NCBI GenBank assembly: GCA_964406945.1
Contig: CAYOTO010000001.1
Coordinates: 101,502-165,501, forward strand
Length of the DNA stretch: 64,000 nt
Source of the DNA: an uncultured Pirellulales bacterium
Lineage (GTDB): Bacteria > Planctomycetota > Phycisphaerae > Sedimentisphaerales > Anaerobacaceae
Direction of reading: 5' to 3'
The notes under the pieces are model-generated. The model searched no databases. It saw nothing but the letters and a program-made list of their open reading frames with translations, and was not told the origin of the DNA. Position numbers and translations under genes: made by a program. Below are positions 1 to 64,000 of this stretch, in pieces; within the stretch, counting starts at the first letter, position 1, and each line of letters opens with the position of its first letter.

Positions 1-2186
1 GCGACGACTTCCGGATACATCTGCTCGGAACTGTAAACTTCGATGCGATTGCCGAGCGCACTGACGTTGTCCGGTTCTATCTCCAGTGCTTTGCTGAAAT
101 CTGCTATCGCCTGCTCTATCCGGCCGAGTTCACGATGTATTCTGCCCCGGCTCACATAAGCATCCGCTTCGTTGGGATCGACCTTGATTGCGGTGCTGTA
201 GTCGGCCAGCGCTTTCTCCGGCTCATCTGTAAGAGCATACGCCAGCCCCCGGTTCATATAGAACCGGGCCTCGTCGTCGTCCAGTTCTATTGCCTGATTG
301 AAATCGGCTATCGCCCTGTTGTACTGCTCCTGCAGTGCGTATGCATTGCCTCGTCCGAAATAGAGATCAGCCTTATCATCGGCTCTCGACATTGCCGCGG
401 TATAATCCTCTATCGCATCCTCGTAACGATCGGCTTCCTTATAGGCGTTAGCCCGATTCACGTAAGCCTCCGTGTTGTCGGGCTCGATCTTGATGGCCAT
501 AGTAAAGTCCATAATCGCATCGCTCATGTTCCCGGTGAGCACGTACACCATGCCGCGATTGCTGTAAGCCTCGGCGTTGCCTCTGTCCATCTTTATCGCC
601 GCACTGTAGTCTGCAATAGCCTTATCGTACTGCTCGGTTGCGAAATAAACGTTGCCTCTGTTGGTATACGCTTCGACATATCCGGGCTCGAGTTCCAAAG
701 CCCTGTTCAAATCCGCCAGCGCCTCGTCGTATTCACCGCTTCTGGCGTATGCCGTCCCTCGTTTGCCGTATGCTTCTATGTCGTTCGGGTCGATATCGAT
801 TACCCTGCTGTAATCGCCGATGGCCGTATCCGGATCACCGTTTGCAAGATGCGCATTCGCCCTGACCAGATACGCCTCGACATCATTCGCATCCTGCTTG
901 ATCACGGCATCGCAGTCCGCTATGGCCTTGTCATACTGCCCGGTCGCGCTGTACGCTTTTCCTCTTCCCAGCAGCGCCTCGGCCGAATCGGCGTCCCGCT
1001 CGAGCACCGCGCTGTAATCGGCCGCCGCTTTTTCGTACTGCCCCAGTGCCTGATAAGCCCGCGCCCGGCACATATGAACACCGTCGGCCTCCTGGTCGAG
1101 CCTGAGAACCTCGTTACAGTCGGCGACCGCCTGTTCGTAGTCACGCATCTCGAAATATGCTTCCGCACGACCGCTGTAGGCTTTGACCAGATTCGGGTCG
1201 ACCTCTATGGCTCTGCTGAAATCCTCGACCGCCGGTTCGTATTGTCCCGTGGCCGAATAAGCCAGTCCCCTCTCAGCGAGAATATCGGCGTCGTCGGGAT
1301 TCGCTTCCAGAAATCTACTGTAGTTCGAGATGCTTTGGTCGTAAAGTCCCTCTCCGTCGTAAATGATGGCCCGGTTGAGATATGCCGTCTCGGAATTCGG
1401 ATCAACCTCGATAACCTGGTTGCAGTCTTCGATAGCTTCGTCGGGTTTGCCCATAGCCATGTAAGCGTTCGCACGTTTGAGCAGTGCTTCGACGTTGTTC
1501 GGCTCGCTCTTAATGACCTCGGTCAGATCCGAAACGGAGCGTTTATAATCGCCTTTCAGCAGATAAGCCGAACCCCTCTGTATCCGCGCCTCGACATTGC
1601 CCGGCTCCAGATCCGCCACCCACGTATAGTCGACGATTGCCTTGTCGATCTTCCCGGCCTTCATATAGGCCTGTGCGCGCATTTTATAAGCCTCGGCCGC
1701 CGAAGGATCGCGTTCGATCGCATTGCTCAGATCCGAAATCGCCATGATATAGTCTCCGCCGGCATTGTACGCGGCACCTCGTCGAAGGTAAGCCTCGGCG
1801 TTCGTCGGATCCGCCTGGATCGCCTTGGTCAAGTCGTGCGCCGCCAGACTGTACTCGCCCAACTCCGTATAAGCCACTCCCCGGTCGAAATAAGCGCGCG
1901 GATCGCCTATATTCAACTTGATGGTCCGCGTAAGATCCGACACAGCCCGCTCATATTGACCTCTCAGTAGATAAGCATGCCCTCTCTGATAATATGCTTC
2001 GGCGTTGGCGTTGTCCTTTTCGACCGCTCTTGTAAAGGAAGCGATTGCCAGATCGTAATCCTCGGCCTCCATGTGCATCATGCCCTGCCTTGTGTGCTGG
2101 TCCTCACACCCGGCGAAACTCAGTGCCGCTACAACGCAGAACATAACGAACTTGCCAACTCCCCGCATTTTTTTGTGAAATTGCAT
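1..2186 (-). CDS. TPR-repeat lipoprotein (C-terminal end lies beyond the left window edge)
   Basis: Minus-strand frame is open from ATG at 2186 to base 1; it is absent from the ORF track because there is no stop in the window. N-terminus MQFHKKMRGVGKFVMFCVVAALSFAGC is a signal peptide plus lipobox Cys. The rest is about 20 tandem 34-aa TPR units (e.g. AEAYYQRGHAYLLRGQYERAVSDLTRTIKL; AIADFSKALEIEPDN). The plus ORF 135..1970 is its antisense shadow. Confidence 0.85.
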   Translation of the reverse strand, partial: MQFHKKMRGVGKFVMFCVVAALSFAGCEDQHTRQGMMHMEAEDYDLAIASFTRAVEKDNANAEAYYQRGHAYLLRGQYERAVSDLTRTIKLNIGDPRAYFDRGVAYTELGEYSLAAHDLTKAIQADPTNAEAYLRRGAAYNAGGDYIMAISDLSNAIERDPSAAEAYKMRAQAYMKAGKIDKAIVDYTWVADLEPGNVEARIQRGSAYLLKGDYKRSVSDLTEVIKSEPNNVEALLKRANAYMAMGKPDEAIEDCNQVIEVDPNSETAYLNRAIIYDGEGLYDQSISNYSRFLEANPDDADILAERGLAYSATGQYEPAVEDFSRAIEVDPNLVKAYSGRAEAYFEMRDYEQAVADCNEVLRLDQEADGVHMCRARAYQALGQYEKAAADYSAVLERDADSAEALLGRGKAYSATGQYDKAIADCDAVIKQDANDVEAYLVRANAHLANGDPDTAIGDYSRVIDIDPNDIEAYGKRGTAYARSGEYDEALADLNRALELEPGYVEAYTNRGNVYFATEQYDKAIADYSAAIKMDRGNAEAYSNRGMVYVLTGNMSDAIMDFTMAIKIEPDNTEAYVNRANAYKEADRYEDAIEDYTAAMSRADDKADLYFGRGNAYALQEQYNRAIADFNQAIELDDDEARFYMNRGLAYALTDEPEKALADYSTAIKVDPNEADAYVSRGRIHRELGRIEQAIADFSKALEIEPDNVSALGNRIEVYSSEQMYPEVV

Positions 2187-2763
2187 GGCGATAACCTTTC
2201 CTGCTGATTTCTCTGAGCACCGTTCACATAAACCAGTCCATTTTACCCCACCTGCACCGCTCAATAAAGACTTTTAATCGTCTCTGCAGCAACCCCGGCC
2301 CCTCCATTGGCCGCGTTTTCTGGCGAAAATCCGACCTGAATCCCGCTGATCCATCAATTCAGGCGCAGACCGTCTTATTTGCTTGTGCATGCAATTCTCG
2401 CGATGGTAACAACAAAAAGCACCTGATGACAGGCCCTTCGCCATTCCATCGGCCTCTGCCTGATTGCCGGCTTACTCCTGCACTATGCTCCAGTACACAA
2501 TTTCACCGACTTCCATTTTTTTTGCTTCGCAGCTATTGACCTGAAACCGAACTGCCGTATAATGCACCTTTCCTGAATCGAAGAACCGATTTCGTGGCCG
2601 GTTCGCATCCACATGGCAGGGGGGATGGATCGCTTTAGGGTTTTCTGATGCCTTCACACGCGAAGGATCGCAGTTGGAACATGCACCCGGTTCAGGTAAA
2701 AGTACGCCGAAGAAAAACGCACTGGAGCAAGGTTTTTGGAAAACGTTTAAGGAGAACCCAGCA

Positions 2764-3543
2764 ATGAGAAAAGCAACCTTTGTATTCGTGCTCGCCGCTC
2801 TGCTGTCGACGCCGATACTCGCGGCCGATCCGCCCACCAAGGAAATCGGCGTGACCTATGACATCAGCTATTGGAGCAAGTGGATGACCAAGGGCTTCAG
2901 AGGCTATGGAAACCAGGGCGCGCTGTTCAACACGGTCGACGTCGACCTCTATGACACCGGCCTGGGCTTCAAAGTCACACACAGAAACGCCACCGCCAGC
3001 GGCTATGTGGACAAACAGCGATTTGATTACAGACCCTACTTCAAGAGCAAACTCTTCGCAGGAGATCGGCTCCAGACCAACTACAACATAAGTGTTGGAT
3101 ACGAGCACTACTACGGTCTGGACAGACGCGATGCAAATACCACATGGGAGTGGGTGTTCGCCTTCGCATGGCCCAATCTGTGCCCCTTCGGTATCGTCCC
3201 CAGATACATCGCTCACTACGAGTATCCACCCGGGACAGGCTATAACCTTAGCCCCGGGTCCGGTTGGGTCCACCGTTTCGGCCTCGACTACGACATCGAA
3301 AATCCTGAATTACCCATACCGCTTCGAATCTCCGCAGAGGTGGCCTACAACGACGGCCTTGGCGGAACACAGGTCGAGCACGACTGGTCATACGCGAACT
3401 TCGGACTCTCGACAAATATAGAAGTTATGGAAAATCTGACGATTGTACCCAGAATCTTCCAGCAGATATCCATGGAAGACTCCGTAAACGCGCACAAAGA
3501 CGAAACGTACGCCATCATCAGCGCCGTTTACAAAATCAACTGA
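2764..3543 (+). CDS. secreted beta-rich protein, possible outer-membrane beta-barrel/porin-like
   Basis: AAGGAG lies 6-7 nt upstream of ATG 2764. Signal peptide MRKATFVFVLAALLSTPILAA. Alternating aromatic/polar beta-strand pattern ending in an aromatic-rich terminus (AIISAVYKIN). A strong terminator follows. Confidence 0.55.
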   Translation: MRKATFVFVLAALLSTPILAADPPTKEIGVTYDISYWSKWMTKGFRGYGNQGALFNTVDVDLYDTGLGFKVTHRNATASGYVDKQRFDYRPYFKSKLFAGDRLQTNYNISVGYEHYYGLDRRDANTTWEWVFAFAWPNLCPFGIVPRYIAHYEYPPGTGYNLSPGSGWVHRFGLDYDIENPELPIPLRISAEVAYNDGLGGTQVEHDWSYANFGLSTNIEVMENLTIVPRIFQQISMEDSVNAHKDETYAIISAVYKIN

Positions 3544-3595
3544 TCGCAGATTCCGATTTACAGCTTGACGCACAACTGCAACTGCGATTAACAAA

Positions 3596-3623
3596 CGGCC
3601 CCGCTCGACGGGGCCGTTTTTTT
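3596..3623 (+). terminator. rho-independent terminator
   Basis: CGGCCCCG-ctcga-CGGGGCCG stem-loop followed by TTTTTTT. Confidence 0.75.
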
Positions 3624-3772
3624 ATAAGCCTGCTCACCGGGCTGAACTGCTCTTGTCGTTTTTCCATTCCCATCCCTCGCCTTCGGTCAAGTCATCCTTT
3701 GCCGATATGCACTTTCCACAGGCAAAGATGCACTGCAAAATCCGCTGACAGGCGAAAATGCCTTTTTTTCCG

Positions 3773-3801
3773 TTGACAAGCGTGCGTAACTGCTTTAACT
3801 T
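3773..3801 (+). promoter_or_regulatory. candidate sigma70-type promoter upstream of acs
   Basis: TTGACA (3773-3778), 17-nt spacer, TAACTT (3796-3801). Direct repeats ACAGGCRAARATGC lie just upstream (about 3718 and 3749). Confidence 0.3.
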
Positions 3802-3955
3802 GCAGCGCCTATACTAGGAGTTCAGTACAGTGTGGGCAATCCACACCCAAACGCCGACAAATGACGTTTTCCGATATGCCGATAATGCTGAAGAGGCCTG
3901 AGTCGGATCACTTTGTAGGCAAAATTACCTATTTTCACACATGAAGGAGAAAGTT

Positions 3956-5932
3956 ATGGGACAAGAAAAAGGAATTGACTCTCTAATGAGCGAAGGCAGG
4001 AAGTTTCCGCCACCGGCTTCTGTCCAGCAGAACGCTCACATCGATAGTGAACAGCAGTACGAGAAAATGTGGAAGCAGTCCATCGACGATCCGGACGGCT
4101 TCTGGCTTGAGCAGGCAAAATCCCTCACATGGTTCAAAGAACCCACAAAAAGCCTCGAATACACATGGGATACCAAGGCCCGCAAAATCGAGCACACCTG
4201 GTTCGCCGACGGCGAACTCAACGTTTCCTACAACTGCCTTGACCGCCATCTCGGAACGCCCGTCGCAAAGAAAACAGCACTGATCTGGCAGGGCGACGAA
4301 GATTCGCAGGTCAAGAAGTACACCTATGAAGAACTTCACAAGGAAGTCTGCAAGTTTGCCAACGTACTCAAGTCCAAAGGCATCAAGAAGGGTGATCGCG
4401 TGGCTATTTACATGCCGATGGTCGTCGAACTGCCCATCGCGATGCTCGCCTGTGCAAGAATAGGCGCCATCCACTCGATCATTTTCGGCGGCTTCAGCTC
4501 CGATGCCATCGAAGGCCGTATAAACGACTCGGACTGCAAGATGCTCATCACCTCGAACGTCTCGCTCCGCGGCGGGAAGCACATTCCGCTTAAGAAAATA
4601 GCCGACGTGGCCCTCGAAAAAACCCCAACCATCGAGACCGTCATCGTAACCAAAGTCAGCGACGACCCCTGCGACATGAAGGAAGGCCGCGACGTCTGGT
4701 ACCACGATGAAATGCAAAACGCCTCCGAAGAGTGCGAAGCCGAGCACATGAACGCCGAAGATCCGCTCTTCATCCTCTACACCTCCGGCTCCACCGGCAA
4801 GCCCAAGGGCGTTGTCCACACGACCGGCGGCTACCTCATGCACACCACCCTCACGCATAAGCTCATCTTCAACATTCACGACGACGACGTCTACTGGTGC
4901 ACCGCCGACATAGGCTGGGTCACCGGACACAGCTACATCGTCTACGGCCCGCTCGCCAATGGTTCGACCTCGCTCATGTTCGAAGGCGTGCCCACCTACC
5001 CGGATGCCGGTCGCTTCTGGCAGATATGCGACAAATTCGGCGTAACCGTCTTCTACACCGCTCCGACCGCGATCCGTGCTCTCATGCGGCATGGCGATGA
5101 GTGGCCGGCAAAGTACAAACTGGATTCCCTCCGCATCCTCGGAACCGTGGGCGAGCCCATCAACCCCGAGGCGTGGATGTGGTACTACGACAAGATCGGC
5201 CACGGCAACTGCCCCATCGTCGACACCTGGTGGCAGACAGAAACCGGTGGCTTCATGATCACTCACTTCCCGGGCGCACACGCGCTCAAGCCCGGTGCCG
5301 CCGGCCGCCCGTTCTTCGGCGTCCAGCCCGCCGTGCTCCGCGACGACGCCTCGGAAGTCGACAAGAACGAAGGCGGCAAGCTCTGCATCCGCAAGCCCTG
5401 GCCCGGCATGATGAGAACCATGTGGGGCGACCACGAGAGATTCATCGACACCTATTTCACCATGTTCGATGACATCTATTTCGCCGGCGACGGCTGCAGA
5501 ATCGACGCCGACGGCGACTACTGGCTCCTCGGCCGTATTGACGACGTCGTCAACGTATCCGGTCACCGAATCGGAACCGCCGAAGTCGAATCGGCGCTCG
5601 TGAGCCATCCCAAAGTGGCCGAAGCCGCCGTCGTGCCGATGCCGCACGAAGTCAAGGGCCAGGCCCTCTACGCATTCGTCACTCCTCTCGGTGATATCGA
5701 GGAAAGCGAGGAACTCAAGAAGGAACTCGTTACGCACGTCCGCAAGGAGATCGGCCCGATCGCCACTCCCGAGGCCGTGCAGTTCGCACCATCTCTGCCG
5801 AAGACACGCTCCGGAAAGATCATGCGTCGCATCCTCAGAAAGATCGCCGAAAAGCAGACCGACAACCTCGGCGATATTACGACACTGGCCGATCCCAGCG
5901 TAGTCGAAGCCCTCATCAAGGGCCGCGGCTGA
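3956..5932 (+). CDS. acs: acetyl-CoA synthetase (AMP-forming)
   Basis: Full-length Acs-like sequence (FWLEQAK..., [15 protein letters not shown]-binding motif, C-terminal [17 protein letters not shown]). AAGGAG precedes ATG 3956; an upstream in-frame ATG at 3941 is the alternative start. Confidence 0.95.
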
Positions 5933-6013
5933 GCCGCTCAATCCTGTAACCGGAAAGCCGGATGCACGATTTCTCGTGCATCCGGTGTTTTTTCAATTGC
6001 GAAAGGAACGAAA

Positions 6014-7321
6014 ATGGCTCAGGAAAAAGTCATGAACCGATGGCTCGTGGTTGTCGGCGGCATACTCATCCAGTTGTGCCTCGGAGCGATCTACGCCTGG
6101 TCCGCTTTTACCAAGCAGCTTACCGGCGGCGATTACGGCTTCTCCAAATTGCAAACTCAGGTCATCTTTTCAGTTGGTTTGGCTACATTCGCAGTCGTAA
6201 TGGCTTTGATAGCAGGAAAATGGCAGAAAAAGGCCGGACCCAGAAAGGTCGCTATCACCGGCGGAATTGTACTTGGCCTCGGCTACATCATAGGCGGCCT
6301 GGCTCAGGCAAATTTCTGGGGCATGCTCTTCGGCATCGGCATCCTCGGCGGTGCCGGCATAGGACTCGCATACGTCTGCCCCATAGCCGCACTGGTCAAG
6401 TGGTTCCCGGATAAAAAGGGCCTGATCACCGGCCTTGCCGTGGCGGGCTTCGGATTCGGCGCCCTGATATGGGTCAAACTTACCGGCGGTTTCGAGTTCG
6501 GTCCCATCGACTTGACGCCGGGCTGGAACGGCCTGTTCGGCATGGGCTGGTCGGCAAGTCAGGTCTTCATACTCTACGGCATACTGTTCGCCGCTCTCGT
6601 CGGATTGGGCGCAATGGTGCTTGTAAATCCGCCCGAAGGCTGGACGCCGCCCGGATGGGTTCCGCCCAGTACTACCGACGCCAATTCCGGCGGAATCAAT
6701 TTCAATGTGAATGAAATGGTAAAGACGCCCCAGTACTGGACGCTGTTTATTACCTTCACCGTCGGGGCACTGGCAGGTCTGATGGTAATCGGCTGCATAA
6801 GACTCTTCGGTACAGAACAACTCCAGGCAGGCGGAATTGACCAGGCGGAAGCTGTCAGAATAACAGGTACCGCCATGGGCCTGTTCTATGCGCTTCTCAA
6901 CGGCCTGGGAAGAATTATATGGGGAACTATCTCCGAAAAGACCGGCCGTAAGAACGCTATAGTGCTGATGAGCGCCGCACAGGGCATTATGATGATATTG
7001 TTCTACTACATCGGCGGCAGCGAAATAGGGCTTTATCTGGCAGCCGGAATCATCGGCTTCAACTTCGGCGGAAACTTCGCTCTGTTCCCCGCCGCGACAG
7101 CCGACTACTTCGGAAACAAAACCGTGGGCGTCAACTACCCCTGGGTCTTTATGGCCTACGGCGTGGGCGGCATCATAGGCCCGTTCCTCGGGGGATACAT
7201 GGGCGACCAGCAGCTCTGGCTCTGGGCCTTTATCCCCGCGGGAATAGCCTGCCTCGCGGCCGCGGCACTCTCCATGACCCTTAAGCCCGTAGACACCAAA
7301 TACCACCCCGTCACCTCATAA
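6014..7321 (+). CDS. MFS transporter, oxalate/formate antiporter (OFA)-like
   Basis: About 12 predicted TM segments. N-terminus NRWLVVVGGILIQLCLGAIYAWSAF is typical of OFA-family MFS proteins. Lies directly downstream of acs. Confidence 0.8.
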   Translation: MAQEKVMNRWLVVVGGILIQLCLGAIYAWSAFTKQLTGGDYGFSKLQTQVIFSVGLATFAVVMALIAGKWQKKAGPRKVAITGGIVLGLGYIIGGLAQANFWGMLFGIGILGGAGIGLAYVCPIAALVKWFPDKKGLITGLAVAGFGFGALIWVKLTGGFEFGPIDLTPGWNGLFGMGWSASQVFILYGILFAALVGLGAMVLVNPPEGWTPPGWVPPSTTDANSGGINFNVNEMVKTPQYWTLFITFTVGALAGLMVIGCIRLFGTEQLQAGGIDQAEAVRITGTAMGLFYALLNGLGRIIWGTISEKTGRKNAIVLMSAAQGIMMILFYYIGGSEIGLYLAAGIIGFNFGGNFALFPAATADYFGNKTVGVNYPWVFMAYGVGGIIGPFLGGYMGDQQLWLWAFIPAGIACLAAAALSMTLKPVDTKYHPVTS

Positions 7322-7348
7322 CAGGTGAACAACAGTTCGGATACCAAA

Positions 7349-7412
7349 ACGGCCCGGAAGTCAATAGACAACCGGGCCGTCTTATTTACATAGCCCCCGG
7401 TTCCACCGGGGG
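7349..7412. terminator. two GC hairpins between convergent genes (bidirectional terminator candidates)
   Basis: ACGGCCCGG...CCGGGCCGT (7349-7380) followed by CTTATTT. CCCCCGG-ttcca-CCGGGGG (7394-7412). Confidence 0.55.
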
Positions 7413-7478
7413 TTGTCTTAGCAAACCAGTGTCCCCTCAATTATTAAACACCACCGCTCAATACTCCGTTTTTGCTCT

Positions 7479-8615
7479 CTATATCCCGTGCAGCGAAAAG
7501 ATATAACTCTTCACCGTCTCTATAATTTCATCCACCGCGGGCTCCACAGTTTTTTTCTGCTCGCGTCGTACCGGCAGCACGCGGTCCCTCAGTCCCTCCT
7601 GCCAGTCCGTGCTCGCCAGCATCACCCCGCCCATGGCGTGGCTCATATCGACGCTCCTGTCGCTTCCGCATAGAACACTCCACGCCAGCGACCACGCCCG
7701 CACAGTATTCTCCACGTGATAACCGCCGCCGCCCGTCATTAGAATAGGCTTGCCGAATCCCATCACCTTGTAAAGAACGTCGGCATAAACATTATTAGTT
7801 AATTGCAGGTGCGCCAGCGGATCCCCGGCCAGCGCATCGGCTCCGAGTTCTAAAACGATCACATCGGCGTCATAGAAATGAATCAGCGGCGGCACAATCT
7901 CGTTGAACGCCTTCATATACGCTTCATCGTAAGTGCCCACCGGCAGCGGAACATTCACGCAATACCCCTTGCCCTCGCCTGTGCCGATCTCATCTGCAAA
8001 ACCCGTCCCCGGAAACAGCAGCTTCGGGTTTTCATGCAGCGAAATCGTCATTACGTCCTTACGGTCGTAGAAAAACGCCGCCACACCGTCGCCGGCATGC
8101 ACGTCCACATCCAGATAGAGCACCCGCTTGCCCGCATCCGCCAGCTTATCGCAGGCTAGCGCCACATCGTTGATATAGCAGAAACCGGCCGCCTTCTCGG
8201 GATGCGCGTGATGATAACCGCCGGAAGGATTGAACGCGTATTTGGCCTTTGCTTCCAGAATCAGCCCGGCCGCGGCAAGGCTCGCCCCCGTCGCAAGCGC
8301 CGCATACTCATACATGCCGTGAAAAACGGGGCAGTCCCCCGTCCCTATGCCCATATACAGCGCATCGATATCCCACTTTCCGTCCGACGCGGCCTTCAGA
8401 GCTTTGAGATACCTGGCCGTGTGAAATCTTTTCAGAGCTACCCGGTCGGCCGCAACCGGCACAACTTCCTCGCGTCCCTCGCTGCCCAGCAACCCGAAAC
8501 TCCGCACCGTAGCCCTGGTCTCCCTCGCTCGGGCCGTATTGAACGGATGCTCGGATGGGTATGAATACTCCTCCAGTTGCTCCGAATAAACAAAAACCGC
8601 TTTCTGACCAGCCAA
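7479..8615 (-). CDS. acuC: Zn-dependent deacetylase, AcuC/histone-deacetylase family
   Basis: HPFNTARARET..., GGYHHAHPEKAAGFCYINDVA, LYLDVDVHAGDGV are the catalytic His-His and Asp-His-Asp signature of class I HDAC/AcuC proteins. Confidence 0.85.
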   Translation of the reverse strand: MAGQKAVFVYSEQLEEYSYPSEHPFNTARARETRATVRSFGLLGSEGREEVVPVAADRVALKRFHTARYLKALKAASDGKWDIDALYMGIGTGDCPVFHGMYEYAALATGASLAAAGLILEAKAKYAFNPSGGYHHAHPEKAAGFCYINDVALACDKLADAGKRVLYLDVDVHAGDGVAAFFYDRKDVMTISLHENPKLLFPGTGFADEIGTGEGKGYCVNVPLPVGTYDEAYMKAFNEIVPPLIHFYDADVIVLELGADALAGDPLAHLQLTNNVYADVLYKVMGFGKPILMTGGGGYHVENTVRAWSLAWSVLCGSDRSVDMSHAMGGVMLASTDWQEGLRDRVLPVRREQKKTVEPAVDEIIETVKSYIFSLHGI

Positions 8616-8738
8616 CTACCGGCCCTCCAGATCACAACAATCACAAAAAGACTTCGTCATATAAAACACCGTCCGGAACAGAGCGCCCCGGCAATTGCGG
8701 ATCCACTCCGAGACCGACCGCTGCCGTTCTTCGCCTGC

Positions 8739-10598
8739 TCAGACCAGATCGTATGTAATGCTGTAAACTTCACCGTCGAATTCCGTGTTCACTTTGAAGC
8801 CGGAATTGTGGAAGATCGCCAGCATTGCCTTGTTGCTTGGCAGCACTTTAGCGCTGAACGTCTTAACGCCGCGATTCTTCGCCACCTGCGTCAGATAGTT
8901 CAGCATGAGTGTGCCCATACCCTTCTGCTGCCATTCATCCTGAACGATGAAGGCTACCTCGGCGGATTGCCGACGCTCATCGAGAAAGTACTGTGCTATG
9001 CCGACAACCTGCTGTCCCGCGGGCTTGGGCACTACAGCCACTATAGCCAGATCACGCTGATAGTCGATATTTGTCAACTGCTGCACATCCCTGTGTGGAA
9101 ACGCCATAGTATGCGTAAAATACCGTGTACGAACCGACTGCTCGCTCAGCGAATAAAGCATTTCCGCCAGTTCCGGCTCGTCGTTAGGCTTCACCGGCCG
9201 GAAAAATATCTCCGAACCGTCTCGCAGCGTCTCGTACTTCTCCAACTCGTCCGGATAGCGAACCTGCTCCCACGACAGTTCGATCTGGTCCTCGTAGATA
9301 TACTTGCGCGATTTCGCCGCCTGTATGAGCTGCCTGCGAAACTTCGGATGGGCTATATTAATTAGATCCAACACCCGTTCCCGAATGCTCTTGCCGTGAA
9401 GATAAGCTATCCCGTACTCCGTTACGACATAATGCACGTCCCCTCGCGTCGTGACTACCCCGGCGCCTTCGGTCAGATGCGGAACGATCCTGCTTACCGT
9501 GCCGTTTTTGGCCGTGGACGGCATTGCTATTATCGCCTTACCCTCGCGACTTCTCGCAGCCCCGCGGATAAAATCAACCTGCCCGCCGATGCCGCTGTAG
9601 AACTTGTAACCCAGCGAATCGGCACAGACCTGACCCGTAAGATCGATTTCCAGACCGACGTTAATCGCCACGAGTTTCTCGTGCTGAGCAATCAGAAACG
9701 GATCGTTCACGTACTCGGTCGGATAGAACTCGAATAACGGATTGTGGTTTATATAGTCGTACAGTTTCTCTGTGCCCATGCAGAATGTCGCCACGATCTT
9801 GCCGTTGTTCACCGTCTTCTTCTGACAGGTGATCGCCCCGCAGTCTATCAGCTTGATGATCCAGTCGCTGAACATCTCCGTATGAACGCCAAGGTCCTTC
9901 TTGTCGACCAGATAATCCGCCAGAACCTGAGGAATATCGCCGATCCCGCACTCGATCGTACTGCCGTCTTCGACCAGACTGGCGATATTGCTGCCGATCT
10001 TCTGCAGAATTTCGTCGCTCTCGGGGATCGGGATCTCGATTACCGGCTCGTCCTGCGGCACCAGCACGTCTATGTTGTTAACGTGCAGAAAGCTGTTGCC
10101 GTGTGTCCAGGGCATATTGCTGTTCACCTGGGCGATCACATATTTGGCGTTCGCGGCGGCGCTCTTGACGATGTCCACCGAAACTCCGAGACTGCAAAGC
10201 CCGTTTGTATCCGGCGGTGTAATGCTGATCAACGCCACGTCGATGGGCACTCGTCCCGACTCGAACTCTTCCGGAATCTCCGAAAGGAATATCGGCGTAT
10301 AATCGCCGAATCCCTCTTCTATCGAGCCGCGAACGTTGTCGGCCACGAAGAAGCTGTTCATCTTGAATTTGTCTCTGAACTCCTCCGTCGCATACGGCGC
10401 CTGGCCCATCGTCAGAAGCTGAATGATATGCACGTCGTACACGTTTCTCGAATGCGCCATCAGTGCATCCGTAAGATGCTGCGGCTGACCGCAGCCGGTC
10501 CCGATGAAGACATGATAGCCGGACTTGACCAGCTTCATCGCCGCTGCGGCCTTCTTTATCTTATGCGAGTACTTTTCTTGCCAATCAAAATTGCCCAT
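8739..10598 (-). CDS. acetyl-CoA hydrolase/transferase-family domain fused to a C-terminal Pat-type GNAT acetyltransferase
   Basis: The N-terminal ~440 aa resemble acetyl-CoA hydrolase/transferase (GTGCGQPQHL..., GIGGQVDFIRGA). The C-terminal ~170 aa (IFFRPVKPNDEPELAEMLYSLSEQSVRTRYF...QQKGMGTLMLNYLTQVAKNRGVKTFSAKVLPSNKAML) match the GNAT domain of Pat-type protein acetyltransferases. Confidence 0.8.
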   Translation of the reverse strand: MGNFDWQEKYSHKIKKAAAAMKLVKSGYHVFIGTGCGQPQHLTDALMAHSRNVYDVHIIQLLTMGQAPYATEEFRDKFKMNSFFVADNVRGSIEEGFGDYTPIFLSEIPEEFESGRVPIDVALISITPPDTNGLCSLGVSVDIVKSAAANAKYVIAQVNSNMPWTHGNSFLHVNNIDVLVPQDEPVIEIPIPESDEILQKIGSNIASLVEDGSTIECGIGDIPQVLADYLVDKKDLGVHTEMFSDWIIKLIDCGAITCQKKTVNNGKIVATFCMGTEKLYDYINHNPLFEFYPTEYVNDPFLIAQHEKLVAINVGLEIDLTGQVCADSLGYKFYSGIGGQVDFIRGAARSREGKAIIAMPSTAKNGTVSRIVPHLTEGAGVVTTRGDVHYVVTEYGIAYLHGKSIRERVLDLINIAHPKFRRQLIQAAKSRKYIYEDQIELSWEQVRYPDELEKYETLRDGSEIFFRPVKPNDEPELAEMLYSLSEQSVRTRYFTHTMAFPHRDVQQLTNIDYQRDLAIVAVVPKPAGQQVVGIAQYFLDERRQSAEVAFIVQDEWQQKGMGTLMLNYLTQVAKNRGVKTFSAKVLPSNKAMLAIFHNSGFKVNTEFDGEVYSITYDLV

Positions 10599-10783
10599 AA
10601 CTTACCCCAATACCCCACCCATGAAAACATCAACAACGCCGCACAAAAACGGCCTTTCAAACTCTCCCCAATCGAACCCCGTAAACCTTCAACGCCTGCC
10701 GCCAAATCCTTCCCAATGTCACTGGACTCCGGCGTCTGTGCTGCGAGGCCCTTCTAACTTTTTACTTTTTACTTCTAACTTGA

Positions 10784-12886
10784 CTACGCTATTTCCACAC
10801 TTATCCGCGCATCGACCGCAATCGGAGTAACTCCCGCCGGGCCCACGACGTACGGATTAATATCCATCTCCTGAATCTGTGGAAATTCCGTCACCAACTG
10901 GCTGAGCCTCTGCAAGCCCTCGGCTATTTCATCAATGTCCACGCCTTCCTGCCCCCGCGCGCCCTGCAGCAATTTATAAGTCCGTGTGCTGACCAGCATC
11001 TGCTTTGCCTCTTCGGCTGTAAGTGGAGCCAGATAAAACGAAACATCCTTCAGCACCTCCACCATGATCCCGCCCATACCGAACATCATCAGAGGCCCGA
11101 AGTGCGGATCCCGATGCATCCCGAGAATAACTTCGCGTCCGCTAGCCACCATCTCCTGAACCAGAACACCCATGATCTGGGCCTCCGGCATCTTTTTCGG
11201 CACCCGGTACATCATAAGATCGAACGCGTCCTTGACCTCTTGCTCGCTGTTGAGTCCGACCTTCACCCCGCCGACATCCGACTTATGCAGGATGTCCGGC
11301 GACCATATCTTCAACACGACCGGATACCCGAGCTGATTCGCAATACTCGCCGCCTGACCTGCCGTAGTCGCAATCGACCCCTTCGGCGTCACAAAACCGT
11401 ACGCTTCCAGAATCTCCTTCGACTCGGTCTCACCGATCTCCCGCAGCCCCTGCCTCAGATGCCTGTCCACGATATTCTCGACCTTGCGGCGATTCACCGG
11501 GAACATTTTCACAACCCGCTTCGGCCGGGCCTTCCATCGAACATAATCGCTCATCACCTTGGCAGTCGCCACCGCACTCTCAGGACTGTCATACTGCGGA
11601 ATTCCTCCGGCCTGCAGAAGCTTCACGCCGCCGATGACCTTCTCAGCCCCCAGAAAACACGCCAGCACCGGCTTCTTCGCCTTGCTCCTGCAAACTCTAA
11701 CCAGTGCCTCGGCCGTCTTCTCCGACTCCGTCATCGCCTGAGGCGTCAGCAGCACCAAAATCGAGTCTACGTTCGGGTCGTCCAGCACCAGATCTATAGC
11801 AAACTCGTACCGGTCCGCCAGCGCATCACCCAGAATGTCCACCGGATTATTGATGTTGGCCGCCGCCGGCAGTCCGCCGGCAAGCTTCTCTTTCGTCTCT
11901 TCGGTCAGTTCGGCAAACGTCAGCCCCTCCTGCTCGACCGCATCGGCCGCCATAATCCCCGGTCCGCCCGCATTCGTGATTACCGCAACGCTCGGTCCCT
12001 CCGGCAGCGGCTGAGTCGAAAATGCCTGGGCATAATCGAACTGGGCTTCGATCGACTTACAACGTATTATACCCGACCGCTCGAATGCCGATTCGTAAGC
12101 CACTTCCGCACCCGCCAGAGAACCCGTATGCGAAGAAGCCGCCGCTGCACCCGCCGCCGTACCGCCGCTCTTCATAAGCAGTATCGGCTTGTGGTGCGAA
12201 ATCTTCTCCGCCTGGCGCACGAACTTGTTGCCGTCGGTAATACTCTCCAGATAGCCCGCGATAACCTTAGTCTCCACATCCTGGCCCAGGGCCTCGATTA
12301 TATCCAGTTCGTTCACATCCATCTTATTGCCGATGCTCGCCAGCTTACTGAATCCGATCCCGTTGGCGTTGGCCATATCCAGAATTGCCGCCAGCAGGGC
12401 CCCCGATTGCGACAAGTAGCCGATTCCGCCCGCCTTGGGCAGATCGCCGCCGAAACTCGCGTTAACCTTGCTCGTCGGGGCGATAACACCCAGACAGTTC
12501 GGCCCGATCACACGCACCCCTCCCTGCCTGCATATGCGTCTTATCTCTTCCTCCAGCTTGCGCCCTTCCTCACCGATTTCCTTGAACCCTGCCGTGATAA
12601 TAATCGCACTGCCGACTCCCGCCTCCACGCACTCACGCATAACGCCCGGCACAAACCGCGCCGGAACAATCACCAGCACCAGTTCCGGCGTCTCACCGGT
12701 GGACGCAATGTCCGGGTAACACTTGAGACCCTCGATCTCATCGGCCTTCGGATTGATTGGAAAAATCTTGCCTTCGTATCCGGCCTCGAGCATGTTGGCC
12801 AGAATCTCATATCCGACCTTGCCTTTTGTACGGCTGGCGCCGACTATCGCCACGGATTTAGGCTTGAAGAAGCTGTCCAGTCCCAT
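10784..12886 (-). CDS. ADP-forming acetyl-CoA synthetase / acetate--CoA ligase (fused alpha-beta)
   Basis: FFKPKSVAIVGASRTKGKVGYEILANM (CoA-binding), succinyl-CoA-synthetase-like flavodoxin domains, C-terminal ATP-grasp (GYPVVLKIWSPDILHKSDVGGV). Confidence 0.85.
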   Translation of the reverse strand: MGLDSFFKPKSVAIVGASRTKGKVGYEILANMLEAGYEGKIFPINPKADEIEGLKCYPDIASTGETPELVLVIVPARFVPGVMRECVEAGVGSAIIITAGFKEIGEEGRKLEEEIRRICRQGGVRVIGPNCLGVIAPTSKVNASFGGDLPKAGGIGYLSQSGALLAAILDMANANGIGFSKLASIGNKMDVNELDIIEALGQDVETKVIAGYLESITDGNKFVRQAEKISHHKPILLMKSGGTAAGAAAASSHTGSLAGAEVAYESAFERSGIIRCKSIEAQFDYAQAFSTQPLPEGPSVAVITNAGGPGIMAADAVEQEGLTFAELTEETKEKLAGGLPAAANINNPVDILGDALADRYEFAIDLVLDDPNVDSILVLLTPQAMTESEKTAEALVRVCRSKAKKPVLACFLGAEKVIGGVKLLQAGGIPQYDSPESAVATAKVMSDYVRWKARPKRVVKMFPVNRRKVENIVDRHLRQGLREIGETESKEILEAYGFVTPKGSIATTAGQAASIANQLGYPVVLKIWSPDILHKSDVGGVKVGLNSEQEVKDAFDLMMYRVPKKMPEAQIMGVLVQEMVASGREVILGMHRDPHFGPLMMFGMGGIMVEVLKDVSFYLAPLTAEEAKQMLVSTRTYKLLQGARGQEGVDIDEIAEGLQRLSQLVTEFPQIQEMDINPYVVGPAGVTPIAVDARISVEIA

Positions 12887-12935
12887 TTCGAAAATTGTCC
12901 TTTCTGAACCAATCAGGGGCTCTTAAAGGCAGGTT

Positions 12936-12964
12936 ATACTACCCCCGTACACCCCCGATTGCAA
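12936..12964 (-). promoter_or_regulatory. candidate promoter of the ADP-ACS/GNAT operon
   Basis: On the minus strand: TTGCAA, 17-nt spacer, TAGTAT, about 45 nt upstream of the ATG at 12886. Confidence 0.35.
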
Positions 12965-13234
12965 CGCTTTTCGCCCCTATTTCCCGCATTATCCAAAAAC
13001 TTAGCCTCTCTAAGACTCCCGACACACCAGAACATCGGCCACAAGACAAAACGGCGTTACTAAACCCAACAATTCACGCCCGGCCCGTTTCAATCCCTCG
13101 TTTTCCCGTAAATGGTTCTTCTGCGAGCCGTCCGCCCGACGTGTTTGCCTTTGCGGTGCATAGGCGATTACTTCGGCCCCGCAAAGTCTACTAAATCCAT
13201 CGCTATTCCGGGTTTTGCGAAATTGCTCTCTCGG

Positions 13235-13262
13235 TTGCGATTTACGTTGGGAATGTTAATAT
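13235..13262 (+). promoter_or_regulatory. candidate promoter of the LigD-PE-like gene
   Basis: TTGCGA, 16-nt spacer, TAATAT, about 40 nt upstream of ATG 13301. Confidence 0.35.
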
Positions 13263-13300
13263 GAGCTTTCGAATTTCCTGGAACCGACGGCCCGAACCCG

Positions 13301-13687
13301 ATGAATCAGATCGAAACCGATAAACTGCAGTTCGTAATCCAGCGGCACTCACGCCCCGGCGACCTTCACTGGGACCTCATGCTGCAAAAGTCCCCGCAGC
13401 CCGATGGCGATTTGGAAACCTATCACCTGAGCCGTCCGCCGCAGGAATTGGCCGCTGGCCCCACTACCACCGTAAGAATTGCCGACCATCCCCCGAGATT
13501 CCTCACTTACGAAGGCCCCGTTAACAACGGCATTGGCTCGGTCGAAATTGCCGACCGCGGCCTGTTCCACGCCCAAATCAGCCGGACCGACACCAGAATA
13601 ATCTATTTCGAAGGGCGAATCCTCAGTGGAAAATACGCTTTGGCCCGAATAGACAGCAAAACCCACCGCCTCGAAAACATCTCATAG
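13301..13687 (+). CDS. stand-alone LigD 3'-phosphoesterase-like domain protein
   Basis: FVIQRHSRPGDLHWDLMLQ...YEGPV...GKYAL resembles the N-terminal phosphoesterase module of DNA ligase D (FVIQKH..LHYDFRLE pattern). Confidence 0.6.
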   Translation: MNQIETDKLQFVIQRHSRPGDLHWDLMLQKSPQPDGDLETYHLSRPPQELAAGPTTTVRIADHPPRFLTYEGPVNNGIGSVEIADRGLFHAQISRTDTRIIYFEGRILSGKYALARIDSKTHRLENIS

Positions 13688-13706
13688 CGACAGATTGCCA
13701 TCGTGT

Positions 13707-14141
13707 TCAGGAATGAATTGCGCTCAGGAACTCGATAAGGTGCGGCCCGAGAATCAATAGCCCTATAAGCGCCGACCCCGCCGCCGATATCAAAACCGCC
13801 CCCGCCGCCACATCCTTGGCCTTCTTGACCAGAGGATGAAACTCCGGACTCGCCACATCAGCAAGAAATTCCAGCGCCGTATTAAGCGCCTCGGCCGTCC
13901 ACACCGCCATAATCGCAATTACCATCCAGCACCATTCGCTGGCGCTGATCCCGAAAATAAGCCCCGCGGCAAAAACCGCAACTGATATCGCCGCATGAAT
14001 CCACGCATTATGCTGAGATCGCAGCATAAGCGCGATTCCATGCATTGCATGCTTCACACTCTGTACGCGATTGGACAACGAAAAACGCATTTCCGGCAGG
14101 TCTACTACTGGCATTTCCTCGGCATGCTCGTGTTTACTCAC
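13707..14141 (-). CDS. dgkA: diacylglycerol kinase family protein
   Basis: Small 3-TM protein with EALNTALEFLADV and AKDVAAGAVLI motifs typical of DgkA/undecaprenol kinase. Confidence 0.8.
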   Translation of the reverse strand: MSKHEHAEEMPVVDLPEMRFSLSNRVQSVKHAMHGIALMLRSQHNAWIHAAISVAVFAAGLIFGISASEWCWMVIAIMAVWTAEALNTALEFLADVASPEFHPLVKKAKDVAAGAVLISAAGSALIGLLILGPHLIEFLSAIHS

Positions 14142-14635
14142 CTGATCACCTTCCCAGCTTTTCGATCACCGCTCCAAAAACGCCGGCGGTCGCCGCATAA
14201 TCCGGCACAGAAGACCCTCCGGCGTGCTGAAAGTAGTATCGGAATATTCACAGGTCCGGTTAAGCCGAGTCCGCCCGGATCGTTTCGCCTCCCGCAAAGG
14301 CCCGAAACAGCCTTTTTGCAGCTGGGAGGCCCGAAACAGCCACAATACGCCATTCTAACCCGATATGTTTTAAAACTCAAAGGCTTTTCTCTGTCTTGCC
14401 GGAATTGCCCGAAACGCCCAATAATCCTGCTTGCAAATACCCCCATTTGTCAAAACTGCCCCCCTTGTCAGATGAAAAACATTTTACAGCCTCAGCCAAC
14501 ACCCCCGATTCTAACCGCCCCAATCGACATTTCCAGCAAAATCCCACCGGCGCAGGTATTTTTTCCGTCCGTTTCAAGACGCACCATAAAGCGCGGGCCT
14601 TGGCGCCCTGGCGGCAAACCAATCACCAATTCAAT

Positions 14636-15592
14636 TCATTCGTCTCGCCTGAACTCCGGAATATCCGGCTCGATATGCACTGTAATATTTACCGGCCGCG
14701 CCATCTTCTCTTCTATCGCCGCTTCCAGCCGCTCGGAGATATCATGTGCGGCCCGAACGTCCAGATCCGGATTGACCATTATATGCAAATCCAGAAAGAC
14801 CTCTCTGCCGACCGACCGCGTCCGCAGCCGGTGCCATTGTCTCACGGCCGCATCCGCATTGACAACCGCCTTGATCTCCTCCACGGTATCCGGATCAACG
14901 GATGCCTCGGTCAGTTCCTGAAAGCTGTCCAGCAGCACCCGCACGGCCACCAGTACGATCATCACTCCGACAATGATCGCCGCTACCTGGTCTCCGTGAT
15001 GATACCCCATCTGAGCCGCCACAACCCCGATTATAACCGCAATCGAACTCAGAGCGTCGCTGCGATGGTGCCAGGCATTCGCCGCAAGCGCCGTACTGTG
15101 CGTTCGCACCGCCACCTTTTGCGTCGCCCGATAGAGTACCTCTTTTACCACCACCGAAATTGCCGCCACAATAATCGCCCATACCCCCGGTTTGGCCACG
15201 TGCTCTTTTGCGATATCTATCGCCGCGTAGTAGACCATCCCGCCTCCGACGGTCAGCAGAATTACGCCGATAAGCACGGCCGACAGAGTCTCGATCCGCC
15301 CGTGCCCGTAAGGATGGCTCGTATCAGGCTCCCGCGAGCCGAAATGACTGCCCAGCAGCACCGCCACGTCCGTTGATAAGTCGCTGACCGAGTGCAGACC
15401 ATCGGCCACAAGTGAAAGCGAACCGGAAAGCACGCCCACGATCACTTTCACTATAAAGAAAGCGACGTTAACTGCGAGTGCCGCGTTCGTAATCACGCGA
15501 ATCTGCCGATTCGCCGATTCCCTGCCGGCATGCCCTACATGCGCCATCCAAAAACCCCGACAAAACTGTGAACCACCCTCTCGCAACCCCAT
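14636..15592 (-). CDS. cation diffusion facilitator (CDF) family transporter
   Basis: SLVADGLHSVSDLSTD, HPYGHGRIE, WHHRSDALSS motifs and a C-terminal cytoplasmic domain. Start may be the internal ATG at 15547. Confidence 0.85.
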   Translation of the reverse strand: MGLREGGSQFCRGFWMAHVGHAGRESANRQIRVITNAALAVNVAFFIVKVIVGVLSGSLSLVADGLHSVSDLSTDVAVLLGSHFGSREPDTSHPYGHGRIETLSAVLIGVILLTVGGGMVYYAAIDIAKEHVAKPGVWAIIVAAISVVVKEVLYRATQKVAVRTHSTALAANAWHHRSDALSSIAVIIGVVAAQMGYHHGDQVAAIIVGVMIVLVAVRVLLDSFQELTEASVDPDTVEEIKAVVNADAAVRQWHRLRTRSVGREVFLDLHIMVNPDLDVRAAHDISERLEAAIEEKMARPVNITVHIEPDIPEFRRDE

Positions 15593-15807
15593 CGAACATA
15601 TCGGACAACCTCCCCCCGCACAACAAGAAAAACATCCGAAAACGCCATGCCCGGCAGCTCGAGCAGCAGGTATTACACAAGAATTCAGCCCAGATGGTAA
15701 CTCAAACTATGCGACCATCCCATCTACATTTAACCCCGCCGTACACGGCGGGGTCACCCCCGAAAACGCAGCCTTCTCAACCCAAACCCCACACGCGAAC
15801 TTGACCC

Positions 15808-15957
15808 GGAAATTAAAGGTGTCCGGTATGTTTTGCGTGTTGAGCACATGGTTAACGTATCCGCCTAACGTTATTCTTTTGGGCCTTGGCATGGAAGAAA
15901 TTATACATGAATGCTCGGCGACGTCAAGAACAAATGTACCGGATACCTTTAATTTCC
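15808..15957. mobile_element. REPIN/MITE-like element: 27-bp inverted repeats enclosing a transposase remnant
   Basis: GGAAATTAAAGGTGTCCGGTATGTTTT (15808-15834) and its near-perfect reverse complement CAAATGTACCGGATACCTTTAATTTCC (15931-15957). Confidence 0.6.
15833..15892 (-). pseudogene. N-terminal remnant (about 20 codons) of an IS200-like/REP-associated tyrosine transposase (RAYT)
   Basis: MPRPKRITLGGYVNHVLNTQ matches the conserved M-[PA]-R-x-x-R-I-x-x-x-G-x-x-Y-H-V-x-N-R-G start of Y1 transposases. The frame then runs into the repeat (NIPDTFNF) and loses similarity. Confidence 0.5.
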
Positions 15958-16215
15958 CGCCGTCAACATAATCGTATTTACACTTCTCGCATTTCCCTAC
16001 AAAGGCAACTTCGTCGTCAAACTGCTGGCAAAACTAAGGCGCCCCTCACCTGTAAGTCAATACCAGGAGTAGATGGCCAGCCACAGAGAGCCGCCGCAGG
16101 TTTCATATTATTGCGAGCTTCGCACTGCGTGGGGTTGTCCGCACCCGCACCTACAAACGAACAATCCCTCATCATCAGCGATTCCACCAGCGAAATACGA
16201 TCGACGAAATACGAA

Positions 16216-18195
16216 CTAAGGCCTGCCGTGGGGGAAGTACTCGTCGATAATATCCTGCACCACCTGCCGAATCTCCGCGGCCGTCTGCTCGTTGTACTGC
16301 TCCCAGCGCCTCGCATGCTGACGCTCGGTCATGAACCCTTCGTCACTGGGCTGCTTGCCCCACCATTTAAGGGCAAACCCGCGAAACGCCTGCCTGTTCG
16401 CCGGCACGAGCGATTTGTAGTGCACCAGCGCATCATAGACCTTCGCCGAACGCGGCAGCCTCTCCACCGCCACCGCCGCCTTCAATGCATCCGCATCTTT
16501 CGGTGGAATACCCCAGAACCGCAACAGCGGCGTCAAATCCGCACCCGCCTTCTGCGACAGCCGAAAGCTCAGCTTGTCGCCGGGCGTCCCATGCTTCGAC
16601 CACGCCCGGCCCGCCTCCAGGTCCTCGCTCCACGAACGCCAGAATTCGCCGAGGACATCCCATCCGAACAGCCTCGCAATATCCACGAACTTCGCGTGCC
16701 CCTTGAGCTGATAGGCCTTCTCGCCCGCTTCCATCGGCTTTTTCTCGACAAAATTGTCGCTGGTCATCCATGTAACCGCCGTATTATCCAGCGTCCGGTG
16801 CTCGTTCTTCTGCATGTTCCGCGACGCCGCAAACGCCTCATCCAGGCCGTACCCGAACTTCCGGTTCCAAACCGCCACATGCAGCAGATTCACCGTCGAC
16901 TCCGCCTCGCCGCCGAACTTCACAAACAAATACTGATGCCCCTGCTCGTGAAACACATAATCCGGCGCAAACTGCGGCCCGCGAACCAGGTAATGGTCCG
17001 CGTAGCCGTCATACTCCCTCTTCGGATCGTATCGGTCGTTCACCGTCGGATAACCCGGAGCAAAGACACGGGAGCGATTCTGAAGATCCACCTGCAGGTA
17101 CATCGTTTCCTTGCCCCACACCCGCGGCAGCCCCATCAGATCATTCATCGCATCCATCGCCGCATCCCAGTTCTCCATCAGAGTCGCCGGGTCGTCCAGA
17201 TTGTAAATCCAGCTTGTCGGCACCTGCATCATGAACTTGTCCGTCTTGAAGTCCGCCCACGGTGCTTTACGCTTGCGTTCGACATCTCTCCACTCACTCA
17301 GCGATGTTCTGTGGTAATCCGTCGCACAGAAAAACGGAGACCGCACCGCATTGCGTATCGAGACATCGACAACGCCGGCCTCGGCGTATAAGGGCACCTC
17401 GACATAAATACCCCCTCCAAGCGGACTCGCAATCTTGACCTGCCTGCTTTCGATAGGATAGGTCAGCGATGAACGATCCAGTCGCAGAACTCTCGGCTTC
17501 CTTGTGTTATCCCAGCAGTGCGCCCCCACGCGGACCTCATAGCCCTTGTCGACTATCGACTGCGGAACCGTGACGGTCGCAATCGTGCCCGGCGCCAGGT
17601 ACGCCCCCGTGGGCCGCCGCGCGGGCCTGTCCTGATGCATGATCTGATGCTTGAAGGGCTTGGGACAACCGGCGTCCACCTTCACGGTGTACACCGCACC
17701 CGAATCCGCCGACGGCTCCACCTTGCCCGGAAAATGCGCCGAGCACCCGAACTTGTACCCATCCAGAAGATCACCGTAGCGGACGACGTTCTCGGCCGTA
17801 TATACGTGGTCCATGATGTACTGCATTACCCAGTAAACGGTCCAGTGAATGTCATTGGCCGCAGGCCCGCTTCTGCGGTTAAAGCCCCCGCGGGCCACCC
17901 ACAGCGGACCCTCCACGCGGTCGTATGCAGCCACGCAATCCAGAGCGGCCTTAATGACCTCGCCGCTGGTCCCCATGCTCTGAGCATACTCGTCAATCCC
18001 TTTCTTATGTGCGTCAATCTCGTCTGCACTCAGGCTCTGCTCGCCTTCGATATGTCCTTTGAGAGCAGTCAATGACGCAATCAGCGCTCGCGCCCCTGCC
18101 GCATTGCCGGCCTTTTCGTTCCCGGCCGGGCAGACCTGAACCAAAGCCGCCAGAATAATAACAACAACAGCGAAGAATCTCCTGGTGCTCATCAT
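16216..18195 (-). CDS. secreted M60-like (enhancin-type) zinc metallopeptidase
   Basis: Signal peptide MMSTRRFFAVVVIILAALVQVCPAG. M60 N-domain-like stretch PTGAYLAPGTIATVTVP...VRVGAHCWDN...IASPLGGGIYVEVP. HEXXH site VFHEQGHQY followed by a downstream Glu. Confidence 0.65.
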   Translation of the reverse strand: MMSTRRFFAVVVIILAALVQVCPAGNEKAGNAAGARALIASLTALKGHIEGEQSLSADEIDAHKKGIDEYAQSMGTSGEVIKAALDCVAAYDRVEGPLWVARGGFNRRSGPAANDIHWTVYWVMQYIMDHVYTAENVVRYGDLLDGYKFGCSAHFPGKVEPSADSGAVYTVKVDAGCPKPFKHQIMHQDRPARRPTGAYLAPGTIATVTVPQSIVDKGYEVRVGAHCWDNTRKPRVLRLDRSSLTYPIESRQVKIASPLGGGIYVEVPLYAEAGVVDVSIRNAVRSPFFCATDYHRTSLSEWRDVERKRKAPWADFKTDKFMMQVPTSWIYNLDDPATLMENWDAAMDAMNDLMGLPRVWGKETMYLQVDLQNRSRVFAPGYPTVNDRYDPKREYDGYADHYLVRGPQFAPDYVFHEQGHQYLFVKFGGEAESTVNLLHVAVWNRKFGYGLDEAFAASRNMQKNEHRTLDNTAVTWMTSDNFVEKKPMEAGEKAYQLKGHAKFVDIARLFGWDVLGEFWRSWSEDLEAGRAWSKHGTPGDKLSFRLSQKAGADLTPLLRFWGIPPKDADALKAAVAVERLPRSAKVYDALVHYKSLVPANRQAFRGFALKWWGKQPSDEGFMTERQHARRWEQYNEQTAAEIRQVVQDIIDEYFPHGRP

Positions 18196-18322
18196 CGCGC
18201 AGTCTCCAAAAATTGTTCCGAGCTAAATTGCTTTCTTGTTTTCCCCGCGAAGCTCCACCCTGTACTTTTTTGTAAGTCCGTCCAGCATCATCGTCACCAG
18301 CGTACAGCTCATGGGAATTTGG

Positions 18323-18348
18323 GGAATTAAAGGTGTCCGGTACATTTT
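18323..18348 (+). repeat. solo copy of the GGAAWTTAAAGGTGTCCGGTA repeat
   Basis: GGAATTAAAGGTGTCCGGTACATTTT is nearly identical to the arms at 15808 and 15957. Confidence 0.7.
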
Positions 18349-18575
18349 CCGGCCGTGTCTGGCTTGGAGTGTAATAACAAGGCCCGGCCTGTGGCCCATT
18401 TCTTGCAACCCCGTCGCGACCCCATTCGACCGCCGCACAACCGTTCGAATCAATCATCTTCACGCCCGAAGCTCCGCAAATCAATACCACCTTGACACCA
18501 CCGCTATTCTGCGCCATTGCCGAAGCCCCTGTCAACCAAATTCTTCAATCCCTCCCAATCGACAATCGCAAATCG

Positions 18576-19937
18576 TCAATCAATAATCCCCTTGATCGCC
18601 TCCATATACCCGGCAACCGCCTGCTCGCTGTCGGCCTCGACAATCGCCCGCATCACCGGCTCGGTATTGCTCGTCCGCAGGTGCACCCATCCATCGTCAA
18701 AATCGAACCGGCACCCGTCCGTAGTATCCAGCCTAGCATCCTTGAACGCTTCCCTGGCCTTCTCGAGAATCAGCTCGGCCTGCTCCGGCTCGGCCCGGAA
18801 CTTGTCCTTCACCATCACATACCCGCCGATCTCATCCGCCAGCTCGCTCACCGGCTTGCCCGTCTCGGCCATCAGAGCCAGCACAAGCGCGATCCCCACC
18901 AGACTGTCCCGTATCGGCCCGACCCGCAAATCGATAATCCCGCCGTTCCCCTCGCCTCCGATTATGCACTCGTTCTCGATCATCGCTTCGGCCACGTTCG
19001 CCTCCCCCACGGCCGTACGGATCACCTCACCGCCCGCCGCACCGGCAATATCGTCGATCATTCTCGAAGTCGAAAGATTCGCCGCCGCCTTGCCCGTCCG
19101 CTTACTGAAAACATACTTCGCCGCCAGCGCCAGCGTATATTCCTCCCCGATATACCGCCCGTTCTCATCCACAATCGCCAGCCGATCCGCATCCGGATCC
19201 TGCGCAAAACCTACATCCAACCCCGCACCCTTAACCGCCTCACACAGCCCGCCGAGATTCGCCGCCGTCGGCTCCGGCGTATGTGCAAACAACCCCGTAG
19301 GCTCGTCGTTAATCGCCGTCACCTCACATCCGAACTTGCCCAGCAGCTCTTTTGTCACCGGCCCGCCCGCTCCGTTCACACTGTCCAGCACAACCTTGAA
19401 CTTCCTGCCCGCAATCGCTCCCGCATCCACAATCCCCAGCACCTTCTCGATATGCGTCCGGTTCGCCCGCTCGTCGCAGCACACCCGCCCGCACCCAACC
19501 GAATCCACCAGCGAAAACGCCTTCTTCTCATAACAATCGATAATCTCCCGCGCATCGGCCTTCGGCGGAGCAATCCCGTTACCCAGCAGCAGCTTGATCC
19601 CGTTATAAGCAATCGGATTATGCGACGCGGTAATCACCACACCGCCCGCACAACCCAGCTCCCGCAACATAATCCCCACACTCGGCGTGGTCGCAATCCC
19701 AATGTCCACAACATCCACCCCCGCCACGCACAATCCAGCCGTCACCGCCGAAACCAGCATCTGCCCGCTCGGCCGCGAATCCCGCCCGATACAAACCGTC
19801 AACTTCTCATCGCCCCCGCATCGCCCCTTCAAAAACGTCCCGAAACTGCTCGCATAATCGGCCGCAATAGCCGGCGTCAGATTCTCCCCGATTATCCCCC
19901 GCATCCCGCTTATACCAAGAATCAACCGTTCAGCCAT
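18576..19937 (-). CDS. phosphohexomutase (phosphoglucosamine/phosphomannomutase family)
   Basis: ISGMRG, active-site TASHNPIAYNGIKL, metal loop AQDPDADR. GGAGG lies 8 nt upstream of ATG 19937. Confidence 0.85.
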   Translation of the reverse strand: MAERLILGISGMRGIIGENLTPAIAADYASSFGTFLKGRCGGDEKLTVCIGRDSRPSGQMLVSAVTAGLCVAGVDVVDIGIATTPSVGIMLRELGCAGGVVITASHNPIAYNGIKLLLGNGIAPPKADAREIIDCYEKKAFSLVDSVGCGRVCCDERANRTHIEKVLGIVDAGAIAGRKFKVVLDSVNGAGGPVTKELLGKFGCEVTAINDEPTGLFAHTPEPTAANLGGLCEAVKGAGLDVGFAQDPDADRLAIVDENGRYIGEEYTLALAAKYVFSKRTGKAAANLSTSRMIDDIAGAAGGEVIRTAVGEANVAEAMIENECIIGGEGNGGIIDLRVGPIRDSLVGIALVLALMAETGKPVSELADEIGGYVMVKDKFRAEPEQAELILEKAREAFKDARLDTTDGCRFDFDDGWVHLRTSNTEPVMRAIVEADSEQAVAGYMEAIKGIID

Positions 19938-20088
19938 GCCAAAAACCTCCATACAAAATCCGCCCCCATCGCAACCGACAGGGGCGGACCATAAAAGTCA
20001 CTTTATCATTCAAGCAGCCGGCTGCAATTCAGGCGCCGAAGCTACAAGGCCTCAGAAAGGCCCAAAAAACGCAACTGCGAACTACGAG

Positions 20089-21681
20089 CTAGTCCAGCTT
20101 GCAAACATAAAGCTCGTTTACGAAGTCCAGTTCCCTAAGCTCCTCGATCGCCTTCTCGTCCGGGGCCTTGTCCAGACTCACCGCAAGCACCGCCTGTCCC
20201 TCGTCCGGTTTCTGCCCGACACCCATCGTGCAGATATTGATCCCGTGCTTGCCGCAAACACCGCCGACAGACCCGATCACGCCCGGCTTGTCGTCGTTGA
20301 AGATTACCAGCGCCGTCCCAGTCGGAGTCACCTCGATATTAAAACCGTCGATTTCCAGTATCCGCAGCAGTGAGCCGCCAAGAACCGATCCCGTAATCGT
20401 CCTTGTAACCTTGTCAGTCGTTACCTTGGCGCTGAAGCTCGACGTAAGATAATCCTGCGATTCGGTATTCTTAGTCACGTCGATGCTGATTCCACGCTCT
20501 TTGGCCAGCGCCGGCGTATTCACCATATTCAAAGGCAGCTCAAAATGCTTCTGCAGCAGCCCCATTGCGAAATTCAGAGTCACGCTCTCGACGTTCAGCT
20601 CCGCAATCTTGCCCTGATACTTGACCTCGATCGCCTTGATATGTCCCGGAGAAATCGTACTCGCCACCGACCCGATCCGCCTGGAAAGCTCCGAATACTT
20701 GACAACCTGCGGCGGAGCACCTCCCGCCGTCGAAGGAGCATTCAAAGCGTTCCGAACCGCTCCGCTCTTGATCGCATCCACCAGAATCTGGGCCGCTTCC
20801 GCCGCAACCTCGACCTGAGCCTCTTTTGTACTGGCCCCCAGGTGCGGCGTCACAACACAGTTCACGTACTTGCTGAAGTCGGTATTCTCCGGCGGCTCCT
20901 TCGGAAATACATCCAGTGCGGCCCCGGCGATCTTGCCCGCCTCGAGCGCCTCATAAAGCGCTTTCTCGTTAATAATACCGCCTCGCGCACAGTTTACCAG
21001 TCGAACCGTCGGCTTCATCATCTCAATTTGGGCCGAATCTATCATATTCAGGGTCTGCTCGTTCCGCGGCACGTGCACGCTGATGTAATCGGCCTGTCTG
21101 AAAATCCGGTCCAGATCGTCCGTCACTTCGACCCCCAGTTTCTCCGCATCCGGCGGCGCCGCCAGCGGATCGTAACCGAGCACCTTCATGTTGAACCCGA
21201 GCCCCATCTTCGCAACCGCCATACCGATCCGCCCGAGCCCGATCAGCCCCAGCACCTTCGCATTAAGCTGGTTGCCCATATATTTCTTGCGGTCCCACGC
21301 GCCGTCCTTCAGACTGTTGCAGGCCGGCACAACATTGCGGCTCATCGCCAGCAGCAGGGCCATCGTATGCTCGGCCGCACTCAGCGTATTACCGCCCGGC
21401 GTATTCATTACCAGAATGCCCTTTCGCGTCGCCTCCGGAATATCTATATTATCCACGCCCACCCCGGCCCGCGCAATGCCTTTGAGCTTGCCCGGGTTCT
21501 CCAGCACCTTCGACGTAACCTTAGTCCCGCTGCGGATAATCAACCCGTCATATTCGCCGATAATCGAAGCCAGCTCATCCTCACTGATCCCGGTCTTAAC
21601 AACCGCCTCTGCCCCCTCCGTATTATTGATAAGGTCTATGCCTTCCTGCGCCAGCTTGTCTGTAATCAGAATTTTAATCAT
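20089..21681 (-). CDS. serA: D-3-phosphoglycerate dehydrogenase with C-terminal ACT domain
   Basis: MIKILITDKL..., NAD-binding GLIGLGRIGMAVA, catalytic region and C-terminal ACT-like segment (ALVIFNDDKPGVIGSVGGVCGKHGINI). Confidence 0.9.
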   Translation of the reverse strand: MIKILITDKLAQEGIDLINNTEGAEAVVKTGISEDELASIIGEYDGLIIRSGTKVTSKVLENPGKLKGIARAGVGVDNIDIPEATRKGILVMNTPGGNTLSAAEHTMALLLAMSRNVVPACNSLKDGAWDRKKYMGNQLNAKVLGLIGLGRIGMAVAKMGLGFNMKVLGYDPLAAPPDAEKLGVEVTDDLDRIFRQADYISVHVPRNEQTLNMIDSAQIEMMKPTVRLVNCARGGIINEKALYEALEAGKIAGAALDVFPKEPPENTDFSKYVNCVVTPHLGASTKEAQVEVAAEAAQILVDAIKSGAVRNALNAPSTAGGAPPQVVKYSELSRRIGSVASTISPGHIKAIEVKYQGKIAELNVESVTLNFAMGLLQKHFELPLNMVNTPALAKERGISIDVTKNTESQDYLTSSFSAKVTTDKVTRTITGSVLGGSLLRILEIDGFNIEVTPTGTALVIFNDDKPGVIGSVGGVCGKHGINICTMGVGQKPDEGQAVLAVSLDKAPDEKAIEELRELDFVNELYVCKLD

Positions 21682-21833
21682 TCTCAACTTCCTAACTTAA
21701 CTTTTGTCTGCAACTTTAAAACTACCTATTTTAATAAAGTGCCTGAACCAAACAGGTCCGGCATGTATGATACCCTCGGAATTGTACCCCAAACACCGCA
21801 AACCAGCAATCGGCAATAGAAAATCGCCAATTC

Positions 21834-22259
21834 CTACGGGCTTCTTGTCGCCAGCGCTCTTGCCAGCGTAACGGCCCAACCGGTCCCGATTACCACAATT
21901 AGGCCGATAATCCAATACCAGAGCCTCACTTCCCTGAATATCCGCTCCACGAATCGGAAATATACCCCAAAAACAGCGGTCGTAAAAGCCAAAAATGCCC
22001 CGATAACCAATAAGCTGCAGATCAGGCCCCCCGCGGGCTGTATGTAGAACGATCTGAGCACCTGGCCCCGCGAAAAAGCCACTACCGAAGCCGTCATCTC
22101 GCAGGTAGGGCAGGGCAGCTCGTATTTCTGCTCGAATCCGCACGCCTCGATTAGCCTGACCCGCCCCCGGCCAACCAGGCCCGCCAGAGCAAAGCAGCCA
22201 AGAATGCCCAGAAACACTCCCGCCGCAATTATTCGCCCTCTTTTGCTCGCTCGAAGCAC
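21834..22259 (-). CDS. DUF2752-like membrane protein
   Basis: CPTCEMT motif after the first TM helix, multiple TM segments, size about 140 aa. Confidence 0.55.
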   Translation of the reverse strand: MLRASKRGRIIAAGVFLGILGCFALAGLVGRGRVRLIEACGFEQKYELPCPTCEMTASVVAFSRGQVLRSFYIQPAGGLICSLLVIGAFLAFTTAVFGVYFRFVERIFREVRLWYWIIGLIVVIGTGWAVTLARALATRSP

Positions 22260-22353
22260 TATTTTGCCCTGAAAAACCTTTAACCTTGCCGAAATTACCC
22301 CGCCACAATAGAATTATCCACAAAACCTGTCAAGGTTCGCCCAAACGCCCCCT

Positions 22354-22389
22354 AAACGCTCAAACGCTCAAACGCTCAAACGCTCAAAC
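22354..22389. repeat. 8-bp tandem repeat (AAACGCTC) x4.5
   Basis: AAACGCTCAAACGCTCAAACGCTCAAACGCTCAAAC in the divergent intergenic region between the DUF2752 and IMPase genes. Confidence 0.9.
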
Positions 22390-22500
22390 CCGATAACTAT
22401 AGATGCCGCATCGCTTGACGGCCCAGGTAAAGAGAATCCGCTAACAACCGCCGACGTAGTCGGCCTCAATCGGCGAAATAAGATACGAAATACGAAACAC

Positions 22501-23325
22501 ATGGAAAAAAGACAACTAAGCCAACTCCAGGAAACCGCCATCGTAGCCGCACGCATGGCCGGCCAGCACGCCCTCGAACTGATGAGCTACGCCAAAGGCC
22601 GGGTCAAAGAGAACAATGGATACCGCGAACTGGTAACCCAGGCCGATCCCCAATGCCAGAAAATCATCATCGACCGCATCAAGGAAACGTATCCCGACCA
22701 CGGCTTCATCGCCGAAGAGGGCCGCGAGGATAAACTCTTCAAACAGCCCCCCAGAGGCGACGAAGAAATCTGGTGGGCCATCGACCCCATCGACGGAACC
22801 AACAATTACGCCCATCAACTGCCCATTTTCGCCGTTTCCATCGCCGCAATGCACGAAGGCAGACCGGTCGCGGCCGCAATCTTCGACCCGGCCACCGAGT
22901 CCATGTTCACCGCCGTCCTCGACGGCAACGCCCAGCTTAATTCCCGCAGGATAAACGCCTCCGATGAGAAAATGTGCGAGTTCTCCACCATCGGCATCGA
23001 CAGTCACTTCGACTGGCGGGGCCACGATGCCGAATGGACTCTCAAGATGATGACTCAGACCAGATTCCGCGACATAGGCTCAACGGCCTTGCAGTTCTCG
23101 TACGTCGCCAAGGGATCGTTCATAGCCACCGTCCAGCCCGGCCCCAAACTTTGGGACATCGCCGCAGGAACACTCATAGTCGAACGCGCCGGCGGAAAAG
23201 TAACCGACTTCCAGGGCAATCCCGTGTTCCCGCTGAACCTGGAAGAATACTCCGGCCGGAAATTCAAGACCGTAGCCTCCAACGCCTCCGCCCACCCCGC
23301 GATCCTGAATCTCATAAACCAATAA
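22501..23325 (+). CDS. inositol monophosphatase family protein (SuhB-like)
   Basis: FIAEEG, WAIDPIDGTNNYAH, WDIAAG motifs. Confidence 0.85.
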   Translation: MEKRQLSQLQETAIVAARMAGQHALELMSYAKGRVKENNGYRELVTQADPQCQKIIIDRIKETYPDHGFIAEEGREDKLFKQPPRGDEEIWWAIDPIDGTNNYAHQLPIFAVSIAAMHEGRPVAAAIFDPATESMFTAVLDGNAQLNSRRINASDEKMCEFSTIGIDSHFDWRGHDAEWTLKMMTQTRFRDIGSTALQFSYVAKGSFIATVQPGPKLWDIAAGTLIVERAGGKVTDFQGNPVFPLNLEEYSGRKFKTVASNASAHPAILNLINQ

Positions 23326-23425
23326 CCCTCCCGACCGGCACCCATTCCTCTAACCCCTCGTAAAAGGTGACGCAAGAAAGAAACGTACAAACAGCTATTC
23401 AACACCTGTCCCAACCGTGACTAAA

Positions 23426-23451
23426 TCATGCTGAGCAAAGAGAAGCATCCG
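23426..23451. repeat. REP-like hairpin element (CATGCTGAGCRAAGMGAAGCAT family), copy 1
   Basis: ATCATGCTGAGCAAAGAGAAGCATCC. Related copies at 30824-30853 and 34521-34551. Confidence 0.6.
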
Positions 23452-23619
23452 GTAGACTTGCGTGGTTCGTCACAGCGTCCTCCGCAAAAAGAATTCACTT
23501 GACCATCGCCAACCCGCATCGTCGCAAATCGTCAATCCATCATGCTTCCCACCGTACCACGCCATCGTCCCGCCGAGAGCATCGCTTCAAATCGGCAATC
23601 GGCAATCGAAAATCGACAA

Positions 23620-26343
23620 TCACCTGGGGTCCGGCACCGGCGAGATTGCAACTACCTTCACCTGGTCTTGCGGCCGATAGACATTGCTTCTATCTAGAAT
23701 CGCGATCACCCGTTTCTGCGGCCCGGTCTCTCCGATGCGAACCAGAATATACGCCGTAAACACGTCGCTGCGAACCGTTGCCAGATTGCTTATCCGCGAT
23801 AGAAGAATATCTCTCTCCTCGAAATCGTCCACAGCACCGTCATTCGGCGTCAGATCAGGATAGCCGGCAAGGTCGGCATTGTCCCTGCCCAGCCAATCCA
23901 TGCCACGACCGGGCAGCGGGATCTGCACCTGCATCAACTCGCTCAGACTTCGATAGCCCCCGACTATATTTCTGGTCCGAACTATATCGCGACTTAGTTG
24001 CATCGACATCCACGGAAGCTGTGCAATTACAAACGGCGGGGCCGTGTTAACGTTTATTCGCCCGGGTACCTTCAACTCGGCTCTGTAGCCGCGTGAGACA
24101 ACATAACTGTCGTTGGGGTCGGTTATTCCATCGGCATCATTATCCAGCCCGTCGCGTGCCGGATCGAATACAGTCAGGTACTGGAAGAGATTCGTAAACC
24201 CGGGCGATTCTATATCCAACCGTATATCCGCTTCTCCCGTCGCGGCCGCAAACTGCAACCCGATCATATCGTTGGGATCCGGACTCGGAGCGATCGTAAG
24301 GACCCTCCCTATCTGGCCCACCGTCCTGAACTTCCCACCCGTAGCTAGGTTGTAGTTATGTTTACTGCCGCCCGGCCCGTTATCCTGGCCCAGCGTCGAG
24401 GCCGGAGTTGAATTCACATCCTGATAAACGACATTCCAGTTGTCATCGGCTCTGGCGTAATACTGCGCCGTGCCTCTGATTTGGTCCCAATCGAACCATG
24501 TGTTCTCTGTCTCCTGCCTGTCAAGATAGAGATCACCAGTCGGCCCGATTGTCCGTTTAAGCTCGATATCGTAGTTTTCCGCGATATAATCCGGCGGCTG
24601 ATTCGCCGGTGTATTCGGATCCAACGTATAAGTCGCCAGAACCAGAGCCGCATTCACCCTCCGATACGGCAGTGCGCCGGATACATTCAAATCCGCCATT
24701 GCATCCTGACGGTTGGTGATTACAAAATGCCCGCCGGCGGGCACGACTCCGCCCGTGAAATTGACCGGCCCGGCAGGTGTCCCATCCTGTTTTCGCAGCT
24801 CAAGCCGGTAGTTCGTCAAGCCAATTGGTATGTCGAACGGATTATATAGTTCCACGGCAAAGCTATTGTCCGTCGAAACCGACGGGTCACCCCCGTCGAT
24901 CAAGAAGCCGATCTCGCTTATGAAAGGCTGCGGCTCGAATCCGTAATACGTCACTGCATTCGGCCCCGGAGCTGGCGTCCACAATGTCGGGTCGGCATCG
25001 CTGTCCCGGTAATCGATTATATTAACCGCAAGCTGAGCCGCCTTGCCGTTCGGATCGACCGCTCTGTTGCGCCGCAACACTTCATTCAAAACAAGGTAAA
25101 GTTCATTCACGTCCGCCGTATTCAAACCCGCCATCCGCCCGCCATTAAACGCGAGCCCCAGCGGGTTTATTGTCCTGTCGTAGCTATAAGTAGTGGAAAG
25201 GTGCCTGTATGCGTAATCTACATCAATATTCGGGTCATTTACCTCAGTCGCGAAGGCACTTTGGAACCATTCGTCCAGATCTGAGGCGGTTGCTACGGGA
25301 CGTCGCTTGTCTTTCGGCGTTCGAAAAGCCCACATCAGTTGCGGATCGAAGGTTTCAATGCGAGCATCAATATCTTCATGATTAATCACGTATCTATACC
25401 GCAGTTCCAGTTCGTCGGAGATGTCAAAAGGAGTGTACCCGGCCCGCGGACGCGAGTAATTCCATATCACATCTTGTTCGTATAGTCCGAAGTTATTGGC
25501 CAGCACGCTGTCGCCGTCAGCCCTTGCCAGCAGCAGTTCATTCCTTCGCTGGGGGTTATAATTCCAGACTCCCGGCCGCCACGACATCGCCATGAGATTG
25601 ACCTGCAGCAGACTGCTTCCGTCTATATCGCCGGGGGCCAGGTTCGGGTCGGTCGGATTGCGCGGAAATTCCAGTCCCGTATTCACATTCAGCATACCAC
25701 AGTTGTCGATCACCCGTATAGCCGCGTATATCGGCTTACCCCTGCTGGACTCCTGGCCTTCCAGTTCAATCCACTTCGAATCGGCTACGCCGTCGCCGTC
25801 GGCATCGGCCATCTGCTCCAGCAGATTGCCGTCTGCAACTATAACAGGTTTCTGATCGGCAATTATCCCGGCATCGGGATCGGCTAGTGCCGCTGATTCT
25901 TTGATTCGCACGTTGCGAGTCGACCAGCCTTTGTTATTCGCCGCCTGGCGCCGCCTCTTCAGATATCCTGTCACATCACTGATCTGTTCCCACAGATACG
26001 CCGGGGCCGTACCCATGATCCCATCATTCGGATCATACGGCTCGTTACTCGCCAGCCACTCGTCCTGAAGTCCTGGATAATCCTCGTATTCGATATTGCG
26101 ATTCGGATCGATTCCCGGCACGTCTGATACCAGTTGCTCGCATATCTCGGCCACCACCGTATCGACCGCCAGATTCAGCTCGCGGTTTTCACTCAGTGCC
26201 GAGCTGGCCACGTTGTCGACGCGTGCCATCAGCAGGAACGCAACCCCCACCACGGCCAGAAGCGTAATCAGGACTATAGTCAGCACCAGCGCCGATCCGC
26301 CGCGACCGCCCCGAACAGAATGTCGCAAAACAGTCATATCCAT
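23620..26343 (-). CDS. very large GspK-like minor pseudopilin
   Basis: N-terminus RGGSALVLTIVLITLLAVVGVAFLLMA is a GspK-type non-cleaved hydrophobic segment. Last gene of the pseudopilin operon. About 900 aa versus about 330 for canonical GspK. Confidence 0.6.
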   Translation of the reverse strand: MDMTVLRHSVRGGRGGSALVLTIVLITLLAVVGVAFLLMARVDNVASSALSENRELNLAVDTVVAEICEQLVSDVPGIDPNRNIEYEDYPGLQDEWLASNEPYDPNDGIMGTAPAYLWEQISDVTGYLKRRRQAANNKGWSTRNVRIKESAALADPDAGIIADQKPVIVADGNLLEQMADADGDGVADSKWIELEGQESSRGKPIYAAIRVIDNCGMLNVNTGLEFPRNPTDPNLAPGDIDGSSLLQVNLMAMSWRPGVWNYNPQRRNELLLARADGDSVLANNFGLYEQDVIWNYSRPRAGYTPFDISDELELRYRYVINHEDIDARIETFDPQLMWAFRTPKDKRRPVATASDLDEWFQSAFATEVNDPNIDVDYAYRHLSTTYSYDRTINPLGLAFNGGRMAGLNTADVNELYLVLNEVLRRNRAVDPNGKAAQLAVNIIDYRDSDADPTLWTPAPGPNAVTYYGFEPQPFISEIGFLIDGGDPSVSTDNSFAVELYNPFDIPIGLTNYRLELRKQDGTPAGPVNFTGGVVPAGGHFVITNRQDAMADLNVSGALPYRRVNAALVLATYTLDPNTPANQPPDYIAENYDIELKRTIGPTGDLYLDRQETENTWFDWDQIRGTAQYYARADDNWNVVYQDVNSTPASTLGQDNGPGGSKHNYNLATGGKFRTVGQIGRVLTIAPSPDPNDMIGLQFAAATGEADIRLDIESPGFTNLFQYLTVFDPARDGLDNDADGITDPNDSYVVSRGYRAELKVPGRINVNTAPPFVIAQLPWMSMQLSRDIVRTRNIVGGYRSLSELMQVQIPLPGRGMDWLGRDNADLAGYPDLTPNDGAVDDFEERDILLSRISNLATVRSDVFTAYILVRIGETGPQKRVIAILDRSNVYRPQDQVKVVAISPVPDPR

Positions 26344-26537
26344 ACCAATTCCACCCCAAAACCAACATCCGCCAACCAACCGCTTAAAAACGTCCCAATA
26401 TCCGACTCAATCGCCCCGCACCTGATTCGGGTCCAGCACCATCACACAGGCCTGCACGCAAATACTCATATGCCGCTTCCGACCCGGCGACCCTGCTTGC
26501 ACCTGCGAACCCGAGCGAACCCGCCGACAACCGCACG

Positions 26538-26566
26538 ACTTTTTTACTTTTTACTTTTTACTTTTT
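26538..26566. repeat. heptamer tandem repeat (ACTTTTT)x4
   Basis: ACTTTTTTACTTTTTACTTTTTACTTTTT immediately downstream of the stop of the GspJ-like gene. Confidence 0.85.
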
Positions 26567-27647
26567 AATTGAGATAAACTATATGCGTAAACGTCCGCCC
26601 CTTCTTCAAAACACCCTTCGAATCATAAAGCGTAAACGTAAACTTCAAAGCCCGCCCAAGCCCCGGTATCATATCAAAATGCGCCGCATCCAGATTCTGC
26701 GGATAATTCGAACTCTGCTTGTAGGCGGCAAATGGCCCTCTGCCCTGGAGCATTTTTCGGGGATACCACAGACCCGGCGCCTCGGTCTTATGCAGAATTG
26801 GCGAGCCGTTCGGATCCAGAATAAAATGCGAGTCGATCAGACTCCCGTCTCCGTCCGGGTCAACTTCCGGAATCCAACGCCCCGTATTTCCCCTGGACTT
26901 ATGCCACCCTTGAACCATGAACTCCCCGACACCCTCGCACATCAGCAAATGAATCGAATTAGGGTCCCCGCCATCGATTCTGCTGCCGCGTATCCGCTCA
27001 TCCGTCCGGGTAGGCTGTATCTCGATATCCAGTATCACACTCAGCATGTCAACCTTGTCCTGCAGTGGCAGCGTCATCCATTGACCGAGCGAAATCCTCT
27101 CGTGTTCACGCTTGTTCCAATCCCGCCAGCCCTGGTCATTGTTATTGAACTGTGCGAATGGCGGCAGAGCAGCCAGATCGGCGTCGTTGACAAGAATATG
27201 CTGGGTACGTGCCAGTCTACGCTTTCGTCTCTGTTGCCCATCCGGTTTGGTATTATTCTTATCCCTTGCCAGTGAATAGCAGATTCTGGCGAGATGCCCG
27301 CGGACGGGGTCTGGCGGCGTCCCATACAAGCCGTAAGACTGAAAGTCGCCATTTGCAAAGAACATAATCCGGTCCATCCGCAAATAGCCGTCCAGATCGT
27401 CCCCGTCAAGCTTCCCGGCCCGTTTCGCAACCCAGGCCACGCATATTTCACCATCCTTCCGAAGCCCCTTGAAATCCGCATTCAACTGATCCGTAATCGC
27501 GCGGAACTTCTGCATGATCTCCGCGTTAGCCATCGCCACGCGGTGCGATTCGATACAGACCCGGAATATCTTGCTCGCAATCAGCAGAACAACCACCAGT
27601 ATCGCAATCGAAACCGCAAGCTCAATTAGCGTAAATGCTTTTCTCAT
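26565..27647 (-). CDS. pseudopilin (GspJ-like), prepilin-type N-terminal methylation domain
   Basis: MRKAFTLIELAVSIAILVVVLLIAS at the inferred start; the upstream part of ORF 26565..27773 is discarded. Confidence 0.75.
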   Translation of the reverse strand: MRKAFTLIELAVSIAILVVVLLIASKIFRVCIESHRVAMANAEIMQKFRAITDQLNADFKGLRKDGEICVAWVAKRAGKLDGDDLDGYLRMDRIMFFANGDFQSYGLYGTPPDPVRGHLARICYSLARDKNNTKPDGQQRRKRRLARTQHILVNDADLAALPPFAQFNNNDQGWRDWNKREHERISLGQWMTLPLQDKVDMLSVILDIEIQPTRTDERIRGSRIDGGDPNSIHLLMCEGVGEFMVQGWHKSRGNTGRWIPEVDPDGDGSLIDSHFILDPNGSPILHKTEAPGLWYPRKMLQGRGPFAAYKQSSNYPQNLDAAHFDMIPGLGRALKFTFTLYDSKGVLKKGRTFTHIVYLN

Positions 27648-27667
27648 CGCAAAAACTTCTCGACCGC

Positions 27668-28435
27668 TCAAAAACGGATCACTTTCTGATAAACCGCCAC
27701 ACAAGGATACCGTCCACCACCCGTCGGCGGACAGACAACCCAAACAAGCTTCGGGGCTGAAGGTCCTCGCCATGGTTTGTCCAGTACCACAGCGTCGTTG
27801 CTATTTCCAGGCTGTGGCTGCCGTTCTCTAACCCTGTATAACTGCCCCGTCTCATCGTCAACTATCGTGCAGCCGTCGTTTATCCATGTCTCCTTATTCA
27901 CCGTCGGATCCGGATCTGCTATCGTAAGGACATTTGCCCCAGCCGTACCCGTCACAACAACCGGCATCCGCACCGGCCACCCGTGTCCCCCGGGGAATTT
28001 CGGCGAAGCCCCCACCTTGCGACTCACAAACACCGTCACCTGCACCGTCCGCGGATTCGCAACCAGATTCGGGTCATTCGGATCAGCCGCAAGCCGACAC
28101 AGAGCCGACCAGTAATACTGCTTCGGGCCCGAAGTCTGCGTCGACGGATAAGCAACCTCGACCTTCGGCAAATTCGGATCCAACTGGGCGATCAGTTTCT
28201 CGGCCGGTGTTTGGGAGTTATACGCCAGTCCCGACGGATTCAGACCGAATATCCGAATCTTCGCAAACGCCTCGTCCGCCGCGATGCTCGCCGTGGTCCG
28301 CTCCGAAGCAACCGTCGTCATATGCACGCTGACAAGAAACGTCCCCCCCACGAACAGCATCCCCACCGCCAGCGTCGCAACCGCCAGCAGAACCTCAGTC
28401 AGCGAAAAACCCCGTTGTCGTCTGCAAATCTTCAT
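27668..28435 (-). CDS. pseudopilin (GspI-like), prepilin-type N-terminal domain
   Basis: MKICRRQRGFSLTEVLLAVATLAVGMLFVGG. Confidence 0.7.
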   Translation of the reverse strand: MKICRRQRGFSLTEVLLAVATLAVGMLFVGGTFLVSVHMTTVASERTTASIAADEAFAKIRIFGLNPSGLAYNSQTPAEKLIAQLDPNLPKVEVAYPSTQTSGPKQYYWSALCRLAADPNDPNLVANPRTVQVTVFVSRKVGASPKFPGGHGWPVRMPVVVTGTAGANVLTIADPDPTVNKETWINDGCTIVDDETGQLYRVRERQPQPGNSNDAVVLDKPWRGPSAPKLVWVVCPPTGGGRYPCVAVYQKVIRF

Positions 28436-28527
28436 AGTCCGTTGCACGGCCAACCCGTGCCTGAAACAGTCATCAGCCCAAGGCTGATTCCACAACTTCA
28501 TCTTTTTTACTTTTTGCTTCTGCCTTT

Positions 28528-29355
28528 TCACTTGTTCCCAACAATCCGCCCCGTATGCGGATTAATATACATCACCTCCGAAGCCAGCTTCGAAAGATAA
28601 CCGCTCCAAGCCGTCCCCTTCTTGTACTCCTGCAGCAGCCGCTGCTTCTCGAAAACCACAAACCCATTGCGACTGGCCTCCCGCCCGTACCCGTACGCCA
28701 TATTGTTGGGATTTGCGGGACGGGGATAATCATCCTGGGCGAATCTGCCCGCCCGATTCCCCGCAGACGCCTGGGCAATATTGTATATTGAATTGAAAAT
28801 TCCGTCCCATGCCGCTATCCCGTTGTCGTTGTCCGGCCTGAACACACCCGTTCGATTGCGAACCCGAACGTCGTGAATAACCAGCTTGCCCGCCGGCGAA
28901 AACACAATCGAAAACGTAGTCATATCGTTCACATCCACCGGATCGTCCGCCTCGACGTCGGTGTCGACCCGCTGGTTGCCCGCGATCGTCAAATCCGTCA
29001 CCCCGATCCGCTCCGAAAGCTTTATCGGTTCCATCCCCTCCACGGCCTTGAAACCGTACGCCATCATCGCCGAGTCCTGAATAATGAAAATCATATATTG
29101 GTTCGACTTCAACGGCGCGCCGGAATCATACTCGTACTGAAAACGCACCCCCGCGTACCGCTGATTCTTCAGAGCAATCGACCGCGCCGTCGAAAGGGCG
29201 CCGCTGATCATCGCCTTGGCCCCGGCCGCGTCGTCGAACGACCGAAAGAACATCCGCGCAGCCGGCATCGCGATCCCCGCCAGCACCACTATCGCCGCGA
29301 CGACCATCGTGACTTCGGTCAGCGTAACACCGGATTGTCTGCGTCTGTTTCGCAT
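28528..29355 (-). CDS. pseudopilin (GspH-like), prepilin-type N-terminal domain
   Basis: MRNRRRQSGVTLTEVTMVVAAIVVLAGIAMPA. Confidence 0.7.
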   Translation of the reverse strand: MRNRRRQSGVTLTEVTMVVAAIVVLAGIAMPAARMFFRSFDDAAGAKAMISGALSTARSIALKNQRYAGVRFQYEYDSGAPLKSNQYMIFIIQDSAMMAYGFKAVEGMEPIKLSERIGVTDLTIAGNQRVDTDVEADDPVDVNDMTTFSIVFSPAGKLVIHDVRVRNRTGVFRPDNDNGIAAWDGIFNSIYNIAQASAGNRAGRFAQDDYPRPANPNNMAYGYGREASRNGFVVFEKQRLLQEYKKGTAWSGYLSKLASEVMYINPHTGRIVGNK

Positions 29356-29356
29356 G

Positions 29357-29830
29357 TTATTGATTCGTCAGGTCGTCGTCTCTTTTGCCCGGAGCGAACG
29401 ATTTGTTCGGCCCCGCCGACCATACCTGCGGAAAAGTATCCCTGTTCTGCCTGTATCTGTAATCCAGCACCGTCCCCCAAGCGTCGCGTATCTGCGGCGT
29501 ATTCGGTCCCGCGACATAAAACCGGCTGTCGATCTTCTCGATAATCTCGCGACAGTCCCGAACGGCCTGCAGTTGGCCGTACATGTCCCCGCAGTAGGGC
29601 GGTGAGTTCGGATCCTGCGAAAGATCCGCCGGAAAAGCACCCTCGCTGTCGTAATACTGCTGCAACGCCGCATCCACAATCGACAGCACATTCTCCGTAG
29701 CCCGTTCCTTGCTCTGGTCGTCAATGCGCCTGGCAACGCTTATAACAAGACCGGCCAACACCACGATTACCGCAATAACCGCAAGCATCTCAACCAGAGT
29801 CAAACCAGGTTTGTTCTTGTAGCAGTCCAT
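29357..29830 (-). CDS. gspG: major pseudopilin GspG-like
   Basis: KPGLTLVEMLAVIAVIVVLAGLVI, size about 155 aa, C-terminal DAWG...VWSAGPNKSF as in GspG. Confidence 0.75.
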   Translation of the reverse strand: MDCYKNKPGLTLVEMLAVIAVIVVLAGLVISVARRIDDQSKERATENVLSIVDAALQQYYDSEGAFPADLSQDPNSPPYCGDMYGQLQAVRDCREIIEKIDSRFYVAGPNTPQIRDAWGTVLDYRYRQNRDTFPQVWSAGPNKSFAPGKRDDDLTNQ

Positions 29831-29853
29831 TGTCCACACCAGAAACTTATACC

Positions 29854-30759
29854 CTAATTGCCAAAGTTGCGAACGTCATCTTCCGAGCCATAAAGCCCGT
29901 CCGGCCCCGCCGAAATCAGCATGTAAGAGTCCGGCCTGTACGGCCAGACCCGTGTAGTCACCTTCGGATCCTGAAAGTAACCGGTCAGCCCACCTATACC
30001 CGTGCCGTAAATGAAGTCTGTCTGGTTGACTCCCGGCAAGCCGCTTGCAAGGGGGTGCGCCCTGTTGTCGCTCATCTCTTTGACGAGTACCAGCTCGTTA
30101 TTATCGAGAAAATTGTAAATCTGGTCAATCTGAGAACCCGATGTATTGGCCTTGTAATACAGCACGGGCGATCCGGCCTTGACCACATCGCCATTCTGCA
30201 ACTGGACCTGCTTATAATGATAAACATCGGTCATAACGAAGGTGTCCGGATTCAAAGCTCTTGTGTCTTTATACAAACCCGGCCGGATCGGTGGAATATT
30301 GCCCAGACGGAAAACTTCCGCCGTCTCCATCTCCAGGTAACGGCCCTTGCGCTGGGCCATCAAAGCCGGAACATTTGCATCGTAAACGTAAACTCCGCTG
30401 GAAGTCCTCCCGTGCGAGGTAAACTCCGAATCCGGATGAAATCCCAGCAGATCCAGACCGAACATCGCCTCGGCCAGCTTCTGAGCGCCGCAGTAGTCGC
30501 CCGTCAACGGTGTCGGCGTACGCCTCGACTCCGGATAGTCGCCGAAGTCGTTTCGGAACGCTTCGAGCCCGGTTGAAATCGCCGAAAACTGAGCGTACTG
30601 CTTGGCCTTCAGTGCGGCGTTCTGAACCGCGCTCAACGCCGGTATCAAAAGCCCCACCAGCAGGGCGATCACCGCCAGCACGACCAGCAGTTCGATTGTC
30701 GTAAACGCATTTTGTCTTTGTTTGCGTTTCACAGCTATACTCCTAACACCGGCCGACAT
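29854..30759 (-). CDS. long GspG-like pseudopilin paralogue A
   Basis: NAFTTIELLVVLAVIALLVGLLIPAL. C-terminus LISAGPDGLYGSEDDVRNF (GspG calcium-loop-like). Shares YCGAxKLAEAxxGxDLLGFH with the 32068..32955 product. Confidence 0.75.
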   Translation of the reverse strand: MSAGVRSIAVKRKQRQNAFTTIELLVVLAVIALLVGLLIPALSAVQNAALKAKQYAQFSAISTGLEAFRNDFGDYPESRRTPTPLTGDYCGAQKLAEAMFGLDLLGFHPDSEFTSHGRTSSGVYVYDANVPALMAQRKGRYLEMETAEVFRLGNIPPIRPGLYKDTRALNPDTFVMTDVYHYKQVQLQNGDVVKAGSPVLYYKANTSGSQIDQIYNFLDNNELVLVKEMSDNRAHPLASGLPGVNQTDFIYGTGIGGLTGYFQDPKVTTRVWPYRPDSYMLISAGPDGLYGSEDDVRNFGN

Positions 30760-30823
30760 CCGCCGGCACAGTCCGTAATTCCATTTCCAATCGCATCCAA
30801 TATCCAACTACATCATCTTCGCT

Positions 30824-30853
30824 CCTGTCATGCTGAGCGAAGCGAAGCATCTG
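30824..30853. repeat. REP-like hairpin element, copy 2
   Basis: CCTGTCATGCTGAGCGAAGCGAAGCATCTGG. Confidence 0.6.
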
Positions 30854-30913
30854 GCTATTGCACATCAAAGAACTTCATCCGGGCGTCAGCCGTTCGAATT
30901 TCTGTCATTCGGC

Positions 30914-30952
30914 CATTCGAATTTGTTTCGAATTTCGACATTCGAATTTCGT
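30914..30952. repeat. short-period TTCGAATTT repeat x3
   Basis: CATTCGAATTTGTTTCGAATTTCGACATTCGAATTTCGTG between the dockerin-like gene and pseudopilin paralogue A. Confidence 0.8.
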
Positions 30953-30969
30953 GCTTCCACTTTTGCTTT

Positions 30970-31938
30970 CTACTGGCCTTCAACCGGCTCTTCTTCGAGC
31001 CAACTGTTTTCAAGCCACGTCTCCAGCATCAGCACCATATCGTAAAAATTAATAACCGCCTCATCCTCGATGTCGTCGCCCTTATAGGCGTTGCGAGGGT
31101 CGTCTCTGGCTACTTGGTTGCTGAGCCAGACCTCCGCCAGCGCCTGCACGTCGCTCATATCAACCCATGTCTCCAGCATCGCGGCCAGATCGTAAAAGTT
31201 GATAAACGCCATGCCTTCGATGTCGTCGCCGTTATACATATTGCGGGCGTCGCCGGTGCCGACCCCGTCCGCGGCCCAGACCTCGGCCAGCAGCCTGACA
31301 TCGTTCATATCCACAAAGCAGTCGCGGTTGAAATCGCCCGGCAGCAGGCCGCCTCCGTTGCAGTAGTACACCAGCTCGAAGTTGTCCCACTGCGTAATAT
31401 AGTTTTCGATCCAGCCGCTCGCATCGATCCGAAGAACCATCGCAAGTTCGTGCTCGCCGCTGCGCTGTTCGTCGCTCAACATATACTCCTGCGCGAAGTA
31501 CTCGCCGCTGACGTTATCCGCCCCGGCCGGATTCTGCCATATCACCTCATCGTCGATAGTGACCATGACCGTAGCCGTACACGGATCCCACGCGCCGAAC
31601 AGCCCCGTATCGAGTTTCACGTCGAAAAGCAGCTTTTCTGCTCCACTGAAATCCACCGTCTGAGTAGCCTTCGCCGTTTCGCCGCCGTTAAACACGGCCA
31701 GTTTCGAATTAAGCGACAAGTTATAAAACCCTTCCGTAGCCCAGTCCGTGTACACGTATCTCTCGAAGAGCTGTGTTCGTAAATCAACGGACCAGCCGTT
31801 CGGATCGTTAACGTCGCGAACGCGAATACGTCCGTCGTCTTCGAAGCTGCCGTTAATAATACCGGCCGCTCCTGCGTCCGCGATTGCGCCGCCCACGCAC
31901 ATGACCGCCGCAACCGAAATAATCATCCATCTTTTCAT
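30970..31938 (-). CDS. secreted protein: NGSFE-type jelly-roll-like N-domain plus two dockerin/EF-hand-like repeats
   Basis: Signal peptide MKRWMIISVAAVMCVGGAIADA, then IINGSFEDDG. The C-terminus has GDFNRDCFVDMNDVRLLAEVW and an internal ~50-aa duplication (DMNDVRLLAEVWAADGVGTGDARNMYNGDDIEGMAFINFYDLAAMLETWV / DMSDVQALAEVWLSNQVARDDPRNAYKGDDIEDEAVINFYDMVLMLETWL). Confidence 0.6.
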   Translation of the reverse strand: MKRWMIISVAAVMCVGGAIADAGAAGIINGSFEDDGRIRVRDVNDPNGWSVDLRTQLFERYVYTDWATEGFYNLSLNSKLAVFNGGETAKATQTVDFSGAEKLLFDVKLDTGLFGAWDPCTATVMVTIDDEVIWQNPAGADNVSGEYFAQEYMLSDEQRSGEHELAMVLRIDASGWIENYITQWDNFELVYYCNGGGLLPGDFNRDCFVDMNDVRLLAEVWAADGVGTGDARNMYNGDDIEGMAFINFYDLAAMLETWVDMSDVQALAEVWLSNQVARDDPRNAYKGDDIEDEAVINFYDMVLMLETWLENSWLEEEPVEGQ

Positions 31939-32067
31939 AACCCTGCTCCCCGTTTTTTCGCAAACGAGATTGACATTAAAACGCCCCTTAACACCTCTTT
32001 CTCGGCGCTCTGTTTAACCGGCGCACGGCAATAATCACCGCCCGCCGTAACGCACGCCCCAGCCCGC

Positions 32068-32955
32068 CTACTGACTTATCTTTGCGTCGAAGTTGCAGAT
32101 ATCGTCGGCCGTACCGTATTCGCCGTCGTATCCGGCACTGATCAGCAGATAAGTATCCGCACGGAAAGGCCTCGCCGGTGTCTTGATCTTGTCCGTCCGC
32201 GTAATCGCATAAAATCCGTAATCAGGATTTGCAGGCTCCGCCAGCCCATGCCGGTTTGTTTGCGTTCCGCCGCCGCCGGTCTGACCCGGAAATCCGAGCA
32301 TCAGGAGCATCTGATTATCCAAGTAGTTGTAGATATTGCCAGCGTTGTCGTCCGGTGTCATTTGCTGCGCCACGTTTGGATCGTGCCGAAAGCCCGAAGT
32401 GTCGGCCTTGTAATAAAGAATGGGCATCCCCGTCTTGTCTGAATCGGGCCGCTGTTTCTCATAGACATCGCACAGAACGTAGTTGTCGGGCAGAAACTGA
32501 TTTACATTGCCGGGACCGTAAATATCACCAATCTTATACGCATTCGCCTGCTCCAGTGGAAGGAGCGGGCCCGAAACCCTGTCCTTGAGGTTCTGCGTGT
32601 AAAGAGGCTGACCACTGCTGCCCATTCCGTCTCTGCGGAAGATAGAGTGTTTGTGAAATCCCAGCAAATCCCAGCCCATAAGGGCCTCGGCTAATTTCAT
32701 TGCCCCGCAGTAAGGCTGGCCCGTCGGATCCAGTGCATCCGAAGGCGGATAGCCGTCGTACTCGTTGTTAAACAGTTCCAGAGCCGCTTCCATACTGTGG
32801 AACTGCGCTTTCTGCTTTACCTTCAGGGCATACCGACGAACCTGACTCAGGGCCGGCACCAGCAGCCCGATCAGGATGACGATAATGCTCATCACCGTCA
32901 ACAACTCGACGATGGTAAAGCCCGTCCTTTTTGTCTTGTTTCTCTTCTGTTTCAT
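32068..32955 (-). CDS. long GspG-like pseudopilin paralogue B
   Basis: MKQKRNKTKRTGFTIVELLTVMSIIVILIGLLVPAL. C-terminus LISAGYDGEYGTADDICNF. Confidence 0.75.
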   Translation of the reverse strand: MKQKRNKTKRTGFTIVELLTVMSIIVILIGLLVPALSQVRRYALKVKQKAQFHSMEAALELFNNEYDGYPPSDALDPTGQPYCGAMKLAEALMGWDLLGFHKHSIFRRDGMGSSGQPLYTQNLKDRVSGPLLPLEQANAYKIGDIYGPGNVNQFLPDNYVLCDVYEKQRPDSDKTGMPILYYKADTSGFRHDPNVAQQMTPDDNAGNIYNYLDNQMLLMLGFPGQTGGGGTQTNRHGLAEPANPDYGFYAITRTDKIKTPARPFRADTYLLISAGYDGEYGTADDICNFDAKISQ

Positions 32956-33027
32956 CGCAACTACTCCTTCAACTTTGTGGATATTTACTGCTAGATATTT
33001 CACTTTTCATTTTGATTCTTGACCAGT

Positions 33028-34290
33028 CTACGATGCCGCACTGAGACTCGTAATAACCTGAATCATGGGCAAGAACACCGCCAGGACGATAACCAGAACG
33101 ATACCGCCAAGGACGATAATCATGATCGGCTCCAGCAGCGACATAAGCGAGCCGACCAGAACGTCTACCTGCTCATCGTAATTGTCCGCCACCTTCAGAA
33201 GCATCTTGTCAAGGTCGCCGGTCTCCTCACCCACCGCAACCATGTTGCAGACGATAAGGTCCACCGTTTTCGATTTCTTAAGCGGATCGGCGAACGTCTC
33301 GCCCTGACGAATCGAGTTATGTACATTCGCTAGACATTTTGCATATACCTCGTTACCTGCTGTCTCACGGGTTACGTTAAGCGCATCCAGAATCGGAACG
33401 CCCGCGCTGATCAGCGTACCAAGCGTCCTGGTCCATCTGGTAATCGAAATCTTACTCGAAAGCTGCCCCACAACCGGCAGTTTGAGGTTGATGGAGTCCA
33501 GTATGTAACGACCCTGGCGGAATCGGCGCATTACTCGCGTCAATATTATCATGCCGATAGGAACGCCCATCAGCCACGCCCAGCCGAAGTCATAGGCAAT
33601 CCAACTGCTGATCCCCAACACCGTTGTCGTGATCACGTTAAGATCGTCACCGACCATTTCCTGAAGCACGTCTTTGAACTGCGGAATCACGTATTTCATA
33701 AGGCCCAGCAGAATCAAAAACGCAACGCACATGACGGTGATGGGATAAACCATGGCGCTCTTAACCCTGGCCTTGAGCTTTTGCGCCTTCTCCATGAAGT
33801 CCGCGACACGGGAGAGAATCAAGTCGAGAACACCGCCGGCCTCACCCGCTGCAACCATACTGACCAGCAGTCGGTTAAAGGCCCGCGGGAACCGTCCCAG
33901 TGCCTCCGAAAGCGTCGAACCGCCTTCGATGTCGTCGGCCACGTATCCGATGATTCGCTTGAAGTTACCAGACTTGGCCTGTTCTTCGAGAATTCGAAGC
34001 GACCGTAGAATAGGAAGGCCCGCATCCTGAAGTGTCGAAAGTTGGCGAGCGAACTGTGTTATGTGTTTTACCTTTACCTTGCCGCCGGCGCCTCTGCGCT
34101 TCTTGCCGGTTCCGCCCACCGCTGCAGCCGCCGCGGGTTTCTTTTTCTTCTGCCCCTTTGTGTCTACCTTCGTGGGGAAATACCCCATGTTACGTATCTT
34201 ACTGACTGCTTCCTTCTCGCTCAGGGCCTCGATCTCATCCTTGATTTCCACACCCTGCGAATCCAGTGCTTGGTATTGGAATAACGGCAT
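33028..34290 (-). CDS. gspF: type II secretion/type IV pilus platform protein GspF/PilC family
   Basis: MPLFQYQALDSQGVEIKDEIEALSEKEAVSKIRNMGYFP, two T2SSF repeats, 3 TM segments. GGAGGT RBS upstream of ATG 34290. Confidence 0.9.
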   Translation of the reverse strand: MPLFQYQALDSQGVEIKDEIEALSEKEAVSKIRNMGYFPTKVDTKGQKKKKPAAAAAVGGTGKKRRGAGGKVKVKHITQFARQLSTLQDAGLPILRSLRILEEQAKSGNFKRIIGYVADDIEGGSTLSEALGRFPRAFNRLLVSMVAAGEAGGVLDLILSRVADFMEKAQKLKARVKSAMVYPITVMCVAFLILLGLMKYVIPQFKDVLQEMVGDDLNVITTTVLGISSWIAYDFGWAWLMGVPIGMIILTRVMRRFRQGRYILDSINLKLPVVGQLSSKISITRWTRTLGTLISAGVPILDALNVTRETAGNEVYAKCLANVHNSIRQGETFADPLKKSKTVDLIVCNMVAVGEETGDLDKMLLKVADNYDEQVDVLVGSLMSLLEPIMIIVLGGIVLVIVLAVFLPMIQVITSLSAAS

Positions 34291-34468
34291 CCTAGATACC
34301 TCCTTCTGACCACGTCCGGCCCAAAGCCCGATCCACAATCAAACCCGTATTAACCAGTAAGTACTCTAACATCCAACCGCCTCTTGTTAACTTATGTTGT
34401 CACGCTGAACAAAACCAAAGTCCTGTCCTGACCCTGCCCAAGGGCATCCGGCCTTCACACAGCATACT

Positions 34469-34530
34469 ATCCATCACAGCCTGTCATGTATCCATCACAG
34501 CCTGTCATGTATCCATCACAGCCTGTCATG
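34469..34530. repeat. 21-bp tandem repeat x3 (ATCCATCACAGCCTGTCATGT)
   Basis: Three head-to-tail copies. The third runs directly into REP-like copy 3 (34521-34551, GCCTGTCATGCTGAGCGAAGCGAAGTATCTG). Confidence 0.9.
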
Positions 34531-34655
34531 CTGAGCGAAGCGAAGTATCTGACCTTCGGACGAAAATCAACACAGCATCAAACCGGCAGTCGCATTCGCG
34601 ACACCCGGCTTTTTATTACTTTTTTACTCCCAAACTAAACTTCCGGTCAGTTTGG

Positions 34656-36413
34656 CTACGCTTGCATGAGCGTCTCTTTCACGACCTCGTCGATCGTGGT
34701 GATTCCATCGTATATCGCCGCCAGGCCGTTCTCGCGGAGCATGACCATGCCTTTCTTGATCGCGGCCGCACGAAGGACATTCGTCGAGGCGTTGTTCATA
34801 ACGAGACTGCGCATCTCATCGTCGAATGTCATAATCTCGAACAACCCGCTCCTGCCCCTGTAGCCGGTGTTGTTGCACTTGCCGCAACCCCGGCCGTAGT
34901 AGAACTTCTTGCCTTTGATGTCGTCTTCGGTCATGTCGAGTTCTTCGAGTTGCTGTTCGTTGGGTTGGTACTCGGTGCGGCAGTTGGTGCAGATTCGACG
35001 AACCAGACGCTGTGCGACAACGCCTTCAAGCGTCGCTGTCACAAGGAACGGCTCGACGCCGAGGTCCAGAAGACGTGCGATTGAACTGGGGGCGTCGTTG
35101 GTATGAAGTGTCGTAAAGACCAGGTGGCCGGTTAACGACGCCTGTGCGGCGATCTGTGCCGTCTCGAGGTCTCGAATTTCACCGACCAGAATAATGTCCG
35201 GGTCCTGACGAAGAATTGACCTGAGGCACTTGGCGAACGTCAGCCCGATCTCCGGCTTCATCTGGACCTGGCACAGTCCGTCCACGTCGTATTCGACCGG
35301 GTCCTCGGTTGTTATTATCTTTGTTTCTACGTTGTTAAGCTCACTCAGAGCCGAGTAGAGTGTCGTCGTTTTACCGCAGCCGGTCGGGCCGGTCACGATG
35401 ATAATGCCGTTGGGCTTCTTGATAAGCTGGTTCACCATCTCGAGGTCGTGAGGCCTGAGCCCGAGCTTTCCAAGATCGAACATGACCTGCGACCTGTCGA
35501 GAATACGCAGCACGACGCTTTCGCCGAACATGGTCGGCAGCACGCTGACACGAAGGTCGACCGGGTTGCCCTGAACGGTAAGCGAGATACGGCCGTCCTG
35601 CGGCATCCGCCTCTCGGCGATGTCCAGATCGGCCATGACCTTGATTCGCGATGCCAGAGCCGCTGCGATATACTTCGGCGGCGGAATCATCTCGTACAGT
35701 ACGCCGTCGATTCGGTAGCGCATCTTGTACTCGTTCTCGAACGGCTCGAAGTGTATGTCTGATGCCTTGTCGCGAATCGCCTGCAGAAGAACCAGGTTCA
35801 GAAGCTTCTTAACCGGGTTCGATTCCGACAGCTCCTTCAACTCATCCAGGTCGATACTGGCGTTTCGGCCCTCGAACTCGGCCAGGAATTCGTCGCCCTG
35901 AATCTCATCGATAAGCTCGTCGATATTGCTCTCGTCCTGATCCTCGGAATAGTGGGTCGAAAGGGCGTTCTCCAGAAACTCGTGGTCGGTGATCTTGGCC
36001 ACGATTTTATAGCCGGTCAGCGTGCTCAGGTCATCCGTAGCCCGGAAGTTCTCCACGCTGTCCAGAACCACGGTCAGCGTGTTGCTGGCCTCGTCGAATT
36101 CGACGGGCACTATGTGGTAGGTGTTGGCCATCTGCGTCGGAACCTTCTCGACCACATCCGCCGGAATGTCGTAACCCTCCAGGCTCATGTATTCCATGCC
36201 GCGCTTGGCCGCCAGCGCCATGTGCAACTGCTTTTCGTCGATCAGGCCCATTTTGAGCAGGATCTGGCCTATCTCGGGTTTGCCTCCCTGTTTTTGCTGT
36301 ACCTTGAGCGCTTCGTGTACCTGATTTCTGCTCAGGGCTCCCATTTTGATGAGAATTCTGCCGAGCGTCCTGCCCCTCAACTGCTCGATAGGTGGGAGAG
36401 AAGTTTTTGCCAT
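34656..36413 (-). CDS. gspE: type II secretion/type IV pilus assembly ATPase GspE/PilB family
   Basis: N-terminal MshEN/T2SSE_N-like repeats (LGRILIKMGALSRNQVHEAL; IGQILLKMGLIDEKQL), Walker A GPTGCGKTTT, Asp box, Walker B, tetracysteine CTNC...CGKC. Alternative start at 36422. Confidence 0.92.
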   Translation of the reverse strand: MAKTSLPPIEQLRGRTLGRILIKMGALSRNQVHEALKVQQKQGGKPEIGQILLKMGLIDEKQLHMALAAKRGMEYMSLEGYDIPADVVEKVPTQMANTYHIVPVEFDEASNTLTVVLDSVENFRATDDLSTLTGYKIVAKITDHEFLENALSTHYSEDQDESNIDELIDEIQGDEFLAEFEGRNASIDLDELKELSESNPVKKLLNLVLLQAIRDKASDIHFEPFENEYKMRYRIDGVLYEMIPPPKYIAAALASRIKVMADLDIAERRMPQDGRISLTVQGNPVDLRVSVLPTMFGESVVLRILDRSQVMFDLGKLGLRPHDLEMVNQLIKKPNGIIIVTGPTGCGKTTTLYSALSELNNVETKIITTEDPVEYDVDGLCQVQMKPEIGLTFAKCLRSILRQDPDIILVGEIRDLETAQIAAQASLTGHLVFTTLHTNDAPSSIARLLDLGVEPFLVTATLEGVVAQRLVRRICTNCRTEYQPNEQQLEELDMTEDDIKGKKFYYGRGCGKCNNTGYRGRSGLFEIMTFDDEMRSLVMNNASTNVLRAAAIKKGMVMLRENGLAAIYDGITTIDEVVKETLMQA

Positions 36414-37097
36414 GTTGTGCACACCCTCTTAACAATAAACTCGATTCAGGGCTATTATAGCACAGTAAGTACCTTTTTTCAAACAAATTACGAATATGAC
36501 ATTTGGTTAATAAGACATTCGGCCGCGGGGTGGAAATCGTTGATGAGGTTCTCTGAAGCCGGAATTTGTACGCAGATAACCGCTAGAGGTTCTACAATTG
36601 ATACAAAAGCTGCAAAAAATATTTTCAGAACGGCCTGAGGCGCTGCTGAGCAGGCGTGTTTGATGCGACATTTGGTTGATAAGACAGTAGGGGGATTGGC
36701 GATTGTAGATTGGCGATTTTCCCTTTGGGTTCGGGTGGGCAGTCGGGGATTGGCGGGGGCGTTCGGGTGCGGTTTGGGGTGTTAAGATGGGAGGGTTGGG
36801 CAATATGGAAGGGCGATTTTGAGGGGTGATTTGGAAATTTTTTGAAAATCTGATTTTTTGCAGAATTCTGGTTAAGTGCAGTTGGCGTAAGGGGTTACGG
36901 TGATTCAGGGTGGTCTGGGAAAATGGGCCGGAACTGACCAAAGTTGGACAGAAATTGACACAAATGTAGTGCGCGACGCAAAATGGCAGTCAGCGCACGT
37001 AAATGGCAGTGGAATTCAGCGAGGCGGCGGCCCTCCGGAGGAGTCAACAAGACTTTTTTGCAGAAAAAATGAAAAATATTGGGATTTTATCCGGGGG

Positions 37098-37370
37098 TTA
37101 ATGGGGGTTTGAATCGGGTTTATTTGCCGGCGGATCGGGCCACTTGCCGAGCGGGCAGGCCTCCTCTTCCACCCTGGCCTTGGCCGGTATGTAGCACCCG
37201 CAGAGCGTGCACCAGAGGCTGCGGCGCTCCCACTTCTGCTGATCCTTGCGGTCGCACTGCCGACAGATCCTCAGACGATCATCAGTCGCCGGGCACTTGC
37301 GACCGATCGCCAGCCGCGTGAAGCCCTTGGCGATCCTGCCAGCCTGGCGAATTTTCTTGCAACAGCTCAC
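37098..37370 (-). CDS. small Cys-rich zinc-ribbon-like protein
   Basis: GTG 37370 lies 2 nt after the stop of the upstream gene. VSCCKKIRQ...RICRQCDRKDQQKWERRSLWCTLCGCYIPAKARVEEEACPLGKW is a CxxC...CxxCGC...CPxGKW pattern recurring in small phage/glycosyltransferase-associated proteins. Confidence 0.5.
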   Translation of the reverse strand: MSCCKKIRQAGRIAKGFTRLAIGRKCPATDDRLRICRQCDRKDQQKWERRSLWCTLCGCYIPAKARVEEEACPLGKWPDPPANKPDSNPH

Positions 37371-37374
37371 AGCA

Positions 37375-38100
37375 TCACTCCACAAAAACAGGTTCGATTG
37401 CAACTGTACCAGGTACGCATAATTGACCGCTGAATGTGTATGACCCTCCGCTGCTTTTTTGCAACTGCGAACAATCACAATCAGACACAGTTTCGTCTGG
37501 TATCGGCCAGCCTTCTTCGTCCAGACATCGTGTTGCCACGCTTGGAGTCGTCGTTGCAATGTTAAAGCACTCGCTTGTGACGTCAACGGTCCAATGGCTC
37601 GTAGCTTCGACAATATCAAAATCTTGTCGCTCACTATTCGAATCAAGCCCAGACAATCGAACTGTAATTCGAGCTTTGCCATCCGTATAGATATCAACCC
37701 ATAAATAAAGCTGGTCCAATGAAATCGTCATCAACTCTTCGTCACCACTGCAATCGGCGGGCAACAAGCTGCTGTTGAAAAAAATCTCAACCGATCCAAA
37801 ACTATCGGATACAGTTAGTTCCCACGTACATGGGCTTACATAAGGCAGGCGGTATTTTCCGTTGATCGTAGCCGCCACGCCGTTTGTTTTCATCGCATAG
37901 TAATTGTTGCCGATTATGATGGACTGCCTGCATCCAGCGCAATCAGTCCAGCTTGCCAAAGTCAAGTCCAGCCATTTAGGGGTAATGAACGAATTGTCTG
38001 CGCACAGTTGGCACTCGCGTTCTACCCGCAATATCCGCCCGGTGCTGGCCCTGCGGATTATCCTGCCCGTACTTGGATTTCGCTGGATTCTGCCGGTCAT
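37375..38100 (-). CDS. Cys-rich phage protein of unknown function (AT-richer gene)
   Basis: ATG 38100 overlaps the upstream stop (ATGA). N-terminal triple repeat TGRIQRNPSTGRIIRRASTGRILR. At least 12 Cys, including a DCDC motif. Confidence 0.6.
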   Translation of the reverse strand: MTGRIQRNPSTGRIIRRASTGRILRVERECQLCADNSFITPKWLDLTLASWTDCAGCRQSIIIGNNYYAMKTNGVAATINGKYRLPYVSPCTWELTVSDSFGSVEIFFNSSLLPADCSGDEELMTISLDQLYLWVDIYTDGKARITVRLSGLDSNSERQDFDIVEATSHWTVDVTSECFNIATTTPSVATRCLDEEGWPIPDETVSDCDCSQLQKSSGGSYTFSGQLCVPGTVAIEPVFVE

Positions 38101-38747
38101 GTTGCGCTGTAACAATCACAGTCTTCGTCGCCGTCGAACTGGCTGACGAAGAAGTATCGATCGCTCTCCATCTGCTTGGCAAACAGGATATCTCCGATGA
38201 CTATGCGGGGCGTGGCCGTGTCGAGGTTGCTGAAGCTGCCGCTGTTGCAGAACAGCGCGTATACATTGAAGGCGCTGCCCACCTCATCCCAGGACGAGCT
38301 GCCCGTGTTCCACGTAACTTTCATGCACGAAATATATGAGCGGGCCGCCGCGCTCTCTTTGGCCTTGACCGCAATCACTTCTTCGCTCTGCTGGCCGGCC
38401 GCTGCGAATATCTCATCGATATACCACTTGCCGTCCCGGGCCTTGAAGACCGGAATAATATCGTATTGCTTGATCAGAGGGCTGGCCTCATCGAGCGCCG
38501 TCAGGCTGGATGCATTCGCCATCAGGCCTTCGGCGTCGAACGCATCGCCGGTCGTATTGCCGTCTGAATCGAGCAGCTTTACGCTGATGAATTCGTCAGC
38601 CTGCGCATCCTCCTGGGCCTCCGCCAGGTAGCGGACGCCCGCAAGTCTGATAGCCCGGCCGGGCTGGATGACCTGTGGCGATGCGGGTCGTTCGCGGATG
38701 GCTGCATCGATCACGTGTGATACCCTGGTGCGGATACTGCTCAGCAT
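38097..38747 (-). CDS. phage protein of unknown function
   Basis: ATG 38747 overlaps the LamG-gene stop by 1 nt. Good coding character. C-terminus DGDEDCDCYSAT. Confidence 0.6.
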   Translation of the reverse strand: MLSSIRTRVSHVIDAAIRERPASPQVIQPGRAIRLAGVRYLAEAQEDAQADEFISVKLLDSDGNTTGDAFDAEGLMANASSLTALDEASPLIKQYDIIPVFKARDGKWYIDEIFAAAGQQSEEVIAVKAKESAAARSYISCMKVTWNTGSSSWDEVGSAFNVYALFCNSGSFSNLDTATPRIVIGDILFAKQMESDRYFFVSQFDGDEDCDCYSAT

Positions 38748-40258
38748 CAGTCCACCTCCTCCCACGCCCCTGAGACGCGGGATATCGCCGGCGGACCGGT
38801 CGCATCGATCACCTCGGACACCTCGTCTGCCGTCTGCGTCTCACCCCCGGCCGAGCTGTACGGCCGCACGCAGAACTTATACGGTTGCCCCCCGGTCAGA
38901 GCCGCCGAAGTCCACTCGTACTCGCCCGCGCCGCTAAGCACCGCTCGCACCGTACCGTCCGGATTGTCGTAGTCGAAGCCGCTGCCGGAATCTATATATA
39001 TACGGAACTCGGACGGAGCTGCGTCGTGGTCAATCGCCACGTAGGCCCACCGCAGCCGAACCTTGCCGCCGGCCACCGGCTCGATACTAAGCTGCTGCAC
39101 CGCGTTCGGCTCAAGCGGCCGCATTGCACCATCGGACCCGATCCGCACCAGGCAGCTCGGCCCGTCGGCCGACTCCAGGCCGCAGTCGCTCATACTCCGC
39201 CGCGTGTACTTCCAGATTGTCCCTGGCGGCAGGTTCTGCTGGGAGATCGCCGCGCTGCCCTCATCACCGGCGACGACCGCCTGCACACTCTCGTAGTCCA
39301 CATTGGCATCCTGGCCGCGATAGATCGCATCGCAGCCGGCCGTCCGCGTCCAGAACCATCCCTGCGTCAGTGCCGTGCCCAGCTTGAAAGCATTGCTGGT
39401 GCAGCCGTTATACAGCGCCTCCTTGAGCCATCGCTTGGTTATGCTCAGCGAGCCGCCCGCCCATGGGCTTCGCGGCCGGTACCGGACCGTCCCCGACAGT
39501 GCCCCGCCTGCCGCAACCATCCCGCTGATGCTCACGTAGCACGGCCCAGAAAGCGCAGTCGGCGAAAAAGGCCGTTGGCAGACCGCATACGGGTCGCGAG
39601 CCAGCCATCGCACCTCGGCAGCGATAAGCGGTCGACTCCAGATCATCGCGTGCGCAATCTTTGCCTCGGGACTGTACTGGGCCGGGTGGCCCAGCCGGAG
39701 CTGGTAATCGGAGCCTTGGTAAATAGCTCCCACCTGCCCGGATCCCTGAAATATCGCGTCAACGTAGACCGATAGCGTATCGCCGTCATAGACACCGGTC
39801 ACGTTATACCACCGGCCGAGCTCTATAGTCGGCCCGGGAATTGTAAGTTGCGTCCCATCCGATCGCCAATAGATCGCGACGATCTTATCGTGCCAGCCCG
39901 CCCCCATGAGCGACCAGCTGTGCCCACCTGAGTAAATGTAATCCAGTAGGTAACAAGTGGTGCTGCTGCTCGGCAGTGCGTAGAACATCACCCGGATCGT
40001 CCAGGCGTGCGGCCCAAGGTATGTGGCGTCTTCGCCGTCGAGATTCGCGTAGCCGCTGGTGCCGTCGAATTCGATGCCATAGCCCTCCGGCCCGGCTTTC
40101 CAATCATAACCACGCTGCAGCTGCCCCTCGGTCCGGCCGGCCAGGTCAAATAGCATATTGCCGCCGCCCTCGTTGAGCAGCCAGCACCGGTACAATCCCC
40201 GCCGCAGCGGGTGATTGACTTCGAGTTGTGCGCCCCTGATGGGTTTAAGCAGTGGCAC
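38747..40258 (-). CDS. LamG/concanavalin-like lectin domain protein with C-terminal FN3-like region (putative fibre/receptor-binding or decoration protein)
   Basis: WLLNEGGGNMLFDLAG...FDGTSGYANL...WTIRVMFY...LGRWYNVTGVYDGDTLSVYVDA...RLG...AHAMIWSRPL is the typical Laminin_G_3 layout. The C-terminal ~100 aa are beta-rich (RLRWAY...FRIYID). Confidence 0.6.
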   Translation of the reverse strand: MPLLKPIRGAQLEVNHPLRRGLYRCWLLNEGGGNMLFDLAGRTEGQLQRGYDWKAGPEGYGIEFDGTSGYANLDGEDATYLGPHAWTIRVMFYALPSSSTTCYLLDYIYSGGHSWSLMGAGWHDKIVAIYWRSDGTQLTIPGPTIELGRWYNVTGVYDGDTLSVYVDAIFQGSGQVGAIYQGSDYQLRLGHPAQYSPEAKIAHAMIWSRPLIAAEVRWLARDPYAVCQRPFSPTALSGPCYVSISGMVAAGGALSGTVRYRPRSPWAGGSLSITKRWLKEALYNGCTSNAFKLGTALTQGWFWTRTAGCDAIYRGQDANVDYESVQAVVAGDEGSAAISQQNLPPGTIWKYTRRSMSDCGLESADGPSCLVRIGSDGAMRPLEPNAVQQLSIEPVAGGKVRLRWAYVAIDHDAAPSEFRIYIDSGSGFDYDNPDGTVRAVLSGAGEYEWTSAALTGGQPYKFCVRPYSSAGGETQTADEVSEVIDATGPPAISRVSGAWEEVD

Positions 40259-40580
40259 TTAAGGTCACTCCGTAGAATCGGTATTCCATCGCGTACCGCG
40301 TATTAAACGCCTCTTTCCTGTTGTGCCAATCCTCTCGCAGCTTCGCGACAACGTCGGCCTGGCTCTGCTGCCCCGTCACCGTAATCGTCGCCGACATCTC
40401 CACCAGCGTCCCGGCAGCCAGGGCCTCGGCCTCGGCCTGGTCGATAGCGCTTAGCTCGCTGGTCGGCGTCGGCACGACGCCCTCTTTCGGACTATCCACC
40501 GGGATATGGTATACGAGCCTGGCCCGGCCTCTGGCCTCCCCTCCCACTGCCTCCATCTTGCCCACGTGTATATCTGCCAT
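40245..40580 (-). CDS. phage protein of unknown function
   Basis: 111-aa ORF tightly packed in the operon; no recognisable motif. Confidence 0.5.
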   Translation of the reverse strand: MADIHVGKMEAVGGEARGRARLVYHIPVDSPKEGVVPTPTSELSAIDQAEAEALAAGTLVEMSATITVTGQQSQADVVAKLREDWHNRKEAFNTRYAMEYRFYGVTLSATA

Positions 40581-40590
40581 CGTGTTGCTC

Positions 40591-40965
40591 CTAAACCGAC
40601 TGGTACCGCCAGGCCCTCGACTTGGCGGTTACCGTGATTGTATCAGTACTGCCGCTGCGCTTGCAGTACAGTCTGAATTGCGCCACATCGCGGATCGTAA
40701 AGCTGATCTGATTCGGGTCGTTGTCGTTCTCCAGCACCACCGCCTGCAGCGGCGTATCGTCCCAGTTGCTGCCGTCTATCGACGCCTGCACCTGTATTTC
40801 AAGATCGTCCGTCGGGCTGGCCGGAAAGTCCGCATCGACCGTAACGTGCGCCCCTTCGTAGCCGTCCGTCGCCAGGTCCACCGCCGACGAATACGACCCG
40901 GTTGTAACGCTGACCGCGTTCATAATTGTCGCTTCGGACGCCCAGTCCTTCTTTATTGTCGCCAT
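40591..40965 (-). CDS. phage beta-rich module protein (paralogous to 45022..45474 and to the N-terminus of 43225..44175)
   Basis: TDGYEGAHVTVDADFPASPTDDLEIQVQASIDGSNWDD...FRLYCKRSGSTDTITVTAKS. Confidence 0.5.
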   Translation of the reverse strand: MATIKKDWASEATIMNAVSVTTGSYSSAVDLATDGYEGAHVTVDADFPASPTDDLEIQVQASIDGSNWDDTPLQAVVLENDNDPNQISFTIRDVAQFRLYCKRSGSTDTITVTAKSRAWRYQSV

Positions 40966-40975
40966 CTCTAAGCTC

Positions 40976-41365
40976 CTAACTTACAGTCAATTGCAGATCG
41001 CCGGCCTCGAACCTGGGCGCATCGCCCGTGCGGATCTCCTGCGAGCTGTTAAGCGCACCGCTGGCCAGCATATTGCCGCCGCTGACCGCGTCGAACAGCG
41101 CAACATGCGAAACAGTCCCCCAGGAGGCCGTCGCCTCGGGGAAGGTAATGTTGGCGGCATTAGCGATCGTACCGCCCGAAGCCGCAGCCCACTTACCCGC
41201 CGTCGCTGTGCGGGCATAACCGTTGCCGGCGGGCTCGGCGATGGTCGAGCCATCCTCGCCCGGATCCGCCGTCGACAATGCCAGGTAAACCGCAGGCAGA
41301 GCCATCCCCGTCTTGCCGGCGAGCAGTTCCGCAATCTTATTCTCGGTATAATTGCTAAGGCTCAT
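40976..41365 (-). CDS. conserved phage protein (N-Y-x-E-N...GNGYAR...FPEAT-SWG family), function unknown
   Basis: MSLSNYTENKIAELL...PAGNGYARTA...ANITFPEATASWGTVSHVALFDA...GNML. I recognise this pattern from many phage structural modules but cannot name the family. Confidence 0.5.
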   Translation of the reverse strand: MSLSNYTENKIAELLAGKTGMALPAVYLALSTADPGEDGSTIAEPAGNGYARTATAGKWAAASGGTIANAANITFPEATASWGTVSHVALFDAVSGGNMLASGALNSSQEIRTGDAPRFEAGDLQLTVS

Positions 41366-41366
41366 A

Positions 41367-41822
41367 TCAGCTCCGGTCCCGTGTGATGCTGCTCTCGCCG
41401 TCGGTCGGCGTCAGCGTGAGCATCAAAGTCGCTCCATCGTCGTCGTAATGCTGGATAGTCCCCGTCGATTTATTTTGCACGGCTTTGTTAATCAGGACTT
41501 TATCGGCCGTGAGAATGGCCGTGCCCGTCCAAAAGACGATTCGCTGGCCGATCCACGGATCTCCGTCCGCCGGACTTCCGCCGCCCTGATAGAACGTCTG
41601 GACTGTGTACCGGCCCGTACTTATATTGGTGTCGAAGTCGCCGACGAACAAGGATCCTCCCGTCTGAGCCAGCGAAATTGCATAATCGGCCGCCGCCCTG
41701 CCACTGGTGCCCCAATTCTCGAACACCTGGCCGGTGGGCCACCACACCTGGCCGGCCCTGTTACGGATCACAGCGTACACCTGATTGCCCCACGTGTGGG
41801 TCTCGTGAATCTCGTTACTCAC
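41367..41822 (-). CDS. phage protein of unknown function
   Basis: 151-aa ORF, 1-nt gap to its neighbours. Confidence 0.5.
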   Translation of the reverse strand: MSNEIHETHTWGNQVYAVIRNRAGQVWWPTGQVFENWGTSGRAAADYAISLAQTGGSLFVGDFDTNISTGRYTVQTFYQGGGSPADGDPWIGQRIVFWTGTAILTADKVLINKAVQNKSTGTIQHYDDDGATLMLTLTPTDGESSITRDRS

Positions 41823-41824
41823 TG

Positions 41825-42595
41825 TTAGACCTCCTCAGTCCAGGTTCCGTTCTTGGCAATCGTTACCCAGTCGCCGTTTGAGTCGGCAACCAGCTTCAGG
41901 CAGGCCCCGATGGTGCTGCAGGCCTTGTACTTGTCGGCGGTCTGGCCGCTGTCGTCGCGGATCGTCGCGGTGCCGGGGTCGACCCGCAGCTCCTGGGCGG
42001 CCTGGACGGCGAAGGTGTAATTGTCGCCGGCCGCAGGCGAGGCCGGCAGTGTCAAGGTAATCGCCCCGGTCGCCCCCAGATTGGTGAAGACCTTGCCGCA
42101 ATCGGCGGCCGCCACACTGTAGTTCGAGGTCTTCGCCTCCAGGTAGATCCGCTCGCTGTTGTACGCCAGCGCCCACTTTCCGCGAAGGTCCGTGATCGAG
42201 GTGATCGTCCCACTGCTGTTGACCACCACTTCAGCCAGCTTGAGGTGCTCGGTACTCGGCCAGCCGTTGGCGTCGATATCATAGCCGATCGTTCCGTCGG
42301 ATTTCATCCAGACGTAGGTCGTATCGTTGTCGGTCGGATCGATCGCACTGCCGGATGTGTACGTCTTGACAGTTCCGCGCCACACATAAGAGCCGCCGGC
42401 CACCTTGAAGGTAGTCGCCGTGGCCGGGTAAACCGCCAAAGCCCCCGCCCAGTCCTGGCGGTTATGAATCGCCCACAGCATCTGGAGGAACTGGGTATAG
42501 AAGTCGGAGTTGTTCTCCTCGATAGGCTCGATTCCGCGAGCCGAGAGGAACGTCTGTATATCGGCATCGCTGGGATACCCCTGCGTGAAGGACAT
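41825..42595 (-). CDS. phage structural protein of unknown function
   Basis: 256-aa beta-rich ORF. C-terminal VFTNLGATGAITLTLPASPAAGDNYTF motif as seen in phage fibre/appendage proteins. Confidence 0.5.
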   Translation of the reverse strand: MSFTQGYPSDADIQTFLSARGIEPIEENNSDFYTQFLQMLWAIHNRQDWAGALAVYPATATTFKVAGGSYVWRGTVKTYTSGSAIDPTDNDTTYVWMKSDGTIGYDIDANGWPSTEHLKLAEVVVNSSGTITSITDLRGKWALAYNSERIYLEAKTSNYSVAAADCGKVFTNLGATGAITLTLPASPAAGDNYTFAVQAAQELRVDPGTATIRDDSGQTADKYKACSTIGACLKLVADSNGDWVTIAKNGTWTEEV

Positions 42596-42596
42596 A

Positions 42597-42860
42597 TCAG
42601 GTCTCCTGCATCGGCGACATGACCAGGTCGCCTATTATAATTCGCATCTTCAGTTTACGCGCCAGCACCACGAGCTGAGCCAGTGTCGGCAACGCATCGC
42701 GGTCGACCGGCCATCCTGCGGGCATCTCGAAGCCCAGATCGAGCTTATCCCACCGGTAAGCCCCGATACCCAGCTTGTCCATTCTCGCGGCGATCTGCTG
42801 ATCCAGCCGGAGCCTGGCTTGTATGCTCATATCGATTGTCAGCATCTCGACGGCACTCAT
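42597..42860 (-). CDS. small phage protein of unknown function
   Basis: ATG 42860 overlaps the upstream TAA by 1 nt. Only the C-terminal 87 aa of ORF 42597..43025 are used. Confidence 0.45.
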   Translation of the reverse strand: MSAVEMLTIDMSIQARLRLDQQIAARMDKLGIGAYRWDKLDLGFEMPAGWPVDRDALPTLAQLVVLARKLKMRIIIGDLVMSPMQET

Positions 42861-43228
42861 TATCCGCCCCCCATGCACGGCCTGGGCGCAAAGAGCACGC
42901 CTTGGCCGCTGGCGTCGGCCACCATGGCCTTCTTTCGTTTGTGAGCCTGACCGATCCGCCGCTTTGCTTCGCTGATCCTGCCCTCGCAGTAAGCCTTCCA
43001 CGCCGCCGGATCGTGCGTCAGACAATTGCCGTCCGGGTTAAGCCCGACGATCCAGTGGCCGCCCTCCCGCAGCCTGGTGAGTATCTCGCGAACGTGTCGC
43101 CGTTTGGTCTCCCGGCAGCCGCCCAGACCGAGCTTCTCGGCAAGCTCGATGGCTGTCATGGGCCCATCGGCCTGCTGCAGCAGCGTCAGGCAGGCAGCAA
43201 GCTCTTCACGTGTTACGGTCGGCTTCAT
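42860..43228 (-). CDS. winged-helix/HTH-like small protein inside the structural operon
   Basis: ATG 43228 overlaps the connector stop (ATGA). MKPTVTREELAACLTLLQQADGPMTAIELAEKLGLGGCRETKRRHVREILTRLREGGHWIV is a wHTH-like layout. Confidence 0.5.
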   Translation of the reverse strand: MKPTVTREELAACLTLLQQADGPMTAIELAEKLGLGGCRETKRRHVREILTRLREGGHWIVGLNPDGNCLTHDPAAWKAYCEGRISEAKRRIGQAHKRKKAMVADASGQGVLFAPRPCMGGG

Positions 43229-44175
43229 AGCTGCGGCCTCCTGTAGTGGTCCAGTATCTCCCGGACATTCTTCAAGAGTGCTATGGGTTCGTGCTTGGAT
43301 ATCTGAGCGCCCTGGATGCCGACGGAGGACAGGCCGATGTCGTCGCGGCGTTTGAACAGGAACGAGGCCTGCTCGATGGCTGCCTCGCGGAGATCCGCCG
43401 GCAGTGCGTACTCGCCGGATCCGGGGCTCTGGCCCGCCGCTGCGTAGCCGCCGCGATAGACCACCTGCACCGAGTCCGGCTGGGAGGCCCAGTTCAAATA
43501 CATCCGCAGGAGCACTCCGGAGCGGCCGTTTGCCACTATGCGGTAGCCGCTGTCGGCGGTCAGGGCGTCGGCATTGTCGAAGTCGTAGGTGATCGATTCC
43601 TTGATGGAAGTGATGGCGATGATCGGATAGCGCTCGAGCTGCAGGCGGTTGCCCCGGCCGGTATAGTACTCGGTTACGGCGGCGGCCGGTGCGATCAGCG
43701 TGCGGCGGGTCTGCGAATTGAAGATCTCCTCGATGCCGGTAATCAGTCGCGTAAGGGCCGCATCGTAATCGGTGACTGTTATTCCCAGCCGGTCCTTGAC
43801 GTCGGCCAGCGTGCAGATCCTCGCGGTAGAAGAATCGGCCAGCACAATCGCCGTGGCCGTGGTGTCCTCGCCGGCGGCGCACAGGGCCCGGACGCGGATC
43901 CAGTTTGCCGTCTCGGTGAAGGTTTCCTGGGCGGCGGCGCCCGATGCTATCGGAACGGCGGGCACCCCGCCGTGCTGATCGAGGACGGGCGTTACACCGG
44001 CATCAGCGGACGTGTCGATCTGGACATCGGTGATGTCGTTGCCCGAACCGCCGCCGGCGTTGGCGATGACGATCGTGAAGCCTGAAAGCCCGTCGATGCA
44101 GGTCCAGTCCAGCAGTGTGGTCAGATTCTCATCGACGGCTATAGCGGAGCTTGTTTTTGCGACTAATTGCGACAT
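43225..44175 (-). CDS. head-tail connector (gp6-like) with N-terminal beta-module extension
   Basis: LADVKDRLGITVTDYDAALTRLITGIEEIFNSQTRRTLI...YPIIAITSIKE matches the gp6-like head-tail connector pattern. The N-terminal ~110 aa are an extra domain. Confidence 0.6.
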   Translation of the reverse strand: MSQLVAKTSSAIAVDENLTTLLDWTCIDGLSGFTIVIANAGGGSGNDITDVQIDTSADAGVTPVLDQHGGVPAVPIASGAAAQETFTETANWIRVRALCAAGEDTTATAIVLADSSTARICTLADVKDRLGITVTDYDAALTRLITGIEEIFNSQTRRTLIAPAAAVTEYYTGRGNRLQLERYPIIAITSIKESITYDFDNADALTADSGYRIVANGRSGVLLRMYLNWASQPDSVQVVYRGGYAAAGQSPGSGEYALPADLREAAIEQASFLFKRRDDIGLSSVGIQGAQISKHEPIALLKNVREILDHYRRPQL

Positions 44176-44183
44176 TCGTTAGT

Positions 44184-44242
44184 CCGGAGTTCGGAGTTTG
44201 GAGTTCGTTTTAACCACGGATTGGCACGGATTTACACGGATG
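44184..44242. repeat. (GGAGTTy)x3 tandem repeat plus half CACGGATT array
   Basis: CCGGAGTTCGGAGTTTGGAGTTCG, then AACCACGGATTGGCACGGATTTACACGGATG. Confidence 0.8.
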
Positions 44243-44268
44243 CCGGTCGTGGTTATTTGGTGACGTAT

Positions 44269-44928
44269 TTACTTCGAGCGTTTCTTTTTCTTACCTTTTC
44301 CGGGCTGTACTGCCTGTCGTTTGGGCTTTCGGTCATCTTTTGTTTTGGTTTGTCCGTCTTTTTTGGGGTCTTCGGAGTCGCTGTCATTGCCGGTCTCCTG
44401 CGGTTCGAGGGCTTCGATTTCGAGTTCTTCGCCGAGCTGTTCGGCGAGCTGCCGGGCCTTGCGGGCATGCTCTTCGAAGTCCAGGCGGGCTATGTCTCTG
44501 GTGCCCCGGGCCACCTGATAGCGGCCGAGGGCAATGTCATGCAAAGCTGTTGCGCGGATGCGGACGACTTTGGTGCTGTCGGCGTCGGCTTTGGCCGCTC
44601 CGCGTGCTTCGTTGTCCGCAGCGATTGCATTGTCCACGGCGGTCTGGCTTTCGGCGGCAGCGGGCGCCAATTCCTGCAGTTGGTCGCGTTTCTGCTCGTA
44701 AAGTCTGCGACAGTGGCTGACGATGGCCAGTTCGGCTTCGAGCCGCCTGCGCATCTCGGCGCGTCGGGCGGCCTTTTCGTCCCTGTGGGCGTCGTGGGGA
44801 GGCGGGACCTGTTTGAAGTACTTCTTCTTGCCGATCCGCTTTAGCTGGTCTTCGGGCAGGTCGTGGATTGTGTCGGCGGCGAAGAAGCCTTCGGGCCCGG
44901 CGTAGGTGCGTTTGAATTGTACGTACAT
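44269..44928 (-). CDS. coiled-coil phage protein with highly basic C-terminal tail
   Basis: Charged helical core. C-terminus KDDRKPKRQAVQPGKGKKKKRSK. Confidence 0.5.
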   Translation of the reverse strand: MYVQFKRTYAGPEGFFAADTIHDLPEDQLKRIGKKKYFKQVPPPHDAHRDEKAARRAEMRRRLEAELAIVSHCRRLYEQKRDQLQELAPAAAESQTAVDNAIAADNEARGAAKADADSTKVVRIRATALHDIALGRYQVARGTRDIARLDFEEHARKARQLAEQLGEELEIEALEPQETGNDSDSEDPKKDGQTKTKDDRKPKRQAVQPGKGKKKKRSK

Positions 44929-45021
44929 GGCGGTTCCTTTCGTATCGTGTCAATATTGAATTTTGAAGAAGGTCCGGCCGGGGCGTCCGTGCCGCCGACC
45001 GGACACAATACGCTTAAACTG

Positions 45022-45474
45022 TTAGGCCTGAATCAGTTCGGCCAGGCCCTTCTGGGCGGCCGTGGTGGGGCCGCGATCCGCCCTGCTCAAAATGCCGATC
45101 GCGCAGAAGGTTGCGCCCGTTGTGCCGTCGCCGGCGTGCGGGGCGTTGATCCGCATGTATCGCTTGTGGCTCTTGGTCAGGTCCACGTCGATGGCGAACA
45201 GCTTGCCGTCTTCGTCGTCGGCAATCGCATCGGCCAGGGCCGCGCCGCTGATGTCGCTGGCGTCGGAGAAGTCGGCGTTGTCGGCCTCTTCGAGTTTAAC
45301 GGCGTTGCCCTCGGCCGTGGAGCCGATGGGCGTATCGAGTACGCCGACGGCCATGAGCACGCGGAGGTGGTGGTACCCCTGCGTGTCTATGTATGTGTTG
45401 TTGGCGAAGTCGCCGTTGTCTTTGGCCTGCGGGTAGGTGAGCAGGCCGAATGTCATGTTGTCAACATTTATCAT
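45022..45474 (-). CDS. putative capsid accessory/decoration protein (position-based)
   Basis: Immediately downstream of the major capsid gene; beta-rich 150 aa. Confidence 0.4.
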   Translation of the reverse strand: MINVDNMTFGLLTYPQAKDNGDFANNTYIDTQGYHHLRVLMAVGVLDTPIGSTAEGNAVKLEEADNADFSDASDISGAALADAIADDEDGKLFAIDVDLTKSHKRYMRINAPHAGDGTTGATFCAIGILSRADRGPTTAAQKGLAELIQA

Positions 45475-45557
45475 CTGTCAATCCTTTCGATTAACGGTTA
45501 ATCAACTTTCAAAGATCGATTCTCATCGGGTCCGCCGTCCGGCGGTTAAGGCGTCTG

Positions 45558-46877
45558 TCAAGAGGCGGCGAGCTGCAGGACACAGATCGGGCCGGCGTCG
45601 CTGCTGGTGCCGGGCTCGACGATGGTCGGGGCCACACGCTGGGTGCCGCGAATCATGACGATGTCCTGGCTGAACCCGGCGTGCTCGCTGCGGGCGATGG
45701 TCGTCTTGCGGGCGTCGCCCAGGTAAGCGCCCATCCGCAGGTTGCCGAAGACGCAGCAGTACTGGCTGGCCGCCGCAGCCTTGGGCAGCGCCGGGGTCAG
45801 TTCCACCGGATAGCCGAGGAACTCCTTCTGACGCCGCATGCGGTTCATCTGGACCTCCAGGGCGTTTGCACCGCCGGAGGCCAGGGCGACCCGGACCATT
45901 GCGGTGTAGTAGAAGAGGCGGCTGCAGTAGAACTTCAGGTCCATGCCGTCGTCGGCGTATTCGGGAACGGTGCCCAGCAGCGTCTCGAAGTTCGCCAGGG
46001 TCAGGTCCGTATAGGCGGTGCCGGCCCCGGCTACGATGCCGGCGTTACTGGTTACGTTCTTGATTGCGCCGATGATGCCGGTGTGGCCGAAGTAGGTGCT
46101 GGTGCCGTCGCCCAGGAAGCCGACTTCGTCTTCCTTCTTGGCGAAGGCCCGGGCGATCTGGCGGCCGACCAGTTCGCCGACGGCGATGGCCGAGTCCTCA
46201 TCCAGTTCGCTGTCGATGCCGGTGAGCGTGGCCCACTTCTTGGCGGTAAGGCCGACCGTCCCGAACGCCAGGTCGCTCTGGGTGATCGCCGTGCCCGCAC
46301 CGGGGCAGTAGACGGTGAGCCCGCTGGTGAGCTTGGGCGCGATGGCCGAGTCCGAAGGCATGGGGATCTCCTGGGCGTTGCGGCGGAATGCGCCGTAGGC
46401 CTCCTGGAGGACGATGAGGTTCGGGATGAACTCGGTCGGGACCAGGGCGCCGCCGGTGGAGTTGGCGTCCTCGCCCATTGTCTTTAGGCGGACCGAGTCG
46501 ATGCCGTTGGCCTTGCAGTACTCGCGGGCGTTCTTGTTGCCGGCGACCTCGGCCAGAACGACCATGCCGAAGTCCCTGGCCTGCTGCCAGGAATCCCAGA
46601 CGCCGTTGTAGTTGTTGTTGGAATCCTTGACCGCAGCGAAGCGGGTGCGCTTCAGGGTGGCCAGGTCCGCCTTGAGCATGTCGTTCTGGCTCTTGAGTTC
46701 CTCGATCGCATTCTTGTAGGGCGTCTCCTCGGCGGCCTTGCGGGCCTCTTCGAGTTCGGCGACCTTCTGGTCGATCAGGTCGGTGACCTCTTTCTTGGTC
46801 GCCATGTTCTTCTGAATGCCGCCCAGGGCGTCGTTGATCTGCTTGATGGATTGTTCTTCTATCTGTGCTAATGCCAT
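45558..46877 (-). CDS. major capsid protein, HK97 family
   Basis: N-terminal coiled delta-like region, then GGALVPTEF...LTAKKWATL...SEL..DSAIAVGELV...AKKEDEVGFLGDGTS is the typical HK97-fold MCP pattern. Confidence 0.9.
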   Translation of the reverse strand: MALAQIEEQSIKQINDALGGIQKNMATKKEVTDLIDQKVAELEEARKAAEETPYKNAIEELKSQNDMLKADLATLKRTRFAAVKDSNNNYNGVWDSWQQARDFGMVVLAEVAGNKNAREYCKANGIDSVRLKTMGEDANSTGGALVPTEFIPNLIVLQEAYGAFRRNAQEIPMPSDSAIAPKLTSGLTVYCPGAGTAITQSDLAFGTVGLTAKKWATLTGIDSELDEDSAIAVGELVGRQIARAFAKKEDEVGFLGDGTSTYFGHTGIIGAIKNVTSNAGIVAGAGTAYTDLTLANFETLLGTVPEYADDGMDLKFYCSRLFYYTAMVRVALASGGANALEVQMNRMRRQKEFLGYPVELTPALPKAAAASQYCCVFGNLRMGAYLGDARKTTIARSEHAGFSQDIVMIRGTQRVAPTIVEPGTSSDAGPICVLQLAAS

Positions 46878-46879
46878 AG

Positions 46880-47698
46880 TTACACTCCTTGTAACCGTTG
46901 AATCTCTTCGAGTTGCTTGAGAATGGGGGCGGCAACGTCTGCTTCACCGCCGTCGCCGGACTTATCGGGGTGCCCGCCGCCTGAGTAGGCCTCCGCCAGT
47001 CCGTCGGGATCGGTGATCTGCAGTGATTTAAGCTCGTCCAGTTCCTCTCTCATCCACAATTTGAACTGCTCATAATCGGCGGTTAAAGCCGCTTTAAGTT
47101 CGTTTATTTTGGCCGCGAGGGCGTCGTTGACGGCGGCCTTTATGTCGCCGGCTTCGGCGTGGTTGTCGAACATCGCCATTGCCCGGGCCAGGGCCTGGCG
47201 GTTGGACGGGACCGGGACCGCCGATATCTCCAGCAGCTCGATCTCGGTGTAGGTCCTGGTCGGCCAGCCGTAGCGGTTGCGGTTGTCGGTATCCTCCTCC
47301 CACTTGATCGGCATAAAGCCGATGCTGAAGGCCCGCATGTCCCTGTCGCGGTAGAGGATCCAGTACTCCTCGCCCAGATTGGTGTTGGCGAACCGGATCC
47401 GCAGGCCGACTTCGCTGTCGGTGATCTTGATCGTAGCGGGCAGGCCGGAGCCGATGACCGGCGAGGAGCCGGTGGAGAGGCGGTGCTGATGGCAGGCCAG
47501 GATGACGGGATTGTCCCGGAAGTACTTGAGGTTGGCCTTTATCGCCGACGGCAGGATGATATCACCGTCGCGATCCTCGTTGGAGGTGCTGGCGACGGCG
47601 TCGATGGTGCGGTCCTGCTCGTTGATCTGCTTGACCTGCAGGAACAGATAGTTCGGCTCTTTGGGGTCGAAGTCTTTCTGGGCGTCTACATAGAACAT
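46880..47698 (-). CDS. prohead protease, HK97 (S78) family, with C-terminal scaffold-like coiled coil
   Basis: DRTIDAVASTSNEDRDGDIILPSA...ILACHQH...FSIGF...LLEISAVPVPSN. Start chosen at MFYVDAQ. Confidence 0.85.
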   Translation of the reverse strand: MFYVDAQKDFDPKEPNYLFLQVKQINEQDRTIDAVASTSNEDRDGDIILPSAIKANLKYFRDNPVILACHQHRLSTGSSPVIGSGLPATIKITDSEVGLRIRFANTNLGEEYWILYRDRDMRAFSIGFMPIKWEEDTDNRNRYGWPTRTYTEIELLEISAVPVPSNRQALARAMAMFDNHAEAGDIKAAVNDALAAKINELKAALTADYEQFKLWMREELDELKSLQITDPDGLAEAYSGGGHPDKSGDGGEADVAAPILKQLEEIQRLQGV

Positions 47699-47736
47699 TG
47701 TGGCCTCGTATTTCGTCGATTCATATTTCGTGTGTG

Positions 47737-47870
47737 AACCACGGATTAGCACGGATTCACACGGATTACTTTCGTTGCTCTTGTGTTAACCACGGATTAT
47801 CACGGAGTGTCACGGATTTGAAACCGCAACACCTGTCAGTTTCCGTGTTAATCCGTGTCAATCCGTGGTT
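47737..47870. repeat. CACGGATT-array hairpin element (three direct plus three inverted copies)
   Basis: AACCACGGATTAGCACGGATTCACACGGATT...CACGGATTATCACGGAGTGTCACGGATTT...GTTAATCCGTGTCAATCCGTGGTT. Confidence 0.85.
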
Positions 47871-50229
47871 CTTTGTACTTTTCACTTTTTGCTTTTGACT
47901 TGTCACGCTGCATGTCGTGATAGCTGTAGAAGGATCCGGCATAGCTGGAAAGTTCTATTGTCTTGCCCGCGACCTTGCGGGCGATCTCTACGCAGCGGCA
48001 ATGGATGATCTCGCCGGCTTCGCCGTTGGGATCGCCGGGGTACATGAGCATGGAGCTGCCGACCTGGAACGGGATGTCGATGTCTATGCCCTCGGCGTAG
48101 CGGACAGCGGCGGCCTTGTGGGTCCGGCGGACGGCATCGTCTTTGCTGTCGACCCAGGACTTTTTTTCGACACCGGCGGATTTGTGGCCCTCGTGGCGGC
48201 CGCTGCCGACGGCTCCGGCCGTCTGGGTGCGGGCTATACCCAGGGCCCGCTTTCGGTTACCGCCCAGTGTGGTCTTGATGCGGTCGGCGAGCTGGTTGAG
48301 TCCCTCGCCGGATTCGAGGCCCCTGCCGAGCTGCTCGGCGATTCGCTTCTGGGTGGTGCGGTTGACCTTCTTGACCTTCTGGCTGCTGATTGTCAGCGAC
48401 CGCTTTATGGCGGGCAGGTTCATGATCCGCTCGGCGGCTTCGTCCAGGGCTTCGGATTCGAGGCCCGCCATCTCGGTGAGGACCTGGCGGGCTCCGAGTT
48501 CGGCGCCCTTTTCGAAGAAGGTGACGTTGATCTTCTTGAGCTTTTCGTCCTCGATCTGCAAATCGAATACCACGCGGCGGACTATGTCGTTCGGGTCCTT
48601 CACCGCTCGGGATTCGGACTCGTAGGCGTCTTTGAGATACTCGATGAGGATCCGCTGCTGGCGGATGAACAGGGTGCGGACGGCCTGGCGGTATTCCCTC
48701 TCGATCGGCTGCCAGGATGCGACCCAGTTCTTCCAGATTCGCAGGCGGATATGCTGGTCGTTCGTGTCGCGGGTCTCGGGTTCGGTTTTGGCGACGGATC
48801 TGTCCTCGCTTTCGCCTTCGGGCAGGCTCTCACCGACGGCCAGTTCCTCGCCGCCTTCGATGGCGGTTTCGGCCGGGACCAGGCCCATGGGCACCAGCCA
48901 GGTATCGCCCCAGGCCACCGGCTGGTACGGCAGGTCGTGGGCGTCTATGACCTGGTTCAGAGGCACGCCGCGTTCGGTGTGCTTGAGGACCTGGTCGGTG
49001 CGGTTGCGGGTGGCGGCGGCGACGGTTGGATGATCGTCGCCGTCGAACCAGGCGAAGACCTCGCGATTGTCGATACTGGCGGCCTTGGCGGCCGTGCGAT
49101 AACCGGCCTTGCGGTGCAGGCCGATGGAGCGTCCGCGATAGGCCTGCGACTGCTTGAGTGTGACGCTGCGGTGATCGCTCTGGAAGAAGCGGCTCAGGAT
49201 GCCGGCGGTGATCTCGGAGGCGAAGGCGCCGGCCAGCGGAAGGATCGTGTTGAAAATGAAATCCTCCTGTGCGGGGCCGTGGCTGTACTGGGCCTCTGTT
49301 ACCAGGCCGACCACGCCGGGCGGCACGCCGAAGGCCGAGCAGATCTTCTTGTCGGACATCTGGGTCAGTTCGGCCACGGCCATATCCACCATGTTCATGG
49401 CCACCGTGTCCAGATCCATGCCGCCGGAGAGAACGGCCGTGCGTTTGGCCTTGTCCGGGCCCTTGTGTCGCGAGTTGAACTGGCTGCGGAGCATTTCGGT
49501 CTGCTCGGGGGTGACTGCGCCGGCGGCCCGCAGAATAATGCCGGGCTCTGCCCCGTTTGCCAGGGCCGAGGCGTTGAACATCGTGGCCGAGTAGCTGTAG
49601 TCGATGTGCAGCCGGGCGGCATCCAGGGGCGAGAGGCCGTGGAACTTATCGTAGGGGTTGTAATTCTTCCACTGATGGACCTCATCCAGGCTCAAACCGA
49701 TGCGGCGGCCGCCGCCGGGGCGGAACTCCCAGCCGGTAAGCTCGCCGTCGGCCCGGCCGGTGGAGGTGATCGGGTACATCTGGGTGCCGGAAATTACCTG
49801 GACCGATCGGGGCCGACCGCCGGGCGGGTCGAAGACCCAGAAGACATCGCCGCTAATCAGAAAATGCCCTATGGTCTCGGTCACGAACTTGACCCAGCTC
49901 ATCAGCGGGTTGCGATAGAGGACGTCCCAGGCGGGTCCGGACTCGATGATGCGGTCGTCGGCGGTGCTGAGGACCAAGGGCAGGCCCTTTATGGTGGTGA
50001 GGATCTTGTTTATGCAGGTGTACACCAGGGCCACCTGCTTGTATGGCCGGTCCGAGTGGCCGCCTTTGGCCAGGCCGTCGACGTCTTCGCCGGCGATGAA
50101 CAGCCTCGCGTACTGGCTGGTTGTCAGGCTCTTGGCGGTAGCCCGGGCGGCGACGCCCTCGTACCAGGCGTCGGCCGCTTTGAGCGACTGGGCCGCCTGT
50201 TCAGTTGTCAATCTCTGTGCGGTGCTCAC
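47848..50229 (-). CDS. portal protein (HK97-type) fused to a Mu F-like head-morphogenesis domain
   Basis: GGAGG RBS plus GTG 50229 overlapping the TerL stop (GTGA). Portal region ...NASALANGAEPGIIL...SGGMDLDTV.... C-terminal ARTQTAGAVG...KSWVDSKDDAVRRTHKAA...PGDPNGEAGEIIHCRCVE is the Phage_Mu_F signature. The upstream 214 codons of ORF 47848..50871 are rejected. Confidence 0.8.
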   Translation of the reverse strand: MSTAQRLTTEQAAQSLKAADAWYEGVAARATAKSLTTSQYARLFIAGEDVDGLAKGGHSDRPYKQVALVYTCINKILTTIKGLPLVLSTADDRIIESGPAWDVLYRNPLMSWVKFVTETIGHFLISGDVFWVFDPPGGRPRSVQVISGTQMYPITSTGRADGELTGWEFRPGGGRRIGLSLDEVHQWKNYNPYDKFHGLSPLDAARLHIDYSYSATMFNASALANGAEPGIILRAAGAVTPEQTEMLRSQFNSRHKGPDKAKRTAVLSGGMDLDTVAMNMVDMAVAELTQMSDKKICSAFGVPPGVVGLVTEAQYSHGPAQEDFIFNTILPLAGAFASEITAGILSRFFQSDHRSVTLKQSQAYRGRSIGLHRKAGYRTAAKAASIDNREVFAWFDGDDHPTVAAATRNRTDQVLKHTERGVPLNQVIDAHDLPYQPVAWGDTWLVPMGLVPAETAIEGGEELAVGESLPEGESEDRSVAKTEPETRDTNDQHIRLRIWKNWVASWQPIEREYRQAVRTLFIRQQRILIEYLKDAYESESRAVKDPNDIVRRVVFDLQIEDEKLKKINVTFFEKGAELGARQVLTEMAGLESEALDEAAERIMNLPAIKRSLTISSQKVKKVNRTTQKRIAEQLGRGLESGEGLNQLADRIKTTLGGNRKRALGIARTQTAGAVGSGRHEGHKSAGVEKKSWVDSKDDAVRRTHKAAAVRYAEGIDIDIPFQVGSSMLMYPGDPNGEAGEIIHCRCVEIARKVAGKTIELSSYAGSFYSYHDMQRDKSKAKSEKYKEPRIDTD

Positions 50230-51515
50230 AGAATAATTACCTCCGGTTGGGCTCCCAGGTCGCTGGCTGTCAGGCACAGGGCCCCGGCCCAGAATCTGTC
50301 GGCGTGGCCGTCTTTGGTTCGCTCGGCGTCGAACCGGATATTGCCGGCCGCCGTGGTTGTCTTCTTTACGCTGTGCAGGTCGTTGCGGAGCGTCTGGTCG
50401 ACGGGGATCCGCAGCAGGCGGTCCTCGACGGTTCGGCGCATCCGCGTCGCCATATCGTTTTTGGTTTTGGCGGTGAACTCCACCGCCTCGGCCCGGTAGG
50501 TGCCGAACCGCTCGACCGTCTCCTCGGCCAGTTGGGCGCCCAGGCCGGTTGCGTCGATGCAGACGCGGGTGGCTTTGGTCCCGGTGATGACCTCCCACAG
50601 TCGCTCCCGCTGGACCCTGAAGGGCTGTCTTGTAAGGCGAAGGATCAGGGGTGTCCAGAAGACGTCGCCGAGCTGCTGGAGGATCCAGATGATCGTGTGG
50701 TCTCGCTTGCGGCCGATATCGACGCCGATGTAGACCGCACCGTCTTTGTCGAGCCGGAGCATGGACGGCTCGAAAGTCTCGTGTGTGACTTCGGGACGCA
50801 GTTGGTCGGTCTCGCAGGCGGCGATCATCTCGTAGGTCAAAAAGGCGGTGGCTTCGTCCAGGAACTTGCACAGGAACTCCTGCTCCCAGGCATCTTCGTC
50901 GCCGATGGCCTTCTGGAGTGCTTCAATGTCATGGGGGACGCCGTCTTTGACGGCCTGGTAGATGTCTACGAAGTGCTTACTGAAGCCGTTGTCGTCGCCG
51001 GTGAAGACCTGGTAGAACTTGTTCTGCTTGCCCTGGGGAGTCGATACCACGCGGAGCTTGAAGCCGCGAGAGACTGTCGGGAACAGTGCCTTCCAGATCG
51101 CATAGGTGTCACGGTGGAAGGCGAACTCATCCAGCGTGCCGTTGCCGGTGAAGCCTCGCGCGGTCGAGGGGTTGGCGGGCAGCCCGATGATCCTGGCGCC
51201 GTTATTGAGACCGACGCTTAGCTGCTTGTACTCATTGCCGTCGTCGTCGCGGTAGCGGTCCTCCTCGATGGCCGAAGCCGCCACAGAGACGGCCTTGCAG
51301 TGCATCTTGACCTTCTCCATGAGCTCGCGACTCTGGCGTTCGCCTGCGCTGAGCATGATCTCATTGACGGCCGTCTCGGCGGCGGTTAAGACCGCGTCCA
51401 ACGCAATCATGAAACTCTTGCCGCCCTGGCGGGTGACGCACGCCGTCTTGAACCGATTCTTGTCGGCTATCCATCGCCTCTGAAACCCGTATAGTGGTAC
51501 GGCCGGTGCTACCAT
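50226..51515 (-). CDS. terminase large subunit (Mu gp28-like)
   Basis: LYGFQRRWIADKNRFKTACVTRQGGKSF (Walker A-like RQxGKS), LDEFAF Walker B-like, C-terminal nuclease region. Confidence 0.85.
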   Translation of the reverse strand: MVAPAVPLYGFQRRWIADKNRFKTACVTRQGGKSFMIALDAVLTAAETAVNEIMLSAGERQSRELMEKVKMHCKAVSVAASAIEEDRYRDDDGNEYKQLSVGLNNGARIIGLPANPSTARGFTGNGTLDEFAFHRDTYAIWKALFPTVSRGFKLRVVSTPQGKQNKFYQVFTGDDNGFSKHFVDIYQAVKDGVPHDIEALQKAIGDEDAWEQEFLCKFLDEATAFLTYEMIAACETDQLRPEVTHETFEPSMLRLDKDGAVYIGVDIGRKRDHTIIWILQQLGDVFWTPLILRLTRQPFRVQRERLWEVITGTKATRVCIDATGLGAQLAEETVERFGTYRAEAVEFTAKTKNDMATRMRRTVEDRLLRIPVDQTLRNDLHSVKKTTTAAGNIRFDAERTKDGHADRFWAGALCLTASDLGAQPEVIIL

Positions 51516-52078
51516 CAGGTATAAATCCCGTAGATCTGTTCGCGGATAATCTTCATGGTCTCGGCGTCGATGCCCTTGCGGCCGGCGACCTTCTTCTCGA
51601 TGTTCTTGGCGGCCTTCTGAGCCTTGGCCTTGACCTGCTCTCGGTTGTACTTATCGACCTTGAGGCTGATCGAGGCGCAGTCGCGGATGGCCTGGGATAC
51701 TTCCTTGAGCTGCTTGGCCGAGTAGTCGTCGTGGCTGGTCATGAACTCCAGGGAGAGGGCCGTGGCCATCTCGGCGGCGGCCTTCTGAATGCGGCCGGCG
51801 TTCTCATCTGTCATGTGGCTCATCGTCTCGGCGGCTATCAGGCCGGCGGTCTTCATGCGGGTGATCGCCCTTAGCTGCATGGCCCACCGCCCCACCGCCG
51901 AATGACTCACCGGATGGCCGCAGTGCAGGCAGTAGTCGACCAGGTCGTCATAGGTCGGCTTGCCCTTATGTGAGCCGGGCCAGTCGCTGGGCCAGGAGCC
52001 GTCGACCACCATGGCCGTGAGGGTATCCCGCAGGCCCTTGGGCAGCTTGTCGATCGTGCTGTGCGTGCGTCTGGCCAT
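51515..52078 (-). CDS. terminase small subunit, Mu gp27-like (DUF3486)
   Basis: MARRTHSTIDKLPKGLRDTLTAMVVDG...TYDDLVDYCLHCGHPVSHSAVGRWAM matches the DUF3486 N-terminal pattern. Its stop overlaps the TerL start. Confidence 0.7.
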   Translation of the reverse strand: MARRTHSTIDKLPKGLRDTLTAMVVDGSWPSDWPGSHKGKPTYDDLVDYCLHCGHPVSHSAVGRWAMQLRAITRMKTAGLIAAETMSHMTDENAGRIQKAAAEMATALSLEFMTSHDDYSAKQLKEVSQAIRDCASISLKVDKYNREQVKAKAQKAAKNIEKKVAGRKGIDAETMKIIREQIYGIYT

Positions 52079-52111
52079 TGTTTCGTATCGCGTATGTCGT
52101 ATTGCGTTGTT

Positions 52112-52145
52112 AACCACGGATTAACGCGGATTTACACGGATTCAC
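52112..52145. repeat. half CACGGATT array
   Basis: AACCACGGATTAACGCGGATTTACACGGATTCAC, preceded by a CGTAT-periodic stretch. Confidence 0.8.
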
Positions 52146-52148
52146 TTT

Positions 52149-52454
52149 CTAGATTTCCAGGGCCGGGTCGGTTGCGGTGCCTTCGGCGATCTCCTTGCCG
52201 GCGGCGGTGAGCTTGACGACCTTGTCTTCGAAGGCGGCCGCCCCGCCGAGAACGTCGTCGCTGAACTCGATGTACTTCTTGGCCTTGAAATAGTGGATGT
52301 CCTTCTGGAAGTAGCTCTGCGAGTAGGTCGGATCGTCGCAGACGGTGCGGTAGAGCGTCCGCAACGTCACCGGCTGGGGGTAGAACAGGTTCAGGTTGGT
52401 GAGGACGCGGCCCCGGGCCTGCTTGATTTTGATCGCTTCGAGTCGTCTATCCAT
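52149..52454 (-). CDS. small phage protein of unknown function
   Basis: MDRRLEAIKIKQARGRVLTNLNLFYPQPVTLRTLYRTV..., 102 aa, upstream of the small terminase. Confidence 0.45.
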   Translation of the reverse strand: MDRRLEAIKIKQARGRVLTNLNLFYPQPVTLRTLYRTVCDDPTYSQSYFQKDIHYFKAKKYIEFSDDVLGGAAAFEDKVVKLTAAGKEIAEGTATDPALEI

Positions 52455-52824
52455 TGCGTGTGTCTCCCTCGTGCAGTTCCTTGACAACGGCCCGGACCAC
52501 GCCGCCCACCACTTCCGGGATCTTGTTCATGACGTTCAGGCTGGTCTCGACACGGCACATCGTGGCGGTAAGTTCCTTGATCTCCTTGCGGGTGTAGCCC
52601 TCGGAGCGGACCCAGTCTTCCTTGCTGACGGTGTTGCGGTCGCAATCGACCTTGCAGGCGGCCATCTTATCCTTGAGCGTCTCGATCTTGACATCCTGGC
52701 GGTCGACCTTGCCGGTCATCGTTTGGACGTCCGCCTTGAGCGACTTGAAAGTGTACAGGACAAGGCCGCTGAGCGTAGCGGCCATGCCCGATATGATGAT
52801 TACTGCGACGTCGGCTGCCGACAT
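52447..52824 (-). CDS. single-TM coiled-coil protein, Mu gp25 (DUF2730)-like
   Basis: N-terminal TM AADVAVIIISGMAATLSGLVLY followed by a coiled coil (KADVQTMTGKVDRQDVKIETLKDKM). Position upstream of the terminase genes as in Mu. Confidence 0.45.
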   Translation of the reverse strand: MSAADVAVIIISGMAATLSGLVLYTFKSLKADVQTMTGKVDRQDVKIETLKDKMAACKVDCDRNTVSKEDWVRSEGYTRKEIKELTATMCRVETSLNVMNKIPEVVGGVVRAVVKELHEGDTRNG

Positions 52825-53391
52825 TTAGGCCCCCTTCTTCAGCTCGCTTACGTGTGCGGCGGTCTGCGACGACTGTGCGGACCGCTGGGCGGCCTTGAAC
52901 TTTTCGATCTCCTCGGGGCCGGCCTGGGCCTTGAAAAGCTCGGAGCCTCGCACAACATCCTGGAGGGCCTTGCTCTTGGACCGGAGGGTGCTCAGGCCCT
53001 GGGCGGCCCTTACTCCGAAGCCGCCGCCGATAATACCGGCGATGGCGATGCCGATTCCGATAGCCTCGTCGGCGACGGCCCAGGGATCGGGCCGCTGGAC
53101 GGCGTCCTGGGCGGCGGTGGCGTTTTCAGTGTCGAAAACTGCGATATCCGGGGGCGATGCCGGACGTCCGATATAAGCGAGATTAGTACGAGTGCCGTCG
53201 ACGAGCTTGCGGGTGGCCGGGCTGGCGGCCTGGGCGCCTTCGGCGTCGACCACCACGGCGAGATCGTGGGTCAGTTCCGCGACGTTCTTCTGGGCCTCGG
53301 TCGGTGCGAATCTGAGTGTGGAATCGCAGCCGGAGAAGCTGCAGAGCAGAAAAAAGCAGAACAGGGGGATGAGGATTAGTTTGGCACGCAT
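52825..53391 (-). CDS. lipoprotein with a C-proximal TM helix (unimolecular-spanin-like topology)
   Basis: MRAKLILIPLFCFFLLCSFSGC lipobox. Later hydrophobic helix AIGIGIAIAGIIGGGFGV. Confidence 0.5.
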   Translation of the reverse strand: MRAKLILIPLFCFFLLCSFSGCDSTLRFAPTEAQKNVAELTHDLAVVVDAEGAQAASPATRKLVDGTRTNLAYIGRPASPPDIAVFDTENATAAQDAVQRPDPWAVADEAIGIGIAIAGIIGGGFGVRAAQGLSTLRSKSKALQDVVRGSELFKAQAGPEEIEKFKAAQRSAQSSQTAAHVSELKKGA

Positions 53392-53598
53392 GGCGAATTC
53401 CTTTCGCAATCTGAGGCTGTCGTCCCTGATTTCAGGCGTGCGCAAACAAAACGCCCGCCACAAAGGTCGAACGCACCTCAGCAGGCGGGCTGATAAAACT
53501 AACCCGTTTCGCAGGTGGTAGGACACCGGCGAGAATCGATTGTCAAGGGGGATTATCGGGCAAGGAGGGGCTGTGTCAATAAAAAAAGAGAGTATTTT

Positions 53599-54207
53599 TT
53601 AATAAATCGTGATTGTAATACGCGACCGTTCCAAGTCTACCTTCGGGAAAAGCGGGTCGGGGACCCAGCAAATGCTGCCCGCTTGCCGGGGTGCTGCGGA
53701 GTTCGGGAAGCTTGCGGGCTCGGGAGGGAAGCGGCGAACCATCACCCCGTGGGCGTCCCGTAATTCGATGGTATAATGCCCGTAAACCCAGTCATGCGTG
53801 GAATTTTCTACCCAGGCTGTCCAGGCAATGGCCTGGCCGCTGTGGCCTAGAGCGTTAGAAAGATCTTCGCGGTGCTGAAACTCATACTTGGTGAGGATTA
53901 CATTGCCGGAGGCCGGGCGGACAGGCCTGAGAAACAGGTGAGCGTAAAGCAGCAGGGAAAGCGCGAGGGCGGCGATGACGCCGCAGGTGGCTAAAAATGC
54001 GGTGCGGAAGGCCAGGGGACACCCATACCACAGCTTCCCAACGAGACTGCCGCTGAATCGAGCGACCTTACCAGGGACGGCCAGCGGCGGCCGCCGGTAG
54101 CGTGCCGCAAGAAATACTTGCTTGCACACGGGGCACTTGATGGGGCGGCCTTCATACGTACCGGGGGCCTTGAAGAAACTCTGGCAGTGAGGGCAATGGA
54201 TCTTCAT
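53599..54207 (-). CDS. MJ0042-type zinc-ribbon membrane protein (DUF3426-like layout)
   Basis: MKIHCPHCQSFFKAPGTYEGRPIKCPVCKQVF, then TM FLATCGVIAALALSLLLYA, then a beta-rich C-domain. Confidence 0.55.
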   Translation of the reverse strand: MKIHCPHCQSFFKAPGTYEGRPIKCPVCKQVFLAARYRRPPLAVPGKVARFSGSLVGKLWYGCPLAFRTAFLATCGVIAALALSLLLYAHLFLRPVRPASGNVILTKYEFQHREDLSNALGHSGQAIAWTAWVENSTHDWVYGHYTIELRDAHGVMVRRFPPEPASFPNSAAPRQAGSICWVPDPLFPKVDLERSRITITIY

Positions 54208-54266
54208 AACGGCCACTCCCGTTTTTGCGTTTATTTTTTGTGGGCAGCAAAGCCCGCTTTCATAAC

Positions 54267-54294
54267 AGCTTACAGTCGCAGGCAGACGTGTCAA
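54267..54294 (-). promoter_or_regulatory. candidate promoter of the leftward late/structural arm
   Basis: Minus strand: T-tract, TTGACA, 16-nt spacer, TAAGCT, about 60 nt upstream of ATG 54207. Confidence 0.3.
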
Positions 54295-54468
54295 GGAAAA
54301 AAACAGTTGCACTGGGCGGTAGTCTGGGCGTATAAGGGGGCGAGCTGCCAGTTGCGATTAAAACGAAGCGAGTCGCGGAAACCGCAGCAAGGCAGCGAGG
54401 GAACTCCACAGGGGGGAGTTAGGACGCAACAGGGATGGCAAGCAAGGATTGCAGGGGCGGCAACTTGA

Positions 54469-54774
54469 TCAGTCGGCATCATCTTTCACCGGCATTTCTG
54501 GCGGGTTACTTAGTCGGGCTCTCAGCCCAAGTTCGAGTCCTCGGCGGAAATCGTCCCAAAAAGCCGGATCAACGGCGGGGCGGCCTTTCGCCTCAACGCG
54601 GGCCCACTCTCGAATCTGGGCGGGGAGATACTGCCAGATAACAAGTGCACCAGCGCAATCCTCTTGAGCGAGGTTGCCTTTTTCGGCACAGAACTCGACG
54701 AAAGACTCCTTGACTTCCGGCGGAATGGGCCAGCCGGCGGTTACTTTATCCTTCTTTTTGCTCATTGGGCCCAT
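54469..54774 (-). CDS. small leftward protein at the divergent switch (regulator candidate)
   Basis: 101-aa ORF with good coding character (MGPMSKKKDKVTAGWPIPPEVKESFVEFCAEKG...). No motif I can name. Confidence 0.5.
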   Translation of the reverse strand: MGPMSKKKDKVTAGWPIPPEVKESFVEFCAEKGNLAQEDCAGALVIWQYLPAQIREWARVEAKGRPAVDPAFWDDFRRGLELGLRARLSNPPEMPVKDDAD

Positions 54775-54789
54775 TTTCTAAATCTTTGT

Positions 54790-54889
54790 ATATTACGCAA
54801 TTACATAATTTCTCTAACGTATTTGAGAAATTCCTCTAAAATTATATTGACGGTTGCCGATAAAGGCGTTAGTGTTACTTAGTAGTAAC
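54790..54889. promoter_or_regulatory. AT-rich divergent promoter/operator region
   Basis: Rightward TTGACG (54847-52), 17 nt, TAGTGT (54870-75). Leftward -10 TAATAT (54790-95 on minus). Inverted repeats AATTTCTC-n10-GAGAAATT (54807-54832) and GTTACT-tagt-AGTAAC (54874-54889), the latter overlapping the rightward -10/+1. Confidence 0.5.
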
Positions 54890-54915
54890 GAGTGAACGGT
54901 TTCCGGAGCGATATC

Positions 54916-55119
54916 ATGGCCAGACCCGTAAGGGCAATAATCTTCGAGCAGCGGCGGAAGGTGGACAGGCCCGTAATGGCCCTGCTTAACGCGGTCGCAG
55001 AGCAGACCCCCTGTGACGACGCGACCGGCATTGCACGGCGACTGCTGCATCAGGCTCTCCTGGACCATATTGACAGATACGATCTTCACGCGAACGTACC
55101 TCAGCCGGGTGTCGGCTGA
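54916..55119 (+). CDS. small rightward protein at the switch (Ner/Cro-position)
   Basis: 67 aa from ATG 54916 (GGAG 9 nt upstream). The stop is embedded in a terminator hairpin. Confidence 0.45.
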   Translation: MARPVRAIIFEQRRKVDRPVMALLNAVAEQTPCDDATGIARRLLHQALLDHIDRYDLHANVPQPGVG

Positions 55120-55127
55120 GGCTTTTG
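55099..55127 (+). terminator. rho-independent terminator
   Basis: CCTCAGCCG-ggtgt-CGGCTGAGG followed by CTTTTG. Confidence 0.65.
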
Positions 55128-55295
55128 ATAACCCCCGGCGGGGTAGGGCCCGCCGGGCTCGTGAGCAAGCGGGATCCATCCCGAGAAATGAATAGCGGAG
55201 TATAAAGCAGTAAATGGACAGTGTCAAGAACAAAATTCGCAACGTCTCGCCGAGGGAAAACTTCCGCTTTGCTGCTTTAGTACTACTCGTCATTG

Positions 55296-55332
55296 CCGCT
55301 GCCGCTCTGGCCGGGCGGCAGCGGTCATTTTT
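55296..55332 (+). terminator. terminator-like hairpin
   Basis: CCGCTGCCGC-tctggccgg-GCGGCAGCGG followed by TCATTTTT. Confidence 0.55.
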
Positions 55333-55495
55333 GCCTCTTAGCGGCTCGCCAGCCGCTTTCGGATCGGTGGGTCTCTCCCCCCAGCCCGCCGATCCCATCT
55401 CTAGAAGACGTGATGTGCGGGGCGATTGCCCCGCGACCCTCCTCCTTATGGCTCCGGCAGCGAGGCTGCCGGGCCTGTTATCATACATCCGTGAT

Positions 55496-55537
55496 ACGGG
55501 CCGTTCGCTCCGCGAGACGGGCGGCCCGTTTGTTTAT
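55496..55537 (+). terminator. terminator-like hairpin abutting the tRNA
   Basis: ACGGGCCG...CGGCCCGT followed by TTGTTTATT. Confidence 0.5.
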
Positions 55538-55611
55538 TGCGGCGTGGAGCAGTTGGTAAGCTCGGCCGGCTCATAACCGGCAGGTCGCTGGTTCGAATCC
55601 AGCCGCCGCTA
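55538..55611 (+). tRNA. tRNA-Met (anticodon CAT), initiator-like
   Basis: Hand-folded cloverleaf: acceptor TGCGGCG/CGCCGCT, D arm GAGC-AGTTGGTAA-GCTC, anticodon arm GCCGG-CTCATAA-CCGGC, variable AGGTC, T arm GCTGG-TTCGAAT-CCAGC, discriminator A, no encoded CCA. Confidence 0.8.
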
Positions 55612-55826
55612 GTGACCCGGAGGCCTCCGGTGGCCTCCGAATTGTGAGTAACGATCCGAGGGAACGCTATGCACGGTGTCAGGATGACAATCGGCAGGAC
55701 GGCCGGGGCGCTCTGGGGCGGCCTGGTGTGGGACTGCCGGATGCTCTGCAAAGGTGTGCGGGCAATCGGAGCCGTGATGTGCGGGCTGCTGGCCACGGCG
55801 GGCAGGCTGTCGCAGGGAGGCGTCTG

Positions 55827-56003
55827 ATGGCCAAGGTCAAGGGTAAATACCACCTTTGCTCTCCCCGGATCGGTCGCGGCCGCTGCGGGGTGCGGGCGGC
55901 CACGGGCATGCTGGTGAGCATCTACGTGTGGCCGGCGATTCAGGCGAAGCACCGCTGCAGGCGGTGCGAGAAGGAATATAAGAAGGTAAGGGGGCGGCAA
56001 TGA
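55827..56003 (+). CDS. small basic Cys-containing protein (zinc-finger-like)
   Basis: GGGAGG RBS, then ATG 55827. MAKVKGKYHLCSPRIGRGRCG...KHRCRRCEKEYKK. Confidence 0.45.
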   Translation: MAKVKGKYHLCSPRIGRGRCGVRAATGMLVSIYVWPAIQAKHRCRRCEKEYKKVRGRQ

Positions 56004-56299
56004 TCGACTGCGAAGAACAGGTGTACATTCCCGGGGCGGTATGCCCCGAGTGCATGAAGAGCCTGCCGGGTGTTTCGATGACGACGGGGGCTGAGCGGCG
56101 GCGGTACTTCTGCTTCTGCACCAGGTGCAACAGGGGGTTCGAGGTCGAGCAGGTATACAGGTACGAGCGGTGGATGATTGCCAGGTATCAGCCGTATTCG
56201 ATTGTGAATGATGAGCCGGTAGCCGACGGGGACTGGATATGCCTCGGAGAGCCGCCGGCCGAATGCATAGCAGCGAGGCCGGAAGCAACGTGCGTATGA
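56000..56299 (+). CDS. small zinc-ribbon-like protein
   Basis: ATGA overlap with the upstream gene. CPEC...CFCTRC motif. Its stop overlaps the transposase ATG. Confidence 0.45.
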   Translation: MIDCEEQVYIPGAVCPECMKSLPGVSMTTGAERRRYFCFCTRCNRGFEVEQVYRYERWMIARYQPYSIVNDEPVADGDWICLGEPPAECIAARPEATCV

Positions 56300-58221
56300 G
56301 TGACCAGTTTGTGGACATTAAGACGGCGGCGGGGAGGCTGGGGGTTACGGAGAGGCACTTGAGACGTTTATGCGTGTCAGGCCGAGTCCGGGGCGCTTGC
56401 AAAAACGGACGCCGCTGGCTGGTACCCGCAAGCTACGATCAGCGATTGACTGATCCGGATGCAATTCAAAAGACCGATAATACTGATGTACTCAGTAGTA
56501 TTTCCGCCGAAAAACGCGATGAGGCGATGCAGCGACTGGGCACTGTTCAACAATTCGAGAGGTTTGCCGCGAGCTTCGACGGCAAGATCAGCGATGCACT
56601 GAGCATGTTCGCCGGCATCCAGGGGGTCGGCGAGCGGACGCTGTGGCGGTGGCGGAGTCAGTACCGCAAACGCGGCATCGCGGGGCTGGTCGACGGCAGA
56701 GGCGGCGGGGGATCTGGTGCCACTATCAGCGAGGAGGCGTTCGAGCTGTTCAAGAGCATGTATCTGACGCAGCAACAGCTCAGTGTGAAGTTGTGCTGGC
56801 AGAATGTGCAATTCGTGAACAGCCGAGACGAACGCGGATGGGACGTGCCGAGCCTGCGGACGATGCAGCAGATGGTCAACGAACGGATCCCGCTGGCGGT
56901 GCGTGTGCTGCACCGGGAGGGGCTTGCGGCCTATGAGGCCAAGTGTGCGCCGTACGTGCAGACGGATCCGGACAGCGTCGAGCCGGGCCAGGTCTGGGTC
57001 GGCGATCATCATCAGTTCAACTGCTGGGTTCGATATCGCGGACGCTGGGTAAGGCCGTGGCTTACCGCCTGGCTTGATATGCGGAGCCGCAAGCTGGTGG
57101 GCTGGCATATATCGGCCTCACCGAATCAAACTACCATTATGCTCGCTATGAAGAGGGGGTGTGAGCGATACGGGCCGCCGTCCGCGTGCAAGATCGACAA
57201 CGGCAAGGACTATGACTCGGAGATGTGGACCGGCACCACCAAGGCCAGGCGCCGCGCCCTGGGCAAGGGCTACCTGGATGAGCAGATGGTCGCCGGGATC
57301 TATGCGATGATGGATATTGCGGTGACGTTCTCGATTCCGTACCATCCGCAGTCCAAGAGTATCGAGCGGTTCTTCGATACCGCCGACCAGCAGTTCACAA
57401 AGACTATGCGGCTGTATTGCGGCAAGGATTCGGCCAGGCGGCCGGACGAAGTAAATGAGCTGCTCAAACGCGAATCGGAAATCCAGCGGGCTTATACGCT
57501 GGATACCTTCGCCGAGGCGTTCGCAGAGTACGCCAGGGTCTACGACAAGACGGCCCATACGGGCAGGGGCATGGACGGGCGGTCGCCGGATCAGGTGTTC
57601 GCCGGGCGGGGGACGCAGCGGGTCCTGGCCGACGGAGTGCTGGGTCTGCTGCTGCGAGTCTGGAGCGGCGAGCTTAAGGTCGGCAAGAACGGTGTGCGGT
57701 TCAAGGGCCTGTACTACGGCCAGTTCAACACCGAACTGCTGCTGGCTCAGGGCCGCAAGGTCCGACTGGCATACGATCCGGACGATCTGAGGCGTGTGCA
57801 CGTCTACGACTCGGCCACGCTCAAGCTGTTATGCATCGCCGAACAGAATCAGCTCGTGGCCTACGGCGAGCCGGTGGCCGAAGAGAACCTGCGTCAGGCC
57901 ATGAAAGCCAAGGGCAGGGCGCTCAAGACTGTGCGGGAATATCGGGACGCCGGCCGGATCCGCAATACCGATCTGACCAGTCTGACCATTGAGGCGATGG
58001 CCGAGGCCCAGGATCCACAGCCCACTCCGGCCAGGCCCCAAAGGCTGCAGCCGGTGCGGACGGCTATGGATGACCAGGTCGCCGAGCATGAACGCCAGCA
58101 GATCATAAAACACGTGAAGCGAGCCAGCGGCGCAGAGCAGACGACCGAAGTGTTGGATTTTGACTTTTCGAAACTGCGAAGAACTGAACCGGAGAAGCTG
58201 ACGCTAAAATTCAATGAGTGA
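56296..58221 (+). CDS. DDE transposase, Mu A-like
   Basis: N-terminal HTH (VDIKTAAGRLGVTERHLRRLC), rve-type DDE core (VWVGDHHQFN; KIDNGKDYDS; SKSIERFF), Mu-transposase C-terminal barrel (NGVRFKGLYYGQ...KVRLAYDPDDLRRVHVYD). Confidence 0.9.
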   Translation: MSDQFVDIKTAAGRLGVTERHLRRLCVSGRVRGACKNGRRWLVPASYDQRLTDPDAIQKTDNTDVLSSISAEKRDEAMQRLGTVQQFERFAASFDGKISDALSMFAGIQGVGERTLWRWRSQYRKRGIAGLVDGRGGGGSGATISEEAFELFKSMYLTQQQLSVKLCWQNVQFVNSRDERGWDVPSLRTMQQMVNERIPLAVRVLHREGLAAYEAKCAPYVQTDPDSVEPGQVWVGDHHQFNCWVRYRGRWVRPWLTAWLDMRSRKLVGWHISASPNQTTIMLAMKRGCERYGPPSACKIDNGKDYDSEMWTGTTKARRRALGKGYLDEQMVAGIYAMMDIAVTFSIPYHPQSKSIERFFDTADQQFTKTMRLYCGKDSARRPDEVNELLKRESEIQRAYTLDTFAEAFAEYARVYDKTAHTGRGMDGRSPDQVFAGRGTQRVLADGVLGLLLRVWSGELKVGKNGVRFKGLYYGQFNTELLLAQGRKVRLAYDPDDLRRVHVYDSATLKLLCIAEQNQLVAYGEPVAEENLRQAMKAKGRALKTVREYRDAGRIRNTDLTSLTIEAMAEAQDPQPTPARPQRLQPVRTAMDDQVAEHERQQIIKHVKRASGAEQTTEVLDFDFSKLRRTEPEKLTLKFNE

Positions 58222-59329
58222 CCTCAACAAAGCCATCGAGCAGGATGCCCGGTGGATAGAGGAAAGGATTCCCTCGAACATGGATACAGCCGAGATCAAG
58301 CAAGCGCGGCAGAGAGCCAGGGACTTCATAGCTGAACGGCGACTGACTCAGGCACAGGTCGCCAAAAAGATAGGCGTCTCGACCGCCAGGCTTAATCAAT
58401 TCCTGGCCGGCAAATACCAGGGAGACGTACCGAAGATCGTGGTGACGGTCCTGCGATACATCGATTCGGTCAAACGCAAGGAGCGACACGGCAAGGCGGC
58501 CGATTCGATTCAGACTACTGTGGCTGAGCGGATTTATACGACTATCGTGCAGACCGAGGCCATGAGTGATCACGAGGGTAAGATCGGACTGATCTTCGGG
58601 GACGCCGGCCACGGCAAGAGCCATTGCCTGCGGGCTTATGCCAGGAGCAATCCCAACAGCGTGTACGTGGAGTTGGACGATACGATGACCTCGACCAGGA
58701 TCTTCGCGGAGATCGCGGCGGCGCTCAAGTACGACTCTTCGGGTTCGCTGGCCAATCTTACCCAGCGGCTTATTGAAAACCTGCAGAACCGGCAGATGAT
58801 CGTAATGCTCGACGAGGCGTCGAGTCTCACCGTCCGCCAGCTCAATCAGCTACGCCAGATTCTAGTGGTCAAAGCCAGGTGTCCGCTGATCCTGGCTGGC
58901 AATCGCTACCTGTGGGACACCATCATGCAGCCGACGGCCAGACGCGGCCACGAATCGCTCGATCAGTTCATAACCCGACTGATGGGCAAGCTCGACCTGG
59001 ACAAGGAGGCGGCCGACGACGACGGCGGACTCTATACCGAAGATGATGTTCTCAAGTTGTACCAGTACGGCGGCATTCGTCTGACATCGGATGCCGTCCG
59101 GGCGTTGCGGAAGATATGCCAGACGCCGTATTCAGGCAGGCTGCGGACCTGCAGTCATATTATCGCAGCTTTGCATATTGCACCGCAGATCGTCGAGGCC
59201 GGGCAGATCACGGCCGAGAACATCAGAAGCGCCATCCAATCACTCGGGCTGCCGGTCAATGTTCGGCTGCCGATGGCGACTATTAACAAGCAGGCGGCCG
59301 AACGGAGGTCAATCGCGGCCGCCGGCTAA
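58214..59329 (+). CDS. MuB-like AAA+ transposition ATPase with N-terminal Xre-type HTH
   Basis: RRLTQAQVAKKIGVSTARLNQFLAGKYQGD. Walker A GDAGHGKS. Walker B MIVMLDEA. Confidence 0.85.
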   Translation: MSDLNKAIEQDARWIEERIPSNMDTAEIKQARQRARDFIAERRLTQAQVAKKIGVSTARLNQFLAGKYQGDVPKIVVTVLRYIDSVKRKERHGKAADSIQTTVAERIYTTIVQTEAMSDHEGKIGLIFGDAGHGKSHCLRAYARSNPNSVYVELDDTMTSTRIFAEIAAALKYDSSGSLANLTQRLIENLQNRQMIVMLDEASSLTVRQLNQLRQILVVKARCPLILAGNRYLWDTIMQPTARRGHESLDQFITRLMGKLDLDKEAADDDGGLYTEDDVLKLYQYGGIRLTSDAVRALRKICQTPYSGRLRTCSHIIAALHIAPQIVEAGQITAENIRSAIQSLGLPVNVRLPMATINKQAAERRSIAAAG

Positions 59330-59342
59330 ACAGCAGTTAAAC

Positions 59343-59876
59343 ATGAAACAAGGGCTGAATAACAACCAGATAAAGCTGGTTCAAACGGCTGTTCGCAAGG
59401 CCGGGCTGCGGGGTCCGGGTAATAGCGACGGTCGCTACCGGCTGCTGCTGTCTCAGTACCGTCAGCCGAACGGCAAGCCGGTAACGAGCTGCAAGCAGCT
59501 CAACCGCAGCCAGATGGAAGACCTGCTGGCGATCTGCGAGGCCTACGGCTGGCGGATGCCGGGCAAGCCGCCGAATCACTACCGGCGGAAGGTCGAGATC
59601 TTCAACGAGGGCACCGGCAGTTACGCCCAGGAGACGGCGATCAGGCACCTGGCCGGCGATCTGGGCTGGGATGATCAGCAGCTCAAGGGTTTTGTCAGGC
59701 GAATGACCAAGGGCCGCACCGATGCGCTCGAGCAGACCGGCAGCCGCCAGGCTTACGCAATTATCGAGGCGCTCAAGGCCATGGTCGGCCGAGAGCGGGG
59801 CACACAATACGGTAACCTAAAAGAAGTCAGGGATGATATGGAGGCTAAGGATGGCCAAGCGGGTAAAGTCACGTGA
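59343..59876 (+). CDS. gemA: GemA / Mu gp16-like protein (DUF1018)
   Basis: QIKLVQTAVRKAGL...YRLLLSQY...SCKQLNRSQMEDLLAICEAYGW, second half AIRHLAGDLGWDDQQLKGFVRRM. Confidence 0.7.
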   Translation: MKQGLNNNQIKLVQTAVRKAGLRGPGNSDGRYRLLLSQYRQPNGKPVTSCKQLNRSQMEDLLAICEAYGWRMPGKPPNHYRRKVEIFNEGTGSYAQETAIRHLAGDLGWDDQQLKGFVRRMTKGRTDALEQTGSRQAYAIIEALKAMVGRERGTQYGNLKEVRDDMEAKDGQAGKVT

Positions 59877-60372
59877 GCAATTGATACCGGTTGAAAACTG
59901 GAAGCATGCGGATGTCCTTGTTAAGAGGATGGGGGACCTGCAGCAGCAGATTGATGGCGCTCAGGCGGCGGCGAAAGAAAAGGCCAACAAGGCCAAAGCT
60001 GAACTCGCCGACAAGGTGGAGGGGCCGAACGCGGAAATTAAGCGGATCACCAAGAGCCTGGAGTCCTTCTGCGCAGCCCGCAAGAAAGAGTTCGGCGACC
60101 GCAGGAGCCGCAAGCTGAACTTCGGGATTGTGGGCTGGAGACGCAGCACTTCGATTAGCTGCAAGAAGACAACGGCCGACAGGATCCGCGAGGTCTTCTC
60201 GAAGGCCAAGGCCGCGACGCTCCTGCACGTCAAGACCACGCCCGACAAGGAAGCCCTGGCCAAGCTGGATGACGAGCAGCTTGTGGCCGTCGACGCCAAA
60301 CGCAGAGTTAAGAATGAATTCTACGTAGAGCCCGGCCAGACCGAGGCCGCCGACTATGGAGAGTCGGATTAA
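59851..60372 (+). CDS. gam: Mu Gam-like host-nuclease inhibitor
   Basis: GGAGG RBS plus ATG 59851. Coiled-coil N-terminus, then RKLNFGIVGWRRSTSISCKK...LLHVKTTPDKEAL is the Phage_Mu_Gam pattern. Confidence 0.75.
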   Translation: MAKRVKSREQLIPVENWKHADVLVKRMGDLQQQIDGAQAAAKEKANKAKAELADKVEGPNAEIKRITKSLESFCAARKKEFGDRRSRKLNFGIVGWRRSTSISCKKTTADRIREVFSKAKAATLLHVKTTPDKEALAKLDDEQLVAVDAKRRVKNEFYVEPGQTEAADYGESD

Positions 60373-60968
60373 TGCAGATCGAATTCACAATGGGACCGGA
60401 TTTCCCCCGCACCGCCCGGCAGTTGAGCGAGGCGGGCAAGGCCCTGCTGGCCGGCTGCAGCGAAGGGCTGCGCGAGGGCGTCGAGTACGCCGCAGACCAC
60501 GTCGCCGAGAACTACCTCTCGGACCAGGCCCTCAGGAGCCGCAGCGGTTCACTGCGAAGGGCCATGGGCGGCTGGCTGGCCGGACCCCTTCACGGCGTGG
60601 TGGGCGTCCGTCCCGGCGCAGCCGTCGACGCCTACAAGTGGCTGCTCGGCGACGAACAGAAGACGATTACCCCCCAGCGGTCGAAGTTCCTCACCATCCC
60701 GATCGGCGAGAACCTGCGGCCCTCCGGAGTCCCACAGTACAGCAGCCCCCGCCAGGTGCCCGACGGCTTCTTCGTCCGCAGCAAGGGCCGCCTGCTGTTC
60801 GGCTACAAGCGCGGCAAGAAGGGCAAGTTCCGCGCCCTGTTCGTTTTGGTAAAGAGCGTATTCGTCCAGGGCACCGGGGCACTTTACGACGGCGTCGAAG
60901 AGACCCTCGACGACATCGCCGAATCGATGGAAGAGAAAGGACGCAAAGCGATAGACCACAATGCCTGA
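60372..60968 (+). CDS. putative virion-morphogenesis/neck protein
   Basis: The start overlaps the gam stop (TAATG). Weak resemblance to Mu G / HK97 gp10-type head-completion proteins (SRSGSLRRAM...KFLTIPIGENLRPSG...LFGYKRG). Confidence 0.35.
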   Translation: MQIEFTMGPDFPRTARQLSEAGKALLAGCSEGLREGVEYAADHVAENYLSDQALRSRSGSLRRAMGGWLAGPLHGVVGVRPGAAVDAYKWLLGDEQKTITPQRSKFLTIPIGENLRPSGVPQYSSPRQVPDGFFVRSKGRLLFGYKRGKKGKFRALFVLVKSVFVQGTGALYDGVEETLDDIAESMEEKGRKAIDHNA

Positions 60969-61437
60969 TTCCGGAATAACATCCCAGCTCGAAGCATGGT
61001 TCGCCACACAGCTCGCGCAGATAACCGACAGCGGCCGCACGGTCTTCCGCACGGCCGAAGTCTGGAAGCACCAGGTCGCAGCCACATCCGGCGGCATGGA
61101 GGCCTTCGACCGCTACGCCCCGTTCGCTTTCGTCAGTGTCAGCGGCACAACTCCGGCCCGCGAGGGCGACTACGACCTGCGAGAGATCTTTGAGACCACC
61201 ATACTGATCGGCCAGTCGGCGTCGAGCCCCGGCGTGGCCCGTTTCGGATCCACCCGGACCCACGGCACCGGCAGCCTCCGCGACCTGGTCGTCGCCGCGT
61301 TCGACCGGCAAGTCCCCGAGTCATCCCTGGCCTGCGACGAGATCTATCTGACCGACGAAGGCGAGGTCCTGGACGCACCGAAGGCCCACGCCATCGAGCT
61401 TGTATTCCAGACCAGCAGAATGAGGGCACCGGCATGA
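60961..61437 (+). CDS. Mu gp37-like protein (DUF1834), tail-completion candidate
   Basis: ITSQLEAWFATQLAQI...RYAPFAFVSVSG...ETTILIGQSA...GTGSLRDLVVAAF follows the DUF1834 layout. Confidence 0.5.
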   Translation: MPDSGITSQLEAWFATQLAQITDSGRTVFRTAEVWKHQVAATSGGMEAFDRYAPFAFVSVSGTTPAREGDYDLREIFETTILIGQSASSPGVARFGSTRTHGTGSLRDLVVAAFDRQVPESSLACDEIYLTDEGEVLDAPKAHAIELVFQTSRMRAPA

Positions 61438-61454
61438 AGTGCAAAGTAAAAAGA

Positions 61455-61537
61455 GCCACGGATGCACACGGATTAACACGGAAACTCACAGGCATTGCGG
61501 TTCTAAATCCGTGCCAATCCGGGTCAATCCGTGGTTA
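61455..61537. repeat. CACGGATT-array hairpin element
   Basis: GCCACGGATGCACACGGATTAACACGGAAA...TAAATCCGTGCCAATCCGGGTCAATCCGTGGTTAA, followed by (CACGAAA)x2. Confidence 0.85.
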
Positions 61538-61572
61538 ACACGAAACACGAAACTCAATCGGAGATTTGAAAA

Positions 61573-62478
61573 ATGGCCAACAAAAGAATCTACTCACCGC
61601 AGGCCGTAACGATCAACGGCGTCGACGCCGGCGGCGCGATGCAGCTCCGCATCCAGGCCGGTTACGACGGCAAGCTTCAGAGCGCCCCGGACGGCCTGGG
61701 CGTTCCGATCAAGGACAAGCACTCGGGCTTCTGCCGGGGCACGCTTATCAGCCAGGACTGGCCCCACATCGTGGACCTTCTGACCGGGACCGTCGGCACT
61801 CTGGTCTGTTATGAACGCGAGAGCGGCGCGGCCACGTACACCAAGCACACCATCACCAACCCGGTGATCCACCGCGTGGCCCTGCAGTTCAACAAGGGCC
61901 AGTATGCAACGCTGGCCGCCGATTTCGAATGCCGGGCGGCCCTGACAACAACCGACTTTACCCAGATGTGGACCGCCGAGGCGGGCCAGACCGCCCCGAC
62001 CTATGTCAGCGCCGCTCGCGGCGGCTGGCGGATCGAATCGGCCGTCTTCAGCAGCCTCGCGACCGAGAAAATCATCAACCACGTAGACCGCTTCACCTTC
62101 GAGATCGTAATGGACCTGCTCAAAGACAGCGCCGACCTGGACCTGGCCTACACGGCGGTCGACGCAGTCGAAGACCGCATGCAGGCCTCGGGCTCCCTCG
62201 GCTCCCAGGACTTCGAAGTCGCAAGCGGCTATGCCAAGATGCTCTCGCTGATCGCGGCCTCCCGGGACAACCTCGTACTGGAGATCAGCCAGTCCGGCTC
62301 GGCGGCCAATAAGGTTGTAACGATCGCCGGCGTCGACTTCCAGGACGCCGAATCCGATTCCAACGCCGAAGGCGGCTACAGCGGCCTCGGTGTAAACTTC
62401 GACGTCACCAACGACGCAACAACGCCGCTTAGCCTGTCCGGCGACAACAAGATCATCACCATAGCCGACAGCGCATAA
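61573..62478 (+). CDS. putative major tail (tube) protein
   Basis: Position immediately upstream of the tape measure, beta-rich 301 aa. The intergenic hairpin element upstream is typical of highly expressed structural genes. Confidence 0.45.
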   Translation: MANKRIYSPQAVTINGVDAGGAMQLRIQAGYDGKLQSAPDGLGVPIKDKHSGFCRGTLISQDWPHIVDLLTGTVGTLVCYERESGAATYTKHTITNPVIHRVALQFNKGQYATLAADFECRAALTTTDFTQMWTAEAGQTAPTYVSAARGGWRIESAVFSSLATEKIINHVDRFTFEIVMDLLKDSADLDLAYTAVDAVEDRMQASGSLGSQDFEVASGYAKMLSLIAASRDNLVLEISQSGSAANKVVTIAGVDFQDAESDSNAEGGYSGLGVNFDVTNDATTPLSLSGDNKIITIADSA

Positions 62479-62527
62479 GCCGCCTGTTCGCCGGTTTTTT
62501 AATTTTTAATTTTTACTTGGGACCGCA

Positions 62528-64000
62528 GTGACCAAAGACGTAAACATCCACATAAAGACCCGGGGCGCCGACAAGAGCCGCCGCGATCTCGACAAGGTCG
62601 GCAACTCCGCTAAGGGCGTCGGCGACAAGACCCGGAAGGGCTCAAAACAGGCCGGCGACGCCGTAGAGCAGAGCACCGGCAAGCTCAAGGGTCTCGGCGG
62701 AGTCCTGGGCACGCTCAAGAGCCAGGTCATGGGCTTCGTGGGCGCATGGCTGGGCTTCTCCGGCGTGCAGCGGATCCTGGATTACGTCATACGCAGGCTG
62801 GAGACCATCAAGCGGCTGCAGGCCGAGATCCACGACCGTACGGTCGAGGCCTCTCAGATCGGCCAGGCCCTGGAATTCCAGACCGGCACCCTCGGCCGCC
62901 AGCAGTTCTGGAGCCGCCAGGCCCTGGCCCTGCAGCAGGCCGGCGGCCTGGAAAGTCCGCAGACCGCCCAGCAGATGCTGGTCTCGATGGACATAGCCTT
63001 CGCCGACCAGGGCGGCATAAAGAACCGGGCCGTCCGCGACATCGCCGGCAAGCTCGCCCCCTTCGTCGGCGCAGCCCAACTGGGCCCGGCCGAGGTCGCC
63101 AAACTCTTCGAGTTCGCCGGCACCGCAGGCGTAGCACCCACGGCCACAGCCTACGAGGACTACTTCGCCAAGCTCACCGCCGGCTATACATCGGCCAAGG
63201 CCACCGACTTCGGCCGATTCATGGTCGGCCTCCAAAAAGGCGGCACCGCCTACATGTCAGCAGGCGGCACACTGGAGCAGGCAATCAGCGCCTTCGGTTC
63301 GGCCCGATCGGTAATGCCGAACGAGGAGCTGGCCGCCACGCTCATCGAGCAGGTGGCCCGCCTGTCGTCCGGCGCATACGCAAAGCCCAGGGCTGCGATG
63401 GAACGGGCCCTCGGCGTCGACTGGGGCTCGCTCAATATGGACCAGCGGATGGAGTCGCTGCTGAAGTACGTCCGTCAGATCCCCGAATCCCAGCGCGGCA
63501 GCCTGCTGGCCGAGCAGGGCTTTCCCGTAGAGCTTACCACTCAGATCGGCAAGATGGTCAGCCCCGAAGCCAGCAGGGCCATGACCGCCACCCGACAGGC
63601 GGTGGAATCGGCGGCCGGTGCATCGGTTCGCGCCGCAAGCCAGGCCTATACCGACTCGGTCCTGGGCCGCCAGCGCCAGACCGCAGCCCGGGCGGCCGCG
63701 ACACGGACAGCCGCCGGCCCGGACTTCGCCGACTGGCAGAACCGCATCAAGCAAGCCCGCGCCGAGTTCGAGGTCCTCCAGGCCAAGGGCGAGGATACGG
63801 ACGTCTGGGACAAGCACGAGCCCTATGTAATGGCTTTTGATCAGCTCTATCGCGACGTCGTCGCATTCAAGAAGTCCCTTCCCGATGACGATCCCCGCCG
63901 CGCCGAGGCCGACAACCTGCGTGGGGCAATATTGGCCGCCCTGGCCCGGCGCAGGGAGACGGTAGCCGGCCTGCTGACCCCCGCCGCCGGCGGCGCCGCA
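62528..64000 (+). CDS. tail tape measure protein (N-terminal part; continues beyond the window)
   Basis: GTG 62528. Frame 2 is open to base 64000 (not in the ORF track because there is no stop). Helical Ala/Gln-rich sequence with TP901-type TMP-core-like stretch (LAPFVGAAQLGPAEVAKLFEFAGTAGV...MSAGGTLEQAISAFGSARSV). Confidence 0.7.
   Translation, partial: MTKDVNIHIKTRGADKSRRDLDKVGNSAKGVGDKTRKGSKQAGDAVEQSTGKLKGLGGVLGTLKSQVMGFVGAWLGFSGVQRILDYVIRRLETIKRLQAEIHDRTVEASQIGQALEFQTGTLGRQQFWSRQALALQQAGGLESPQTAQQMLVSMDIAFADQGGIKNRAVRDIAGKLAPFVGAAQLGPAEVAKLFEFAGTAGVAPTATAYEDYFAKLTAGYTSAKATDFGRFMVGLQKGGTAYMSAGGTLEQAISAFGSARSVMPNEELAATLIEQVARLSSGAYAKPRAAMERALGVDWGSLNMDQRMESLLKYVRQIPESQRGSLLAEQGFPVELTTQIGKMVSPEASRAMTATRQAVESAAGASVRAASQAYTDSVLGRQRQTAARAAATRTAAGPDFADWQNRIKQARAEFEVLQAKGEDTDVWDKHEPYVMAFDQLYRDVVAFKKSLPDDDPRRAEADNLRGAILAALARRRETVAGLLTPAAGGAA

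Follow-up and report, generated by a model that had tools for sequence, protein, structure and literature searches.

A Mu-like prophage of Planctomycetota with a probable inversion of the segment between head-tail adaptor and Gam

Introduction

The closest described counterpart of the locus considered here is KS10, an active transposable phage of Burkholderia (NC_011216; Goudie et al. 2008, PMC2628397), in which, according to the authors, the morphogenesis genes are divided by an inverted block of ~17 kb (PMC2628397). In the KS10 annotation the leftward arm carries the repressor, lysis genes, TerS, TerL, portal and MuF, and the rightward arm has the transposase, B, GemA and Mor genes and continues on that strand straight into the genes for protease, capsid and tail. 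Two opposed arms are also described, in the passages that deal with them, for the NN and TG2 groups of predicted transposable prophages from Leptospira (Olo Ndela et al. 2021, PMC8705779). The first-pass annotation of the present locus had taken transposable phages to be collinear and had regarded a split of the virion genes as a new genome organization; the background was wrong, as B3 with its two divergent arms is not collinear, and the claim of novelty falls with KS10 (PMC2628397) and the Leptospira groups (PMC8705779), in which such a split was already known.

The window, meaning the whole stretch of 64,000 nucleotides analysed here, probably contains one Mu-like prophage in which the segment from adaptor to Gam (~43.2-60.4 kb, ~17 kb) is inverted relative to the layout of its own family, the rearranged genome appearing to have been selected as a working phage.

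Gene content of the two arms

The minus-strand arm runs from ~54.2 to 37.1 kb and begins with lysis-like and membrane genes (52149..54207; weak PHROG and Pfam matches), namely a Zn-ribbon membrane protein (53599-54207), an ORF of 188-233 aa, an Rz/lipoprotein-like gene and l112, an order that is kept in L008, L013, L083 and L085. The head and packaging block (43225..52078; Pfam, PHROG and Logan gene calls) comprises a Mu-gp27 TerS (51515-52078), TerL (50226-51515), a portal-MuF protein (47848-50229), an S78 protease (46880-47698), an HK97 capsid (45558-46877), h150, h219 and the head-tail adaptor (43225-44175; PHROG 442, 2e-24). Past the adaptor the same strand continues into what we call the U block (37098..43228; Pfam and PDB matches), which holds the winged-helix gene wH122 (42860-43228), u87 (42597-42860), u256 (41825-42595), a Gp80-like virion protein (40976-41365; Pfam 1e-40, PDB 8jou 1e-11), a LamG and fn3 protein (38747-40258) and a Cys-rich ORF (37098-37697), together with u151, u222 and two small ORFs.

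On the plus strand, the early arm (55669..60372; Pfam and Logan gene calls) includes small zinc-ribbon genes and a MuA-type DDE transposase (56263-58221; PF02914 DDE_2 1e-12, PF09299 Mu-transpos_C 5e-11, PF09039 HTH_Tnp_Mu_2 7e-10, rve), with a MuB-like ATPase immediately 3' of it (58214-59329; AAA_22 1e-17, TniB 1e-5), followed by GemA (59343-59876) and Gam (59851-60372), both with Pfam matches. Gam is followed directly by a tail module (60372..64000) made up of n198 (60372-60968, with no gap after Gam), n158 (60961-61437), a repeat cassette, the tail tube (61573-62478) and a tape measure that starts at 62528, runs past the end of the window and is 544 aa at full length, its homologues carrying PF10145. 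The 301-aa tube protein is modelled (AF2 pLDDT 82) with a double tube-domain fold like the T5 pb6 and P74-26 tubes (Foldseek 8hqz, 8ed0, 7qg9 and 9iny; E 1e-8 to 1e-7, TMq 0.55-0.61), and from this fold and its position just 5' of the tape measure it is predicted to be a siphovirus tail tube of that type. The gene content and strands that had been read for both arms are thus sustained by Pfam, PHROG and PDB matches and by Foldseek for the tube; the labels "neck-like" and "gp37-like" for n198 and n158 are not, since the two give weak HK97-gp10-like matches only and no PDB fold match. The 30-odd genes of the prophage are all intact and full length by comparison with relatives.

The combination of a DDE transposase, an adjacent MuB-like AAA+ ATPase, gp27-type TerS with TerL, portal and MuF, GemA and Gam would place this phage among the Mu-like elements as far as its sequence can tell. 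No Pfam match to Mor was found in it, and wH122, which stands at the Mor position in relatives, gives a weak winged-helix match only. The absence of Mor/C does not disqualify the phage from Mu-like membership, since the Leptospira prophages are also without Mor/C in the account given of them (PMC8705779).

Between the arms lies a central control region (54469..55119, read from the sequence and a terminator scan) in which a leftward gene of 101 aa (54469-54774) and a rightward gene of 67 aa (54917-55119) flank an AT-rich divergent promoter region (54775-54916); a terminator-like hairpin follows the rightward gene. A search for family matches of the two genes found none; their position, as in B3, BcepMu and KS10, suggests repressor- and ner-like roles. 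The early arm also contains a tRNA-Met (CAT) on the plus strand (55537-55612; ARAGORN and Rfam, 64 bits), which is missing from the eight relatives examined.

Ends of the element

The start of the element at 37098 that had been proposed needs to be moved leftward, to 36965 or 36497. The left terminal region on the side of the U block (36965..37097, plus strand) begins 5'-TGTAGTGCGCGACGCAAAATGGCAGT, followed by a second AAATGGCAGT. Its TGTAGTGCG-N5-CAAARTGGC motif, of which the window has one exact copy, also abuts the host gspF coding sequence in L096 and is, inverted, the tail-side end of L030. Outside this inner terminus is a non-coding, end-like stretch (36497..36964) with a candidate 5'-TG terminus at 36497, two copies of the 20-mer GACATTTGGTTRATAAGACA (at 36498 and 36667; 0 expected) and two of GGGGATTGGCG. 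L032 and L098/L099 likewise have additional end-like sequence past the CGCACTACA motif, and the left end may be composite, with this stretch as its outer portion. The left side offers a TG terminus at 36965 and a candidate one at 36497, with repeated sites at each, and the right end and the remainder of the tail module would lie beyond position 64000, outside the window.

The transposable nature of the family is suggested by its flanks. Relatives L054 and L005, from two samples, are 100% identical up to the phage end and then diverge, the L005 end being ...TTTTTACA-3' with repeated subterminal motifs, and L096 is inserted within gspF. Host genes in the flank are GspE/GspF.

The same terminal motifs bear on whether the arms belong together. 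Two separate, mutually defective Mu-like elements lying head to head, one with lysis and head genes only and the other with early and tail genes only, would account for arms with complementary gene sets, for a tRNA gene in the centre and for Logan contigs that break at 54529-54652, and L024 shows that short early-plus-tail remnants exist. Against this, family-type terminal motifs in the window are confined to 36497-37010 and none of either type occurs within 37-64 kb, the centre has no host gene, and the tRNA is carried within a Logan contig of phage sequence only (L001). Among the loci recovered through MuA, those extending as far as the lysis genes have lysis and early arms directly adjacent in the same way, as do B3, BcepMu and KS10, and it is very improbable that two deletions would have complemented each other exactly, both of them ending at a start codon. 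We consider a pair of elements extremely unlikely. The reading of the locus as one transposable prophage is borne out by the lack of any Mu-type end in the central region, by the Logan contigs that cover its junctions and by a 110-nt cassette that the arms have in common at 85%.

A probable inversion relative to the family layout

Comparison with relatives reveals that the partner modules are swapped between the arms in the window. Two divergent arms are present in all nine distinct relatives recovered through MuA, and in L008, L010-L013, L083 and L085-L087 the lysis/TerS/TerL arm diverges from MuA-MuB-GemA-Gam. The adaptor is directly upstream of n198, n158, tube and tape measure in 54 of the 55 distinct relatives with n198 homologues, and Gam precedes the winged-helix gene and LamG block in all nine distinct relatives with wH homologues. 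In L096 the complete U block (wH, u87, u256, u151, LamG, u222, u199) comes after Gam and before the terminus, collinear with the U block of the window. Early genes that continue into n158, tube and tape measure and a bona fide end are seen a second time in L024.

These comparisons point to a Planctomycetota family of Mu-like siphoviruses, to which the prophage, ~30-33 kb long, would belong. Members of the family have a central control region with divergent promoters, from which the arms run outward to two Mu-type ends: a late arm of lysis, packaging, head, neck, tube and tape measure genes, and an early arm of MuA, MuB, GemA, Gam, a small winged-helix protein and a LamG-rich block. In the phage of the window the adaptor-to-Gam segment would be inverted with the divergence point inside it, so that all genes remain oriented outward, the neck/tube/tape measure module comes to lie downstream of the transposition operon, and the winged-helix/LamG block downstream of the head genes. 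The "inverted head module" of the first-pass annotation is right in that a block is inverted relative to the phage's own family; the block itself extends from adaptor to Gam and includes the early region. The change can equally be described as an exchange of the distal modules of the two arms.

Both breakpoints are seamless and fall exactly at start codons. At the first (43225..43228, minus strand) the stop codon of the adaptor gene and the start codon of wH122 overlap (ATGA); the adaptor C-terminus and this overlap are the same in relatives, the overlap being kept in L020 and L029, but there it is n198 that lies downstream. At the second (60372, plus strand) the stop codon of Gam adjoins the start codon of n198 (TAATG). 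Logan contigs L017 (42234-52139) and L001 (54653-62481) span the adaptor-wH and Gam-n198 junctions, respectively, at 100% identity, these being separate contigs of one run (SRR7048227) from an independent assembler whose reads may be those of the window's own assembly. A third, L130, covers the lysis-like stretch. In this comparison with independent contigs both novel junctions are covered, and 124 nt of the central region (54529-54652) are not, a stretch spanned by an intact ORF. A chimera, in which segments from related phages were assembled into one contig in a false order, is made conceivable by the metagenome-type source, by repeated cassettes in both arms and by Logan contigs that end at the 52.1-kb cassette. 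Neither novel junction is at a repeat, however, each lies well within a de Bruijn contig, gene starts are preserved exactly, and the 124 nt without coverage share no k-mer of 15 nt or more with any other place in the window, which makes such an artefact very unlikely.

A real inversion might still be recent and crippling, the prophage a dead remnant and its layout biologically meaningless. The arrangement is the only such case among >60 relatives, the family includes rearranged or truncated copies (L024 and L034), and wH, a putative regulator, no longer lies in the early operon but behind the head genes, a position that looks awkward for regulation if wH is a late activator, as its Mor position in relatives might imply. 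Breakpoints that coincide exactly with gene boundaries and leave start-codon coupling intact, together with the full-length gene set, speak against decay, and the active phage KS10 shows such a split to be compatible with activity (PMC2628397), so that we regard a dead remnant as unlikely. With junctions exactly at start codons and all genes intact, the inverted genome appears to have been selected as a working, and presumably viable, phage rather than to be a recent accident.

Repeat cassettes in both arms

The finding that both arms share an array element is confirmed: CACGGATT has 15 matches against 2.5 expected, in arrays at 44207-44257, 47732-47892, 52107-52157 and 61432-61541, and a 110-nt inverted match of 85% links cassettes of the two arms. 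A cassette consists of three AATCCGTG repeats at 10-bp spacing, then GGTTAA. On the minus strand, the triple cassette at 44207-44257 and the cassette at 52107-52157 stop 40 and 37 nt short of the start codons of the adaptor and of TerS (52078), respectively, and the double cassette with an inverted triple at 47732-47892 lies upstream of the S78 protease gene and as RNA folds at -40 kcal/mol (z -5.3). The plus-strand cassette at 61432-61541 precedes the tail tube in the tail module. At least 17 IMG/VR contigs contain the triple array, frequently as multiple copies that for the most part share an orientation; among them are phages without detectable homology to that of the window.

Expression of tube and tape measure may be driven by a AATCCGTG-array cassette of their own, and that of n198 and n158 by read-through from the early operon. 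A further and doubtful step, which we offer tentatively, is that the rearranged phage is viable with its tail module captured by the early arm, that this is tolerated through position-independent late-gene cassettes, and that the array is a possibly undescribed regulatory element, widely shared by Planctomycetota phages, which loosens the constraint on gene order.

Comparison with known transposable phages

Through this locus a large Planctomycetota family of Mu-like siphoviruses (MAGs of Pirellulales, Sedimentisphaerales and Phycisphaerae) is described for the first time, with its two-arm layout, terminal sequences and shared intergenic repeat cassette. The locus also provides an independent, well-documented case, from an almost unstudied host phylum, of a break in the strongly conserved order of head before tail genes in transposable phages, here through an inversion that takes in the divergent control region, with breakpoints that differ from those of KS10 and set against >60 relatives that retain the standard order. 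We prefer to think of the layout as a new example rather than a new principle of phage genome organization, as a similar one is known from KS10; two divergent arms as such are not unusual, and what is distinctive is which module stands at the far end of each.

Mu shares with this phage the MuA-type transposase domains, MuB-like ATPase, GemA, Gam, gp27-type TerS, portal and MuF and a 5'-TG end, but is collinear and has a contractile tail, Mor/C and an invertible G segment, none of which was found in the window phage. B3 and BcepMu, like the family described here, have a central control region with an early arm (A, B, GemA) leading away from it on one side and a late arm (repressor, lysis, TerS, TerL) on the other; in B3 and BcepMu all virion genes are on the late arm and the early arm closes with Mor at the genome end, whereas the window phage has its tail module (n198, n158, tube, tape measure) on the early arm and its LamG/Gp80 block behind the head genes. 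The Leptospira NN and TG2 elements, whose likeness is one of text description, are predicted prophages only, of myovirus type and from an unrelated host phylum. KS10 comes nearest, with packaging beside the lysis genes and the other virion genes directly after the early genes on the opposite strand. Its break, however, is between MuF and protease, so that capsid and adaptor travel with the tail, whereas that of the window phage is between adaptor and neck, and KS10 is a myovirus of Proteobacteria with Mor, the window phage a siphovirus with a double-domain tube and no Mor match. The closest relatives found for the window phage have ~60-69% amino-acid identity, and the best matches of its MuA among deposited phages are only 25-31% identical. 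The different breakpoints and the lack of detectable close homology argue that the split arose independently of that in KS10.

Gene content and continuity of the prophage

GC content rises from ~0.53 to ~0.61 going rightward through the window, with the change near 37-38 kb, and the host genes for the platform protein GspF (33028-34338) and the GspE/PilB ATPase (34656-36422) lie to the left of it. From ~37.1 to 54.2 kb all real genes are on the minus strand. The innermost of these, read outward, encode a Zn-ribbon membrane protein, a 188-233-aa ORF, a weakly Rz/lipoprotein-like product and l112, and are followed by the Mu-gp27 small terminase (TerS), the large terminase TerL (Terminase_6N/6C), a 793-aa portal-MuF fusion, the S78 protease, the HK97-type capsid, two small genes and a 316-aa head-tail adaptor. 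Beyond the adaptor are the 122-aa winged-helix-like wH122, u87, u256, u151, a Gp80-like virion-associated protein, two small ORFs, a LamG/fn3 protein, u222 and, outermost, a Cys-rich ORF.

In the central region (54.47-55.12 kb) an AT-rich divergent promoter region separates a leftward gene of 101 aa from a rightward one of 67 aa, and a hairpin follows the latter. The plus arm carries small zinc-ribbon genes, a MuA-type transposase, a MuB-like ATPase, GemA and Gam, and continues from Gam in a gap-free run through the small genes n198 and n158, a 301-aa protein and an open helical ORF, so that the gene content and strands described for the two arms by the first-pass annotation are borne out. Inside the early arm is a tRNA-Met (CAT; 55537-55612), which is absent from eight relatives and is therefore a lineage-specific acquisition. 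Three terminator-like hairpins precede it.

The 301-aa protein is, on its predicted structure, the tail tube: its AlphaFold model (pLDDT 82) matches the T5 pb6, DT57C and P74-26 tubes with E ~1e-8, and some of its homologues have a weak match to PF18906. A tblastn search with it against deposited phages gave no match. The open ORF that follows is the tape measure (TMP), with a complete length of 544 aa and PF10145 at the equivalent position in relatives. PHROG and Pfam returned no match for n198, n158, the tube, the TMP or the central-region genes of the window. The fold of n198 matched nothing in the PDB and gave only weak matches in BFVD, to HK97-gp10-like or minor tail proteins, making it a putative neck gene by position only. 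The labels 'neck-like' and 'gp37-like' in the first-pass annotation are to be taken as provisional.

Three Logan contigs of run SRR7048227 show 100% identity to the window; of these, L017 (42234-52139) covers the adaptor-wH122 junction, L130 covers 52111-54528, and L001 (54653-62481) covers the Gam-n198 junction. The 124 nt without Logan cover fall within the intact 101-aa ORF, and no repeat that would account for this gap was found in the window.

Exchange of modules between the two arms

Relatives were gathered by searching IMG/VR and JGI metagenomes with MuA and IMG/VR and GTDB genomes with a tube profile, and by looking up exact proteins; window proteins were placed on them with tblastn. 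This gave ~125 related loci (130 fetched in total, counting three annotated reference phages and the window's own three Logan contigs), the majority in Planctomycetota MAGs of Pirellulales, Sedimentisphaerales and Phycisphaerae. Wherever loci recovered through MuA reach far enough (L008, L010-L013, L083, L085-L087), the lysis/TerS/TerL arm diverges from the MuA-MuB-GemA-Gam arm, so two divergent arms are the norm for this family.

What differs in the window is which partner follows the adaptor on one arm and Gam on the other. Of 55 distinct n198 homologues in relatives, 54 lie, with n158, tube and TMP, behind the adaptor on its strand, and all nine distinct wH homologues lie, with u87, u256 and the LamG protein, behind Gam; in the related prophage L096 the whole window block (wH, u87, u256, u151, LamG, u222, u199) follows Gam up to the terminus. 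In the window these partners are swapped, the adaptor leading to wH and Gam to n198. On gene order, this is exactly what would be expected from inverting the central adaptor-to-Gam segment, ~43.2-60.4 kb; since that segment holds the divergence point, every gene still faces outward. Both junctions coincide with start codons: the conserved adaptor C-terminus leads with an ATGA overlap into wH122 (43225-43228), and the Gam stop directly abuts the ATG of n198 (60372). The proposal of one phage with an inverted head module is thus supported in part: there is a single element with a block inverted relative to its kin, while the inverted segment is not simply the head module but runs from adaptor to Gam. 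The closest relatives stand at ~60-69% amino-acid identity, whichever gene is taken, too distant to date the inversion.

The linkage of early to tail genes has arisen at least one further time in the family, as shown by L024, a ~12-kb element in a Sedimentisphaerales chromosome that carries MuA, MuB, GemA, Gam, wH, n158, tube and TMP and has a bona fide end. In three other relatives (L026, L070, L079) it is the tail genes, and not Gam, that have u256-like and LamG-like genes behind them on their strand, so the LamG block also changes arms within the family, which would fit a function in tail fibres or host recognition.

Several IMG/VR and JGI contigs (L014, L015, L016, L092-L095, L098, L099) hold small elements in which MuA, MuB and a ~135-aa gene come after the S78 protease, capsid and the small head gene h150, all on one strand; in L098/L099 a family-type terminus (…CGCACTACA) comes next. 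L014 and L093 each contain a tandem pair of diverged copies, 73-80% identical in nucleotides. They may be satellite-like elements that can transpose and encode a capsid.

Termini of the element

The terminal motifs of the family were taken from relatives. One phage is 100% identical in two samples, with flanks that differ beyond ...TTAGTTTTTACA-3'; in L096 the motif TGTAGTGCG-N5-CAAARTGGC directly adjoins coding sequence 81% identical to the window GspF, and in the related locus L030 its inverse closes the tail arm. The window has a single copy of this motif, at 36965 and pointing inward, and a second candidate terminus at 36497 (TGACATTTGGTTAATAAGACA), a sequence that recurs internally at 36667. 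Other relatives (L032, L098/L099) have 200-340 bp more end-like sequence beyond the CGCACTACA motif, suggesting that the phage ends may be composite, and the left terminus of the window prophage may be either 36965 or 36497. The 540 bp that separate the start of host gspE from the TGTAGTGCG terminus (36423-36964) are G-rich and non-coding, and contain the 20-mer GACATTTGGTTRATAAGACA and the repeat GGGGATTGGCG, each twice; they are either what is left of an older element or the outer portion of a composite phage end.

Terminal motifs of neither type occur in 37-64 kb of the window, which includes the 54.3-55.8 kb interval where the first-pass annotation had looked to independent ends as the mark of two separate elements. 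A strict regular expression for the ends did not extend to other contigs. The tail-side end of relatives is found 5-8.5 kb beyond the start of the tube, and by this measure the right end would be expected beyond the window at ~66.8-70 kb, for an element of 30-33 kb. Beyond the window, the remainder of the TMP (to ~64162) and genes of ~130, ~700 and ~156 aa would be expected, and after them an end that reads ...CGCACTACA-3' or the inverse of TGACATTTGGTT..., flanked by a direct repeat of 5-6 bp that matches the bases left of 36965 or 36497. We consider it probable that the window holds a single rearranged prophage whose right end is outside it.

A circular genome map was suggested by the contig of L009 and L034, which joins the two arm ends. 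At L034:9616-9662, however, an early/U-arm Mu-type terminus, TGTTAACTAACC..., lies 46 bp past the stop of a 707-aa tail gene of a phage copy with no host DNA between, so the junction has the look of a phage inserted into or beside another copy, or of a product of intramolecular transposition, and the circular map was rejected.

The L096 prophage is inserted inside a gspF/pilC gene (L096:13737-13863), the 81% identity to the window GspF covering residues 161-202. In the window (33028-36964) the prophage lies just upstream of gspE/pilB, the gene next to gspF. Finding two related phages in one operon suggests that the phages prefer this target or that insertions into a pilus/secretion operon are selected for.

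Repeat cassettes

Four intergenic cassettes (44207-44257, 47732-47892, 52107-52157 and 61432-61541) each contain three AATCCGTG units at 10-bp spacing, followed by GGTTAAC and an A/C-rich leader, and the start codons of TerS, the S78 protease, the adaptor and the tube lie 37-42 nt beyond the cassette ends. Two of the four have an extra inverted triple and are predicted to form strong hairpins if transcribed. A 110-nt version is 85% identical between the two arms, a likeness that fits one genome.

Recombination between inverted cassettes was weighed as the origin of the inversion and rejected, as the breakpoints (43228 and 60372) are ~1 kb from the nearest cassettes, and these would be direct repeats in the ancestral layout. 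Nor are the CACGGATT cassettes unique to this phage, where they might have compensated for the rearrangement: an IMG/VR scan also finds them in relatives with the standard layout and in phages unrelated to this one. Of the IMG/VR stretches, 23 contain the triple array ATCCGTG-nn-AATCCGTG-nn-AATCCGTGGTTAA, among them a standard-layout relative with the cassette core ahead of n198 and n158, and some of the contigs or phages with the array share no detectable homology or proteins with the window phage. Up to seven copies occur at one locus and at least eight in one contig, mostly in a single orientation; an array-like pair is also present at L024:791-816. The triple array is probably a regulatory element common to Planctomycetota phages, and we favour cassettes that serve as binding sites for a shared regulator or as promoter elements. 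We know of no published description of the array.

Comparison with known transposable phages

B3/BcepMu phages have a divergent two-arm organization like the norm of this family, and the premise that B3 is collinear was mistaken. A layout comparable to that of the window is found in KS10, an active Burkholderia transposable phage, where the leftward arm holds MuF, portal, TerL, TerS, lysis genes and repressor, and the rightward arm passes from transposase, B, GemA and Mor directly into protease, capsid, adaptor, sheath and TMP; its authors report a ~17-kb inverted block dividing the morphogenesis genes (PMC2628397). The expectation of an unprecedented genome organization therefore does not stand. 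The window phage differs from KS10 in the breakpoint (adaptor|neck), in virion type and in host phylum, and is therefore one more case, independent of KS10, of a type of rearrangement already known, in which the divergent arms are themselves ordinary and the layout has a precedent.
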